From Pseudomonadota bacterium (lineage in GTDB: Archaea; Thermoplasmatota; SW-10-69-26; JACQPN01; JAJPHT01), in NCBI GenBank assembly GCA_021325135.1, contig JAJPHT010000036.1, positions 95,491-159,490 on the forward strand: a stretch of DNA of 64,000 bases, given 5' to 3'. The first letter of the stretch is position 1, and the number at the start of each line of letters is the position of its first letter. Position numbers and translations under genes: made by a program. Positions 1 to 64,000 of the stretch are shown piece by piece. The notes beneath the pieces are model-generated. The model had not been told where the DNA came from and searched no databases. It worked only from the letters and a program-made list of their open reading frames with translations.

Positions 1-844
1 CGACGCGCTCCAGCACGTCCTCCACGAGGAAGCGCATCCTCGCCGCCTCGCCGCTGCGCGCGACGGCCTCCACCTCCTCCCACGTCACGGGCGTCGAGAC
101 GGTGGGGAACGCCTTCGCGCGAAGCGAGTAGGCGCACACCGTCGTCTTGTGGTCGTCGTTCTGGCTCCAGTCCACGAGCACGCGGCCCGGGCGCTCCGAG
201 CGGCTCATGTTGGTCGTGACCGTCTCCGGCGTCTCGCGCTCCAGGATCTCGCCCACGGCGCGCGCGAAGGGCTTCGTCTCCTCGTAGGTCGTGGGCGTGT
301 TCAGGGGGACCATGACCTGGAGCCCCTTGGAGCCCGACGTCTTCGCCAGCGCGACGAGGCCAAGCTCGTCGAAGAGGTCGCGCACGCGCAGGCCCAGCCG
401 GCAGCAGTCCACGATGTCCGTGCCCTCGCCGGGGTCGAGGTCGAAGACGAGGCCGTCGGGCCGGGAGACGTCGCCCTTGCGGTGGAGGAACGTGTGCAGC
501 TCCAGGTCGGCGAGGTTCGCGGCCCACACCAGGCTTGGCAGCGAGTCGAGCACGCAGTAGTCGATGTCCTTCCCACGCGTCTCGCTGTAGACCGGCGCCG
601 TGCGCACGAAGGAGGGGCGGTACGGGGGGCATTGCTTCTCGTAGAAGAACGAGCCCTCGACGCCGTCGGGATATCGTTTCAGCGTGACGGGGCGGTCCTT
701 GAGGTGCGGCAGCAGCGTGGGCGCGACGCGGCGGTAGTAGTCGATGACGTGCGCCTTGGTGAAGCCCGCCTGCGGATAGAGGACCTTCTCCAGGTGGGTC
801 AGCTCCAGCCGATGCCCGCCGATCTCCACCACCGAGGACGTCAC
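1..844 (-). CDS. ligD: NHEJ LigD-type primase-polymerase (stand-alone Pol domain); 3' end runs off the window
   Basis: Not in the ORF track; translated by hand from GTG 844, which overlaps the Ku stop (GTGA). Reads MTSSVVEIGGHRLELTHLEKVLYP..KRYPDG..FYEK..VFDLDP..KTSGSKGLQV..VDWSQN..AYSLRA, the AEP/LigD-Pol motifs. Confidence 0.93.
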   Translation of the reverse strand, partial: MTSSVVEIGGHRLELTHLEKVLYPQAGFTKAHVIDYYRRVAPTLLPHLKDRPVTLKRYPDGVEGSFFYEKQCPPYRPSFVRTAPVYSETRGKDIDYCVLDSLPSLVWAANLADLELHTFLHRKGDVSRPDGLVFDLDPGEGTDIVDCCRLGLRVRDLFDELGLVALAKTSGSKGLQVMVPLNTPTTYEETKPFARAVGEILERETPETVTTNMSRSERPGRVLVDWSQNDDHKTTVCAYSLRAKAFPTVSTPVTWEEVEAVARSGEAARMRFLVEDVLERV

Positions 845-1635
845 GCGCTCGCTTCCTCGCTTCCCCTGCGTCGCGCGGCTTCAAGGCTCTTCTGGAGGGC
901 GTCCGCCAGGTCCGCCGGCCGCCTGGCCTGCACCTTGGGGGGCAGCACGACCTCGCGCCCCTCGGCCTTGCCTTCGAGGTAGGCCAGCAGGCGCGCCCGG
1001 TGCTCGTCCGGGTAGCGGCCCGGGTCGAACGTGGTGGTCAGCGCGTCGATGAGCTGCCCCGCCATCTCGACCTCGCGCGGGCCGGGCGGCGCGGGCTCCG
1101 CAAGCTCCAGGTCCGCCTGGGGCACCACCTCGTCGGCGTGGAGCATCGTCTCCATGGCCAGCGCGTCGCCCACCGCGCGCACGGCGACCAGGTGCTCCTT
1201 GCCGCGCATGACGACGCGCGCGATGGCCACGCGGCCCGCCTTGCGCATGGCCTCCACGAGCAGGCGGTACGCCTTGCCGGCGCCCTTGTCGGGCACGAGC
1301 CAGTACGCCTTCTCGAAGTAGAGGGGATCGATCTCGGAGAGGTCCACGAAGTCCTGGATCTCGATGGCGTCGGTGGCCTCCGGATCGAGCGCCTCCAGCT
1401 CCTCGTCCGTGACCGTGACGAAGCCCTCGCCCACGGGCCACCCCTTGACGATGTGGTCGGGAGACACCTCCTCGCCCTCCGCGCTGCAGACCTTCCTGTA
1501 CTGGATGCGCGCGCCGTCGGCGTCGTGCAATTGGTGGAAGCGCACGTCGCGGGGGCGCTGCGCGCTGACGACGCGCACGGGCACGTTCACGAGGCCGAAG
1601 CCCAGGGAGCCCTTCCAGAGGGAGCGCGGCGGGAT
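841..1635 (-). CDS. ku: Ku DNA end-binding protein
   Basis: Track ORF 841..1590 has the Ku core (FHQLH, IDPLYFEKAYWL, KAYRLLVEAM, FDPGRYPDEHR, DLADALQKSL). The frame continues upstream as IPPRSLWKGSLGFGL, the conserved Ku N-terminus, so the start is placed at ATC 1635. Confidence 0.93.
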   Translation of the reverse strand: MPPRSLWKGSLGFGLVNVPVRVVSAQRPRDVRFHQLHDADGARIQYRKVCSAEGEEVSPDHIVKGWPVGEGFVTVTDEELEALDPEATDAIEIQDFVDLSEIDPLYFEKAYWLVPDKGAGKAYRLLVEAMRKAGRVAIARVVMRGKEHLVAVRAVGDALAMETMLHADEVVPQADLELAEPAPPGPREVEMAGQLIDALTTTFDPGRYPDEHRARLLAYLEGKAEGREVVLPPKVQARRPADLADALQKSLEAARRRGSEEASA

Positions 1636-1639
1636 GCTA

Positions 1640-3040
1640 TCACGCCTCCTCGCGCACGACGTCCTCGGGCGCCTTGTCGGCGCGGAGCCCCTTGTAGGAG
1701 GGGTGCCTGAGGCGGCCGGAGGCGGTCCACTCCGTGAACTCGAACTCGGCCACCAGGCGCGGCTCCACGAAGACGACCTCTTTCTTGTCCACGGACCCCG
1801 CGAAGGGGGATGCCTCGCGGCGCAGCGGCTCCAGCAGCCCCTTCAGGCGGGCCAATTCGCGCGCCGTGAATCCCGTGCCCACGCTGCCCGCGTACAGGAG
1901 GCGTTGAGGCTCGCCGCGTTCGCGCGCCTCGTCGGGGGGCGCGTCGTGCACGCCCACGAGGAGCGCGCCGATCTGCCCCCGCCGCGCGCCGCGGCCCGTG
2001 GTGTAGCCGCCGATCACAAGCTCCTGCCGGCGCTGGAGCTTGATCTTCCGCCACGCGCCGCTGCGCGCGCCGGGCTCGTAGACGGAGCCCAGCCGCTTGG
2101 CCACCGCGCCCTCGACGCCGGGAATTGCAAGCACCGCGCGCCCGTCGCCCACCACCGAGGGCGAGACGCGCCACGCCTCGCCGCTGAGGCCCAGGGAGAG
2201 CAGCGCGGCGCGCCGCTCCTCGTAGGGGCTGCCCGTGAGGTCGCGGCCGTCCAGGTAGAGAAGGTCGAACGCCACGAACGTCACGGGCGCTTCCCGGCTC
2301 TTCTGCTCGACGCCGGTTTTCGATCCGACGCCTAGGCGGGACTGGAGACGCTGGAAGCTTGGCCGCCCGCTCCCGTCGAACGCGACGATCTCCCCATCGA
2401 GGATCGCGCGACGCCCCCGCAGCGCCCCCGCGAGAGGCGCCAGCTCGGGGTACTGCGCCGTCACGTCCTGGAGCGTCCGCGAGAGCACGCGCACGCGCCC
2501 GTCGCGCACGTGCAGCAGCGCGCGGATGCCGTCCCACTTGATCTCGAACGCCCACCGCTCCGGGTCCGTGGGATAGGGCGCCGCGTGCGCGAGCATGGGC
2601 AGCACGCGCTCCGGCATCGGCCGCAGGCTGGGCGGATCGAGCCGCGTCAGGCGCCACTGCACGCCGCGCTCGTGCCGGAGCAGATAGCGGCCGAGCACGC
2701 GGCGGCCCTCCAGGCGAAGCTCGCGCGCGGCCGCATCGCCCCCGTGCCGCCGCAGGACATAGGGCCCCGCGTCCCACGCCGGATCGGGCGTCGCGCTGGG
2801 CTCCCGCGACGTGGCGGGCCGCGACTCCCCCTCCGCCCACGGGACGCCCGCGGGGAGCGCCCACGTGAGCGAGCCGGACGGGCCCTCCAGCACCAGCGAC
2901 CACTCGAAGGGGGCCGTCGCGCGGTGGCGCAGGGCGAAGCGGCCGGCGCCGCCCACCAGGCGCGAGAGGTCCTCGGGCGTGACCACGGGCGCGGCAGGCC
3001 ACGCCCCCCGCGCCTCGGCCGGTCGCGAGCCTTGCGTCAT
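1640..3040 (-). CDS. ligD: LigD-type ATP-dependent DNA ligase with a degenerate N-terminal phosphoesterase-like domain
   Basis: Motif I EIKWDGIR, plus ILDGEIV, AFDLLY, EGAVAKR, WRKIK, and an OB domain ending LRHPSYKGLRADK. ATG 3040 is preceded by GGAG. Confidence 0.9.
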   Translation of the reverse strand: MTQGSRPAEARGAWPAAPVVTPEDLSRLVGGAGRFALRHRATAPFEWSLVLEGPSGSLTWALPAGVPWAEGESRPATSREPSATPDPAWDAGPYVLRRHGGDAAARELRLEGRRVLGRYLLRHERGVQWRLTRLDPPSLRPMPERVLPMLAHAAPYPTDPERWAFEIKWDGIRALLHVRDGRVRVLSRTLQDVTAQYPELAPLAGALRGRRAILDGEIVAFDGSGRPSFQRLQSRLGVGSKTGVEQKSREAPVTFVAFDLLYLDGRDLTGSPYEERRAALLSLGLSGEAWRVSPSVVGDGRAVLAIPGVEGAVAKRLGSVYEPGARSGAWRKIKLQRRQELVIGGYTTGRGARRGQIGALLVGVHDAPPDEARERGEPQRLLYAGSVGTGFTARELARLKGLLEPLRREASPFAGSVDKKEVVFVEPRLVAEFEFTEWTASGRLRHPSYKGLRADKAPEDVVREEA

Positions 3041-3112
3041 GCGGGTCGCTCCGCCGCCTGGCGAAGCGGGCATGAGGGTTCCCGAACGATGGCCGGCGGG
3101 CGGCTCCCGGGC

Positions 3113-3212
3113 GGGCCCACGGGTGTGGTCACACCCGGGGAGGCTCGCCGCCCCACCCGTGGTCACGCCCGTGGCGAGCCGGCCCCACGGGTGGGACCAC
3201 ACCCGTGGCCCC
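3113..3212. repeat. Three palindromic units at 34-bp spacing that together form a long inverted repeat, between the divergent ligD and lysW genes
   Basis: Cores GTGGTCAC 3125-3132, GTGGTCAC 3159-3166 and GGGACCAC 3193-3200. The outer units CCACGGGTGTGGTCACACCCG and CCACGGGTGGGACCACACCCGTGG are near reverse complements. Confidence 0.8.
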
Positions 3213-3240
3213 CTTTCCGCGGCCACGCCCTCGGATTCAC

Positions 3241-3325
3241 CCAAAATTTCAAATACAAGCTACGCTTTCGCCGCCTCCACACACGGTTTCCGCCAATTCA
3301 ACTGCGGAAACCGCCAATGGAGTGA
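3241..3325 (+). promoter_or_regulatory. Putative lys operon promoter, 5'-UTR hairpin and Shine-Dalgarno
   Basis: AT-rich CCAAAATTTCAAATAC 3241-3256; perfect 10-bp stem CGGTTTCCGC/GCGGAAACCG 3284-3313; GGAGTGA 3319-3325 before ATG 3332. Confidence 0.55.
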
Positions 3326-3331
3326 CCCCCC

Positions 3332-3493
3332 ATGACCGAATGTCTCGACTGCGGCGCGGACATCGCGCTGCGCAATCCCGTTGTCGGCGAGATCGTCGAC
3401 TGCCCGGACTGCGGCCTGGAGCTGGAGGTCCGGGGCCTGAGCCCCGTGACGCTGGAGCCCGCCCCCGAAGTGGCAGAAGACTGGGGCGAGTGA
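3332..3493 (+). CDS. lysW: Amino-group carrier protein LysW (53 aa)
   Basis: Missing from the ORF track. Translated by hand: MTECLDCGADIALRNPVVGEIVDCPDCGLELEVRGLSPVTLEPAPEVAEDWGE, with two CxxC motifs and the C-terminal EDWGE signature. Confidence 0.97.
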   Translation: MTECLDCGADIALRNPVVGEIVDCPDCGLELEVRGLSPVTLEPAPEVAEDWGE

Positions 3494-3494
3494 G

Positions 3495-4634
3495 ATGCGC
3501 AAGGTCCAGCTTCTGGACTCGACCCTCCGCGAGGGCGAGCAGACCCCCGGCGTCTCGTTCACGCTGGAGCAGAAGCTGGCCATCGCGCGCAAGCTGGACG
3601 CCTTCGGCATCGACTTCATCGAGGCGGGGCACCCCGCGGTGAGCGAGGAGGTCTTCCACGCGACGCGGGAGGTCGCGCGGCTGGGCCTCTCCGCCGAGGT
3701 GGTCGCGCACTCGCGCGCGCTCAAGGGCGACATCGACCTGGCGCTGCGCACGGACGCGGACTGGGTGGGCATCTTCTTCAGCGTCGCGGACAAGCGGCTG
3801 GAGGAGCAGTTCCGGAAGGACATCGACCAGGCCATCGGGCTCATCCAGGACTGCGTGTCCTACGCCAAGGCGCACGGCCTGAAGGTGCGCTACACGCCGG
3901 AGGACACCGTCAGAAGTGACATCAACAAGGTGATCCGCATCTCGCAGGCCGCGTCGGAGGCTGGCGCGGACCGCATCGGGGTCGCGGACACGACGGGTTA
4001 CATGACGCCTTCGCGCATGCACGGCTTCGTCTCGGCGCTGCGGGAGGCGGTGCCGGGCCGGACCGCGATCGGCGTCCATTGCCACAACGACCTGGGCATG
4101 GCCGTCGCGAACTCGTTCGCCGCCGTGGAGGCCGGCGCGAGCGTGGTCGACGTGACGGTGAACGGGCTCGGGGAGCGCACGGGCATCGCGCCGCTGGCCG
4201 AGATGGCCGTGGCGCTGAGGCTGCGCGCCGGGGTGGAGGCCCCCTGGCGCCTGGACGCGCTCCCCGGGCTCTCGGCTATGGTGGAAGAGATGAGCGGCGT
4301 CCCGACGTGGCGGCAGGCCCCCATCGTGGGCGCGAACGCGTTCACGCACAACGCGGGCCTGCACGTCGCGGCGGTGCTGCTCAACCCCGAGCACTACGAG
4401 AGCATTCCCGCCGACCTCGTGGGGCGCACGCGCCGGCTCGTGGTGGACAAGATGGCGGGCCGCCCCACCGTCAAGTACCGCCTGGAGGCCTTGGGCCTCG
4501 ACGCGTGCGACGAGATGGTCGACCTCGTGCTCGCCTACGTGAAGCGCCGCGGAGTGAACGACGCCAGCGACGACGACCTGCGCCGCATCCACGAGGACCT
4601 CTGCGCGATGCGCGAGCTTGTGAAGGTGATCTGA
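3495..4634 (+). CDS. Homocitrate synthase (DRE-TIM/LeuA family, no C-terminal regulatory domain)
   Basis: DSTLREGEQ, HCHNDLG, GLGERTG and AFTHNAGLH motifs; sits in the lysW operon. Confidence 0.85.
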   Translation: MRKVQLLDSTLREGEQTPGVSFTLEQKLAIARKLDAFGIDFIEAGHPAVSEEVFHATREVARLGLSAEVVAHSRALKGDIDLALRTDADWVGIFFSVADKRLEEQFRKDIDQAIGLIQDCVSYAKAHGLKVRYTPEDTVRSDINKVIRISQAASEAGADRIGVADTTGYMTPSRMHGFVSALREAVPGRTAIGVHCHNDLGMAVANSFAAVEAGASVVDVTVNGLGERTGIAPLAEMAVALRLRAGVEAPWRLDALPGLSAMVEEMSGVPTWRQAPIVGANAFTHNAGLHVAAVLLNPEHYESIPADLVGRTRRLVVDKMAGRPTVKYRLEALGLDACDEMVDLVLAYVKRRGVNDASDDDLRRIHEDLCAMRELVKVI

Positions 4635-5495
4635 ATGGTGAAGATCGGGCTCATCTGGAGCCGCATCCGCAACGACGAGAAGATGCTCATGGACGCCGCG
4701 CGGGATCGCGGCGTGGACCTCGTCCCCATCGACGACCGCGAGCTGGTGCTCCCCGTCCACGAGCCGCCCAATGAGCTGCTGGGCTTCGACGCGTTCCTGG
4801 AGCGCGGCATCTCGTACTACGCGAGCCACTACGTCACCATGGCGCTGGAGCAGTACGGCTTCCCCTGCGTGAACCCGCACCGCGTGCTGGTCAACTGCGG
4901 CGACAAGGCGCTCACGTCCTTCCTGCTCGCGCGCCACGGCGTGCCGACCCCGCGGACGTACCTCGCCTTCGAGGAGGAGAGCAGCCTGCGCGCGGTGGAG
5001 GCGGCGCGCTACCCCGCGGTCCTCAAGCCCGTCGTGGGCTCGTGGGGCCGCCTCATCGCCAAGGCGCCCGACCGCGAGACGGCCCTGGCCCTCCTGGAGC
5101 ACAAGCGCACGCTGGGCAGCGTGCAGCACGGCGTGACCTACGCGCAGGAGTACGTCGAGAAGCCGGGCCGCGACATCCGCGCCTTCTGGGTGGGCGACCG
5201 CGTCGTCGCGGCCATCTACCGCACCAACGACAAGCACTTCATCACCAACACCGCGCAGGGCGGCCGCGCCAGCGCGTGCCCCGTGACGCCGGAGATCAAC
5301 GAGATCTGCGCCCGCGCCGCGGAGGCCGTGGGCGGCGGCGTGCTGGCCATGGACCTCATGGAGACCGCCAGCGGCCTGACGTGCCACGAGGTCAACCACA
5401 CCATGGAGTTCAAGAACAGCGTCGCGCCCACCGGCGTCGACATCCCCGGGCACATCATCGATTACGTGGTGGAAGTCGCGAAGGGGCGGCGCTGA
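4635..5495 (+). CDS. lysX: Alpha-aminoadipate--LysW ligase (RimK-type ATP-grasp)
   Basis: [41 protein letters not shown]. Confidence 0.95.
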
Positions 5496-6536
5496 ATGGC
5501 CTTCCGGGTGGGGATCGTCGGCGCGTCGGGCTACGGCGGCGGCGAGCTTCTGCGCCTCGCCCTGCGGCACCCGCAGCTCGAGGTCGCCTACGCCACGAGC
5601 AACCGCTTCGCCGGCGAGAAGGTCCGGACGGTCCATCCGAACCTCCGCGGCCCCGCGGGGGACCTCACGTTCCACCGCCACGAGGACGCGCACACGAAGA
5701 GCGTCGACGCGGTGTTCCTCTGCGGCCCGCACGGCACCAGCGCGCCCGCCATCACGCACCACATGAAGGCGGCGGAGCGCGTCTTCGACCTCTCGGCGGA
5801 CTTCCGCCTGCGCGACGCGGGCGCCTACGCGAAGCACTACAAGGGCTGGCAGCATCCGCACCCCGAGCTTCTCGCGCAGCGCGCCTACGGCATCGCCGAG
5901 CTTCACCGCGAGGAGATCAAGGGCGCGAGGCTCGTGAGCGGCGCGGGCTGCATCGCCACGACCGCGATCCTGAGCCTCGCGCCGATCCGCGGCCTGCTCC
6001 AGGAGGGCATGCCCGTCGTCGTGGACGCGAAGGTGGGCAGCAGCGCGGCGGGCGCCGAGGCCAGCGCGAGCACGCACCACCCCGAGCGCCGCGACGTGGT
6101 GAGGCCCTACGCGCCCACGGGCCACCGCCACGAGGCGGAGATCCTCCAAGAGACGGGCCTGCGCGCGGGCCTCTCGTGCCACGCCATCGAGCTGGTGCGC
6201 GGCATCCTCGCCACGTCCCACGTCTGGGTCCGGCCCGGCACGACGGAGAAGGACGTCTGGCGCGCCTTCCGCGCGAGCTATCAGGACGAGCCCTTCGTCC
6301 GCGTCGTGAAGGAGAGGAGCGGCCTCTACCGCTATCCGGAGCCCAAGCTCCTCGCGGGCACCAACGAGTTCCACGTCGGCTTCGAGCTTGACGAGGAGAC
6401 GAATCGCCTCGTGGTCCTGGGCGCCCTGGACAACCTCTGCAAGGGCACGGCGGGCGCGGCGATCCAGAACTTCAACGTCGCCTTCGGGCTGCCGGAGACC
6501 ACCGGGCTATCGGACCTCACGGGGCTGCATCCATGA
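5496..6536 (+). CDS. lysY: LysW-aminoadipyl-phosphate reductase (ArgC family)
   Basis: GASGYGGGEL, DLSADFRL, catalytic GAGCIAT, DNLCKGTAG. Confidence 0.93.
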   Translation: MAFRVGIVGASGYGGGELLRLALRHPQLEVAYATSNRFAGEKVRTVHPNLRGPAGDLTFHRHEDAHTKSVDAVFLCGPHGTSAPAITHHMKAAERVFDLSADFRLRDAGAYAKHYKGWQHPHPELLAQRAYGIAELHREEIKGARLVSGAGCIATTAILSLAPIRGLLQEGMPVVVDAKVGSSAAGAEASASTHHPERRDVVRPYAPTGHRHEAEILQETGLRAGLSCHAIELVRGILATSHVWVRPGTTEKDVWRAFRASYQDEPFVRVVKERSGLYRYPEPKLLAGTNEFHVGFELDEETNRLVVLGALDNLCKGTAGAAIQNFNVAFGLPETTGLSDLTGLHP

Positions 6537-7408
6537 TCCGCAGCGACAGCGAGGATGGCCGCCGGAGCCCGCAGGCTGCGGCGAGCATCGTCGTCAAGGT
6601 CGGCGGCGGCGCGGGCATCGACGTGGAGGCCGTGCTGGATGATATCGCCCAGATGTGGAAAGAGGGCGAGAGGGTCGTCCTCGTGCACGGCGCCAGCGAC
6701 GAGACGAACCAGCTCAGCGAAAGGCTCGGCATCCCGCCGCGCTTCGTCACGTCCGTCTCGGGGCACGTCTCGCGCTTCACGGACGAGGCCACGCTGGACG
6801 CCTTCGCCATGGCCAGCGGCAAGCTGAACCTGCGCGTCGTGGAGAGCCTCCAGAAGCGCGGCTGCAACGCCGTCGGGCTCACGGGCGTGGACGGCCGCCT
6901 GCTGGAGGGCCAGCGCAAGGACGCCATCAAGGCCGTCGTCGATGGCAAGAAGGTCGTGCTGCGGGGCGACCACACGGGCACCATCGAGACGGTGAACGCG
7001 GGCCTGCTGCGCCTCCTGCTGGAGAACGGCTATCTCCCCGTGGTCACGGTCCCGGCCATCAGCGCCGCGGGCGAGGCCGTGAACGCCGATGCGGACCGCG
7101 CGGCCGCCGCCATCGCGGGCGCGCTGGGCGCCGAGGCGCTGATCATCCTGAGCAACGTGCCGGGCCTGCTGCGCGACGTGGACGACCCCTCGTCGCTGAT
7201 CTCCCGCGTCCCGCAGGAGGGCCTGGCGCGCGCCGCCGAGTTCGCGCAGGGGCGCTTCAAGAAGAAGATCCTCGGCGCGGAGGAGGCCTTCGCGCTGGGC
7301 GTCGGCCGCGTCGTGTTCGCGACCGCGAACCGGACGGACCCCGTGCTTTCCGCCCGGAACGGAGGCGGAACGCACATCTTCCGGCCCGGCTTCGAGGTGC
7401 CTCGATGA
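6533..7408 (+). CDS. lysZ: LysW-aminoadipate kinase (ArgB family)
   Basis: VVKVGG, VLVHGAS, NADADRAA, LSNVPGLL. Confidence 0.92.
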   Translation: MIRSDSEDGRRSPQAAASIVVKVGGGAGIDVEAVLDDIAQMWKEGERVVLVHGASDETNQLSERLGIPPRFVTSVSGHVSRFTDEATLDAFAMASGKLNLRVVESLQKRGCNAVGLTGVDGRLLEGQRKDAIKAVVDGKKVVLRGDHTGTIETVNAGLLRLLLENGYLPVVTVPAISAAGEAVNADADRAAAAIAGALGAEALIILSNVPGLLRDVDDPSSLISRVPQEGLARAAEFAQGRFKKKILGAEEAFALGVGRVVFATANRTDPVLSARNGGGTHIFRPGFEVPR

Positions 7409-8589
7409 ACACGGAGCAGATGAAGGCCATCGAGCAGCGGCGCGAGTCGGGCGTCTTCCCCAAGCGGCCCTTGAGCGTCGTGCGCGGCGAGGGCGCATGG
7501 CTCTGGGACGCCGAGGGGCGGCGCTACTTGGACTTCGGCGCCAACTACGGCGTGGGCAACGTCGGCCACTGCCACCCCCGGGTGGTCCGTGCGATCCAGG
7601 AGCAGGCGGCGCGCCTCATCGCGATCCCGCAGACGTACCACAACGACCAGCGCGCGCTCTTCCAGGAGGCGCTGCTGGCCACGGCGCCCCGCGGTCTGGA
7701 ACGCGTCTTCCTCGCCAACTCCGGCACCGAGGCCGTCGAGGCGGCGCTGAAGTTCGCCCGCGGCACGACGCGCCGCCCGGGCTTCGTCGCCACCAAGCGC
7801 GCCTTCCACGGGAGGACCTTCGGCGCGCTCTCGCTCACGCACAAGCCCGAGTACCGCGACCCGTTCCACCCCCTGCTATCAGACGTCGCGCACGTCGCGT
7901 TCGGCAGCGAGGAGGAGCTGAAAAGCGCGGTCACCTCGCAGACGGCCGCCGTCGTGATCGAGCCCATCCAGGGAGAAGGCGGCGTGCAGGTCCCGCCCTC
8001 GGGCTACCTGCGCGCCGCGCGCGACATCGCCCACGACGCGGGCGCCCTGCTCGTGCTCGACGAGATCCAGACCGGCTTCGCGCGCACGGGCTCCTTCTGG
8101 GCCTGCGAGCACGAGGGCGTGACGCCTGATATCCTCTGCTTCGCCAAGAGCGTCGCCGCGGGCCTGCCCATGGGCGGCGTCCTCCTCACGGACGAGGCGG
8201 CGAAGCTCCCCACCTCCGCGCACGGCAACACCTTCGGCGGCGGGCCGCTGGCGTGCGCCGCCGGGCTCGCCGTGCTGGACGTCATCCGCGAGGAGCGCCT
8301 CGCCGAGCGCGCCGCCAAGCTGGGCCCGCGCCTGCTGGACGGGCTCGCTCGGGCCGCAGGTGACGCCGCGCGGGAGGTGCGCGGCCGCGGCCTCATGGTG
8401 GGCCTGGAGCTCCGCACCCGCAACGTGCCCGTCCTCAACGGCCTCGTCGCCGAAGGCGTGCTCACGCTGCCCACCGGCGCCACCACCATCCGCTACCTCC
8501 CGCCCCTCGTCGTGGACGAGGCGCAGGTGGACGCGGCGGTGGAGGCGACGGCGAAGGCGGTGCGCGCGGCGGGGAACGCCTCAGCGTGA
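7405..8589 (+). CDS. lysJ: LysW-aminoadipate-semialdehyde aminotransferase (class III, ArgD family)
   Basis: ATG 7405 overlaps the lysZ stop. NSGTEAVEAA, FHGRT, EPIQGEGG, DEIQTGF, PLP lysine in FAKS, HGNTFGG. Confidence 0.93.
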   Translation: MNTEQMKAIEQRRESGVFPKRPLSVVRGEGAWLWDAEGRRYLDFGANYGVGNVGHCHPRVVRAIQEQAARLIAIPQTYHNDQRALFQEALLATAPRGLERVFLANSGTEAVEAALKFARGTTRRPGFVATKRAFHGRTFGALSLTHKPEYRDPFHPLLSDVAHVAFGSEEELKSAVTSQTAAVVIEPIQGEGGVQVPPSGYLRAARDIAHDAGALLVLDEIQTGFARTGSFWACEHEGVTPDILCFAKSVAAGLPMGGVLLTDEAAKLPTSAHGNTFGGGPLACAAGLAVLDVIREERLAERAAKLGPRLLDGLARAAGDAAREVRGRGLMVGLELRTRNVPVLNGLVAEGVLTLPTGATTIRYLPPLVVDEAQVDAAVEATAKAVRAAGNASA

Positions 8590-9288
8590 AGGCACGTCGT
8601 AGGCATATGCCAAAGGTGTCAGCCGCGCCTCTTCGGCCTTCCAGCGGGGGAAGCGCCGGGAGCGGCCCCCGATGGCCCGGATCGGATCCCCCGCGCGAAG
8701 ACGGATGCCGCTGACGACGAAGAGCTCCGTCTCGGGGTGGAACAAGAGGGCATGCTTCACCTCGTTCTTCGTCAGCGTCACGGTGTCGCCCTCGCCCGTC
8801 GTGCCCTTGATCTCCACGTGGAGGACGCTGCGCCCCTTCCGAAGGAGGAGATCGTAGGATTCGCGGGCCGAGACGTCGTGGACGGTCCAACCCAGCCGCT
8901 GGTAGTAGACCGTGGCGACGGTCATCGCCCGCTGTTCGACCGCGCGTCGGGCCGCGGCGTCGAGCCCGCGCCCGGTCCGCCGGCGCTGCGGGCGCACCAC
9001 CTGTTCCAGCGTCTCCGCCTGTTCGGTCTCCTCACGCGTCGGGAGGCGATATCGGGCGTGACCGTCCCAATCCATCTGGGCCTTGCGGGTCCGGTAGAGC
9101 AGGACGCTGCGGACGTTGCGCTGCCACCGGGTGTCGTGGGCTGCGTAGCTCGCAGGCGGACGGCGGTCACCGGCGTCCAGCCTCACGCGGCTCCGAACCA
9201 GCGCATAGATGTCTTGCAGGGAGAACCAGCGCCCGACCGGCAGGTTCGTCTGGAGGATGCGCCAGATGACGGGGAGGCGGGCTCGCAT
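8581..9288 (-). CDS. Winged-helix + DUF3883 (NOV C-terminal-like) PD-(D/E)xK nuclease
   Basis: AVEQRAM..GWTVHDVS..SYDLL..HVEIKGT..LTKNE. N-terminal Mrr_N-like segment LQDIYALV..RWQRNVR. Start uncertain (9288 or 9381). Confidence 0.7.
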   Translation of the reverse strand: MRARLPVIWRILQTNLPVGRWFSLQDIYALVRSRVRLDAGDRRPPASYAAHDTRWQRNVRSVLLYRTRKAQMDWDGHARYRLPTREETEQAETLEQVVRPQRRRTGRGLDAAARRAVEQRAMTVATVYYQRLGWTVHDVSARESYDLLLRKGRSVLHVEIKGTTGEGDTVTLTKNEVKHALLFHPETELFVVSGIRLRAGDPIRAIGGRSRRFPRWKAEEARLTPLAYAYDVPSR

Positions 9289-9412
9289 CGGGAGCCAAAC
9301 CCCGCGACCCCGGAAAAAGCCGGCTCCGCCCCGGGGGCTCACGTCCCGTGCGTGCCTTTCGGTCCGGTGCCGGATCGCCATTCTTATCCTTCCCGGGGGC
9401 GCCACGCCCGCG

Positions 9413-9991
9413 ATGCTGCCCGCCTGGACGCCCGACGCGACGGGATATCTCGTCGCCCTCTTCGCCATCGCCTCGCTGGAGGCCGTGCCGCTTTGGGGGC
9501 GCTGGGTGCCGGGCCACCTGGGCTTCGCGGCGGTGGCGTGCGTGGCGGTGGGCTTCGTGGGCGTCTCGCCGTGGCTTCTCGTGGCGGCGTGGACCGGCGC
9601 CTTCCTCTCGGACCTGGCGTTCTACGCGTGGTACCGCGTCCGGCCGGTGCGCACGCTGCGGCGCCACGGCGGGTGGTGGCGCGCGGGGCTCGACGTGGAC
9701 GACCTGAGCGAGGCCCTGGAGCACGGGCCGGTGGGCGCGTTCTTCGCGGCCAAGTTCTCGACGCGCGACCGGGCGCGCCTCGCCTACGCGGCGGGCAAGG
9801 CGGACCTCCCGCCCGCCGCGTTCGTCCTCCTCTCCGCCTTCGCGTGCGCCGTCTGGACCTCCGCCTGGATCGGCCTGGGCGGGGCGCTGGGCTGGCTCGC
9901 GCGCAACCTGCCCCGCGCGTGGGCGGTGGCCCTGCTGGCGGTCGCCTTCGTGGCGCTCCTGGCGAGCCTCAGCCGGCCGCAGCCCGCGTAA
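9413..9991 (+). CDS. DedA-like membrane protein
   Basis: Several TM segments; LEAVPLWGRWVPG, GAFLSDLAFY, AKF..R..AYAAG and F..LSAFACAVW follow the DedA pattern. Confidence 0.65.
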   Translation: MLPAWTPDATGYLVALFAIASLEAVPLWGRWVPGHLGFAAVACVAVGFVGVSPWLLVAAWTGAFLSDLAFYAWYRVRPVRTLRRHGGWWRAGLDVDDLSEALEHGPVGAFFAAKFSTRDRARLAYAAGKADLPPAAFVLLSAFACAVWTSAWIGLGGALGWLARNLPRAWAVALLAVAFVALLASLSRPQPA

Positions 9992-10032
9992 GCACCAAGG
10001 GATCAAGCCCCCTCAGGGCCACGTCCAGGCCG

Positions 10033-10803
10033 ATGGAGAGGCGCGCGTTCGTCAAGGCCTGCGTCGGCGTCGCGGGCGCCGCGGCCTTGGGCAGCGCGGG
10101 CCTGGGCATGGCGCGCAGCCTCGTCGAGCCGCGCGGACCCTCGGGGATCGTCCGCTACTTCGGCGCGCACCGCGTCGGCGGCCCCGCGCCCCGCGGGCTC
10201 CCCTACCTGCCGCTGCGGCGCGACGCCGACGGGGCGCTGGCGGTGAACGCGGAGCCCTTCTCCTTCCGCGGCGCGACCTACGATCCCCTGGCGTGGTGCC
10301 GCTACTGCGGCCACCAGTCCGCGCCCGGCCTCGTCCGCGGCGCCGCGCTGGACGACCGGCTGCGCTACTGGTTCCCGCCGGACCTCGGCAAGGTGGTCCG
10401 GCCCTGGTATGCGGACAAGCTGGGGGAGCCCGTGCGCCCGGAGGATTTCCCCGACGTGGGCTTCGGCGCGCGCGTCGTCTGGCGCACGCCGGACGGGGCC
10501 CCCGACGCGCATCGCCTCCAGGCTCTCGTCGTCCGCGTGCCGGCCCTCAAGGACGCGCGCGACCCCGTGAAGCCCGCGAAGCCCCTCCAGGCCGGAGAGC
10601 TGGCGCTGCTCCAGGAGCGCGTCTTCCTGGGCGACCTTGTGGCCGTCTTCTCCGCGTGCACGCACTTCTGCTGCTGGGCCGGCTACAAGGAGGCGGAGGT
10701 CTTCGCGCGGCCTCGCAACGCCTGGGAGAACGCCTTCTGCACCTGCCACGACGCCAACTATGACGCGGCCGCCCCTGTGGCGTACACCTTCCTCCCGTCG
10801 TGA
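10033..10803 (+). CDS. Tat-exported Rieske [2Fe-2S] protein
   Basis: MERRAFVK twin-arginine motif plus TM helix; Rieske boxes CTHFCC and CTCHDA. Confidence 0.8.
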   Translation: MERRAFVKACVGVAGAAALGSAGLGMARSLVEPRGPSGIVRYFGAHRVGGPAPRGLPYLPLRRDADGALAVNAEPFSFRGATYDPLAWCRYCGHQSAPGLVRGAALDDRLRYWFPPDLGKVVRPWYADKLGEPVRPEDFPDVGFGARVVWRTPDGAPDAHRLQALVVRVPALKDARDPVKPAKPLQAGELALLQERVFLGDLVAVFSACTHFCCWAGYKEAEVFARPRNAWENAFCTCHDANYDAAAPVAYTFLPS

Positions 10804-11882
10804 AAACGCACAAGAGGCGGAAGCGGCTCCCTCTCGTCGTGGACGACGCCGCCGTGCTGGAGGCCCTGGTGCGCGAAGGGAGCGTGACCGGCGACACCGA
10901 GCGCGCCGTCGCGGCCTTCGTGCGCTGCGCCCGCGCGCTGGGGCTGGAGGCCCACCGCGACGCCGCGGGCAACGCCGTGGCCATCGCGGGCCGCGGATCG
11001 CGCGAGGTCCTCCTGGTCGGGCACGTCGACACGGTGGCGCCCGTGCTGCCCGTCACGCTGGAGGATGGCTGGCTCTGGGGGCGCGGCGCGGTGGACGCCA
11101 AGGGCCCCCTCGCGGCGTTCCTCTGCGCGGCGGCGCGCCTCAAGGAGAGCCCCACGCACCGCTTCGTCGTCGTGGGCGCGTGCGACGAGGAGGGGCCTTC
11201 GGAGGGCGCGCGCTTCCTCGTGGACCGGCACCGCCCCGAGGCGCTGGTCATCGGCGAGCCCTCAGGGACCAGCGGCGTGACCCTGGGCTACAAGGGTATC
11301 GTCAAGATCCGCTACGAGCTGGAGGACGACCTCCAGCACACCGGCGCGCCGCACCCCAGCGTGCCCGACCGCGGGCTCGCCTTCTGGCACGCCGTCCAGA
11401 CGTTCCTCGCGCAGCAGCACGGGGAATCGATGTTCGAGATGCCCACGGTCAAGCTCAACGACTTCCAGACGGAGCTTCTCCCCTCGGGACGCGTCCGCGT
11501 GCGGCTCTCGGGCAGCGCGCGCACGCCGCCGGGCTTCGACACGCCCGCGTTCCTGGACTTCCTCCGCGAGCGCGCGGGCGCGGCCAAGCTGACCATTCCG
11601 GAGTGGGCGCCCGCGTGGCTGGGCGAGAAGAACGCGCGCCTCACGCGCGCCTTCGTGGCCGCCATCCGCGAGGAGGGGATGACGCCGCGCTACGTGCGCA
11701 AGACCGGCACCTCGGACGCCAACCTGCTGGCACCCCTCTGGAAGTGCCCCACCGTCGCGTACGGGCCCGGTGATAGCACGCTGGACCACACGCCGCAGGA
11801 GCGCATCGAGGTCGAGGACTTCCGGCGCGGCGTGCGCGTGCTGGAGCGCGCGCTGCGGACCCTCGCTTCGGGGCCCGCGTAA
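10800..11882 (+). CDS. lysK: LysW-lysine hydrolase (M20/ArgE family)
   Basis: GHVDTV, GRGAVDAKG, CDEEG, IGEPSG, KTGTSDAN, YGPGDSTLDHTPQE. Confidence 0.92.
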   Translation: MKTHKRRKRLPLVVDDAAVLEALVREGSVTGDTERAVAAFVRCARALGLEAHRDAAGNAVAIAGRGSREVLLVGHVDTVAPVLPVTLEDGWLWGRGAVDAKGPLAAFLCAAARLKESPTHRFVVVGACDEEGPSEGARFLVDRHRPEALVIGEPSGTSGVTLGYKGIVKIRYELEDDLQHTGAPHPSVPDRGLAFWHAVQTFLAQQHGESMFEMPTVKLNDFQTELLPSGRVRVRLSGSARTPPGFDTPAFLDFLRERAGAAKLTIPEWAPAWLGEKNARLTRAFVAAIREEGMTPRYVRKTGTSDANLLAPLWKCPTVAYGPGDSTLDHTPQERIEVEDFRRGVRVLERALRTLASGPA

Positions 11883-11945
11883 GGGCGCGCGCCGCAGGCA
11901 ACATCCTGCCAACGTCCAACCCTTCCAGGCGCATGGCACGGGTGC

Positions 11946-12545
11946 ATGACCAAAGCCATCGTCCTTCTTGGCGCTCTCCTCGTGACCTCCTGCGCGCTCG
12001 CGGGCCTCGTCGGGGCCAACTCCGTCTGCCCCGACTTCGACCAGCCGACGCACACCTACGGCGCGCCCCTCGGGCACCACCCCCACGCGGCCGCGATGCA
12101 GGGCTCCGGCACCGGGCTGGTGAGCGTCTGGGACACCAACGTCGCGGACTGCAACGGCGACGGCATCCCCGGCGACTGGGACGGCGACCTCGACGCGGGC
12201 ACGACCGGCGGCGCCTTCGGCTACCTCGGGACCTGGGAGGCCGCCTGCGGCTACGACCTCAACCTCCACTCCGGTCTCGGCACGGCCTCGGACTTCACGG
12301 GGCTCTCGGTCTCGGGCGTGCTGGGCATGGACGACATGGGGGCCTCCGGCTGCGCGCCCGACGGCGTGATCGCCCCCGCCGTGGACCCCTCCGACTGCCT
12401 GGTGCGCTTCGTCAACTCGTGGAACGCCTCGGCGTGCGTCAACAAGCTCCAGGGGAGCGGCGCCACGGAGACGGGGGCGGACGACCTCTACTGGATCCTC
12501 GTCCAGGCCCCCTCCACGGCCGGCACGCTCACGGCCAACTTCTGA
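11946..12545 (+). CDS. Secreted Cys/Asp-rich hypothetical protein (possible lipoprotein)
   Basis: Signal peptide MTKAIVLLGALLVTSC; Ca-binding-like loop DCNGDGIPGDWDGDLD; host-like codon usage. Confidence 0.7.
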   Translation: MTKAIVLLGALLVTSCALAGLVGANSVCPDFDQPTHTYGAPLGHHPHAAAMQGSGTGLVSVWDTNVADCNGDGIPGDWDGDLDAGTTGGAFGYLGTWEAACGYDLNLHSGLGTASDFTGLSVSGVLGMDDMGASGCAPDGVIAPAVDPSDCLVRFVNSWNASACVNKLQGSGATETGADDLYWILVQAPSTAGTLTANF

Positions 12546-12553
12546 TCGGCCCC

Positions 12554-14659
12554 TCACGGCCCCATGACGTTGGGGGGCGCCTTGCTCGCCTGGGCGCCCG
12601 GGCGGGGGAGCCGGAACCCCACCGCGAGGGTGGGGAGCTCGGCGTCGGGCACGAAGGTCCGGAACGACTTGTACGCGTAGAGCGGCGCCGCGAGGAACAC
12701 CAGCGCGTACATGACGATCCAGACGAGGAGGAGAGCGCGCGACGTCGTCCAGCTCGCGCCGCCCGTGACGACAAGGGCCACGCTGATGCCCGCGAGCACC
12801 AGGAAGAAGCCCGTCTCGAAGGGCGTGAGGCGCAGCGCGCGCATGAAGGAGGCCCACTTGCCGGGCCGCCCCGCGGGCGCCTTGGGCGTGCGCACGAAGG
12901 GGACCTTGAACCCCATAGCGGCCTTCAGCGCGGCGCGCATGTGGACGAACTTGATGGCGTACCACACGCCCATGACCTTGAGCGTCCCCCACATGCTGAG
13001 GTTCATGCTGCGGCGCAGCGCCAGGTGCAGGCGCGCGAAGCCGTCCAGCAGCAGGAAGATGGGCACGAGGCCCAGGAGCGCGATCTCGTTCTGGTGGTAG
13101 ACCTGGAGCGGGTGCCCGCGGACCTCGCCCAGGGCGATGGCCGCGACCGCGCCCGCGATGACGACGATGTAGACGCCGTCGAACCACTGGAGGCAGGAGA
13201 TGAAGAAGTCGAACCGCTGGCGCAGCGTCATGCCGCCGGGCCCCACGAGCTTGCCCAGGTGCGCCTTGAGCACCTTCGCCCCGCCGAAGGCCCAGCGGTG
13301 GTGCTGCTTCTTGTACGCGTCGTAGGTGGGCGGGATGAGCCCCTTGCCGAACGTCTTGGGGATGAACAGGCTCCGCCAGCCCGCGTCGAGGAGACGCACG
13401 GAAAGCTCGCAGTCCTCCGTCACGTGGTTCTCGGCCCAGCCGCCCACCTGCTCCAGCGCCTCGCGGCGCACCATGCCCATGGTGCCGCAGAAGCTGATGG
13501 CGTTCGCCTCGTTGCGGCTGGGCATGATGGCGCGGTAGAAGTAGCCGTCCGCGAAGTAGTACTGACGGGTCAGGAAGCTCTGGTGGACGTTGCGGTAGTC
13601 CTGCGGCGTCTGGAGGAAGCCCAGGCGCGCGTCGATGAAGTACCCCACCGTCTCGCGCAGGTACTCGGGCTCCACGTGGTAGTCCGCGTCGATGACGCTG
13701 ATGATCTCCACGTCGGGGGGCGTGATCTTGAGCGCGTGGTTGAGCGCGCCCGCCTTGTACCCCTTGCGGTTCGCGCGGTGGACGTAGACGAAGCCGTTCT
13801 CGCGGCAGAAGCGCTCCACGGGCGCGCGGCAGCGCTCGTCGGTGCTGTCGTCGAGCACCATGACGACGTAGCGGTCCTTGGGGTAGTCCAGGTCCTTGAA
13901 GCGGGAGAGCGCGTCGAAGACGATCTCGGGCGGCTCGTTGAAGCACGCGTAGTGGAACGCCACCCGGGGAAGGTAGTGCCGGCTGAAGGGCACCTTGTCC
14001 GGCGTGCGCTCCCAGCGGCGCTTGACCACGTTGTCGAGGCCGTAGAAGGCGTGCACGACGACCATGGCGAGGCTCATGCCTTCGGCCCAGAGCAGGAAGA
14101 TGCTGAACGGCAATGCCTGAAGGGGCACGCGGGGGAGCGCCACGTTGAACACGTAGCCGAAGTAGCCGGCGACGATGCTCACGAACGCGACGTAGGCGAG
14201 GACGCCGTAGAGGCGCCAGCCGAAGCGGATGACGATGAGGCCCACGACGCCGCCCAAGACCGCGGCGATGAGCTCCGCGACGGTGAGCGTGTCGAGGACG
14301 CCCCAGTAGTCCATGGCGTAGAAGCCCCCCGCCGCGCCCGTGGGGTGGCCCGCCGCGAGGTAGCCCAGGGCGTAGAGGATGAAGCCCGCCGCGGCGCCGA
14401 CGCCCGCGCCCATGAGGTCGCGCGCGAGGTCGCGCCAGCGCAGGAGGCCCGCGGCGCGGCTCGCGAGGAGGAGCGAGACGAGCGCGGCCCCCAGCACCAT
14501 GGCCTGGCGCGCCGTGGTCCAGGGCCAGTGGAGCGCGCGGGGGAGGGTGTGCGCAGTCTTCGTGGCGAGGAGGAAGGCCGAGTGCATGGCGAGGCCCAGA
14601 AGGGCCCCCGCGGTGCCGGCGAGCAGGATGGCCGCGAGGCCCAGGAGGCGCCGCTTCAC
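12554..14659 (-). CDS. Processive GT2 glycosyltransferase (cellulose/beta-glucan synthase-like, multi-TM)
   Basis: GTG 14659 overlaps the upstream stop. DDS, KAGALN, DADY, QTPQ, TED and QHHRW (QxxRW) motifs, with TM helices on both sides. Confidence 0.9.
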   Translation of the reverse strand: MKRRLLGLAAILLAGTAGALLGLAMHSAFLLATKTAHTLPRALHWPWTTARQAMVLGAALVSLLLASRAAGLLRWRDLARDLMGAGVGAAAGFILYALGYLAAGHPTGAAGGFYAMDYWGVLDTLTVAELIAAVLGGVVGLIVIRFGWRLYGVLAYVAFVSIVAGYFGYVFNVALPRVPLQALPFSIFLLWAEGMSLAMVVVHAFYGLDNVVKRRWERTPDKVPFSRHYLPRVAFHYACFNEPPEIVFDALSRFKDLDYPKDRYVVMVLDDSTDERCRAPVERFCRENGFVYVHRANRKGYKAGALNHALKITPPDVEIISVIDADYHVEPEYLRETVGYFIDARLGFLQTPQDYRNVHQSFLTRQYYFADGYFYRAIMPSRNEANAISFCGTMGMVRREALEQVGGWAENHVTEDCELSVRLLDAGWRSLFIPKTFGKGLIPPTYDAYKKQHHRWAFGGAKVLKAHLGKLVGPGGMTLRQRFDFFISCLQWFDGVYIVVIAGAVAAIALGEVRGHPLQVYHQNEIALLGLVPIFLLLDGFARLHLALRRSMNLSMWGTLKVMGVWYAIKFVHMRAALKAAMGFKVPFVRTPKAPAGRPGKWASFMRALRLTPFETGFFLVLAGISVALVVTGGASWTTSRALLLVWIVMYALVFLAAPLYAYKSFRTFVPDAELPTLAVGFRLPRPGAQASKAPPNVMGP

Positions 14660-15333
14660 GCCCGCGCCACCGTCCTGTCGCGCGTCTTTCTCGGGGCGCG
14701 GATGCGCAGGAGCGGCGCGTGGCGCACCTCGAACTCGCAGCAGGGCGCGCCGCGCGCGCGGCAGGCGATCTCCTCCACCTTCGCGAGGTCGCCTGTCAGG
14801 CGCTCGAAGGCGCCCGCAAGGAGCCCGCGCTCGTGCTCGCACCCCACGGGCGCGCGCGCCATCGCGCACGTCGCGCAGCGGTAGAGCCGCACCACCTTGC
14901 GCGTCGCGCGGCTCTGCACGATGCGCGCGTCGACGCCCAGCGCGGCCAGCTCCTCGAACGCCTCGTCGAGGCCGATGGCGGACTCGTGGCCAAGGCGCCG
15001 CGCCGCGTCGAAGGGCACCGGCGCGGCGGTCGCCGCCACCTTGGCCGGAGGGCGCTCGTCGGGCAGCCGGGCGCGGGGGAGGGGCCGCCGCGCGTTGGCG
15101 ACGGCCGCGAGGTCCCCCACGATGGTGCTGCGGAAGAGGGACGCCGTGAAGAGGAAGGCGAGCACCAGCAGGCCGCCCGCCATGAGCAGCACGCTGCCCC
15201 GCGCGCCCGTGGGCGCCGCGTAGCGATGCAGGAAGTCCAGGAGGGCGCGCAGCCCGTCACGGACGAAGGACCCGTCGCCGAGGACCACAGGCGCACCCGC
15301 CACCACCGTTCGGCAGCGCGGGAAAAAGCCCAT
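14656..15333 (-). CDS. Membrane-anchored V4R-domain protein
   Basis: TM helix followed by CATC..GCEHERGLLAGAFE..VEEIACRARGAPCCEFEV, the V4R signature. Confidence 0.8.
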   Translation of the reverse strand: MGFFPRCRTVVAGAPVVLGDGSFVRDGLRALLDFLHRYAAPTGARGSVLLMAGGLLVLAFLFTASLFRSTIVGDLAAVANARRPLPRARLPDERPPAKVAATAAPVPFDAARRLGHESAIGLDEAFEELAALGVDARIVQSRATRKVVRLYRCATCAMARAPVGCEHERGLLAGAFERLTGDLAKVEEIACRARGAPCCEFEVRHAPLLRIRAPRKTRDRTVARA

Positions 15334-15342
15334 GGGTACGCC

Positions 15343-15891
15343 TCACGAAGGGATCTCCTCGGGCGCGGCCAGAAGCACGTCGCGCACGAACCGGTCGACC
15401 TCCGGGTCCGCGAAGCTCTCGCGGTAGTAGATCAGCTCGTGCCGCAGGAGCGCCGGGTCCGCCAGGCGGTAGACGTGGGAGGCGCCCGCCCGCTCCCGCT
15501 CCAGGACCCCCGTCGCGAGGAGGCGCTGAAGGTGGAAGGAGAGCGTCGAGCCCGCGACGCCCGCCAGGGTCTGAAGCTCCTTGTGCGTCTGCCCCGGGCG
15601 CTCCAGGAGCGCCACCGCGATGCGGCGCGGCACGTCGTGGCGCAGCGCGCCCAGGAGCTTCTTCTCCCTCCGGTCGACGTCGCGCGCCACGAAGTAGCGC
15701 CGGAAGCCCCAGTCGCGCGTCGAGACGAGAAGGCCCATCCGCTCCAGGCGGTCCAGATGGTAGAGCACCTGCCCGAGGGGGAGGCCCGTCATCCGCTCGA
15801 TGCCCCGCAGGTGGGCGCCCGGCACGCGGGCGACGCACTGGAAGATGTCCAGACGAGGGCCCTGGGTCATCTGGGGTTCAAGGGACCGCAT
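15343..15891 (-). CDS. Archaeal double winged-helix transcriptional regulator
   Basis: Two wHTH repeats (PGAHLRGIER..YHLDRLE and PGQTHKEL..STLSFHLQRL). Start may be 15870. Confidence 0.8.
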   Translation of the reverse strand: MRSLEPQMTQGPRLDIFQCVARVPGAHLRGIERMTGLPLGQVLYHLDRLERMGLLVSTRDWGFRRYFVARDVDRREKKLLGALRHDVPRRIAVALLERPGQTHKELQTLAGVAGSTLSFHLQRLLATGVLERERAGASHVYRLADPALLRHELIYYRESFADPEVDRFVRDVLLAAPEEIPS

Positions 15892-16027
15892 GGGGCCCGT
15901 TTTGTTCGACCATTGTTAACCGTGCGTCGCCCGAACGGCAGGAAGCACGGCTGAAGGGCCAGGCCGGAGCGCCGGTCAGGCAGATGGGCGCTGGCCTTAG
16001 TAAGCAGACCCACCAAGGGCGTCGCAT

Positions 16028-16432
16028 ATGGGCGACAACCGCTACCTGCACGCCCTGGACGATCTCCGCGCAGCCTCCGACCCCTCGGCGCACCTCTCGC
16101 GCATGGGCGAGGCAGCGGTCATCCAGGCCCTGGGCGCGGCCAGCGCGACGGGCGACGCCTACCTGGGCAACGTCCTGGCCACGGAGCTGCTCAACCGCGT
16201 GGGCTACACGCTCGCGCGGGGCATGAGCCTCAGCCTCCTCGTGGCGGGCGCCTTCTCGATCCTCTGCGCGCTCATCGCCGGGCTCGCGCCGCAGGTCGCG
16301 TGGCCGACGTGGGTCCTGTTCAGCCTCATGGGCGTCGGCCTCCTCTTCGGCGGCGCGATCCTGTGGGTGGCGCGCGTGGCGGTGCACCGGGCCCGCGTGG
16401 GCTACTTCGAGCGCGCGCTGCGCGCCCATTGA
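16028..16432 (+). CDS. Small membrane protein (2 TM), hypothetical
   Basis: Host-like codon usage; AT-rich TTAGTAA about 25 nt upstream of the ATG, consistent with a leaderless promoter. Confidence 0.7.
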   Translation: MGDNRYLHALDDLRAASDPSAHLSRMGEAAVIQALGAASATGDAYLGNVLATELLNRVGYTLARGMSLSLLVAGAFSILCALIAGLAPQVAWPTWVLFSLMGVGLLFGGAILWVARVAVHRARVGYFERALRAH

Positions 16433-16437
16433 GCGAA

Positions 16438-16509
16438 AGCAGGGAGAGGGGATCGAACCCTCGATCTTCAGATCTGCAGTCTGACGCCTAACCGCTCGGC
16501 CATCCCTGC
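16438..16509 (-). tRNA. tRNA-Cys(GCA)
   Basis: Cloverleaf GCAGGGA..TCAGA CTGCAGA TCTGA..GAGGG TTCGATC CCCTC TCCCTGC T; U73 discriminator; CCA not encoded. Confidence 0.97.
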
Positions 16510-16635
16510 GAGGTGGGCTCAGGCGCGGACGCCATGAAGCGTATTTCACCTTTTTGGGCCTCCAGCGGGCCAGGTCCCCAGGGGCGGAGGCCCGTTGGCG
16601 GACCCGCTTTGCCTCCCGGGGGCCCAGGGTCGCGC

Positions 16636-18477
16636 GTGCGCGCGTGGGCCGTCCTCCTCCTGGCCGCCCTGCTGGCCCCCCTGGGGCAGGCGGGCGAAGG
16701 GCGAGGGGACCTCATCGTCCTCGTCGCGCCGGGCTCGCACGTCGGCCTCCCCGCCGGCGCCCTCCCGCTCCACGTCGTGCCCGGCTTCGTCGTCCCCGAC
16801 GCGTCCGACGCCCTGGCGCGCGCCCTCGCCGCGACGCCCGGCGTCGTCCGCATCCAGCGCGGAGAGCCCCTGGAGCTTCACGGCCTGCCCACCGCCGCGG
16901 CGGCCGCGCCCGACCACGCGCTGCGCCTCACGCGCGCGGACCCCGACGACCTCGCCCCCTTCGGCGCCGACGGCACGGGCGTCACGGTCGCGGTCGTGGA
17001 CTCCGGCATCGACGCCACGCACCCCGACCTCGCCGGGCGCGTCGCGGGCAACTGGCGCCTCGTGGACGGCGCGTTCGTCCCCGCCGCGGGGGACACCAAC
17101 GGCCACGGCACGCACGTCGCGGGCATCGTCGCCGCCAGCGGCGCCAGCAGCGGAGGCGCGCACGCGGGTACCGCCCCGGGCGCCACGCTCGTCGGCCTCG
17201 ACATCCTCTCGCAGAGCTTTACCACCACCAGCGCGCTCCTCGCCTACGACTGGCTCCACCAGAACGCCGCGCAGCAGGGCATCCGCGTCGTCGTCAACGC
17301 CTGGGGCCGCACCGGGGAGCCGCGCACCTTCGACCCCGACGACGCGCTGATCCAGGCGGTGGACCGCGTCGTGGACGACGGCGTCGTCGTCGTGTTCAGC
17401 GCCTCCAACCACGGCCCCATCGCGGGCTCGCTGAGCGTCGAGGCGCAGGACCCGCGCGTCGTCACCGTGGGCGCCGTGGACGACGCGGGCCAGATCGCGC
17501 CCTACAGCTCGCGCGGCCCCGTCGAGCCCGCCAAGGGCGGCGCGTGGGCCAAGCCCGACGTCGTGGCCCCCGGCGACCGCGTCGTCGGCCTGCGCAGCCA
17601 GGAGACGACGCCCGACCCCGCGACCGACCCCGACGCGCTCCACCGCGAGATGTCGGGCACGAGCCAGGCCGCGCCCCACGTCGCCGGCCTCGTCGCGCGC
17701 ATGCTCCAGGCCAACCCCAGGCTCGCGCCCGACGACGTGCTGCGCGACCTGCGCGAGAGCGCCATCGACTTGGGCCCCACGGGCCCCGACGCCGCCTACG
17801 GCCAAGGCCTCGTGGACGCGCCCGACGCCCTGCGCGCCGCGCTGGGCCAGGCGCCGCTCCACGACAACCCCCTCGCCGCGGGCGGCGTCGAGACCTACGA
17901 CGACGCCACGCAGGCGGCCGCCAACGGAGGAGCCCTCAGCCTCGCCCCCGCCGCGCAAGGCGCCTGGGAGACGCGCATCCCCATCAAGGAGGGCGCCACC
18001 GCGCTCGCCTTCGAGGTCGCCTCCGCCACCCCCGCGCCAGGCCTCGACGCGACGCTCACCGGCCCCGCCGGCGCCGCAGGCTCCTGGAGCGGCGCGTCGC
18101 AGGAAGGGTCGCGCACGGTCCTCCGCGGCCGCCTTGACGCCCTCCCCCCCGGCGTCTACACGCTGCGCGTCACCGCCACGCTCCCCATCGCCCTCGAAAG
18201 CCACGCGCAGGTCACCCTGGGCGCCCGCGCCGCGCCCCCCGACCCGCGATATCACCTCCCGCAACCCCCCGCTGCTGCGCAGGGGGTGCCTGCGCGCACG
18301 CTCGCCGACGACGCCATCCTCCTCGCCCGCAGCCACCCGTGGATCGCGCCCGCCCTCGCCGCTGCCATCGGACTGCCCCTCGCATGGCTCGCCAAGCGGG
18401 CGCGACGCGCACCACGCCCGCCGGGCCCCGACGCCCCGCCCGCCGACCCCCAACCTTCAAGGGACGGGTCCACCTAG
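16636..18477 (+). CDS. Secreted, C-terminally anchored subtilisin-like serine protease (S8)
   Basis: Triad VVDSG, HGTHVAG, SGTSQAAPHVAG; signal peptide after GTG 16636 (start uncertain, track gives 16513); C-terminal TM plus basic tail. Confidence 0.9.
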   Translation: MRAWAVLLLAALLAPLGQAGEGRGDLIVLVAPGSHVGLPAGALPLHVVPGFVVPDASDALARALAATPGVVRIQRGEPLELHGLPTAAAAAPDHALRLTRADPDDLAPFGADGTGVTVAVVDSGIDATHPDLAGRVAGNWRLVDGAFVPAAGDTNGHGTHVAGIVAASGASSGGAHAGTAPGATLVGLDILSQSFTTTSALLAYDWLHQNAAQQGIRVVVNAWGRTGEPRTFDPDDALIQAVDRVVDDGVVVVFSASNHGPIAGSLSVEAQDPRVVTVGAVDDAGQIAPYSSRGPVEPAKGGAWAKPDVVAPGDRVVGLRSQETTPDPATDPDALHREMSGTSQAAPHVAGLVARMLQANPRLAPDDVLRDLRESAIDLGPTGPDAAYGQGLVDAPDALRAALGQAPLHDNPLAAGGVETYDDATQAAANGGALSLAPAAQGAWETRIPIKEGATALAFEVASATPAPGLDATLTGPAGAAGSWSGASQEGSRTVLRGRLDALPPGVYTLRVTATLPIALESHAQVTLGARAAPPDPRYHLPQPPAAAQGVPARTLADDAILLARSHPWIAPALAAAIGLPLAWLAKRARRAPRPPGPDAPPADPQPSRDGST

Positions 18478-18493
18478 CCGCGATTCGCCAACC

Positions 18494-18566
18494 AGCCCCA
18501 TGGTCTAGTGGCCAATGATTCGGGACTTTGGATCCTGCGACCTCGGTTCGAATCCGAGTGGGGCTA
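18494..18566 (+). tRNA. tRNA-Gln(TTG)
   Basis: AGCCCCA..CGGGA CTTTGGA TCCTG..CTCGG TTCGAAT CCGAG TGGGGCT A; A1-U72 pair typical of archaeal tRNA-Gln. Confidence 0.97.
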
Positions 18567-18647
18567 TCATCCGGTTACGGGTGAGGATAAGCCGAAACCA
18601 TCAGCGATTTGCCAGCCAGGTCGGCGGACCGGAAAGGGGTGCAGGCG

Positions 18648-18842
18648 ATGAGGCGCGGCTTGGCTGGCGTCTACATACGCGAGCCGCGGCGCCTCCCTGA
18701 GTGGCTGCGCGCACTCTACGACGACAAACTGCTCGCGGTAGTCACGTCGCAGGGCGAGGAGAAGACCGCTCGTCACGTTCTCGGCGAGCGTGAGAAGGGG
18801 CTTCGCTATGACTCTAGTGGCCTGCACCCTCGTAGCATGTGA
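18648..18842 (+). CDS. Short hypothetical ORF or gene remnant at the island left end
   Basis: 64-aa ORF with a purine-rich stretch upstream; no family recognised. Confidence 0.3.
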   Translation: MRRGLAGVYIREPRRLPEWLRALYDDKLLAVVTSQGEEKTARHVLGEREKGLRYDSSGLHPRSM

Positions 18843-18843
18843 G

Positions 18844-19953
18844 TTATTGGTCCTCATCTTCGTACTTGGAGAACAGGTTGATCCGCTCGAGTTCGTCGAG
18901 CTCACCGAGGTCCGTATCTTTGACTTGAATTGGGAGGATTTCTGCGTTTAGGAGCTTGCCATCAGGGCCGATGAGTGCCTGGATCGTGAAAGTGAGCGTG
19001 CCGCTTTCGTATTCGTGAATCGGAGGCTCGTGAGGATCGCTCACGTCATAGGCGCCGAGGACGTACATGGGCGCTCCGAGCTGGACGAGGATATTCCCGT
19101 CGCCCACATCGCGGGCCCATTCGACGTTTCCAAGCGAAGGCGAGTGTCTCTCGATGATGTTGTCATCTCCGATGTCGTCACCCAGCTCGGAGAATGTTGT
19201 CACACCGGCAAGGTGTTGGTTCAGGGCGCGTAGGAGGTCGTCTTTGGCAAGTGGGTAGGCTTTGTCGAAGGGTTGCCCTACGGCCGTGTTCACCATGTTG
19301 AGCATGGGACCAATGTGGCTTGCAATGAGGTGATGGACGTCCTTGACAAGGATGATTTTCGCCTTTGCTTTCTCGGCTTCGGCGGCGAGTAGTTCGTCGA
19401 GGCTGCCGTCCTTGTTGGCGAAGTCTGTGGTGTTGTTGGTGACGAAAAAGATCTGCCCAGGCTCTTCCTCCTGCGCGTACTCAAGGATGGAGTGCCAAAT
19501 CAGCGCGTCTCGGTAGCCGCTGCCATCGGGTTTGAAGGGTTTTCCGTGACGGAATTCGCGGCGCAGAAGGTCCTCGTGGCTTACTTCCGGGATGCCAAGG
19601 ATACTAAAGTCGCAGCCTTCGGCTGCGCTCCAGATCGCTTTCTCAATGGCCTTGGTCACTTCCTTACGGTCGGGCTTAGGCCATTCGGGTCCGGGGAGGC
19701 CGATTTGCCGGCTCGCGCGAAGCGCTCGGCTCACGGCCTCATGGTGGGTTTTCGTCTCGGTCCAACCGCCGCGCGCGAGTTCCATCATGACCACGAACGG
19801 AAGGCGGACGATGATCCCTGCTTTCGCGGCTGGCTTGGCCAGGTTGGCGAGGGGGGCGAGGTTCAGTCTCTTCTCGTGGCCGCGTAACGCGGTGGAGTCG
19901 AGGATGACCGTGATTGGAGCGGCCGCTCGTTCGGGTCGTCGATGCGCGCTCAC
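18844..19953 (-). CDS. PIN-like domain protein (DUF4935 type)
   Basis: VILDST, VVMMEL, KPFK..GYRDALIW and FVTNNTTDF give the acidic PIN tetrad pattern. Confidence 0.8.
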   Translation of the reverse strand: MSAHRRPERAAAPITVILDSTALRGHEKRLNLAPLANLAKPAAKAGIIVRLPFVVMMELARGGWTETKTHHEAVSRALRASRQIGLPGPEWPKPDRKEVTKAIEKAIWSAAEGCDFSILGIPEVSHEDLLRREFRHGKPFKPDGSGYRDALIWHSILEYAQEEEPGQIFFVTNNTTDFANKDGSLDELLAAEAEKAKAKIILVKDVHHLIASHIGPMLNMVNTAVGQPFDKAYPLAKDDLLRALNQHLAGVTTFSELGDDIGDDNIIERHSPSLGNVEWARDVGDGNILVQLGAPMYVLGAYDVSDPHEPPIHEYESGTLTFTIQALIGPDGKLLNAEILPIQVKDTDLGELDELERINLFSKYEDEDQ

Positions 19954-20034
19954 GCGGGCCGCAGAGTCGTGGAGGTACTAAGAAATCTTCGTGAAGCAGC
20001 CTTGTGGGCGTTCGCCATGGCGGGTTGGCATGCC

Positions 20035-21114
20035 TTAGAGCGATGATAGCCAGTCTCCAAGGCTGATCAGCCGACCCGTCTCAAGCTGTTCGGCGACTGC
20101 CTCTACGCTCCGCCGAACACGGTTGTCTTTTGAACCCGCATAGGTAGGCGCAAGGCCGGCGGGGTTGATGTGAACGACCTTCGCGAAGAGGTGGTTGCTG
20201 CCTGCGACTTTGCCGCAAGCGCGAGCGAGGCGAGCTGGATCGAATTCGTTGGTAATGACAACGTAATCGAACGGCTTGCCCGTGTTGGCCTTCGTGTAAT
20301 CGAGGTAATCCGCCTCGAACTGCTTTTCACGGTCAGAGCGGATGCTCCACTTCGCCGTGACGAGGACGCGCTTCTTCTTTGCAGGGAGGATCGCCAAGTC
20401 GACCTTCTGGGGCTTGTCACCCTCTTCGGCGGGAGGTTGGAACCCAGGCAGATCGCCGAGCAGGCTGCGTGTCCGGACATCCAGTCCTCGAGTCGCCGCG
20501 GCCTGCGCCACGACGGCAGCGAGAACATCTTCGAAGCCCTCGCCGACGAGGTTCTTCCGCTTGTTCTCGAGTCCGATATGCTGCCGCGTAGAGCGGATGA
20601 CCTCGCCCCATTCTGTTCTCGAAGGAGTCGTTGCAAAATGGTGCGCGAGCGCCCCTCCGAGGATTTGTTCGAGCTTCGGATCCTCACCCGGCTTTGGGAA
20701 GTCCCTGCCCGCGTAAGGCGCCACCTGTTCGGCCGCGAGTGCCGCAACCCGCTCGCGGTTCGCATCGACGAAGGCAGCGAGCTGAGCGCTCGCCTTCCTG
20801 AACAGCCAGTCAAGCTGCGCACCCATCTCCCCAGGCGCCATGCGGAGTTCGCGCGCGAGCCAGTCGTGGAAGGCAAGCGACCGCGCATACCACGGTTTGC
20901 CCGGCTGGCACTTGTCGCTCTCGTAGCAGTGGGCAAGGCCCGTCGTAGGATCAGTCCACAAGAGCATCCTGTACAGGTGCTCCCAAGCGGTCACCGCAGT
21001 AAGCTGTGGAGTCTGCACTTCGCGGAAATACTGCTGGATCAGCCGCGCTCTATTCTGGGCCCCAAATGCCGCGTCAATGAGCGGGTCCTCGGCTTCTTCT
21101 TCGGCCGGACTCAA
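20035..21114 (-). CDS. Type II restriction endonuclease, NgoMIV/CCGG-family-like
   Basis: GEGFE, KVDL, TAKWSIRSDR (compare NgoMIV KWTIRSDR), VVITNEFDPARL; directly downstream of the MTase. Confidence 0.72.
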   Translation of the reverse strand: MSPAEEEAEDPLIDAAFGAQNRARLIQQYFREVQTPQLTAVTAWEHLYRMLLWTDPTTGLAHCYESDKCQPGKPWYARSLAFHDWLARELRMAPGEMGAQLDWLFRKASAQLAAFVDANRERVAALAAEQVAPYAGRDFPKPGEDPKLEQILGGALAHHFATTPSRTEWGEVIRSTRQHIGLENKRKNLVGEGFEDVLAAVVAQAAATRGLDVRTRSLLGDLPGFQPPAEEGDKPQKVDLAILPAKKKRVLVTAKWSIRSDREKQFEADYLDYTKANTGKPFDYVVITNEFDPARLARACGKVAGSNHLFAKVVHINPAGLAPTYAGSKDNRVRRSVEAVAEQLETGRLISLGDWLSSL

Positions 21115-21124
21115 CAGGTTCGGG

Positions 21125-22489
21125 CTAGGCCGCCAAGGTTTTCAACCCTTCTGAACTGAGCGCCTTCCGCAGCGAAGCCCGGATCGCTTGGGCCGCTGCC
21201 TTGGCAAGGAGGGGCGGTACCGCGTTCCCGACTTGACGGTACCGCGAATGCGCGGCGCCTTCACTGTGCCTTCCCTCGATCTGGCCGACGCGGGGATCCG
21301 TTGTGAAGGTGAAGCGGTCCGGGAAGGACTGGAGCCGGGCAAACTCCCTCACAGAGAGCGCGCGGGCATGCTTGTAGTGGTAGACGCAATCGCCCTTCGT
21401 GGTCAGGGTCCACGCCCAAATGCCTGGGTGGAGGCGGCGATATGCGTAGAAGTGGCGGCGAGAGAGCTTACCACTGCCGTTGTCCTGGCCCCACTTCTGG
21501 CCGCTGATATATCGCTCAAGGAGTTCGTCGGGAAGATCGCGGTGGTTACCGCCCGGCGGGATGCTCTCCAAGCGAATAGCGGTGTCCACGTTGATTCTCG
21601 GGACTTGGACGTTGGTAATTGTCTTGCCAGCGCCTTTCCGCATCTCTCGCTGGTAGGCCGTCGCTGCGGGTGCGAGTTCGGAGCAGGGGAGTTCGTCCAA
21701 GCGGTTGCCGACCGGTAGGCCCGCGAGGTCTGAGATAGCATCGGCCGCAGAGACGACAGACTTGTCTTCCTTATCCTTCAGAGCGAGAAGCACGTTCTTT
21801 CCGTCGAGTGGCGTCTGCGCGACGATCTTGTAGTGCGCCGGTGCGACGCCATTGAACCGCGCGAGGCTTACTGCGTCTGTTGCTCTGGTCCCGCGGAGTT
21901 CGGGCGGTTCGGTCGACAACTCTTCCCGCAGGCCAATGAAGAGAAGGCGCTTCCGAGTCTGGGGCACACCGAAATCCGCCGCGTTGACCACCTGCCCGCG
22001 CACCTTGTAGGCGCCGCCGATGCTGAGGTCAGAGAGCATTTGTTCCCGCATCCCCAGCTCGTCGATGCCGGTGACGTTCTCCATGAGGAACGCCACGGGC
22101 CTTGCCGCTGAAATGACGTCGACGAATTCTCGGTATAGGCTATTGCGCGGGTCGTCAATCATGCGGCTGAAGTTGCGAACCTGCGAGAACGCTTGGCAGG
22201 GAGGGCCGCCCACGACAATGGAGGCGTCCTTTGCCGCTGAGAGGATCCGCTGCTTGATGGTGCTCTGGCGAATGTCGCCGGTGACTACGTCAGCACCTGG
22301 AAAGTTCAGCGCATATGTGGCCGTGGCATCTGGATCATAGTCGGAGCCGGCGATGATTTTGAAACCTGCCTGCCGGAAGCCCTCGGAGATGCCGCCAGCG
22401 CCCGCGAAGAGGTCGACGACAGTTCCGCGGGAAGCCCGGTCAAAGAGTTCAGCGGCGTCTGGAGAAGCGCGCGCTCGCCGGGGAGTCAC
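21125..22489 (-). CDS. DNA (cytosine-5)-methyltransferase
   Basis: Motifs I DLFAGAGG, IV GGPPCQ, VI ENV, VIII QTRKR, IX RLQSFPD and X QVGNAVPP. Confidence 0.96.
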   Translation of the reverse strand: MTPRRARASPDAAELFDRASRGTVVDLFAGAGGISEGFRQAGFKIIAGSDYDPDATATYALNFPGADVVTGDIRQSTIKQRILSAAKDASIVVGGPPCQAFSQVRNFSRMIDDPRNSLYREFVDVISAARPVAFLMENVTGIDELGMREQMLSDLSIGGAYKVRGQVVNAADFGVPQTRKRLLFIGLREELSTEPPELRGTRATDAVSLARFNGVAPAHYKIVAQTPLDGKNVLLALKDKEDKSVVSAADAISDLAGLPVGNRLDELPCSELAPAATAYQREMRKGAGKTITNVQVPRINVDTAIRLESIPPGGNHRDLPDELLERYISGQKWGQDNGSGKLSRRHFYAYRRLHPGIWAWTLTTKGDCVYHYKHARALSVREFARLQSFPDRFTFTTDPRVGQIEGRHSEGAAHSRYRQVGNAVPPLLAKAAAQAIRASLRKALSSEGLKTLAA

Positions 22490-22776
22490 TTCCTCCCCCT
22501 CCCCTTTGCTTCACCTGGAGTGCCGAGCCACCGCTTGCCAGCGTCTGTGAGCCACACTCTCCGTACGGAGCCGTAGCGGTCTGTGTGCACGAGCTCCTTA
22601 GCTTCCGCCAGGTCAACGTATTTGCCCACGGTGTTTGCCGAAAGTGCGGCAGCCTGGGCGATGTCCTTCATCTTTTGAGGCTCAGGGGATCCGCGTTGAA
22701 CTGCTTCCAAAACCCGGCGGAGCTTGTCGGAATCGGGCATCGCTTCCTCCGTTAAGACACGCACCGGCATCTTCAA
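22486..22776 (-). CDS. Small winged-helix protein, probable RM controller
   Basis: KDIAQAAALSANTVGKYVD..VWLTDAG; its stop overlaps the MTase GTG. Confidence 0.7.
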   Translation of the reverse strand: MKMPVRVLTEEAMPDSDKLRRVLEAVQRGSPEPQKMKDIAQAAALSANTVGKYVDLAEAKELVHTDRYGSVRRVWLTDAGKRWLGTPGEAKGRGRK

Positions 22777-22912
22777 TCTGTGAGGTTCATTCGACTCTTT
22801 ATTCTTTGCCGTATAGGAAGAGCTTAGAGTTTCGAAGAAGAGCTTTCTCTAAGTGAAGGGATCCGTTTGCGGTGTGGGAGGGTTCAGGTCTGGGGAGCGT
22901 CCATCGGGCGGT

Positions 22913-23416
22913 GTGACGGACATCTGGGGCTCAGCGAAGCGGTCAGCTGTCATGGCGCGCATCAGGAGCGCTAACACGGGGCCCGAAGTTGTAGTACGTC
23001 GCGCCCTCCGTTCCATCGGCTTCGCTGCGCGACCGAGCTCAACGCTCCCCGGCAAACCCGATCTCGTCTTTACGCATGCTCGCGTCGCGGTGTTTGTCCA
23101 CGGCTGCTTTTGGCATGGATGTCCAAGGCACGGCCGGATGCCGTCCTCCAACCAGGGCTATTGGGTTCCCAAGCTGTTGGCGAACCGCCGACGCGATGCG
23201 CGCGTAGCTCGCCAGCTCCGCCGGGATGGGTGGAAAGTGCTCACGGTCTGGGAGTGCAGCATTGAGGCTGACGTTGCAGGCGTTGCGAGGCGGATTGCGC
23301 GCGCCGTCGACTCGCGCCTGCCAAGAGTCTCTCGCGGAGGTTCGAAGACGACGGGCGCCTCAGAGAGGTCCATGACATCCAACGCGCCCCGCAGGAACCG
23401 TAGGATCAGTAACTGA
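22913..23416 (+). CDS. vsr: Very-short-patch repair endonuclease
   Basis: TD..KRSAVMARIRSANTGPE, LPGKPDLVF, FVHGCFWHGC, GWKVLTVWEC. Confidence 0.95.
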   Translation: MTDIWGSAKRSAVMARIRSANTGPEVVVRRALRSIGFAARPSSTLPGKPDLVFTHARVAVFVHGCFWHGCPRHGRMPSSNQGYWVPKLLANRRRDARVARQLRRDGWKVLTVWECSIEADVAGVARRIARAVDSRLPRVSRGGSKTTGASERSMTSNAPRRNRRISN

Positions 23417-23471
23417 AGTTTTCGGCCCCATTCCGAGCGTTTGAAGCCGGGCCAGCGAGCTCTGGGGGCCG

Positions 23472-24090
23472 ATGGTTCGCGATCGGAAGAACCGCCTCGA
23501 AACGATAGGACCGCCACCTACCGCGCGTCCGCGGCTCGACGAGCCGTCCCGGCGCAAGTTGCGCCAGGCAATCACCAAAGCTACGAATACGCGCAGATCC
23601 GAGACTTCCTCCTACCTTGAACGTCTCGCAGAACATGCATTCATCGCGGAAATTATGCGGGAGGGCCTCGACGTCCGAGCGCAGCATGTCGAAGTCCTGC
23701 GGGCTGAAGTCGACAGTAACGGCTACGATCTCGTCATGGAAGCCAACAAGGCTGTCCGTTACATCCAACTGAAGTATCTATGAGAACGGCACGACAGCAA
23801 AGCAGAACGTTCACGAGAACCTCGGAACAAAACCGGGGGGCTGCGTAATCATCCTCCAGTGGTGCTACGATTATGCGAACGAGCGCCACTATCTCGCATA
23901 CCACTTCTACGGCGGCGCGCCTCGTGAAAGCTTGCCCTCGCTCTTGAGGTTCAAGAAGTCGAAGAGGACCAGACCGAACGCCGCAGGCATGAAGGCGGAG
24001 CGCGCCCATCACTACGACGTTCCGCACAGGAATCTTGTCGGAGTAGGAAGCATTTCTGCCCTCTACACGCGCCTTTTCGGCGAATCGTGA
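23472..24090 (+). pseudogene. Frameshifted PD-(D/E)xK nuclease-like gene
   Basis: EHAFIAE..EVDSNGYDLV..YIQLK stops at 23783. The +1 frame from 23776 stays open for 104 codons (..KPGGCVI..FYGGAPRESLP..KAER..LYTRLFGES*). Confidence 0.65.
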
Positions 24091-24157
24091 GAGCGCTCGC
24101 TCGGACCGCACATCAGGAGACATTGTGGCGGAGCGCGGCTGCGCTCGCTACCGCCAG

Positions 24158-24540
24158 TCACGCGAAGAACTGTGACGGCGAAAAGCCGCGCATACGCTCG
24201 CGCATGAGCGAAAGCGCTATCGGTCGCTCGTACTTCTTCGGGCTGGCGACGCGCGGCGCGTGTGACTCCTCCGCATCCTCGAAGTAGGCGATTACGTTGC
24301 TGAACGCCGTAGGCTCTATCAAGTATGCTGCGGCCGGCCGCACGAGTGCGGGGCCCTGCTCACTCAATCGTGCCGTCGTGAAGGTCCGCCCATCGCAGTT
24401 GACTACCGCCGCATTTCCAACACCAGTACTTGAGGATGCAGGATCTGCAGTCGGTGGAAGAAGAACCCTACGAACCCACCAATGCCTACGCTGAGCCCGA
24501 CGCCCAGCAGAAGCCCGAGGACCAACTCCGCCTCGCTCAC
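24158..24540 (-). pseudogene. Probable frameshifted membrane-anchored protein
   Basis: GTG 24540 overlaps the upstream TGA and is followed by a TM stretch (LVLGLLLGVGLSVGIGGFVGFFF). That frame stops at 24403 while another stays open to 24158. Confidence 0.35.
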
Positions 24541-24838
24541 GCCTTCCCCACCTCGCCCGGCTGCTCTTCGCCCGCTGCGACGTAGTCCTCCGTCCCAAGC
24601 TGGGGCATCACCGTGCTGAAGAGAACGATGCGCGTCTTCCTCATGCCGCGCTTGAGCAGCATCTTCGAGAGGATCTCCGGGCCTACCACGGCGGTACAGG
24701 CTTCGGTGAGGATGATGTCGGGCGCGAAGCGGTTGAGGTGCTCGCGCAAGACCTCCTTCTGGCACGCCGTCGAGACCCGCGCTCCAAGCGAGGCGCTACG
24801 CGAAGCTGGAGTGCCGGGACCTCATGGTCCTCAAGCAC
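24537..24838 (-). pseudogene. Degraded response-regulator receiver domain
   Basis: VLEDHEVPALQLRVA in one frame, then LGARVSTA..FAPDIILTE..RIVLFST in another. Confidence 0.4.
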
Positions 24839-24944
24839 TTGTGGATTCCAGTTCTAAGTGCTCGCGACCATCCTGCGGCGGTCATTGGAGGCCCGTTCTC
24901 ATGGGGTCCTCTGGACCTGGCGGATTATCGGGTTGGGGACCGCC

Positions 24945-24961
24945 CGGTTCGTGGGGCTATC
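24945..24961 (+). repeat. attR-like copy of the tRNA-Gln 3' end
   Basis: CGGTTCGTGGGGCTATC versus tRNA CGGTTCG[AATCCGAG]TGGGGCTATC. Confidence 0.7.
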
Positions 24962-25422
24962 CCGTTTCCGGAACCGTCGATGGGGTCGAAGGAAAAGCGC
25001 CTTGAGCCGTTGCGCGCCCGGAAGACCGCCCTGCGGCTCGGAGGCCGACGGAAGCGGATCCGCTTCGCTTGTCCGGATGATATGGAGTCCGATGGGTGAA
25101 GTTCGGCCGTCTCGCGTTCCTGGGCCAGGCTGGTGCTCCCGGCTCCCAGGCGGCGACCCCTTGGACGTGGGCACCCTTGTTGGAGCGCGTGGTGGGGCCC
25201 TCGACCCGAGTGGAGAGAAAAGGGCGCGCCGCCCCGCGGATGGGTGGAAAGGGCTCGTGTGCGCGAGCCTGGAAGGACGCGCGGTCCGGGGCGCCGTCGT
25301 CTCATCGTCGCCCGTCTTCACTTGGCTTCTCGTCGGAGGGGCACGGCGTCTCCAGCGGTCTCCGTGGGCATCCGCGTCTTCAGACGCGCGGGTTGATTTC
25401 CTGCGCGGGGCCATCCGGGGTC

Positions 25423-25641
25423 GTGCGCGCTTCCTGCCTTCGATGCGGCGCTCCGCTGATCCCCACCCTTGCCGGAAGGCTGGCGTGTCCACGCCTGGCG
25501 TCGTGCGGCCGAGGCGGCGTCGAGGAGCGGAGCGCGAGGCGGGCCACCCCGTCCGGCGCGCGCCTGAAGCGGCGGCTCGTGGCGGCGGAGCCTTGCTTCT
25601 GCGCCCGGTGCGTGCGGCCGACCCGCGCGGCGGCCACCTGA
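25423..25641 (+). CDS. Possible small Cys-rich zinc-finger protein
   Basis: From GTG 25423: CLRCG..CPRLASC..CFCARC; TTGATTT about 25 nt upstream. Confidence 0.4.
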   Translation: MRASCLRCGAPLIPTLAGRLACPRLASCGRGGVEERSARRATPSGARLKRRLVAAEPCFCARCVRPTRAAAT

Positions 25642-25645
25642 GGGC

Positions 25646-26644
25646 TCACGCGCCCGGGACGGGCGCTTCGGCGAGGATCGTCCGCACGACGTCGTGCGCC
25701 TTGACGCCGCGGATGCGCGCCTCGGGCTTGAGGATCAGCCGGTGGGCGAGGATGTGCGGGGCCAGGACCCGGATGTCGTCCGGGACCACGAAGCTGCGCC
25801 CCTTCATGGCGGCGTAGGCGCGCGCGCCCTTGAGCATGGCCTGCGAGCCGCGCGGCGAGCTGCCCACGTAGACGTCCGCGTGCTCGCGGGTGCGGCAGAC
25901 GATCTCGGCCAGGTAGTCCACGAGGGCGGGGCTCACATGGATCGTCTCCACGGTCTGCTGCATGGCGACGATCTGGCGCGGGTCGGCCACGACGCGCACG
26001 TCGGCGTCGTCCTTGCCGCGGGCGATGCGGCGGCGCAGGATCTCGGCCTCCTCGGCGCGGCTGGGGTAGCCCACGCTGAGCTTCATGAGGAAGCGGTCCA
26101 TCTGCGCCTCGGGCAAGGGATAGCACCCCTCCTGCTCGGCGGGGTTCTGCGTGGCCATGACGATGTAGGGCTTGGGGAGCTTGTGCGTCGTGCCCTCCAG
26201 CGTGACCTGGCGCTCCTGCATGGCCTCCAGCAGGGCGGCCTGGGTCTTGGGGGGCGCGCGGTTGATCTCGTCGGCGAGGAGCACGTTGGTGAAGACCGGG
26301 CCGCGGCGGAAGGTGAACTCGCTGGTCTGCTGGTTGTAGACGCTGGCGCCGGTGATGTCGCCGGGCAGCACGTCGGGCGTGAACTGGATGCGGCCGAAGT
26401 CGCAGCCGGCCGCGCGGGCGAAGGTGTTGCTCATGAGCGTCTTCGCCATGCCGGGGAAGTCCTCGAAGAGGATGTTGCCTCCCGCCAGGAAGTTGACGGT
26501 GACGAGGTCTAGGACCTCGCGCTTGCCCACGATGACCTTGGCGACCTCGTCGACGAGCGCGCGGCACGTGCGGGCCAGGTGCTGGACCTCGGGGGTCGCG
26601 GAGCGGCCGGGGGCCGGCGCGGGGCGCTGGAGGATCGCGGTCAC
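25646..26644 (-). CDS. moxR: MoxR-family AAA+ ATPase
   Basis: PGMAKT, RIQFTPDVLP, LLADEINRAPPKTQAALLEAMQE, ATQNP..YPLPEAQMDRF, GSSPR. Confidence 0.96.
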   Translation of the reverse strand: MTAILQRPAPAPGRSATPEVQHLARTCRALVDEVAKVIVGKREVLDLVTVNFLAGGNILFEDFPGMAKTLMSNTFARAAGCDFGRIQFTPDVLPGDITGASVYNQQTSEFTFRRGPVFTNVLLADEINRAPPKTQAALLEAMQERQVTLEGTTHKLPKPYIVMATQNPAEQEGCYPLPEAQMDRFLMKLSVGYPSRAEEAEILRRRIARGKDDADVRVVADPRQIVAMQQTVETIHVSPALVDYLAEIVCRTREHADVYVGSSPRGSQAMLKGARAYAAMKGRSFVVPDDIRVLAPHILAHRLILKPEARIRGVKAHDVVRTILAEAPVPGA

Positions 26645-26786
26645 GCGGAGCCAGAGGCGCGGGAGGGCATGGGGCGTGCCTTCGGAGTTTCCTGGGGGCT
26701 CCGGACCGGCCCGGAGATTCCGGCCGAAGCCCTTGAGCCCCCGGACGCGGATGCCCCTTCCGGCGCTCCGCTCCCCCGAAGCCTCC

Positions 26787-27164
26787 TCAGGCGGCGCGCC
26801 CTTTTCTTCTCCACCGGGCCCCGAGGCCGACGATGGCCGCGAGCGCGGCCGTCCCCGCCAGCGCCCCGAGGGCGAGCCACGGGCCGCTGGTCGCCTCGGT
26901 CCAGCCCAGCGCGGCGCCCGCCAGCCACGCGACGAGGGCGCCCCCCGTGGCGGCCGCGGCGACGAGGGCGCCCCGGGCCAGCGCGGCGCCCAGGCCGATC
27001 TGCCCGCGGGAGGCCGCGAGGGCGAGAAGCGCGAGGAGAGCGAGCAAAGCGCCTGCGGCGAGGCGCAGCATGGCCGAGGGCTGGAGCGCGCGCTCCGCGG
27101 CCGCCGCCAGGGCGGCGATCCCCACGAGGGCCGCGCCGGCCATCCACGCGGGCGGGCGCATCAC
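26787..27164 (-). CDS. Small 4-TM membrane protein
   Basis: GTG/ATG overlaps the DUF58 stop; about 125 hydrophobic residues ending RWRRKGRAA. Confidence 0.65.
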   Translation of the reverse strand: MMRPPAWMAGAALVGIAALAAAAERALQPSAMLRLAAGALLALLALLALAASRGQIGLGAALARGALVAAAATGGALVAWLAGAALGWTEATSGPWLALGALAGTAALAAIVGLGARWRRKGRAA

Positions 27165-28381
27165 GCTTCCCCCCGCGCGAGGGCCAGCGCCAGGCGCTCC
27201 GAGAGGCGCCAGTCGACGACCCTCACGCCGTGGGCCCGCAGCGCGGAGAGCGTCCGCTCGCGCTGGGCCCGCGCCTCCTCGGTGGGCTCGCCCGCCAGCG
27301 CGAGGAACGCGGGCCCGTCCAGCGCGAGCACGACCACGTCCAGCTCCAGCGCGCGCAGCGCCGCGACCGCGTCGGCCACGGTGGGGTCGTCCAGCAGGGG
27401 GGAGAGCACGAGGGCGGGCGCGCGGCGGCGCAGGCGAGGCAACGCGGCGTCGACGGCCTCGCGCAGCGTGGCGCCGCCCGCGGGCTCGCGCGCGAGGAGG
27501 CTCGCCAGCACGCCCGCGAGGGCGGCGTCTCCGGGCGCGGCGCGCAGCGTCTCGACGCCCTCGCCGTAGCGCACGACGACGGGCCGGTCGCGGCGCCTCG
27601 CCAGGAGCGCGGCGAGGGAGGCCAACGCGCGCAGCTCGTCGGCCCACGCGTGGTTGCCCACGGTGCCCACCCGGGAGAGGCCGCGCGCGTCGAGGAAGAC
27701 CGTCGCCTCGGCCTGGCTCTCCATCTCGCGCTGGCTCACGATGAGCTTGCGCCCCGTGCGGGCCGAGGCGCGCCAGTTCACGTCGCGCAGCGTGTCGCCG
27801 GGCTGGTAGTCGCGCAGCGCGAAGAAGTCCGACCCTCCGCCCGCCTGGCCCACGAGGTGGATGCCCGAGGCGGGAAGAAAGCGACGCGAGGCGGCGAGGG
27901 AGCCCCGGAGGTCCTCGACGCGCGGAAGGGCGACGATCTCGCCTGGAGCCTCGATGACGTGCGTCCGCTCCACGAGCCCCAGGGGGTCGGAGACGCGCGC
28001 CGTGAGGCCGCGGAAGACGAAGCGCCCGGGGACGCGGGCGACGACGGCGAAGGCCAGGCCCACGCGGGCGCCCTGGCCGATGAGGTCGCCCTCGGCCGCT
28101 TCGAGCCCGGGAGGGAGCGCGTCCTCGACCTCGATGCGCGCGCCCTCCAGCGACTCGACGCCCACCTCCACCTGGACGGGCTCGCCCTCGCGCGCGATGG
28201 AGGCACCCACGCGTCGCGCGGCCCGGGCGCGCGGCGCGCGCGTCGCGAGGAGCGCCCACGCCAGTGCCGCGAGGAGGGACGCGCCCAGGGCCGCCGCCAG
28301 GAGCGAGCCCACCGCGAGGCCAAGTCCCACCGCCGCCGCGCCGGCCACGAGCGCCGCGCGCCCCTGGGGCGTGAGGCTCAT
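27161..28381 (-). CDS. DUF58 (vWA-like) MoxR partner protein
   Basis: N-terminal TMs, DPLGL, DFFALRDYQPGDTLRDVNWRASARTG. Confidence 0.92.
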   Translation of the reverse strand: MSLTPQGRAALVAGAAAVGLGLAVGSLLAAALGASLLAALAWALLATRAPRARAARRVGASIAREGEPVQVEVGVESLEGARIEVEDALPPGLEAAEGDLIGQGARVGLAFAVVARVPGRFVFRGLTARVSDPLGLVERTHVIEAPGEIVALPRVEDLRGSLAASRRFLPASGIHLVGQAGGGSDFFALRDYQPGDTLRDVNWRASARTGRKLIVSQREMESQAEATVFLDARGLSRVGTVGNHAWADELRALASLAALLARRRDRPVVVRYGEGVETLRAAPGDAALAGVLASLLAREPAGGATLREAVDAALPRLRRRAPALVLSPLLDDPTVADAVAALRALELDVVVLALDGPAFLALAGEPTEEARAQRERTLSALRAHGVRVVDWRLSERLALALARGEA

Positions 28382-29241
28382 CGCACGTCCTCCCGGCGCA
28401 CGGGCGCGTCAAGGCCGCGGCGCTCCGCCCGCCCCTCTTCGCGGGCGAGCCCCAGGGCGGCGCAGAGCCCCGAGGCCGCGAGGGCCAGCGCGACCGGGGC
28501 GCCAAGCTGCGGCGTCGCGGCCGCGTCCTGCAGGGAGCCGGGAATCGCGGCGGGCCAAGGCGCGTCGTGCGCGGCGTCCAGCGCGACGCGGGTCCCCGGC
28601 GGGAACGCCTGCGCGAGCCAGCGCTGCGCCTCCGCCGCGCCCGCGGGGTCGCGCAGCGCATCGGGCGAGAGCCACCCGGCGGAGCCCACGACGAGGACGC
28701 GCCCGTCGGGCGACCACGTCGCGAGGGCGAAGGGCCCCGGCGCGTCGGCCGCGGTGGCGCGCCCGTCACCGTCCACGTCCACGAAAGAGCCGTTGGCGCT
28801 CCACGCCGCGACTCGGGCGCCGGGGCGCGGGTCGAGCACGGCGTGGGCGTCGGGGAAGCTCGCGTTGCCTGCGAGCAGGATGGGCGCCGACGCGACGCCG
28901 CTGCCCAGGCGCGCGGCGGCGTCGGGATCGCCCAGCACGACGACGCGGCCGCCCCGCGCCGCGAACGAGGCGAGGGCGTCCAGCTCCGCGGGTGCCAGGG
29001 GCGCGCCGCCCTTGGCGAGGACCAGGCCGCGCCCCTGCGCGGGAGCGTCGGAGAGGGCGGCCTCCCCCAGCGCGAGCCGCGACGTGATATCACCGTTGGC
29101 CTTGAGCATCGCCTCGGCGGGAGCCCAATCGGGGCCGCCCCCGCGGCGCTGCGAGACGCGCTGCGCGGCGTCGGCCGCGACAAGGCCCGCCGCCAGCGCG
29201 AGCGCCAGCAGCGCGGCGAGGCGCCACGCGCGCGGGCTCAC
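28378..29241 (-). CDS. DUF4350-like membrane-anchored protein
   Basis: N- and C-terminal TMs, FAARGGRVVVLGD, SFVDVDGDG..GPF, GRVLVVG; MoxR/DUF58 context. Confidence 0.6.
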   Translation of the reverse strand: MSPRAWRLAALLALALAAGLVAADAAQRVSQRRGGGPDWAPAEAMLKANGDITSRLALGEAALSDAPAQGRGLVLAKGGAPLAPAELDALASFAARGGRVVVLGDPDAAARLGSGVASAPILLAGNASFPDAHAVLDPRPGARVAAWSANGSFVDVDGDGRATAADAPGPFALATWSPDGRVLVVGSAGWLSPDALRDPAGAAEAQRWLAQAFPPGTRVALDAAHDAPWPAAIPGSLQDAAATPQLGAPVALALAASGLCAALGLAREEGRAERRGLDAPVRREDVR

Positions 29242-32200
29242 GGGAGCGCCTCCCGGAGGCGCGCCAGCGCGGCGGCGACGCGCGCCGCGTCCCGCGCGTC
29301 GGGCCCGCGCTGCGCGTAGCGCGCCAGCTCGAAGGCGTCCACCACGACGTCCACGTCGGCCTCAGGCAGCCCCAGCGCTTCGCGCAGCGCCGCGCGCACG
29401 TCGCCGGGCGTGGCGCTGCGCGGCACGACGTGGCCGCCCCGCGCGAGCGCGGCGAGGAGGTGGCGGTACGCGAGGACGGCCGCGGCGCCGTGCTCGTCGG
29501 ACGCCTCGAAGGCGGCCTCCGCCTCGGCGAGGGCCTGCGCGACCTCGCGGCGCTCGCGGCGGGGCAGGCGCCGCGCGGCCGCGAGCCCCAGGACCAGGAG
29601 CGCGGCAAGAGCGACGGCCGCGCCCGCGATCCACGGCGCGACGGACGCGGGGGCGAAGGGGGCGGGCGCCAGGGTCGCGACCGCGCTGGCGGGCAGCAGG
29701 TCGGGCGCGCCCACCACCTCCGCGACGACGCGCGAGCCGGGCGGGAGGCGCGCCTCGACGACGCCCGCGGCGTCGGTGCGCGCGACCAGCGGGAACGGCT
29801 GCCCGTCCAGGCGAAGCAGCAGCGGCGCGTCCGCGGCGGGGCGCCCGGCGCCGTCGAGCACCTCGACGCGGAGCCGGCCGCCCAGCGCGTCGAGGCGCAG
29901 CGTGGGGCGCTCGCGGACGCGCGTCGGCGCGGCGGACTCCGAGGGGAGGTCGCCCCCGTTGCCCGCGAAGGACGCCCGGAGCGTCGTGGGGCCCAGCGGC
30001 GCGTCCTGGGGGATCGTCGCGTCGAGGCGCGCGACCCCGTCGGGCCCCGTCGCGACGTGTCCCAGCGTCCGGTTCCCCAGCGACCACGAGATCGTCTCTC
30101 CGGCGAGCGGCCCCAGGGCGTCGTCCAGCGCAGCGGAGAGCGTGACGTGCGAGCCGGGGGCGAGGTCCTCGGGCGGGGCCGGGATGGCGAGGCGCGAGGG
30201 CTGGAGCACGAGCACGCCGAGGTCCTGGTCCAGGGGCGCCACGCCGTGGCCGCCCGGCGCGCGGGCGTGGAAGGAGAGCGCCCTCACGCGGGCGGTCGCG
30301 TTGCCCAGCGCGAGGCGGAAGGCGCCCGTCTCGTCCACGCCCACGGGCTGGCCGTCGAGGCTCAGCGAGGAGAGGGGCGCGGGGCCCCCGGCGTCGAGGG
30401 TCGCATGGCCGGTGAGCCACGGCGCGCCCGCCACGAGGGCCGCGGGGTCGGCCTCCACGCGCAGCGCGGCGAGGACGGTGAGGTTGCCCGTCGCGGAGGC
30501 GGCCTCGTCGTCCCCTGCGCCCGCGAAGGCCGCGCGCCACGGCGCAGCGCCCAGGCTGGCGTCCGCGGGCACGGGCACGCGCGCGGCGAAGCGCCCCTCC
30601 GCGTCGGTGGCCGCGGTCGCGTTCTCCACGAGGACCGGTGCGCCCGCGATGGGCGCCCCCGCGGCGTCGAGGAGCGCGCCTTGGAGGAGAGCGTCGTGGC
30701 CGCGCACAGCGGTGGCGTCGTCCAGGAGAAGACGCGCGGGAGCGGCGACCTCCAAATTGATATCAATGTGCGCTGCGTCCGCCAGGGGGGAGGCGTCCAC
30801 GTCGAGGCTCAGCGCAACGGGGCCGGGCCGCTGCGCGAGGCTCGCGGGGAGCGCGACGGAGAAGCGCCCCTGCGCGTCGGGGTGCCCCAGGAGGGCCAGC
30901 GCGCCCGCGCGGACGCGCACGACGGCGCCGCCCTCCGCGGACGGGTCGTCCAGCGGGGCGCCCGCGGCGAGGAGCGTGCCGCGCAACGTCGCGGGCTCGC
31001 CCAGCCGCAGCGCGAGGCGCTCGACGCCCAGCGCGGGCGCGGCGCGGACGGTGGCGCCCCGCCCCGTGGCGTTGGCCGCCTCGTGGAGGCCATCGCCCGC
31101 GAAGGAGGCGCGCGGCTGCCGGCCGCCCAGGGGAAAGCCCGCCAGCGGGACCTGGGCGTGATAGCTTCCGTCGGGGCCCGTGAGCGCGGCGCCGCTCCAG
31201 GGGCCGAAGGCGAGGCTCACCGGGGCTCCGGCCAGGGGCGCTCCGCCGGAGGAGAGCGAGCCCGAGAGCGCGAGGCTCCCCGAGGTCAGCGCGGAGGCGT
31301 CCTGCGCGGCCACGGCGAGGACCGTGGGCAGGCGCGGCGAGATCGCGACGGGCGCCTCCGCCGCGCCCAAGGCCCCGTCGCCGCTCCAGCGGAGCGTGCC
31401 CGCCAGGGGCTCGCGGGCGTCGGCGGGCACGGGCACGCGGAACGTGGCGTTGGCGCCGTCCCACTGGGGGGCGAGGCTCGCCCCGCCCACGTCGAGGCGC
31501 AGCGCGTCCGGAAGGAGGGGCGCGTGCAGGTCGCCCGCGCCATCCTCCAGCGTCAGCGCGACGAGGGCCTCCGCGCCGGGCGCCGCGCTGGCGGCCAGCG
31601 GGGGGAGCGAGGCGTTGGCGCGCACGGGGAGGGGCGCGGTGAGCGCGGAGGCTCCTGATAGCACGTCGGAGGAGCGGCGCACGCCGTAGCTCCACACGAG
31701 GAGCCGCGCGCTTCCTCCCGGAGCGGCGAGGTCGGTGCGGGCGCGCCACGAGACGTTGCCGTGCTGGACCGCGCCGAAGAGGACGGCCCCGTCGGGGGGC
31801 TGGGTCGACTGGTCCGGCGCGAGGCGGACGCGCAGCGTGAACGACCCGTCGTCCCGCGTGAACGCGACCCCCGCCGCCAGCGCGGGGTCGGCTGAGGGCT
31901 CCGCCTCCGCGTCGGTCGCGATCCGCGCCAGCACGGGGACCCCGCCCCGGGGGCCGTCCGCGACGAGGTGGCCGCGCGCCTCGGCCTCGCCCCCTTTGAC
32001 GAGCGCCGAGGGCGGGGCGTCCAGGACGAGGCGCGCAGGCGCGACGGGGGGTGGCGCCGCCTGGCCTTCGCGCGCCAGAAGCGCGGCGAACGCGGCGCCG
32101 CGGTCGTGCACGTCCACGGCCCCGTAGTACGGCGTCGGGTCCTCCCCCGTGGTGTCGTTGAGCCCGTCGCGGTCGAGGTCGGAGAGGTCCTGCGCGGTCG

Positions 32201-34853
32201 CGCGCCGGGTGGGATCGAGCCCCAGCCACCAGGGGCCGTCGCTCTCCTCGCTCCAGTTGGCGGGCCGCCCCCAGCGGTACTTCGCGAGCAGGCCGATCCC
32301 GTCGCCCGCGGGGGACTCGCTGGGCGTGTGGTACGCCGTCGCGTCGAGCCCGTAGTGGAGCTTCCACGCGTCGGGCAGGCCGTCGCCCGCGCAGCTCACC
32401 TTGTGCGCGCAGTCCTTGGCGGGGTCCTTGGCGACGTCGAAGTTCCCGAGGAACCGGAGCGAGCCGTCGGCCTGCCTCTCGTGGACGATGCCCAGCGAGA
32501 GGAGCCGGTCGCGAAGCGGCGAGGGCGCGTCGGGAAGGGTGACGTCGGGTCCGTCCAGGAGCCCCTTGCCGATGCTGTCGGGGCTGTCGGGGTCGGTGTG
32601 GTACACGCCGATCTCGTCGGCGTTGGAGAGGCCATCGCCGTCCGCGTCCCCCTGCGCGGCGTCGTCCGCGGGCGAGAGCGGGTCGAGGTGGAGACGCGCC
32701 TCCAGCCCGTCGGGCAGGCCGCCCCCGTCGGTGTCGGCGCGCAGCGGGTCGGTCCCCGCCGCGAACTCCTGGAGGTTCGTGAGCCCGTCGCCGTCGGGGT
32801 CCTTGGCGGGGTCGGCCGCGCCGCGCAGCGCCTTCCAGAAGTCGGGCAGGCCGTCGCCGGCCCCGTCGGGGCGCGTCGTGGAGGCGTTGAGGCGGTACGC
32901 GTCGCGGAACGTCCACGTCACGCTACGCATCGTGCCGTTCGCCCAGGACTGATATCGAGCCAAGGGCGCGTCCGCGTCGGCGGGGTCGGTGGGGGAGAGC
33001 GGGACCGGCGCCCCCGCGCGTCCCAGCCACGAGAAGCCGCGCCCCGCGACGGCGGTGGCGGCGAAGCGCGCGCCGCCGGCCGCGCCGTGCTGGTACTCCC
33101 AGCCGTCGGGGAGCCCGTCGCCGTCCGTGTCGGCGGCGTGGGGGTCGGTGCCGGCGGCCAGCTCCAGCTTCGCGGGGAGCGCGTCGCCGTCCAGGTCGCG
33201 CGCCGCGTCGGCGCACGAGGGCGCGTCTCCGCAGCCGCGGCTGTCGCCGGGCAGGCCCGCGAGGCTGTCCGCGCGCGAAGGATCGAGGTCCCACGCGCCT
33301 AGGTCCGCGAGCCAGCGGGCGTTGGCGCGCTCCCACGCGTCGGGGAGCCCGTCGCCGTCGGTGTCGCCGCTCGCGGGGTCCGTGGCGGGGAAGGCCGCGC
33401 GCTGCGCGGAGCCGGGCGCCACGGGGCGCGGCGGCGGGTGGACCTCGTCGCCGTTGCGGATGCCGTCGCCGTCCACGTCCGGGTCCGCCACGTTGGGCGG
33501 CTGCCCGCAGAGCGCGCAGAGGCGGTCCGCGTGCGCGGGGTCCGCCGCAGCGCGCCCGTCCCAGTAGGCGACCTTCTCGCCATCGGGCATGCCGTCGCCG
33601 TCGCTGTCGCGCTTCGCGGGGTCCAGGAGACCCGCGTACTTCGCCACCTCGACCGCGTCGGGCAGCCCGTCGCCGTCGGTGTCCGCGGTGCCCGGGTCCA
33701 GGGGGGAGAAATGATAGCTCTTGCCCTCCGCGGTCCAGGCGCCGTCGCGCTTGGCCTTGTCGGGGATGTGGTCTCCGTCGCTCACGGGGCGCATGGGGTC
33801 GCTGGTGACGTGGCGCGTGACGCCGTCCACGGTGACGTTCCAGCCCACGAGCGCCTCCTCCGCGTTGGTGAGGCCGTCGCCGTCGCAGTCGGGCTTGTCG
33901 GGGCAGAAGCCGAGCCGGTACGCCTGGAGGTTCGGCACGCCCCCGCCGCCGTCCTTGGCCGCGTCGGAGGGGTCCAGCGGGTCGAGGCCGTAGCGGATCT
34001 CCCACGCGTCGGGCATGCCGTCGCCGTCGCTGTCCGCGCTGCGCGGGTCGAGCCCCTTGGCAAAGGGCGGCTCGACGCCCGGGAGGCGCGCGCACAGGTC
34101 GAGCCGCGCGAAGGAGGCCTGGGCCTTCTCCAGCGCCGTGAGCCCCGAGGGGTCGCCGTCCAGCCGCAGCGCGCCGATGGCGGGGTCGCGCGGGTCGAGC
34201 CCGAAGTGGAGGGCCCACCCGTCCGGGACGCCGCTGCCTCCCGTGCTGGCGCGCGACGGGTCGAGCCCGGCGCGGACCTTCTCGCCGTCGCCCATGCCCG
34301 AGCACGCGGTGTCGAGCCGGTCGCCGCGCGCGCCCGCGTGATATCGTTCCAGGTTCGTGATCCCGTCGTGGAAGGGGTCCGCTGCGGCGTCGGCCTGCTT
34401 GGAGTCCATGCCATGCGTCGTCTCGTAGGCGTCCGGGATGCCGTCGCCGTCGGTGTCGGCCTTCCACGGGTCGGTGCCCGCGGCGAGGTCCTGGGCCAGC
34501 GTCGTCCCTTTGCCCAGGCAGTCGGCCTGCGCGTCGGGCCGCGCGGGGTCGGGGCATCGCTCGCCCGTGGCGGCGTCGGCGCGGCTGTGGGCGATCTCCC
34601 ACGCGTCGGGCAGCCCGTCGCCGTCGCTGTCGGGGGAGAAGAGGTTCGTGCCCCAGCGCGCGACCTCCTCCAGGTCGGGGACCCCGTCGCCGTCGCTGTC
34701 CCGCGCCGCGTCGGGGGCCGCCACGGCGGCGCTCGCCGAGGGTGCCGCGTGCCCGGAGACGAGGAGCTCCACCAGCGCGCCGGCCGCGAGGGCGGCCACC
34801 AGGAGGAGCGCGGCGAGGCGCAGGTCGGCCCGCAGCGCGCGCAGAAGCCTCAC
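29238..34853 (-). CDS. 1871-aa surface protein: DxDGDG Ca-binding repeats, Ig-like stalk, TM, cytoplasmic DUF4129-like domain
   Basis: More than 15 D(S/T)DGDG(L/M)PDxxE-type repeats, tandem beta-sandwich repeats (ASFAGD), a TM helix, then AYRHLL..SATP..FELARY. Confidence 0.85.
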   Translation of the reverse strand: MRLLRALRADLRLAALLLVAALAAGALVELLVSGHAAPSASAAVAAPDAARDSDGDGVPDLEEVARWGTNLFSPDSDGDGLPDAWEIAHSRADAATGERCPDPARPDAQADCLGKGTTLAQDLAAGTDPWKADTDGDGIPDAYETTHGMDSKQADAAADPFHDGITNLERYHAGARGDRLDTACSGMGDGEKVRAGLDPSRASTGGSGVPDGWALHFGLDPRDPAIGALRLDGDPSGLTALEKAQASFARLDLCARLPGVEPPFAKGLDPRSADSDGDGMPDAWEIRYGLDPLDPSDAAKDGGGGVPNLQAYRLGFCPDKPDCDGDGLTNAEEALVGWNVTVDGVTRHVTSDPMRPVSDGDHIPDKAKRDGAWTAEGKSYHFSPLDPGTADTDGDGLPDAVEVAKYAGLLDPAKRDSDGDGMPDGEKVAYWDGRAAADPAHADRLCALCGQPPNVADPDVDGDGIRNGDEVHPPPRPVAPGSAQRAAFPATDPASGDTDGDGLPDAWERANARWLADLGAWDLDPSRADSLAGLPGDSRGCGDAPSCADAARDLDGDALPAKLELAAGTDPHAADTDGDGLPDGWEYQHGAAGGARFAATAVAGRGFSWLGRAGAPVPLSPTDPADADAPLARYQSWANGTMRSVTWTFRDAYRLNASTTRPDGAGDGLPDFWKALRGAADPAKDPDGDGLTNLQEFAAGTDPLRADTDGGGLPDGLEARLHLDPLSPADDAAQGDADGDGLSNADEIGVYHTDPDSPDSIGKGLLDGPDVTLPDAPSPLRDRLLSLGIVHERQADGSLRFLGNFDVAKDPAKDCAHKVSCAGDGLPDAWKLHYGLDATAYHTPSESPAGDGIGLLAKYRWGRPANWSEESDGPWWLGLDPTRRATAQDLSDLDRDGLNDTTGEDPTPYYGAVDVHDRGAAFAALLAREGQAAPPPVAPARLVLDAPPSALVKGGEAEARGHLVADGPRGGVPVLARIATDAEAEPSADPALAAGVAFTRDDGSFTLRVRLAPDQSTQPPDGAVLFGAVQHGNVSWRARTDLAAPGGSARLLVWSYGVRRSSDVLSGASALTAPLPVRANASLPPLAASAAPGAEALVALTLEDGAGDLHAPLLPDALRLDVGGASLAPQWDGANATFRVPVPADAREPLAGTLRWSGDGALGAAEAPVAISPRLPTVLAVAAQDASALTSGSLALSGSLSSGGAPLAGAPVSLAFGPWSGAALTGPDGSYHAQVPLAGFPLGGRQPRASFAGDGLHEAANATGRGATVRAAPALGVERLALRLGEPATLRGTLLAAGAPLDDPSAEGGAVVRVRAGALALLGHPDAQGRFSVALPASLAQRPGPVALSLDVDASPLADAAHIDINLEVAAPARLLLDDATAVRGHDALLQGALLDAAGAPIAGAPVLVENATAATDAEGRFAARVPVPADASLGAAPWRAAFAGAGDDEAASATGNLTVLAALRVEADPAALVAGAPWLTGHATLDAGGPAPLSSLSLDGQPVGVDETGAFRLALGNATARVRALSFHARAPGGHGVAPLDQDLGVLVLQPSRLAIPAPPEDLAPGSHVTLSAALDDALGPLAGETISWSLGNRTLGHVATGPDGVARLDATIPQDAPLGPTTLRASFAGNGGDLPSESAAPTRVRERPTLRLDALGGRLRVEVLDGAGRPAADAPLLLRLDGQPFPLVARTDAAGVVEARLPPGSRVVAEVVGAPDLLPASAVATLAPAPFAPASVAPWIAGAAVALAALLVLGLAAARRLPRRERREVAQALAEAEAAFEASDEHGAAAVLAYRHLLAALARGGHVVPRSATPGDVRAALREALGLPEADVDVVVDAFELARYAQRGPDARDAARVAAALARLREALP

Positions 34854-37800
34854 GAGGATCGCCTCCGCAGCGCGAGGGCGAGAAGGAGCGCCGCCCAGGG
34901 CGCGGCCGCGGGCGTCGCGCGCAGGGGCGCGGCGCCCTGGAGGGTCGCCTGGGCGTCGGCGGCGCCGTCGCTGCCCAGGAGGTCGACGGTGGCGCCGGCG
35001 GGCGCGTCGCCCACGAGGAGGACGTGCGTGGCGCGCCCGCCCGCGGCGAGGCCGGGGAGCGCGCGCTGCGCCAGCGTGACGTTGCCCGCGCGCACGCGCA
35101 GGAGGAGGGCCGTCGCGTCTCCGTCGCCGCGGTTCTCCAGCGTGACGTTCACGACCTGCGCGCCGGGGGCGCCCTCGACGCGCGCGTCCAGGATGGCAAG
35201 GTCGCGGCGAAGCCCGACCACGGCGACGTCGCGGCTCGCCTCGCCCGCCCGCACGGTGAGGGTCGCGTCGGCGGACGCGTTGACGATGATATCAAGGAGC
35301 CGGGTGGCGCCCGGGGCTAGGAGCCCCGCCTCGGGGGCGTCCGCGAAGCGCGCGATCCCCTCGGGGCTCAGCGTGGCGGGCGCGTCGGCGGGCGCGTTGC
35401 CGTCGTTGCGCAGCACGACGCGGAGGCGCAGCGGCTGGCCGGGCGTGGCGCGCGCCTCGGCGGGGGCGACGAGGACCAGCGCGGGCGCGGCGGGCGTGCG
35501 GGCGGGGATGGAGAGCGATCGGAGCGCGGCCGGCGTCGTGGCGTCGGAGGCCAAGATCGCGAGGGTGACGTTCCCCTCCTGCGGGGGCGCGCCCGGCTCG
35601 ACGCTCCAGTGCAGCGTGGCGCGCGCCTCCTCGCCAGGCGCCAGCGAGGCGGGCAGCCCGTCCAGCGTCGCGCGCCAGCCGCGCGGCGCCACCAGCGGCT
35701 CGACGGCGAGGTCGAGGGGCGCCAGGGCCTCGCTGCGCACCGTCACGCGCGCGGTTCCGTTGGACGCGGGCGCGCCCAGCAACGCGTCGGGCCCTTCGAC
35801 GCGGAGCGCGAGGTCGTTGGCCGCGACGGCGACGAGCCCCACGCGCGCGGCGGCCCCCGCGCCCACGGTGGGCTCGACGACGAGGGCCAGCGGCACCGAG
35901 AGCCCCACCGGCGCGCCGCGGGGCGCGAGCACCTCGGCGCGCACGCTGGCCTCGTCCAGCGTGGCGCCCGACTCGTTGCGCGCGCCCGCGGCCCGCAGGA
36001 GGACCGAGGGCGGGTCCAGCGCGACGCGCCACCCGTCGGGAAGCGCGCCGACGCTGCGCACGCGGACCTCCGCGTCCCCGCCCAGGTTGCGCAGCAGGAT
36101 CGTGGCGTTGGCGGAGCCTCCCGGGACGGGGCGCACGATGCGATCGGAAGCGTGGGCCTCCACCGTGGCGTTGGCCCGCGGCGCGGCGGCGACGACGGCC
36201 TGGTCGCGCGCCGACGGGTCGGAGACGGAGGTGGCCTCCACGACGAACTCCCAGGGCGGCTCGCTTCCGGTGGGCGCGGTCAGGGTCAGCTCCAGGGGCG
36301 CGGTGCCGTTGGGCTCCACGTGGACGCGGGTCGCGTTGAGCGTGGCGTTGTAGCCGGGCCCCGCGGCGAGGGAGAGGTCGGCGTCGCCTGCCTGGGCGCC
36401 CGCGTTGCGCAGCAGGAGCGAGACGCGCGAGGGGACGCCGGGCGCCAGGGCGAGGTCCACGCGCTGCGCCTCCTGGCCCGAGGCGTCCAGCGCGCGCAGG
36501 ACGGGCTCGAAGCCGGAGCGCGCGCGCAGCACGAGCCGCGCCTCGGCGCGCGTGGCGTTGTCCTGGGACGACTGCGCGACGAGCCGCAGCGAGAGGCAGT
36601 CGCCGTCGCGCGCGTCCACGGGCACGTCCACCAGCGCGTCGACGCGCGCGCTGCCGGGGGCCACGAGGCCCGGGAGCGTCGAGGCGGCCAGGCGCGCGTC
36701 CCACGCCGCGAGGCAGCGCGCGTCGGGCGCGGGCTCCAGGGAGAGCGCCACGTCCTCCGTGAGCGGCGAGCCGTCCTCCGCCGCTCCAAGGTTCTGGAGC
36801 GAGAGCGAGAGGCGCGCGTGGTCGCCGGGCTTGGCCGCCGCCTCCTTGGCGGGATCGGACCATGATAGCAGGGCGCCGTGCTCCTCCACGGGCGAGGCCG
36901 TGGCGCGCGCCTCGGGGGGAAGGCCCGGCAGGAAGGCGTCGAAGGGCGCGCCCGGCCGCCACGCGAAGAGGAAGGCGGGCTTCGAGACGTCGACCTGCAG
37001 GAGGGTGTCCTCCCGCGCGAGGGGCGCCTTGCCGTCGGGCGTCGTCGCGAGGGCGCCCGCGAGCGAGATCGTGCCCGTCGCGCGGGAGAGCGGCGTGCCG
37101 TTGAGGGCCCGCGCGTCCGTCTCGACGCGCGTCCCTGCGAAGGGCAGCTCCAGCGCGGCCTCCAGGGTGGCGGGCGCGTCGGGCGCGCGGTCCGTGGCCA
37201 GCGGCGCCGAGAAGGAGAGGCCCGACTTGCCGGCGAGGACGGCGAGGCCGTCGCTCCCCAGGAGGGCGGTCGCGTCGGCTCCGGGCGCGAGGAGGGCCCA
37301 CGGCTCGCTGGCGGCGGAGGGGGAGGCGCGCGTGGCCCACGTCTCCCGGGGCGGGTCGCCGGCGCGTCCGGAGAGCGCCTCGTTGGGGCGCGCCAGGGGG
37401 AAGGCCTGCGCGCCCACCGGCAGGTTTGATAGCAGCGCGTGGCCCCCCGCGCGCTGGGCGACGAGGAGGCTGCCCGAGGGGCCCCCGTCGAGGGAGACGG
37501 CCTGCTGGAGGAAGCGGTCCACGCCGCCGGCCTGCGCGCCGCGGGCGAGGGCGACCACGGGTCCGTCGGCCTCCAGCCGCGCGCACCCCCCGGAGGGCAC
37601 GAGCAGCGAGGCGGAGCCCAGGCGCGGCGCCGAGAAAGACGCCAGCGCGCGCCCGTCGTCGCACGCGCGGACCGTGGCGTTGGCGCGCGAGGCGCCCACC
37701 ACGTCCCACGTCGTGTCGCCGCCCAGCGCGGGCAGCAGGAAGCGGCGGCCCGCGAAGCCCCCCTCCAGCGCGGGCGCCGCCAAGGCCGCGGGCTGCGCGT

Positions 37801-38554
37801 CCCCTCCCACGGTCTCCAGCGCCGCCACGACCGGCGCGTCCGCCGTCACGCGCAGGTCGTAGGCGAGGTCCGCAGAGGGGAGCGCGAGGCGCGCGGGCGC
37901 GGCGAGCCCGTCGGCCAACGTCTCGGGGGCCGCGCCGGGGGAGAGGCGCTCCACCTTCACGCGCGCGTCTCCCGCGGCGGGGAGGACGACGAGGCGGAGC
38001 GTGGCATCAGGCGGGATGGCCGGGACCCGGGCCAGGAAGCGGACGCCGGGGCCGGGGCCGAAGAGCGCATCGAGCCTCGCGGAGCCTTCGGGAGAGGGAC
38101 CCGGCACCGGCGCGTGCTCCAGGACGTCGAAGTAGACCTCGACGCGCCGCTCGCCGCTCCAGGCGCCCGGGACGAGCAGCGCCAGCGTGCCGCCTTCGCC
38201 TCCGTGGAGGTCGAAGGGGAGATAGCGCGACGGGAGGAGGGCGCCGGAGGCGTCGACGACGCGGAGGCTCGCGGGGTCCAGCGTCCAGCCTGCGGGCTCG
38301 CCCGCGCCGTCCAGGGGCCACGCGCGCGCGTCGCGCACCGCGGCGCGCAGGTCGAGGGGCGCCAGCAGCGCGACGTCCGAGGCGCCCGCCAGGTGGACCG
38401 CGCGCCCGTCCACGGGATCGGCCGCGTCGGCGGCCAGGTCCAGCGGCAGGCGGAAGTGCCACGCGGGGTCCCACCAGGGCGCGCGGGCGGCCTCGGCAGG
38501 GGGCGCCGCGAGTGGTGATAGCAAAATGGCGAGGAGGAGGGCGCGCGCCTTCAT
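34850..38554 (-). CDS. 1234-aa secreted surface protein with NEW3/CARDB-like repeats and a PGF-CTERM-like tail
   Basis: ATG 38554 overlaps the upstream stop. Signal MKARALLL.., WWDPAWHFRLPL, repeated LxNxG strands, tail TPAAAPWAALLLALALRRR. Confidence 0.85.
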   Translation of the reverse strand: MKARALLLAILLSPLAAPPAEAARAPWWDPAWHFRLPLDLAADAADPVDGRAVHLAGASDVALLAPLDLRAAVRDARAWPLDGAGEPAGWTLDPASLRVVDASGALLPSRYLPFDLHGGEGGTLALLVPGAWSGERRVEVYFDVLEHAPVPGPSPEGSARLDALFGPGPGVRFLARVPAIPPDATLRLVVLPAAGDARVKVERLSPGAAPETLADGLAAPARLALPSADLAYDLRVTADAPVVAALETVGGDAQPAALAAPALEGGFAGRRFLLPALGGDTTWDVVGASRANATVRACDDGRALASFSAPRLGSASLLVPSGGCARLEADGPVVALARGAQAGGVDRFLQQAVSLDGGPSGSLLVAQRAGGHALLSNLPVGAQAFPLARPNEALSGRAGDPPRETWATRASPSAASEPWALLAPGADATALLGSDGLAVLAGKSGLSFSAPLATDRAPDAPATLEAALELPFAGTRVETDARALNGTPLSRATGTISLAGALATTPDGKAPLAREDTLLQVDVSKPAFLFAWRPGAPFDAFLPGLPPEARATASPVEEHGALLSWSDPAKEAAAKPGDHARLSLSLQNLGAAEDGSPLTEDVALSLEPAPDARCLAAWDARLAASTLPGLVAPGSARVDALVDVPVDARDGDCLSLRLVAQSSQDNATRAEARLVLRARSGFEPVLRALDASGQEAQRVDLALAPGVPSRVSLLLRNAGAQAGDADLSLAAGPGYNATLNATRVHVEPNGTAPLELTLTAPTGSEPPWEFVVEATSVSDPSARDQAVVAAAPRANATVEAHASDRIVRPVPGGSANATILLRNLGGDAEVRVRSVGALPDGWRVALDPPSVLLRAAGARNESGATLDEASVRAEVLAPRGAPVGLSVPLALVVEPTVGAGAAARVGLVAVAANDLALRVEGPDALLGAPASNGTARVTVRSEALAPLDLAVEPLVAPRGWRATLDGLPASLAPGEEARATLHWSVEPGAPPQEGNVTLAILASDATTPAALRSLSIPARTPAAPALVLVAPAEARATPGQPLRLRVVLRNDGNAPADAPATLSPEGIARFADAPEAGLLAPGATRLLDIIVNASADATLTVRAGEASRDVAVVGLRRDLAILDARVEGAPGAQVVNVTLENRGDGDATALLLRVRAGNVTLAQRALPGLAAGGRATHVLLVGDAPAGATVDLLGSDGAADAQATLQGAAPLRATPAAAPWAALLLALALRRRSS

Positions 38555-41500
38555 CGCCGCCACCTCCGGGCGAGGGCCAGCGCAGCCACGGCCAGGAGCG
38601 CAAGGGGCAGGCCGGCGTCGGGGGCCGCGCGCCGGACGACGCCCACGGCCAGGGGCGACGCGGGGCCCGCCAGCGTGAACGAGCCCAGCCGCGCGTTGTC
38701 TTCGGGCCGCGCGTCGACGAAGCCCTCGCGGGGGGCCAGCACCACGGCGTAGGAGTGCGGGCCTGGCGCGCTGGCGTTCCACGCGAGGTCGGACTCCACG
38801 AGGGCGCCCGGGTCGAGGACGCCCAGGTCGCGCTGCGCGACGCCCGCGCCGTCCACGTACAGCTCCGCCACGGCGGGCGCGGGCACGTCGCCGCGGTTCT
38901 GCGCCGCGATGCTCCAGCGCGCGCCCTCCCGCGTCACGTTGTCCAGCCCCACGTCCGCCACCAGCAGGGTGACGTTGCGCGCGAGGCTCGCGTCCGTCGT
39001 GCCCTCCGCGCGCGCCACGAGCGGGAGCGTCTGCGCCCCGGCGGGCGCCAGCAGGGAGTAGCCCAACGCCGCGGTCGCGCCGGGGGCCACGCGGTAGCTG
39101 CGCGCGGCGGGCGCGGCCGACGAGCCCGGGGGCAGGTCCCACGAGAGGACGCCCTCCTCGGGGACGTTGCCGGCGTTGCGCACGAGGAGTGTTACCTGCG
39201 ACTCGGCCCCCGCCGTGAGGTTCCCCTGGAGGTCAAGGCGGAGGTCGTGGCGCGGCGCGAGGCGGACGGCGCCCTGCGCGCGGCCGGCGAGGTCCTCGCT
39301 GGTCCACGTGACGGAGACGGGGATCGCCCGCGGCGCGTCGTCGCCACCAAGATCCAGGGGCACCTGCGCCACGCGGCGCTCGCCGGGCTGCGAGAGGAGC
39401 GTCGCGGCGCGCAGGCTCCACGAGGCGGGGAAGCCCTCGGTGCGCAGGTGGACCGTCTCCGGCGCGTTGCCGCGGTTGTCCAGGAGGACGGGGAGCGTCG
39501 AGCCGTCGCTGGGGAGGAGCGACACGTCCAGGGCGGGCCGCCGCGGCACGTCGATGCTTCCCTGCGCCGCGTGGACCTTGCCTTCGGCGTCCACCGCGGA
39601 GAGCCCCACCGGCACGCTCCCCGCCAGCGCGGAGTCGGGCGGCAGCGCGCGCACTCTCAGGACGACCCACCCGCCGGCCGGCAGGTCGACGCTGCCTGCG
39701 GCGGTGCCGTTGGCCTCGGTGGAGAGGGCCCATCCGTCGGGAGCCTCGGGCTGGAGGGCGTAGGTCTCGGGGGCGTTGCCCAGGTTCGTGAGGCGGAAGA
39801 GGGCGGAGCGCGCGTCGTCGGGGGGGAGCGGCTGCACGTGGGCCGCCTCCTCGCGCACCAGCGTCGAGAGCGTCGCGGCGTTGTCGTCCAGCGTGGCGCC
39901 GGGCTCGGGCGCGCCGCCCCGCGCGTATGCCGACGCGGTGAGCCGCACGATGCCGGGCACCTGGGGCGTCCAGGAGGCGTTGCGCGTCCAGCTGGCGCCC
40001 GGCGCGAGGTCGCCCACGGGGAGGGAGGTCTCGCCCTCCAGCAGGCTCTCGACGCCCGCGGCCAGGGCGACCTCGACGCCGCGCGCGGCGGCCGCGCCGC
40101 GGTTCTCGACGCGGAGATGATAGCCCACGGGAGCGCCCACCGCTGGCGCGGCGTCGTCCAGCGCTAGGCCGACGCGCAGGTCGGGGAAGGGGAGCGGCGC
40201 CACCGCCGAGGAGAGGCTCGCGGCGTCGTTCGCGCGGTCGGCCTCGGGGACGGCGCCCGCGGGGTCGAGGCGCGCCTCCAGGCGGTAGGTCCCGGCGTGG
40301 CGCGGCGTCCAGGAGATCTCCAGCGCGCGCGTGGCGCCCGCCGCGAGGATGATATCGCCCTTGGGCGACAGGTCGTCGGGCGCCTCGACGACGCCGTCGG
40401 GGGGCCGCGCGAGAAACGAGAGGGGCGCCGCGGCGTCCGCGAGCCCCAGGTTGGCCACGTCCAATTCGACGGTGCGCGGCTGGCCCGCGGGCTCGTCGTC
40501 GCCGCGCACGCGCAGCCCCGTCACGGCGAGGTCGGGCCGCGGCAGGCCCGCCGCGTGGAGCGACCACGTCGCGCTGCGCGTGAGGTTGGGCAGCAGCGTC
40601 GAGCGCAGCGTGAGGGGCAGCGGGACCGGGCCGCGCAAGGGGCCCGCGCCCAGGCTCGGCGCGGTGGTCAGCACGAGGTCCAGGGCGCGCGCGTCGTGGG
40701 CCGGGACCGCCAGCGGGCCCGCCAGGGGTTTCCCCGTGAGGGCGTCCACGAAGGTGGCGTTCCAGCCCGCAGGCAGCGCGGCGGGGCGGCCCGCGGCGTC
40801 GGCCAGCGAGAGGAGGTACGCGTCGCCCAGCTCGCCCTCGTTGCGCACCTCGAAGCGGAGGCGCTTCTGCGCGGCGTCGGGGAGCGCCGCGTCCGGGAGC
40901 GGGCCGAAGGAGGCGTTCAACGGCGTCACCGACGCGTCGTCGATGACGAGGTACGAGGCGCCTCCCGCGGGCGGCCGCGGCGCGTCGACGCGGAGGCGGA
41001 CGGCCTGCACGTCGGGGGCCAGGAGGGGGGAGAGATCGCGCTCCACGGGGGCGAAGCGCCCCTGCGACGCGCCTGGGCTGCGGCCCGCAAGCTGCGCGGC
41101 CGGGGTCCACGCTCCCTGCGTGCCGTTGGCGAAGAGGGGCGCCACCCAGACCGTCGCGGCCGCTCCCGCGGGCAGGTCGTGGAGCACCGCGAGGCGCAGC
41201 CACGCGCCCGCGAAGCCCGCCACGGGGAAGGGCGGCGACTGGAGGCTCGCCACGGTGGCGGAGTCCGTCGCGTCCGCGGGTGGAAGGCCCACGGCGAGGC
41301 CCACCGGCGGGCTCGCGTGGCGCGTCGGGTCCTCCATGGCGCAGGGCGCGCGGGTGAGGCAGTCCCAGCCCGGCGCGGTCGCCGCCTGGTCGGCCGTCGC
41401 GCCGAAGGGCTCCGCGTAGGCGAGCCTGCCCAGGAAGCGCCCCACGTGGAACGTCGCGTTGGCGTCAAGGACGAGCGCGCCCCGGGGCGTCGTGGTCGCG

Positions 41501-44500
41501 ACGTGCGCCACCGCGACGTAGTCGCCCGCGGGGAAGGACGCCGGAGGGCGCCACCTCCACGTCACGTCCAGCGTCTCACCAGGCCCCAGGCGCGCGGCGA
41601 GGGGGCGCGCGTTGGGGAGGAGACGCACGCTCTCGTTGTCGTGGAAGATCTCCAGCGTCGAGGCGCCCAGGGAGGCGGGGTCCTCGCCGTCGTTGGCCAC
41701 GAGGGCGTGGAAGACGATCTCGCCGCCCGAGGCGGGGTCGAGCACCTGGGGCGTGGCGTCGAGGCGCAGCGGGACGACGCGCGAGCGCTCGCGGACGTTG
41801 GCGCCGCCCACCAGGGCGTCCACGCGGTTGTCGGCCAGGAGCGTCTCGCCCGGCGCGGCGGCGAGGTCCGCCTCGACGCGGCTTGCCGACGCGTTCGCGA
41901 CGAGGATCCAGTTGATGTCGACGCCGCGGACGGGGACCTGCGCGGACTCGCCCGGCGCGAGGGGAGGGACCTGGCGCGTCGTCTCGTGGGGCGGGCGCGG
42001 GCCCCACTCGGGGGGATCGAAGACGCGCACGTGGAGCGCGCCGCCGGGCCACGCGGCCTGGCCGCGGTTCACGACCTCGAAGAGGAGCGTGCGATATCCC
42101 TGGGTGAGGGGCGCGTCGGTGGGCGCCAGCAGGCGCAGCCCCGCGCCCTCGCCGTGGCGCAGCACGCGCAGCGTCGCGCCCAGGATCTGCCAGCTTCCTT
42201 CGGTGCCCGTCGCGTCGGCGGAGCCGCGGAAGCGCAGGCGCACCTCGTCGCCGCGGAAGACGTCCGCCTCCAGGCGCGCGCCTCGCGCCTCCCAGAAGTC
42301 GCCGCGCGCCGCGGGCGCCGTCGAGAGCGCGGCGCGCAGCGCGACGAGGACGGGCCGGCCGGCAAACGGCGTGAGGTCGTAGGTGGCGTTGCCGATCTCC
42401 GGCGCCGCGCGCCACGTCCGCCCGTCGTCGTCCGAGGCCTCGACGCCGACCTGGGACGAGCCGTGGAGGGAGCGCGTCTCGTCGAGCCGCAGCGTCGCGT
42501 TGGCGACCGCGGTGGTGAGGTCGACGGGGAAGACGAGGCGCGCGTCCGCGAAGCCGCCCGCTGCGGAATCGAGGCGCCAGCCGCCCGCGGGAAGCGCGCG
42601 CCATGCAGGCGGCGCCATGTCCGCCAGGAGACGGAAGCCGTCGGACGCGGGCGCGAGGGGGAGGCGGGCGTTCGGGTCGTCCTCCGCGCGCAGCCACGTC
42701 GACGCCGCCTCCGCGGTGGCGTTCCCCAGGGGCAGCGGCGCGCCCTCCGCCGTCTCGACGCGGGGCGAGGCGAGGGCGACCCCGCCGAAAGGCGCCGCTG
42801 CATCGTCCGCGAAGCCCGTCGAGCGCGGCGCGAGGGCGCGCACCTCCACGACGAGGCGCGCGCTGCGGCCCGCCAGCGCGGCGCCCGCGCCGGGGAACGT
42901 CGCGGCGAGGTCCGTCCAGCCTTCGGTGGACGAGACGGCGGGGCCCTCGAAGCGCGTCGAGCCATCCGGCGTCTCCAGCGCGAGGCGCGCGAGGCTCGGG
43001 GGCGCGTGCGGATCGCCCGAGACGCCCAGGCTCGCCCAGACGCGGACGCGCGCCTCCAGGTCGCCCCGCGCGCCCGCCGGCACGTCGACGGGGAACGCCA
43101 GCGCGTCGACGCGCAGGAACGCCGTCGCGTCGGCGGGCGCTCCCGCGGGCGCGTCGTGGGGGCCGACGTACCACGCGGTGGCGTTGCCCTCCCGCTGCGG
43201 GCCCGCCCAGCGGTTCTCAGGGTCCGAAGGGACGGGAAGCTGGAGGCGCTCGCGCAGCGCGGGCGCGGCGGAGAGGTCGAAGCGGTCTACGCGCTCGCCG
43301 CCGCTCACGCCCGTGAACGCGGGCGCGCTGGCGTTGGCGTCGAGCGCGCTGGGCGCCAGCAGCGCGCCGGGCTCGCCGCCCGCGGGCGGAACGGGCACCC
43401 ACGGGCCCGAGGGGGAGAGCGCCTCAAGGCGGCCGCCGTCGAAGCCCTCCTCCAGCGCGTAGCGGTGGCGCACCTCCAGCGTGGCGGAGACCGCGCCGCG
43501 CAGGTCGAGCGGCGGAAGCGCCAGCGAGGAGTCGACGCCGGGGCGCGGCTCGAAGCGCCAGACGCCGGTGGCGTTGCTCCACGGGTCCTGGCCCTGCGCC
43601 GCGGCGAGATCGAGGGGGATCGCCTCCTCCACGCGGAGGGGCTGCTCGGCGCCCACGACGGGCGCGGCCCCCGGGAGCGCCAGCGAGGCGACGACGCGGT
43701 ACGCGCCGCTGGAGGAGGGCGTCCACGCGGCGGGAGCGGAGATCGTGGCGCGCTCCCCGGGGGCGACCGGGCGGCCCAGCGCCGCGGCGGCGTCCAGCGA
43801 GACCGGCGCGGCCAGCGCGCTGCGCCCCGACGCGTCGAGCACCTGGAACGATATCGTCGCGGGGCGCGCGGCGTCCAGGGGAAGCGTCCCCTGGTTGATG
43901 ATATCAACCTGGAGACCCAGGGGCGCGCCGGGGCGCGGGTCGCCCTCCACCAGGCCCCCCGCGGGGACCGCCAGCGCGGCGTCCAGCTCGTCGCGCACGT
44001 CCACGGCGCGGGAGAGGAGATCGTCCAAGGGGCTCTCGTCGGGGGGGTCGGTCGCGACGGAGACCCGGAGGACGTGCGGGCCGTAGGAAGCGGGCACCCA
44101 GGCTTGCGGCAGCGCGAGCAGGCGCGAGGCCCCCGGGGCAGGCAGCGCGCCGGGATCGTCCACGCGCAGCGTCTCGGGGCCGTACTCGATCCCGCCCGAC
44201 GCGTTGACGACGCTCACCGTGACGTCCGCCCGGCGCGGCGCGAAGAGGCCGGCATCCGCGAGGCTCACCGACAGGGGGACCGGAGCGCCCAGGCCCACCG
44301 CGGGCGCGACCCCGGGCAGCTCGACCTTGACGTCGTGGGCAGGACCGGGCGCGCCGACGCGCAGGCCGCGGACGGACCACCCTTCGCCCTGGAGCGGCGC
44401 GGAGGCCAAGGCGTGGAGTTCCAGCGCCACGCGGCGCGTGGCCAGCGCGGAGGCCAGCGGCGCGAGGCCGACGCGCACCGGGACCCACGACGCGTTGCCC

Positions 44501-47500
44501 ACCCACGCGGTGGCAGTGGCGCCCGCGGGCACGCGCGCGCCCAGCGCCCGGGCCAGCGGCTGGAAGGCGGGCGCGTCCACGTCCCCGCGGTACGCGCTCC
44601 CCTCCGCGCCCGCGTCGGGCGCGAGCAGGACGCGCTCCTCGGGCTCCGTCGCGTTGGCCTCCAGCACGGCGACCAGCGCGCCGCCCGCGAGGTTGCGCCC
44701 CGCCTGGTCCGCGCCGAAGTCGTAGCGCGTCTCGAAGCGGACCTCCGGCGCGGGGACCCCCGCCAGCGAGACGAACGGCGTGCGGGCCACGCTCCAGACG
44801 GGCTCGCTCGTGGCGGCCCCCGGCGACTCGCGCCACGCCAGCGCGCCCCCCTCCAGGCTCCAGCGGTGGGGCGGCACGTCGGGGAGCGCGACGACGCCCC
44901 ACCCGCGGCCGTGCGCGCTGGGAAGGTCCTGCGCCGCGAGGCCCCAGTCGCCGCTCCACGCCGCGCCGCCCTCCTCGAAGCCCTCCGCGCGCCCCACGAC
45001 GCGCCAGGGCTGCGTTCCGTCCGCGCGCTCCAGGAGGCGCACCTCGTCCACGAGCCAGGTGGGCGCGTCGGGGCTTTGCGCGGTGAGGTTGCCGCCTGCG
45101 ACCTCCAGCGTGAGGCGAAGGCGCTGCGCGCCCGCGTCGGGGTGGACCGGGATCGCCACGCCCTCCCACCCGGCGGTGGCGCGCTCGAACGTCGCCGCGT
45201 CGGGGGCCGCGCCCGCCTCGTCGGGAAGCTCGATCCCCCCGAGAAGCTGCACGTGGCCGCGCACGCCCGCCGCGCCGTCCCACGAGAAGGCGCCGCGGCT
45301 CTCGAAGACGATCTCGTGCTCGCCGGGCCCGGCCGCGGCGTAGAGGTCGGAGAGGTCGCGCTCCACGACGTAGCGCGCCAAGGCCTGCGTGCCGTTGGCG
45401 GCGGCGGGCGCGGGCAGCGCGGCGAGCAGGTCCGCCGCCGAGTAGGGTCCGAAGACGCAGCAGCGCGCGCCGCCCTCGTAGGGCCACGCGCGGCCCGCGG
45501 GCAGGAGCGTGGCCGACCCGTTGGGCGCCGCCAGGACGAGGGGCGCGTAGGCGAGCTGAGCGCCCGGATCGAGGGTGATATCAGCGGCCACGTAGAGGAG
45601 CGTGCCGTCGGCGCCGCCCTCTTCGAGGGTGCCGTTCCCCACCAGGATCGTCGTGCCGTTGGCGGAGAGCGTGAGGTTCTCGTCGGACACGCTCTCGTTG
45701 GCCAGCCGGCTGAGGTTGACGACGCCGACGCGGCTGCCCGGGTCGTCGCACGCGGGCGGGCACGCCAGGAGAAGCGCGCGGGCGTAGCTGACGTTCACGG
45801 GGACGGACGCGCTCTGGTTGGCGGGGAGCGCCACGGGCGCGGCGCCCGGGAGCGCGAGGCGCAGGGGGACGACGCCGCGGACGGAGGAGCCGTTGGCGAG
45901 CCCGTCGCGCGCCCACGCGGCCAGCGCGTGCGTGCCGCGCGGCGCCATCGGGTCCAGCGGAACGGGAGTGCCGTTGTCGAGCCCCCACGCGTCGAAGCCC
46001 CACCCCGGGAGGCGGTCCGCGGCGCCCTCGCTCCAGGGGCGCGCGGGGTCGGCGGGCGGCGCGAGGTCGGGCTGGAGGGCCGGCGGGGGCGAGGCGTCGA
46101 CGTAGGTGGAGAGCGCCGCGCTGGCGGCCCCCTCCGCGCGCGCCTCGACGCGCCATTCGCCGCGCGACGGGGGCGTCCAGCGCAGGTCCAGCGTCGCGGC
46201 GGAGCCGGGCGCGGGCGCCTCGAAGGAGGCGCTCGTCACCTGCTGCGGGGCCGAGCCCAGCTGCCACGCCCAGAGGCCCACGCTGGCGGGCCCGCCCCGG
46301 GTGCCCTCGTTGAGGACGCGCGCGTGGATCGTCTTCGCCGCGCCCAGCGCCGTCACCGCGGAGGCCTCGTCCTGCGCCGCGGAGAGGCCCAGCCGCATCG
46401 CGCTCTCCACGCGCACGCGGACGCACGTCGAGTCATCCGAGGAATCCAGGTCGACGCGCGTGCGGTCCAGGGCCAGGCGCGCGCAGAGCGTCGCGCTCCC
46501 CTTGACGTCGACGTCCTTCGGGAACTGCGCCTGGGCCACCGCGCCCGGAGCGACGGGGCCCACGGGCACGCTCGCCGCCGCGACGGGACGCCCGTCAGGG
46601 CCGTCCGCCTCCAGCGTGACGACCACCGGCCCCGTGGCGGCGGGGCCCCAGTTGCGCACGAGGGCCGCGGGCGCGCCCAGCGAGGCGACCATCCGCCCGT
46701 CCGCGAGCCCCGCGAAGCCTTCGACCGCGACGTCGGGCTCATCCAGCGTGGCGTTCACCTGCACGTCGTCGAGCCCCCACCCCGCGGCGTCGGGCGGGAG
46801 CAGGGCGGAGCTTCGCGCGCGGAACCCCACCTCGATCACGCTCCCGGCGAAGGGGCCCAGGTCGTACTCGGTGCGCAGCGCGCGGGGGGAGGCGCCCACG
46901 AAGCCGGGCTCGCCCGTGGCGAGGCGCCCGTCGTGCATGGCGTAGCCGGGCGCCTCCAGCACGCCGCCCGCCTGCACGAGGGCGTCGTCGGGCACGACGG
47001 GCGTCAGCTCGCGCCAGGGGGACCACACGCCCCCCGCGCCGAGCGCGCGCGCCTCCACGAAGGCGCCGTCGCCGGGCGCGAAGTCCCACTCGTGGAGGAG
47101 GCGCAGCCGGACGTGCGCCGCGCTGGCGACGGAGGGCGCGGCGAGGGAGACGCTGCCGTTGGGCGGCCACGCCAGGGGCTCCACGAGAGAGGGCTGCGCG
47201 GGCGCGGCGGCGCCGGGAGGCAGGGGCGCGCCCGCCACGTGGCGCAGGTCCAGCTCCGGGGCGACGAGGCGCGCGTCGAGGCCCGCGACGTACTGCGTGC
47301 GCGCGGCGCCGCGCTCCACCGCGAAGCCCACGCCGTCGCCCGCCATGAGGTCCACGCGCCAGCCGCGCGACGCGAAGCCCGCCCCGCCGTCGAACGTCTC
47401 GTGGAGGATCGTCGCGTCCACGGGCGGCTCGGGCGCGGCGACGGGCTCGGTGGCGCCGATGGAGGGGAGCGGCAGCAGGAGCAGGAGCGCGAGGAGCGCG

Positions 47501-47511
47501 CGGGCCTTCAT
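38551..47511 (-). CDS. 2986-aa secreted surface glycoprotein with jelly-roll and CARDB repeats and a PGF-CTERM-like tail
   Basis: ATG 47511 overlaps the upstream stop. Repeated HxY..DGG..DLxxFAG..GWxxDDV and PDL..VxNxG..DExDxxND units; tail APDAGLPLALLAVAALALARRWRR. Confidence 0.87.
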   Translation of the reverse strand: MKARALLALLLLLPLPSIGATEPVAAPEPPVDATILHETFDGGAGFASRGWRVDLMAGDGVGFAVERGAARTQYVAGLDARLVAPELDLRHVAGAPLPPGAAAPAQPSLVEPLAWPPNGSVSLAAPSVASAAHVRLRLLHEWDFAPGDGAFVEARALGAGGVWSPWRELTPVVPDDALVQAGGVLEAPGYAMHDGRLATGEPGFVGASPRALRTEYDLGPFAGSVIEVGFRARSSALLPPDAAGWGLDDVQVNATLDEPDVAVEGFAGLADGRMVASLGAPAALVRNWGPAATGPVVVTLEADGPDGRPVAAASVPVGPVAPGAVAQAQFPKDVDVKGSATLCARLALDRTRVDLDSSDDSTCVRVRVESAMRLGLSAAQDEASAVTALGAAKTIHARVLNEGTRGGPASVGLWAWQLGSAPQQVTSASFEAPAPGSAATLDLRWTPPSRGEWRVEARAEGAASAALSTYVDASPPPALQPDLAPPADPARPWSEGAADRLPGWGFDAWGLDNGTPVPLDPMAPRGTHALAAWARDGLANGSSVRGVVPLRLALPGAAPVALPANQSASVPVNVSYARALLLACPPACDDPGSRVGVVNLSRLANESVSDENLTLSANGTTILVGNGTLEEGGADGTLLYVAADITLDPGAQLAYAPLVLAAPNGSATLLPAGRAWPYEGGARCCVFGPYSAADLLAALPAPAAANGTQALARYVVERDLSDLYAAAGPGEHEIVFESRGAFSWDGAAGVRGHVQLLGGIELPDEAGAAPDAATFERATAGWEGVAIPVHPDAGAQRLRLTLEVAGGNLTAQSPDAPTWLVDEVRLLERADGTQPWRVVGRAEGFEEGGAAWSGDWGLAAQDLPSAHGRGWGVVALPDVPPHRWSLEGGALAWRESPGAATSEPVWSVARTPFVSLAGVPAPEVRFETRYDFGADQAGRNLAGGALVAVLEANATEPEERVLLAPDAGAEGSAYRGDVDAPAFQPLARALGARVPAGATATAWVGNASWVPVRVGLAPLASALATRRVALELHALASAPLQGEGWSVRGLRVGAPGPAHDVKVELPGVAPAVGLGAPVPLSVSLADAGLFAPRRADVTVSVVNASGGIEYGPETLRVDDPGALPAPGASRLLALPQAWVPASYGPHVLRVSVATDPPDESPLDDLLSRAVDVRDELDAALAVPAGGLVEGDPRPGAPLGLQVDIINQGTLPLDAARPATISFQVLDASGRSALAAPVSLDAAAALGRPVAPGERATISAPAAWTPSSSGAYRVVASLALPGAAPVVGAEQPLRVEEAIPLDLAAAQGQDPWSNATGVWRFEPRPGVDSSLALPPLDLRGAVSATLEVRHRYALEEGFDGGRLEALSPSGPWVPVPPAGGEPGALLAPSALDANASAPAFTGVSGGERVDRFDLSAAPALRERLQLPVPSDPENRWAGPQREGNATAWYVGPHDAPAGAPADATAFLRVDALAFPVDVPAGARGDLEARVRVWASLGVSGDPHAPPSLARLALETPDGSTRFEGPAVSSTEGWTDLAATFPGAGAALAGRSARLVVEVRALAPRSTGFADDAAAPFGGVALASPRVETAEGAPLPLGNATAEAASTWLRAEDDPNARLPLAPASDGFRLLADMAPPAWRALPAGGWRLDSAAGGFADARLVFPVDLTTAVANATLRLDETRSLHGSSQVGVEASDDDGRTWRAAPEIGNATYDLTPFAGRPVLVALRAALSTAPAARGDFWEARGARLEADVFRGDEVRLRFRGSADATGTEGSWQILGATLRVLRHGEGAGLRLLAPTDAPLTQGYRTLLFEVVNRGQAAWPGGALHVRVFDPPEWGPRPPHETTRQVPPLAPGESAQVPVRGVDINWILVANASASRVEADLAAAPGETLLADNRVDALVGGANVRERSRVVPLRLDATPQVLDPASGGEIVFHALVANDGEDPASLGASTLEIFHDNESVRLLPNARPLAARLGPGETLDVTWRWRPPASFPAGDYVAVAHVATTTPRGALVLDANATFHVGRFLGRLAYAEPFGATADQAATAPGWDCLTRAPCAMEDPTRHASPPVGLAVGLPPADATDSATVASLQSPPFPVAGFAGAWLRLAVLHDLPAGAAATVWVAPLFANGTQGAWTPAAQLAGRSPGASQGRFAPVERDLSPLLAPDVQAVRLRVDAPRPPAGGASYLVIDDASVTPLNASFGPLPDAALPDAAQKRLRFEVRNEGELGDAYLLSLADAAGRPAALPAGWNATFVDALTGKPLAGPLAVPAHDARALDLVLTTAPSLGAGPLRGPVPLPLTLRSTLLPNLTRSATWSLHAAGLPRPDLAVTGLRVRGDDEPAGQPRTVELDVANLGLADAAAPLSFLARPPDGVVEAPDDLSPKGDIILAAGATRALEISWTPRHAGTYRLEARLDPAGAVPEADRANDAASLSSAVAPLPFPDLRVGLALDDAAPAVGAPVGYHLRVENRGAAAARGVEVALAAGVESLLEGETSLPVGDLAPGASWTRNASWTPQVPGIVRLTASAYARGGAPEPGATLDDNAATLSTLVREEAAHVQPLPPDDARSALFRLTNLGNAPETYALQPEAPDGWALSTEANGTAAGSVDLPAGGWVVLRVRALPPDSALAGSVPVGLSAVDAEGKVHAAQGSIDVPRRPALDVSLLPSDGSTLPVLLDNRGNAPETVHLRTEGFPASWSLRAATLLSQPGERRVAQVPLDLGGDDAPRAIPVSVTWTSEDLAGRAQGAVRLAPRHDLRLDLQGNLTAGAESQVTLLVRNAGNVPEEGVLSWDLPPGSSAAPAARSYRVAPGATAALGYSLLAPAGAQTLPLVARAEGTTDASLARNVTLLVADVGLDNVTREGARWSIAAQNRGDVPAPAVAELYVDGAGVAQRDLGVLDPGALVESDLAWNASAPGPHSYAVVLAPREGFVDARPEDNARLGSFTLAGPASPLAVGVVRRAAPDAGLPLALLAVAALALARRWRR

Positions 47512-57498: not shown

Positions 57499-58128
57499 AT
57501 GCTGCCCGCCGCCGAAGCGAAGCCCTCCGGGCCGGAGCCCACCATGATCGAGATCACCGCGACGCCGCCCGCCGAAGCCGAGGAAGCCCCCGCCGCCGAC
57601 CACGCCCCCGAGGAGCCCCGCACCCTCTTCCGCCTCTACTTCGTGCGCCACGCGCCCGCGGGCAGCGCCGAGGACTGGCCCGGCGACGACGCCGAGCGGC
57701 CCCTCACCGACAAGGGGCGGCAGTCGGCGCGCAAGGGGGGCAAGGGCCTCCGCAAGCTCGTCGGCACGCCCGACGCCATCCTCACGAGCCCCTACGCCCG
57801 CGCGCAGGAGACGGCGCAGATCGTCGCCAAGGGGCTCCACTTCGAGGGCCAGGTCCAGACCAACGACCACCTGGTCCACGGCGGCCGCCCCGAGATGCTG
57901 GCGCAGATCCTCGCGGACCACGCGGGGGAGAAGGACGTCCTCCTCGTGGGCCACTCGCCCGACCTGGAGCGCTGGATCGCCGCGCTCACCCTCGGCCACG
58001 AGTCGCCCTCCTTCCTCGAGCTGAAGAAGGGCGGCGTCTGCCGCGTGGACGTCACCACCCTGGAGCCCGAGCCGCGCGGCATCGTGCGCTGGGTCGTGAC
58101 GCCGGCCATCCTCCGCGAGCTCGACTGA
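57499..58128 (+). CDS. sixA: SixA-like phosphohistidine phosphatase
   Basis: VRHA..D.ERPLTDKG, LTSPYARAQETA, LLVGHSPDL, LKKGG. Confidence 0.9.
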   Translation: MLPAAEAKPSGPEPTMIEITATPPAEAEEAPAADHAPEEPRTLFRLYFVRHAPAGSAEDWPGDDAERPLTDKGRQSARKGGKGLRKLVGTPDAILTSPYARAQETAQIVAKGLHFEGQVQTNDHLVHGGRPEMLAQILADHAGEKDVLLVGHSPDLERWIAALTLGHESPSFLELKKGGVCRVDVTTLEPEPRGIVRWVVTPAILRELD

Positions 58129-58204
58129 TCGCTCCGGAGGACACGGCGCCCCCTGGGGTCTCCCACGGAAAGGGGCATCGCCTCTCCCGGGCATCCGGGC
58201 ATCG

Positions 58205-58312
58205 ATGAGCGACTCCCCCATCCAGGTGAACACGCGCGCCGACCGCGTCGCCTCGCTGGCGGCCTTCGCGCTGGGGCTCGCGGCGGGAGCGGCCGCGCTC
58301 CTGATCCGATGA
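58205..58312 (+). CDS. Possible 35-aa membrane micro-protein
   Basis: MSDSPIQVNTRADRVASLAAFALGLAAGAAALLIR; host-like codons. Confidence 0.35.
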   Translation: MSDSPIQVNTRADRVASLAAFALGLAAGAAALLIR

Positions 58313-58652
58313 GAATAACACCCTGCGGCCACATGGGTGGAGTTGCGGAGCTTCATGGGCTCCGGGCGAATGCGGATGGCCGCAGGGGGTTGCGCTTACA
58401 ATCCCCGCGGGGGCGATAACGCCTCCCTGCCGAGTTCGCGCGGGCCTCGGAGCCCTCTGGAGCCTCCTTCGGGGAGGCTCATGCCCGTCCGCGCGCCATC
58501 AAGGGGCATGGAGACGAAGACCTCGACACGGAGACGTCCTGGCCTTGCGTGGGTCCCTCCCTACGAGCGGTGGATCCGGCCCCTGGGCGAGCGCGCGGAC
58601 GTGTGAGCCCTTCGCCGAAAGCGCCAAGCGTCCCGCGCGCGCAAGGCGCCCC

Positions 58653-59408
58653 ATGACCGGCCTCATGGCGCGCGGGGGCGTCGTGCGCCGCCTCGTCCTC
58701 GACCAGGCCTCCCGCGTCGAGGCCTCGGCCGAGGCGCTGGCGGACGACCCGCGCCGCGCGGGCACTCTCCACGCGCACCGCCGCGAGTGCCGGCGCCTCG
58801 CCGCCTGCGTCGACCTGGCCGAGTGGGCGCTCAAGCCCACGCAGGTCGCCCGCGCCCGCGAGGCCGTGACGCCCCTGCCCCGCGGCCTCGGGCGCCACCG
58901 CGACGCGGACGTCCTGCGCGAGCGCCTGGAAGGGACCCCCGAGGTGGCGACCCTCGTGCTGCGCGACGCGGACCGCGGCCGGCGCAAGGCCGCGCTGCGC
59001 GCGTGCGCCCGCGCGCGGCCCTCCGCGCTGCGCCGGCCGCTGCGCCGCGTCGTGGACGCCATCCCGCCCGACGCCTGGGGCGACGCGCTGGCGCTCCCCG
59101 CCGCGCGCGTGCGCGTCCGCGCCGAGCACGCGCTGCGCGACGGGGGTGAGACGGCCTGGCACGCGCTGCGCCTCGACGCGAAGCGGCTGCGCGACGGCGC
59201 GATGGCCCTCGGCGCCGCCGACGCCGAGGCGATCCCCCACGCGGAAGGGGCCGACGCCATCGCGCAGCCGCTGGGGCGCTGGCGCGACGCGACCCTCCTG
59301 GCCGGCGCGCTGGCGCGGGCGGGGCTCTCCTCCGAGGCGGCCCGGCGCGAGGCGCGCGAGGGGCTGGAGGCCGCGCGCGGCGCGGCCGCGGCGTGGCTCG
59401 CGGGCTAG
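58653..59408 (+). CDS. CHAD-domain (polyphosphate-binding) protein
   Basis: Two repeats: HAHRRECRRL..LGRHRDADV and HALRLDAKRLR..LGRWRD. Confidence 0.85.
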   Translation: MTGLMARGGVVRRLVLDQASRVEASAEALADDPRRAGTLHAHRRECRRLAACVDLAEWALKPTQVARAREAVTPLPRGLGRHRDADVLRERLEGTPEVATLVLRDADRGRRKAALRACARARPSALRRPLRRVVDAIPPDAWGDALALPAARVRVRAEHALRDGGETAWHALRLDAKRLRDGAMALGAADAEAIPHAEGADAIAQPLGRWRDATLLAGALARAGLSSEAARREAREGLEAARGAAAAWLAG

Positions 59409-60157
59409 CCTTCCTCGTCCACCAGCGTCGTCATGGGCTGCAGGCGCTCGTGGACGCGGTCCAGCGGGATCTGAAGGACGGGGGCGACGGCCTTCCTGAT
59501 CTCCACCTGCGTCTCGTCCACGGCGCGGCGCGCGTCGACGGTCTTCCAGCCCGCCTCCTTGGCCATCTCGTCGTACTCGCGGATCTGCTTGGATTGATAG
59601 CTCATGAAGGAGTCGTGGATGTCCTCGCCCATGTGCCGGTCCATGCCGCTCTCCCAGTAGTTGAGCCGGGTGCGGTCCAGCGTGCGCGTGATGAGGTCGT
59701 CCACGTCGAGGCGCATGTAGACGGTGAGGTCGGGCGGCGGCGCGAAGCCGTAGAGCTCGCGCATCCAGTCGCGGTCGACGTCGCGCACGGCGCCGCGCAC
59801 CATGGCGGTGGCGACGTAGCGGTCCGCGACGACGACCATGCCGCTCTTGAGGGCGGGGATGACCACGCGCTCCAGCCTGTCGGCGAAGTCCGTCGCGTAG
59901 AGGAGCGTGTAGGTGACCTTGTTGAGGAGCGTGCCCTCCTTGGCGCTGGTGATGAGCTTGGAGACGAGGAGCGAGCGGTTCCAGCCGGTGACGACCACCG
60001 GGAGGCCGTGCGTCTCGATCCAGGGGACGAGGCGCGCGATCTGCGTGGAGCGGCCGACGCCGTCGGTGCCCTCCAGGACGATGAGCTTGCCCTTGACCTC
60101 CTCGCGCTCGACGCGGGGGAGGCCTCGCTTGCGGCTCGTGGCTCGGGTCGGGGTCAC
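59405..60157 (-). CDS. Thymidylate-kinase-like protein 2 (PPK3-like subunit, variant P-loop)
   Basis: GTG 60157 overlaps the upstream stop. LEGTDGVGRST, ATDFADRLE, ADRY, YWESGMD. Confidence 0.85.
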   Translation of the reverse strand: MTPTRATSRKRGLPRVEREEVKGKLIVLEGTDGVGRSTQIARLVPWIETHGLPVVVTGWNRSLLVSKLITSAKEGTLLNKVTYTLLYATDFADRLERVVIPALKSGMVVVADRYVATAMVRGAVRDVDRDWMRELYGFAPPPDLTVYMRLDVDDLITRTLDRTRLNYWESGMDRHMGEDIHDSFMSYQSKQIREYDEMAKEAGWKTVDARRAVDETQVEIRKAVAPVLQIPLDRVHERLQPMTTLVDEEG

Positions 60158-60870
60158 TTCTTCACCACCTTGCGGACGGCGGGCTTCGCGGCGAGCATCT
60201 TCTCGGCGAGGGCGCGGACGTGCTCCTGCTGCTCGCGGATGGGGCCCTGCGCGTCGATGGACTGGAGGCCGAACTCGGCCACGCAGCGGTCGTACTCCTC
60301 CAGGACGCGCCCCTGGAAGATGCGGAAGGAATCGATGACGTTCGCGGCGAGGCCGAGGTCCATGCCGGCCTCGTGGAACTTGATGTTGGCGCGCGCGGAG
60401 GTGAGGCGGTCCAGGCTCACCTCGATGGGGACCTTGAAGTAGAGCGCGAGGTCGGGCTTCGCGGCGAAGCGGTAGAGGTTGCGCACCCACCCGGGGTCCA
60501 CGCCGCGCACCGCGTCGCGGGCGAAGGCCGTGTAGACGTAGCGGTCCGCCAGCACGACCATGCCGGCCTTCAGCGCGGGCAGGATCTCGTAGTAGTAGCG
60601 GTCCGCGAAGTCGGTGGCGTGCAGGAGCGAGAACGTCGTGGGCGTGAGGAGGTTCTTCTTCTTGCCCATCTTCATGGTGTCCTTGACCAGCTCGCTGCTG
60701 TTCCACTCGGTGAACTTCAGCGCGTAGCCCTGGGCCTCCAGGTGGCGGCGCAGGAGCTTCAGCTGCGTGGACTTGCCGGAGCCGTCGATGCCTTCGACGA
60801 CGATGAGGGCGCCGGGGTACGGGTGGGCGTCGTGGAGGGGGTTCAGGGCCTGCTGGGCGGCGGTGGGCAT
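60154..60870 (-). CDS. Thymidylate-kinase-like protein 1 (PPK3-like subunit)
   Basis: VEGIDGSGKST, TEWNSS, ATDFADRY, ADRY, FHEAGMD. Confidence 0.85.
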   Translation of the reverse strand: MPTAAQQALNPLHDAHPYPGALIVVEGIDGSGKSTQLKLLRRHLEAQGYALKFTEWNSSELVKDTMKMGKKKNLLTPTTFSLLHATDFADRYYYEILPALKAGMVVLADRYVYTAFARDAVRGVDPGWVRNLYRFAAKPDLALYFKVPIEVSLDRLTSARANIKFHEAGMDLGLAANVIDSFRIFQGRVLEEYDRCVAEFGLQSIDAQGPIREQQEHVRALAEKMLAAKPAVRKVVKK

Positions 60871-60874
60871 GCGA

Positions 60875-62407
60875 TCACGCTCCGTCGGTCTGGACGTGGA
60901 AGGTCACGGGGATGCTGTAGGCGCGCTCGAGCCACTCGACCTTGCGCTGGGCGGCCCACATCTCCAGCTCGGCGGGCCCGTTGACGTGGACCGTCACGTC
61001 CAGCGAGGCCTCGCCGATCTCGGCCTCGACGCGGGGCACGACGCGGGCGTGGGAGCGGTCCAGCGCGTCCGCGAGGCGCAGCAGCCCCTCGACCTTCTCC
61101 ACGACGTCGCGGGAGGGCGCGCCCATCGCGGCCCAGTTCTCGTGGCTCGCCTTGGGGGCGGCCTTGCGGTGGTAGCGCGCGATGGCGGCGATGACGCGCA
61201 CCTCCTCCTCGGAGAATCCGCCCTGGAGCCCGTGGAGGATGAGATACTCCGAGTGCTTGTGGTGCCCCTTCTCGGCGACGGCGTAGCCCACGTCGTGGAG
61301 CAGCGCGCCGTACTCGAACAGCTCCCGCGTCGTCTCGTCAAGGCCGTGGAGCGGGAAGGTGGCGTCGAAGAGGGCCAGCGCCAGGTGCGCGACGTGGTGC
61401 GCGTGGGCGGCGTCGTAGCCCAGCTTCTCGGCGAACCGCAGGACCTCGCGGCGGCGCGCGTTGGGCTCCGTGATCTCCCATTGGATCTCCGCGCCGTGCT
61501 GGTCGAGGAAGTCCTGCACGAGGCCTTCGCGCAGGCCGCGGTCGCTCACGGTGAGGTGGTCGAGCCCCAGCTCGTCGGCCAGGGCGCGGAAGAAGGCGGC
61601 CGCGCCCACGATGAGGTCGGCGCGGGAGGGCTCCAGGCCCGGCATCTGGCGGCGCTTCTCGGCGGGCATGGAGGCCAGCTCGTCGTCAAGCTGCGCCAGC
61701 GCCTTGCGGGGAAGGCGCTCGTCGTCAGCCTTGGCCTCGCCGCGCTCGCGGAGGATGCGCAGGACCGCGGCCGCACTGCCCGACGTCACGTAGCACGTCT
61801 TGATGCCCTGCGCCTTGGCCTTGGCGGCGATGGGCGCCAGCTCGCTCGCCAGCGTCGCGCGCAGGCGCTGCCGCCCCTCGGGCGTGGGCTCGCGCTCGTG
61901 GAGGGCCAACGATTCGAGGCGCTGGACGCCCAGCTTGAGGCTGCTCGCCCACTGGAGCATGCGGGAGGAGCCGCTGGCGAACTCCACCGAGCCGCCGCCC
62001 AGGTCGACGACCAGCACCGGGCTCTCGTCCAGGGGCATGGCGCTCTGCACGGCCTTGAACACCAGGCGCGCCTCCTCGGCGCCGGTGATGATGCGCGGGT
62101 GGATGCCCGTCTCGCTGTAGACCTCCTGGAGGAAGGCGCCGCCGTTCTCCGCCTCGCGCACGGCGCTGGTGGCGACGGCGACGATGCGCTGCGCGCCGCG
62201 CTTCTGCGCGAGCCGCGCGAACCCCTTGAGCGTGTTGAGGGCGCGCTGCTGCGTGGCCTCGTCCAGGCGGCCCGTCTCGAAGGTGCCCTTCCCCAGGCGC
62301 GCCATCTCCTTGGCCTTGTCCAGGACGTGCGCCTTGAGGTCCGCGTCGATCCGGACGACCAGCATGTGGATGCTGTTGGTCCCGATGTCGATGACCGCGA
62401 CGTTCAT
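60875..62407 (-). CDS. ppx: Ppx/GppA exopolyphosphatase with C-terminal HD domain
   Basis: IDIGTNSIH, ATSAVREA, EEARL, DLGGGSVE, GLREG, LLHDVG, ARYHRK. Confidence 0.95.
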   Translation of the reverse strand: MNVAVIDIGTNSIHMLVVRIDADLKAHVLDKAKEMARLGKGTFETGRLDEATQQRALNTLKGFARLAQKRGAQRIVAVATSAVREAENGGAFLQEVYSETGIHPRIITGAEEARLVFKAVQSAMPLDESPVLVVDLGGGSVEFASGSSRMLQWASSLKLGVQRLESLALHEREPTPEGRQRLRATLASELAPIAAKAKAQGIKTCYVTSGSAAAVLRILRERGEAKADDERLPRKALAQLDDELASMPAEKRRQMPGLEPSRADLIVGAAAFFRALADELGLDHLTVSDRGLREGLVQDFLDQHGAEIQWEITEPNARRREVLRFAEKLGYDAAHAHHVAHLALALFDATFPLHGLDETTRELFEYGALLHDVGYAVAEKGHHKHSEYLILHGLQGGFSEEEVRVIAAIARYHRKAAPKASHENWAAMGAPSRDVVEKVEGLLRLADALDRSHARVVPRVEAEIGEASLDVTVHVNGPAELEMWAAQRKVEWLERAYSIPVTFHVQTDGA

Positions 62408-62491
62408 GGCCGCTGCAAGCCGCCTGGAGGCATAACGGCGACGCCTGGAGGCACCGGCCCGCTCCAGGCCGCTCCGGAGGCCTCCGATCCC

Positions 62492-63496
62492 TCAGTGGGC
62501 CATGACGACGCGGTGGTTGATGGCCGTCTCGGCCACGTCCGCGGCGTAGGCGGCCGTGCGGCCGATGCTCTCCAGCGTGAGGGCGACGTGGAGGATGCTC
62601 TCGCCGCCCAGGCTCAGCGACTCCTTCATCACGGTCTCCTGCACGGTCTTGAACGCGTGCGCCTCGCCGATGATGTGGTTGGCCATGTCGATGTCCTGCT
62701 TGTGGAAGGCCAGGAGCGAGTCGGCGAAGAGCTGCACCGCCTTGCGCGCCTGCTTCTCGATGCGGCTCTCCAGCTTGTGCTGCACCTTGTCGCCGCGGAT
62801 GGCCGCGATGCTCTCCGCCATGCGGGCGGCGTGGTCCGCCGTGCGCTCGATCAGGCGCGCGCACATGAGGTAGTTGAGCGCCTGGTTGGCGTTCAAGCCC
62901 ATCTTCTGCGCGTAGGAGGGATCGCGCAGGATCGCGTGGTACTGCTTGTTGATCATCCAGAAGAGGGAGTCGACCTCGTCGTCGCGCTCGTTGAAGACGG
63001 TCTCGAAGTCGTCGAGGCGCTCGGAGAAGAGCTTCAGCGCGTCCTCCTGCATGTTGCGGCAGAGCGTCTGCATGCGGCGCAGCCCCTTGTCCACGTGGAA
63101 CTCCTTGGGGTCCATGAAGTCCTGGAGGGTCACGCTGTGCGCGTCCTCCTCCACGACCTGGATGCCGATGATGCGCTTCGAGGCCGTGCGCACGGCGCGG
63201 CGCGTCGCGGCGGAGAGCGGCTTCTTGGAGCGGATGACGATGACGTCGTAGCCGTTGAGGTAGGCCGCGACGATGGTGCGGAAGTTGGCGTCCGGGTCCT
63301 CGGCGGTCAGCTCCGCCTCGTACTTCGCGTGCTCCGCGTTGAACCGCGCGTGCGGGTAGATGGCGATGCTGCCGTCCGCCTGCGAGTTGAACCCGACGAC
63401 GTCGCCGGCCTTCAGGGCCGCCTGGTCGACCCACTCCTTGGGCAGGGTCACCGTGTAGCTCGAGCCGCCGGTCAGCTGGATCTTGCGAAGCTCCAT
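62492..63496 (-). CDS. phoU: Archaeal AbrB-PhoU phosphate uptake regulator
   Basis: AbrB N-terminus RKIQLTGGSSYTVTLPKEW, AAYLNGYD, and two PhoU repeats (DDEVD..IERTADH, LESIG). Confidence 0.93.
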   Translation of the reverse strand: MELRKIQLTGGSSYTVTLPKEWVDQAALKAGDVVGFNSQADGSIAIYPHARFNAEHAKYEAELTAEDPDANFRTIVAAYLNGYDVIVIRSKKPLSAATRRAVRTASKRIIGIQVVEEDAHSVTLQDFMDPKEFHVDKGLRRMQTLCRNMQEDALKLFSERLDDFETVFNERDDEVDSLFWMINKQYHAILRDPSYAQKMGLNANQALNYLMCARLIERTADHAARMAESIAAIRGDKVQHKLESRIEKQARKAVQLFADSLLAFHKQDIDMANHIIGEAHAFKTVQETVMKESLSLGGESILHVALTLESIGRTAAYAADVAETAINHRVVMAH

Positions 63497-63559
63497 GGGT
63501 TACACGCTCCCCGGACGATCAACGGGCCGCCAAGTGCGCTGGGGGGGTCTTCATGGCTC

Positions 63560-63615
63560 CCCTCCACGATTCCGGATCGCTCCGGAGATGCCAGAGTCCC
63601 CGGAGCGGTCCGGAT
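63560..63615. promoter_or_regulatory. Tandem CCGGAG-like array between the divergent phoU and pstS genes (candidate operator)
   Basis: TCCGGA 63571, TCCGGAG 63581, GCCAGAG 63590, CCCGGAG 63599, TCCGGA 63609. Confidence 0.5.
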
Positions 63616-63677
63616 TCTTCGACGGCAACAGGCTTGGCATCCTCTCCTCCCTTGCCCCGCCGGAGACTTCGAGTCCC

Positions 63678-64000
63678 ATGAAGACGCTCACCCTGACGCT
63701 CGCCCTGGTCGGCATGATGGTGCTGGCGGGCTGCGCGACCAACTCGCCCCCCAGCCAGTCCACGCCCTCGGCCACGACGCCCACCGCGAGCACCGCGGCG
63801 TCGTCGACGCCCGTCTCCTCGACGCCAGCCACCATGACGCCCGCGACGCCCGCGCTCCACGCGGACCTGCTGGGCGATGGCTCCACGTTCGTTGCTCCCC
63901 TCATGGACAAGTGGCGCACGGCGTTCCACGACCAGAACTCCGGAGTGACGATCTCCTACACCGGCGGCGGCTCGGGCAAGGGCCGCGGCGACATCACCAA
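63678..64000 (+). CDS. pstS: PstS phosphate-binding lipoprotein (5' part)
   Basis: Translated by hand: lipobox LAGC, a Ser/Thr/Pro linker, then LGDGSTFVAPLMDKW..SYTGGGSGKG. Confidence 0.92.
   Translation, partial: MKTLTLTLALVGMMVLAGCATNSPPSQSTPSATTPTASTAASSTPVSSTPATMTPATPALHADLLGDGSTFVAPLMDKWRTAFHDQNSGVTISYTGGGSGKGRGDIT

Follow-up and report, generated by a model that had tools for sequence, protein, structure and literature searches.

Cyanobacteria have been known since the 1990s to carry highly iterated palindromes, whose cause, to our knowledge, has yet to be established. The DNA uptake sequences DUS and USS are asymmetric 9-12-mers found at about one per kb, spread evenly, set in the least costly reading frames and kept at some amino-acid cost, while the sites of nucleoid proteins (NBS, SBS, matS and parS) are read by dimers and number tens to hundreds per chromosome. 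In the case of HIP1 (GCGATCGC) and the alternate palindromes iterated in cyanobacterial genomes, frequent occurrence of the word goes together with a methyltransferase that recognizes it or its core, and the pattern described and modelled for HIP1 is that of a palindrome accompanied by one-off forms changed at outer positions (Elhai, 2015; PMC4390886). Here we analyze the word TGATATCA, found in the genome of an uncultured, very GC-rich archaeon, probably one of the Thermoplasmatota. Like HIP1, TGATATCA is an 8-bp palindrome far more abundant than codon usage would give, dispersed over several frames and over non-coding as well as coding DNA; like HIP1, it is specific to a lineage, arises at new places by substitution and disappears or gives way to other sequences among relatives. 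The analogy with HIP1 had been drawn in the original prediction and is the right one. We found no paper describing the TGATATCA word, nor any description for its lineage, as had also been anticipated.

In the window, that is, the whole 64-kb stretch of DNA analyzed, TGATATCA occurs 6 times where 0.04 copies are expected (none of 100 shuffles gave as many), and the asymmetric variant TGATAGCA/TGCTATCA occurs 7 times where 0.15 are expected. All 13 of these full 8-mers lie exactly where the original prediction had placed them; its codon contexts (LLSD, LLSW, LLSN, LLSP, VLSG and IDIN) and its 12-bp palindrome were read correctly as well. The sites and the genes that carry most of them are as follows.

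1635..1642, plus strand: variant TGCTATCA, whose TCA is the TGA stop of the minus-strand ORF 1640-3259
7874..7881, plus strand: variant TGCTATCA, CTG-CTA-TCA (L-L-S) in a plus-strand gene, absent from relatives
11771..11778, plus strand: variant TGATAGCA, GGT-GAT-AGC-ACG (G-D-S-T) in an M20 peptidase gene
29085..29092: perfect TGATATCA, GGT-GAT-ATC-ACG (G-D-I-T) in a minus-strand DUF4350 gene
29238..55532, minus strand: a run of four adjacent giant genes, whose open frames span about 2018, 1461, 3282 and 2675 aa
30758..30765: perfect TGATATCA within the palindrome ATTGATATCAAT, ATT-GAT-ATC-AAT (I-D-I-N) in giant gene 29238-35291 (minus)
31656..31663, minus strand: variant, GTG-CTA-TCA (V-L-S) in coding orientation, giant gene 29238-35291
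35287..35294: perfect TGATATCA, CTT-GAT-ATC-ATC (L-D-I-I) in giant gene 34850-39232 (minus)
36863..36870, minus strand: variant, CTG-CTA-TCA (L-L-S), giant gene 34850-39232
37427..37434, minus strand: variant, CTG-CTA-TCA (L-L-S), giant gene 34850-39232
38516..38523, minus strand: variant, TTG-CTA-TCA (L-L-S), giant gene 34850-39232
43899..43906: perfect TGATATCA, GTT-GAT-ATC-ATC (V-D-I-I) in giant gene 38551-48396 (minus)
45576..45583: perfect TGATATCA, GCT-GAT-ATC-ACC (A-D-I-T) in giant gene 38551-48396 (minus)
50309..50316: perfect TGATATCA, TAT-GAT-ATC-ACA (Y-D-I-T) in giant gene 47508-55532 (minus)

With up to one mismatch allowed, the window holds 22 matches against 1.77 expected. The 7/8 matches of the original prediction held in part, nine being confirmed among these (6640, 8127, 18247, 32950, 34339, 40350, 49663 and 53443, plus 3917). 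The giant genes encode Ig-like/CARDB/TSP3 surface proteins and lie downstream of genes for MoxR (25646-26644), DUF58 (27161-28381) and DUF4350 (28378-29241). They are indeed enriched: about 26 kb of giant genes carry 10 full sites, or 0.38 per kb, four times the 0.096 per kb averaged over the genome. The motif also fills 5 of their 7 xDI[A..] places and, among [LVM]LS places, 4 of 15, again above the genome mean. The rate of about one site per kb once claimed for them was generous; with a single mismatch permitted, 15 sites are counted.

Over the 3.77-Mb genome there are 210 copies of TGATATCA and 151 of TGATAGCA/TGCTATCA, and TGATATCA is the most over-represented 8-mer, 166-fold above an order-2 Markov model. 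A codon-preserving, genome-wide null, for which the original prediction had called, leaves the excess in place: when synonymous codons are shuffled per gene across 2468 GC3-supported ORFs, TGATATCA is found 135 times against 3.15 expected (43-fold), TGCTATCA 87 times against 5.4 (16-fold) and TGATAGCA 22 times against 1.0 (22-fold). A separate count of the two orientations of the asymmetric form gives 16- and 20-fold enrichment. Places compatible with the motif are filled far beyond expectation, TGATATCA occupying 124 of 442 xDI[A..] places (28%, with 1.1 expected), while 23 of 26 CY[HQ] places (88%, with 1.9 expected) and 58 of 1041 [nTG]LS places (5.6%, with 0.09 expected) are likewise filled. 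In peptide-compatible places the excess of the word amounts to 108- to 660-fold; across three frames with unrelated peptides (D-I, L-S, I-S, C-Y-H/Q and D-S) enrichment ranges from 12- to 660-fold. The perfect form stands in frame nnT-GAT-ATC-A at 100 of 133 confidently framed sites, and frame usage by the variant is uneven (nnT-GCT-ATC-A 0.7%, nnT-GAT-AGC-A 3.9%, nTG-CTA-TCA 5.6%), counts that carry some error since genes were called by us from GC3 periodicity.

These observations support the earlier claim of a DNA-level signal, rather than an amino-acid or codon effect, because the word is seen in both orientations, in more than one reading frame and outside coding DNA, and because it prevails over codon usage and over some amino acids. 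Density is nearly equal in coding-like (0.090 per kb) and non-coding-like DNA (0.115 per kb). Aspartate is encoded by GAT in 38% of D-I-A contexts and in 5.8% of others. Codons starting with A follow D-I in 31% of cases, about twice expectation (comparable dipeptides give 15-18%); I, M and T are raised there, and A and G lowered. Proteins have therefore been altered. Orthologs differ by multi-base changes, such as a serine codon switch from TCG to AGC or a change from Ser to Thr. The site at 11771..11778, common to G002 and G003, illustrates this: the orthologous place reads GGC GAC AGC TCG in G001 and GGC GAC GCG TCG in the outgroup G007, so that a Ser-to-Thr change is part of the motif state. 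At the place orthologous to 1635..1642, G001 and G004 have TGATATCA, and G002 has TGATCTCA. A directional force on the DNA itself thus fills compatible places chromosome-wide, in opposition to strong GC and codon bias and sometimes to protein sequence.

The sites predicted as TGATA(T/G)CA are real, but G[AC]TATCA half-sites describe the motif better, the overlapping double form TGATATCA being the most favored. G[AC] precedes 87% of all 1271 TATCA. Outside the 7- and 8-mers the bare core GATATC is only about 1.4-fold enriched, and it is disrupted in the common variant GCTATCA. Relative to the null, 7-mers are enriched 3.5- to 8-fold and the 8-mer 45-fold; the states C..C, T..C, C..T and T..T of xDI[A..] places number 238, 11, 32 and 124, and the double variant TGCTAGCA has no occurrence. 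Such cooperativity suggests a pair of overlapping TGATA half-sites that a putative dimeric protein would read. One-off forms are abundant: CGATATCA, changed at an outer position, has 157 copies, and the form changed at inner position 3/6 (A3 to C), with 151, is about as common.

Sites are found on 47 of the 51 contigs with Poisson-like spacing (CV 0.97), the 8-mers at about one per 10 kb and the 7-mer half-site form at about 0.23 per kb, or one per 4.4 kb. In this draft, the asymmetric form showed no strand skew over the genome total (76 vs 75), and no density shift was seen near the two orc1 genes. Half-sites showed no positional peak in 1017 upstream regions. The TATA-like signal, CTTAAG/CTTATA, was observed at -36 to -26. 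A 164-kb low-GC segment of contig C46 carries no site where about 16 would be expected. The sole dense array, 5 copies in 100 bp (C33:188575-188665), lies upstream of a METTL5-like/Csl4/RpoL/TruD operon; it is kept in all genus members sampled and the outgroup is without it, as expected for an operator of the proposed dimeric protein.

All five species of the genus are enriched (53-378 perfect and 63-329 variant sites), and the 16 other genomes of the class, of similar GC, hold 0-9 copies. Individual sites turn over within the genus. Of 37 sites of G000, 12 are shared with the closest species, and a second between-species count gave 11 of 76, both equal to the prediction of independent filling given 57% occupancy in G002; the filling of compatible D-I places differs by species (35% vs 57%). 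Third-position T is conserved at 58% inside the motif and 55% elsewhere, a control possibly contaminated by misframed ORFs. Positional conservation is hence no greater than parallel filling of compatible places predicts, which speaks for a process acting in bulk over the genome rather than for functional sites that are conserved. The original prediction had named two outcomes that would speak against it, the loss of the excess under a codon-aware null and a lack of conservation in close relatives, and it is the second of these that we observe.

We tentatively favor, at somewhat less than an even chance, the view that TGATATCA and its G[AC]TATCA half-site relatives constitute a genus-specific, highly iterated word of the HIP1 kind, with a dimeric reader and with copy number as the property that matters. 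The reader of the overlapping TGATA/TATCA half-sites would be a dimeric DNA-binding protein of high sequence specificity; it would have originated, or shifted in specificity, in the genus ancestor, and would prefer TGATATCA over TGACATCA or CGACGTCG. What would matter is the number of sites on the host chromosome and not where each stands, as for a bulk or "self" property such as chromosome organization or the marking of own DNA, each site contributing only a small advantage or conversion bias. Small per-site effects, turnover between species and recently acquired DNA devoid of sites would all follow from this. The narrower proposal that such a protein and its dense TGATATCA/G[AC]TATCA sites mark the host chromosome, for self/foreign discrimination or chromosome organization, is possible but rather doubtful. 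Against a dimeric reader, no binding protein, and hence no gene tied to the word, was found, and the uneven frame usage of the variant is not obviously explained by a strand-symmetric reader of DNA. Of the roles named in the original prediction, site for a chromatin or segregation protein, uptake sequence and modification mark, the analysis demonstrated none. Furthermore, the near-equal non-coding density, the spread of 53-378 copies and the lack of excess conservation fit non-adaptive drive at least as well as binding-site selection.

One such drive is the methylation-guided or very-short-patch-like repair ratchet of Elhai's HIP1 model, in which a sequence-specific methyltransferase marks the word, or just its core, and mismatches nearby are resolved by a repair nuclease towards the marked sequence, so that the word accumulates with no function of its own. 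A palindromic 8-mer round the 6-bp core GATATC with frequent outer one-off forms is the HIP1-like pattern, Poisson spacing, turnover, variable copy number and the equal density in coding and non-coding DNA fit a neutral drive, and several DNA methyltransferases are present in G000, among them a family-wide SPPY (N4-cytosine type) enzyme. Still, we consider this mechanism unlikely. No methyltransferase of the Dam/EcoRV class (D12) was found in G000, the PF01555 and PF00145 enzymes of the genus also occur, motifs intact, in motif-poor sister genera, and NucS and a weak MutS-like gene are alike inside and outside the genus. A search for a genus-specific DNA methyltransferase, competence gene or mismatch-repair gene found none, and the N6_Mtase match is a Trm14-like RNA enzyme. 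The weak enrichment of GATATC and its disruption in GCTATCA also count against the ratchet, as do GC-rich precursors such as CGACGTCG, which need up to four changes, making single-mismatch repair no obvious driver.

Multi-change patches could instead be imported alleles, if the word served self-recognition in DNA exchange or protection, as DUS/USS or Chi do, and spread by molecular drive via within-genus recombination, word-bearing DNA being preferentially taken up, recombined or spared degradation. The genus "dialect", its even distribution through genes in the least costly frames at some amino-acid cost, the word-free 164-kb segment and the Chi-like density of 8- and 7-mers agree with this; we nevertheless regard it as quite improbable. 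Chi and the uptake sequences known so far are asymmetric words, and the uptake sequences have about ten times the density; the asymmetric form here lacks strand skew, and we know of no DNA uptake signal in archaea. ComEC (PF03772) and DprA (PF02481) gave no match in G000, G002, G004, G006 or G007, while bacterial controls matched, although their absence is weak evidence, archaeal DNA uptake systems being poorly known. An effect of translation or coding, be it a codon-pair preference, hidden off-frame stops (TGA, TAG) that would halt ribosomes after a frameshift, or a protein repeat of the giant genes, could appeal to the TGA on both strands of the word, to TGATAG as a double stop, to the dominant frame of the perfect form and to the enriched giant genes. 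It is already contradicted by the multi-frame enrichment and the non-coding density, and we give it almost no credence: TGC-TAT-CA and nTG-CTA-TCA are free of sense-strand stops whatever the frame, no enrichment is seen for controls of the same composition or for other AT-rich words that contain stops, and peptide contexts are diverse genome-wide, beyond repeats.

In an archaeon, both the choice of codons and the sequence of amino acids can thus be reshaped by a DNA-level word, a point of relevance to codon-usage models, to gene calling in very GC-rich genomes and to the spotting of foreign DNA. The strong on/off contrast between five congeneric species and 16 relatives with almost no copies, together with the species-level difference in filling, makes the cause testable by phyletic profiling, methylomes and DNA-affinity assays, and sister genera devoid of the word could help find it. 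Were a self-marking system to prove true, the five enriched species and their motif-free sisters would allow a first identification of a HIP-type factor.

Among known systems, TGATATCA resembles the DUS of Neisseriaceae and the USS of Pasteurellaceae as an evenly spread, genus-level "dialect" with some protein cost, scarce in foreign DNA, that could accumulate by drive and not by per-site function; unlike them, it is palindromic, shorter and sparser, and its hosts lack detectable ComEC and DprA. With the Noc NBS, SlmA SBS, MatP matS and ParB parS sites it shares a short palindrome, a putative dimeric reader and many intragenic copies, but those sites are 12-16 bp long, fewer, and placed relative to ori or ter. 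Unlike transcription-factor operators, neither TGATATCA nor its half-sites are concentrated in promoters, with one dense array only. From HIP1 it differs in its archaeal host, in being AT-rich within a 72% GC genome, in being some ten times sparser (one per 10-18 kb vs about one per kb), in a commonest one-off form that alters an inner position and not outer ones only, and in that no cognate methyltransferase could be tied to it. By this analogy, TGATATCA is an archaeal counterpart of cyanobacterial HIP1.

The original prediction had located 13 full 8-mers in the window, and all 13 are where it placed them. The AT-rich palindrome TGATATCA occurs six times, against 0.04 expected from dinucleotide-preserving shuffles, and its asymmetric variant, TGATAGCA or TGCTATCA depending on orientation, seven times, against 0.15; allowing up to one mismatch gives 22 matches where 1.77 are expected, in DNA whose GC content ranges from 60 to 81%. 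TGATATCA is a property of the whole genome rather than of the window. The assembly (G000; 3.77 Mb, 51 contigs, 71.6% GC) carries 210 perfect and 151 variant sites on 47 of its 51 contigs, and TGATATCA is its top over-represented 8-mer, 166-fold above an order-2 Markov model. Just two single-base variants of the palindrome are common, those with C for T at position 1 (157) and with C for A at position 3 (151), the latter being equivalent to G for T at position 6. The double variant TGCTAGCA has zero occurrences in G000, and control words of the same composition show no enrichment there.

Genes were called on G000 by GC3 periodicity with our own models, giving 2468 non-overlapping ORFs that cover 74% of the genome, and synonymous codons were permuted inside each gene. 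The excess of the word, proposed from the start as a DNA-level signal, survives this codon-preserving null.

Word counts under the synonymous shuffle (observed; expected)
TGATATCA: 135; 3.15
TGCTATCA: 87; 5.4
TGATAGCA: 22; 1.0
GATATC: 372; 103

Occupancy depends strongly on how the word falls across codons.

Compatible places filled, by frame
nnT-GAT-ATC-A: 124/442, 28% (expected 1.1)
nTG-ATA-TCA: 11/240, 4.6%
TGC-TAT-CAn: 23/26, 88%
nTG-CTA-TCA: 58/1041, 5.6% (expected 0.09)
nnT-GAT-AGC-A: 19/486, 3.9%
nnT-GCT-ATC-A: 6/844, 0.7%
nTG-ATA-GCA: 3/673, 0.45%

Asp is written GAT in 38% of D-I-A contexts versus 5.8% elsewhere, and the third-position base before GAT-ATC-A is T in 124 of 156 cases; the genome-wide share of T at third positions is 3.7%. 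Counts of the four states at D-I-A places (C..C 238, T..C 11, C..T 32, T..T 124) reveal strong cooperativity: intermediates lie near baseline, and the full word is about 100-fold up. Across the whole genome, G[AC] precedes 87% of the 1271 TATCA pentamers, and the 7-mers GATATCA, TGATATC and GCTATCA exceed the synonymous null 3.5- to 8-fold and the 8-mer 45-fold; the unit is thus best written G[AC]TATCA, with its overlapping double, TGATATCA, the most favoured form. The preference is both graded and cooperative, the 8-mer standing far above the 7-mers and the 7-mers above background. A longer motif was rejected, as the flank logo holds codon periodicity and nothing more.

A coding explanation, by hidden stops or codon pairs, is excluded: several frames are enriched, and coding-like DNA, with 0.090 sites per kb, matches non-coding-like DNA, with 0.115. 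About 9% of sites provide a TGA or TAG stop codon. The force behind the word extends, moreover, to protein sequence. Following Asp-Ile, 31% of codons have A as their first base, versus 15-18% after E-I, D-V, D-L, G-I or A-I, with Ile, Met and Thr raised 2.0- to 2.4-fold and Ala and Gly lowered to 0.6-fold; CY[HQ] tripeptides number 26, roughly double the 11-16 of their permutations, and 23 are written TGCTATCA. Orthologues differ by multiple changes within the 8 bp, such as CTG GAC TCG to CTT GAT AGC, which switches Ser codon family, and at window site 11771 the changes relative to the congeneric G001 and to the outgroup include Ser to Thr. Where the orthologue lacks the motif, it most often reads CGACGTCG or GGACGTCG (x-D-V-x), from which reaching the word requires Val to Ile plus, for example, Ala to Thr.

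Other words are also over-represented in G000. Glu-Leu is written as the two rare codons GAA-TTG 190 times on the coding strand, 7.8-fold over the synonymous shuffle (11-fold for GGAATTG), while GAG-CTT is 2.6-fold over the null and GAG-CTC less used; being in-frame and strand-specific, the GAA-TTG excess seems to stem from a codon-pair or site-avoidance effect and to be distinct from the palindrome. The 8-mers ACTACTAC and TCTACAAC, 25- to 50-fold over the Markov model, are confined to one reading frame, where they encode xYY and [VLFI]YN, and their excess is that of a repeated protein motif, not of a DNA word.

Several regions of G000 are of note.

Window 18844-22489, minus strand: low-GC island (60-64%) encoding a PIN_12 protein, a C5 cytosine DNA methyltransferase and a product that weakly matches an NgoMIV-like restriction enzyme; likely a strain-specific cassette for type II restriction-modification
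Window 25646-55532, minus strand: very large surface-protein operon; MoxR AAA ATPase, DUF58, DUF4350, then four giant Ig-like/CARDB/TSP3/DUF4129 proteins (about 1460-3280 aa each, genes about 79% GC)
Contig C46, 1-164249: motif-free segment, 66-68% GC, with methyltransferase genes of its own; probably a recently acquired element or separate replicon
C33:188575-188665 (locus L031, 3076-3170): five copies in 100 bp (TGATATCA, CGATAGCA, AGCTATCA, TGATAGCA, TGCTATCA)
C40:73733-73755 (locus L032, 3234-3256): two copies of CTGATATCAG, 15 bp apart, within the short gap from a gene's stop codon to the 3' end of tRNA-Asn

The sites show no positional function. Regular spacing was rejected (CV 0.97 versus 1.06 simulated, Poisson-like), as was a promoter or TATA role, half-sites having no preferred distance to 1017 well-defined gene starts, where the TATA-like signal is CTTAAG/CTTATA; nor does density change near the two orc1/cdc6 genes, as an origin association would require. 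Occupancy is somewhat lower in the highest-GC3 genes and reaches 56% in genes above 1200 aa, versus about 30%. The giant window genes have 5 of 7 xDI[A..] and 4 of 15 [LVM]LS places filled, and it is because they are so highly filled that the original prediction saw a local density of sites. The word is absent from the large low-GC segment of C46, where the genome mean predicts about 16 perfect or variant sites; the remaining 52 kb of that contig (73% GC) holds six. The C33 array, the sole dense array in G000, lies upstream of a METTL5-like methylase/Csl4/RpoL/TruD operon, next to a gene for a 152-aa archaeal hypothetical protein that matched no Pfam family and whose closest ESM Atlas clusters are likewise archaeal hypothetical proteins. 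Its spacer contains several GATAGC/GCTATC copies in the four congeneric relatives (G001-G004) and none in the outgroup G007.

The five species of the genus carry 210, 111, 378, 141 and 53 perfect sites and, in the same order, 151, 72, 329, n.d. and 63 variant sites, whereas the 16 other genomes of the class carry 0-9 perfect and, in the two tested, 4-5 variant sites; the relatives' genomes are drafts with a completeness of 72-100%. GC content of sampled loci is alike inside and outside the genus (65-74%), and DNA identity among its species is 70-86%. The closest protein clusters place the organism probably in Thermoplasmatota. The original prediction had looked to conservation of individual sites in relatives, and no excess of it was found here. 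A 386-kb sample of G002 served for comparison with G000: the word stood in G002 at 12 of 37 G000 sites and in G000 at 11 of 76 G002 sites. By the same count, xDI places are filled at 57% in G002 versus 35% in G000, and [nTG]LS places at 28% versus 12%; given these occupancies, sharing is about that of independent filling of compatible places. Third-position T is conserved in 58% of cases within the word versus 55% elsewhere, by a crude control. It is the tendency to carry the word that is conserved, with no sign found that individual sites are. What these data describe is a DNA-level, genus-specific and directional accumulation of the word, which runs counter to GC pressure and exacts a certain protein cost.

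None of the candidate genes tested distinguishes the genus from its relatives. The D12 methylase PF02086 is absent from G000; the shared PF01555 methylase keeps its SPPY motif intact within and outside the genus; PF00145 does not separate the two; the sole genus-looking PF02384 match is a UPF0020/Trm14-like RNA methylase; and MutS_V and NucS are the same across the family. The window's restriction-modification island is ruled out as the cause of the word, because the genus does not conserve it; among the relatives, G003 alone weakly matches a portion of the island. With no methylase, NucS or MutS difference setting the genus apart, and the bare GATATC core barely enriched, we consider it unlikely that a methylation-guided repair ratchet generates the word, although such a ratchet would suit the neutral look of the site distribution. 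A role in uptake or protection would suit both the genus "dialect" and the motif-free segment, but ComEC and DprA were not found in G000, G002 or G004, and this reading seems to us quite improbable. The cooperative half-site pattern suggests that the word would be read by a dimeric, sequence-specific DNA-binding protein, and we tentatively propose such a protein, with sites that may act in bulk; the single operator-like array on C33 agrees with it.

Full-text literature searches yielded no paper that deals with TGATATCA as a word iterated through a genome, nor any report of a highly iterated palindrome in Archaea. The analogy that the original prediction drew with HIP1 of cyanobacteria is upheld by this DNA-level, lineage-specific and directional accumulation. 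HIP1 (PMC4390886) is the same phenomenon, here extended to another domain of life and to a word that is AT-rich.
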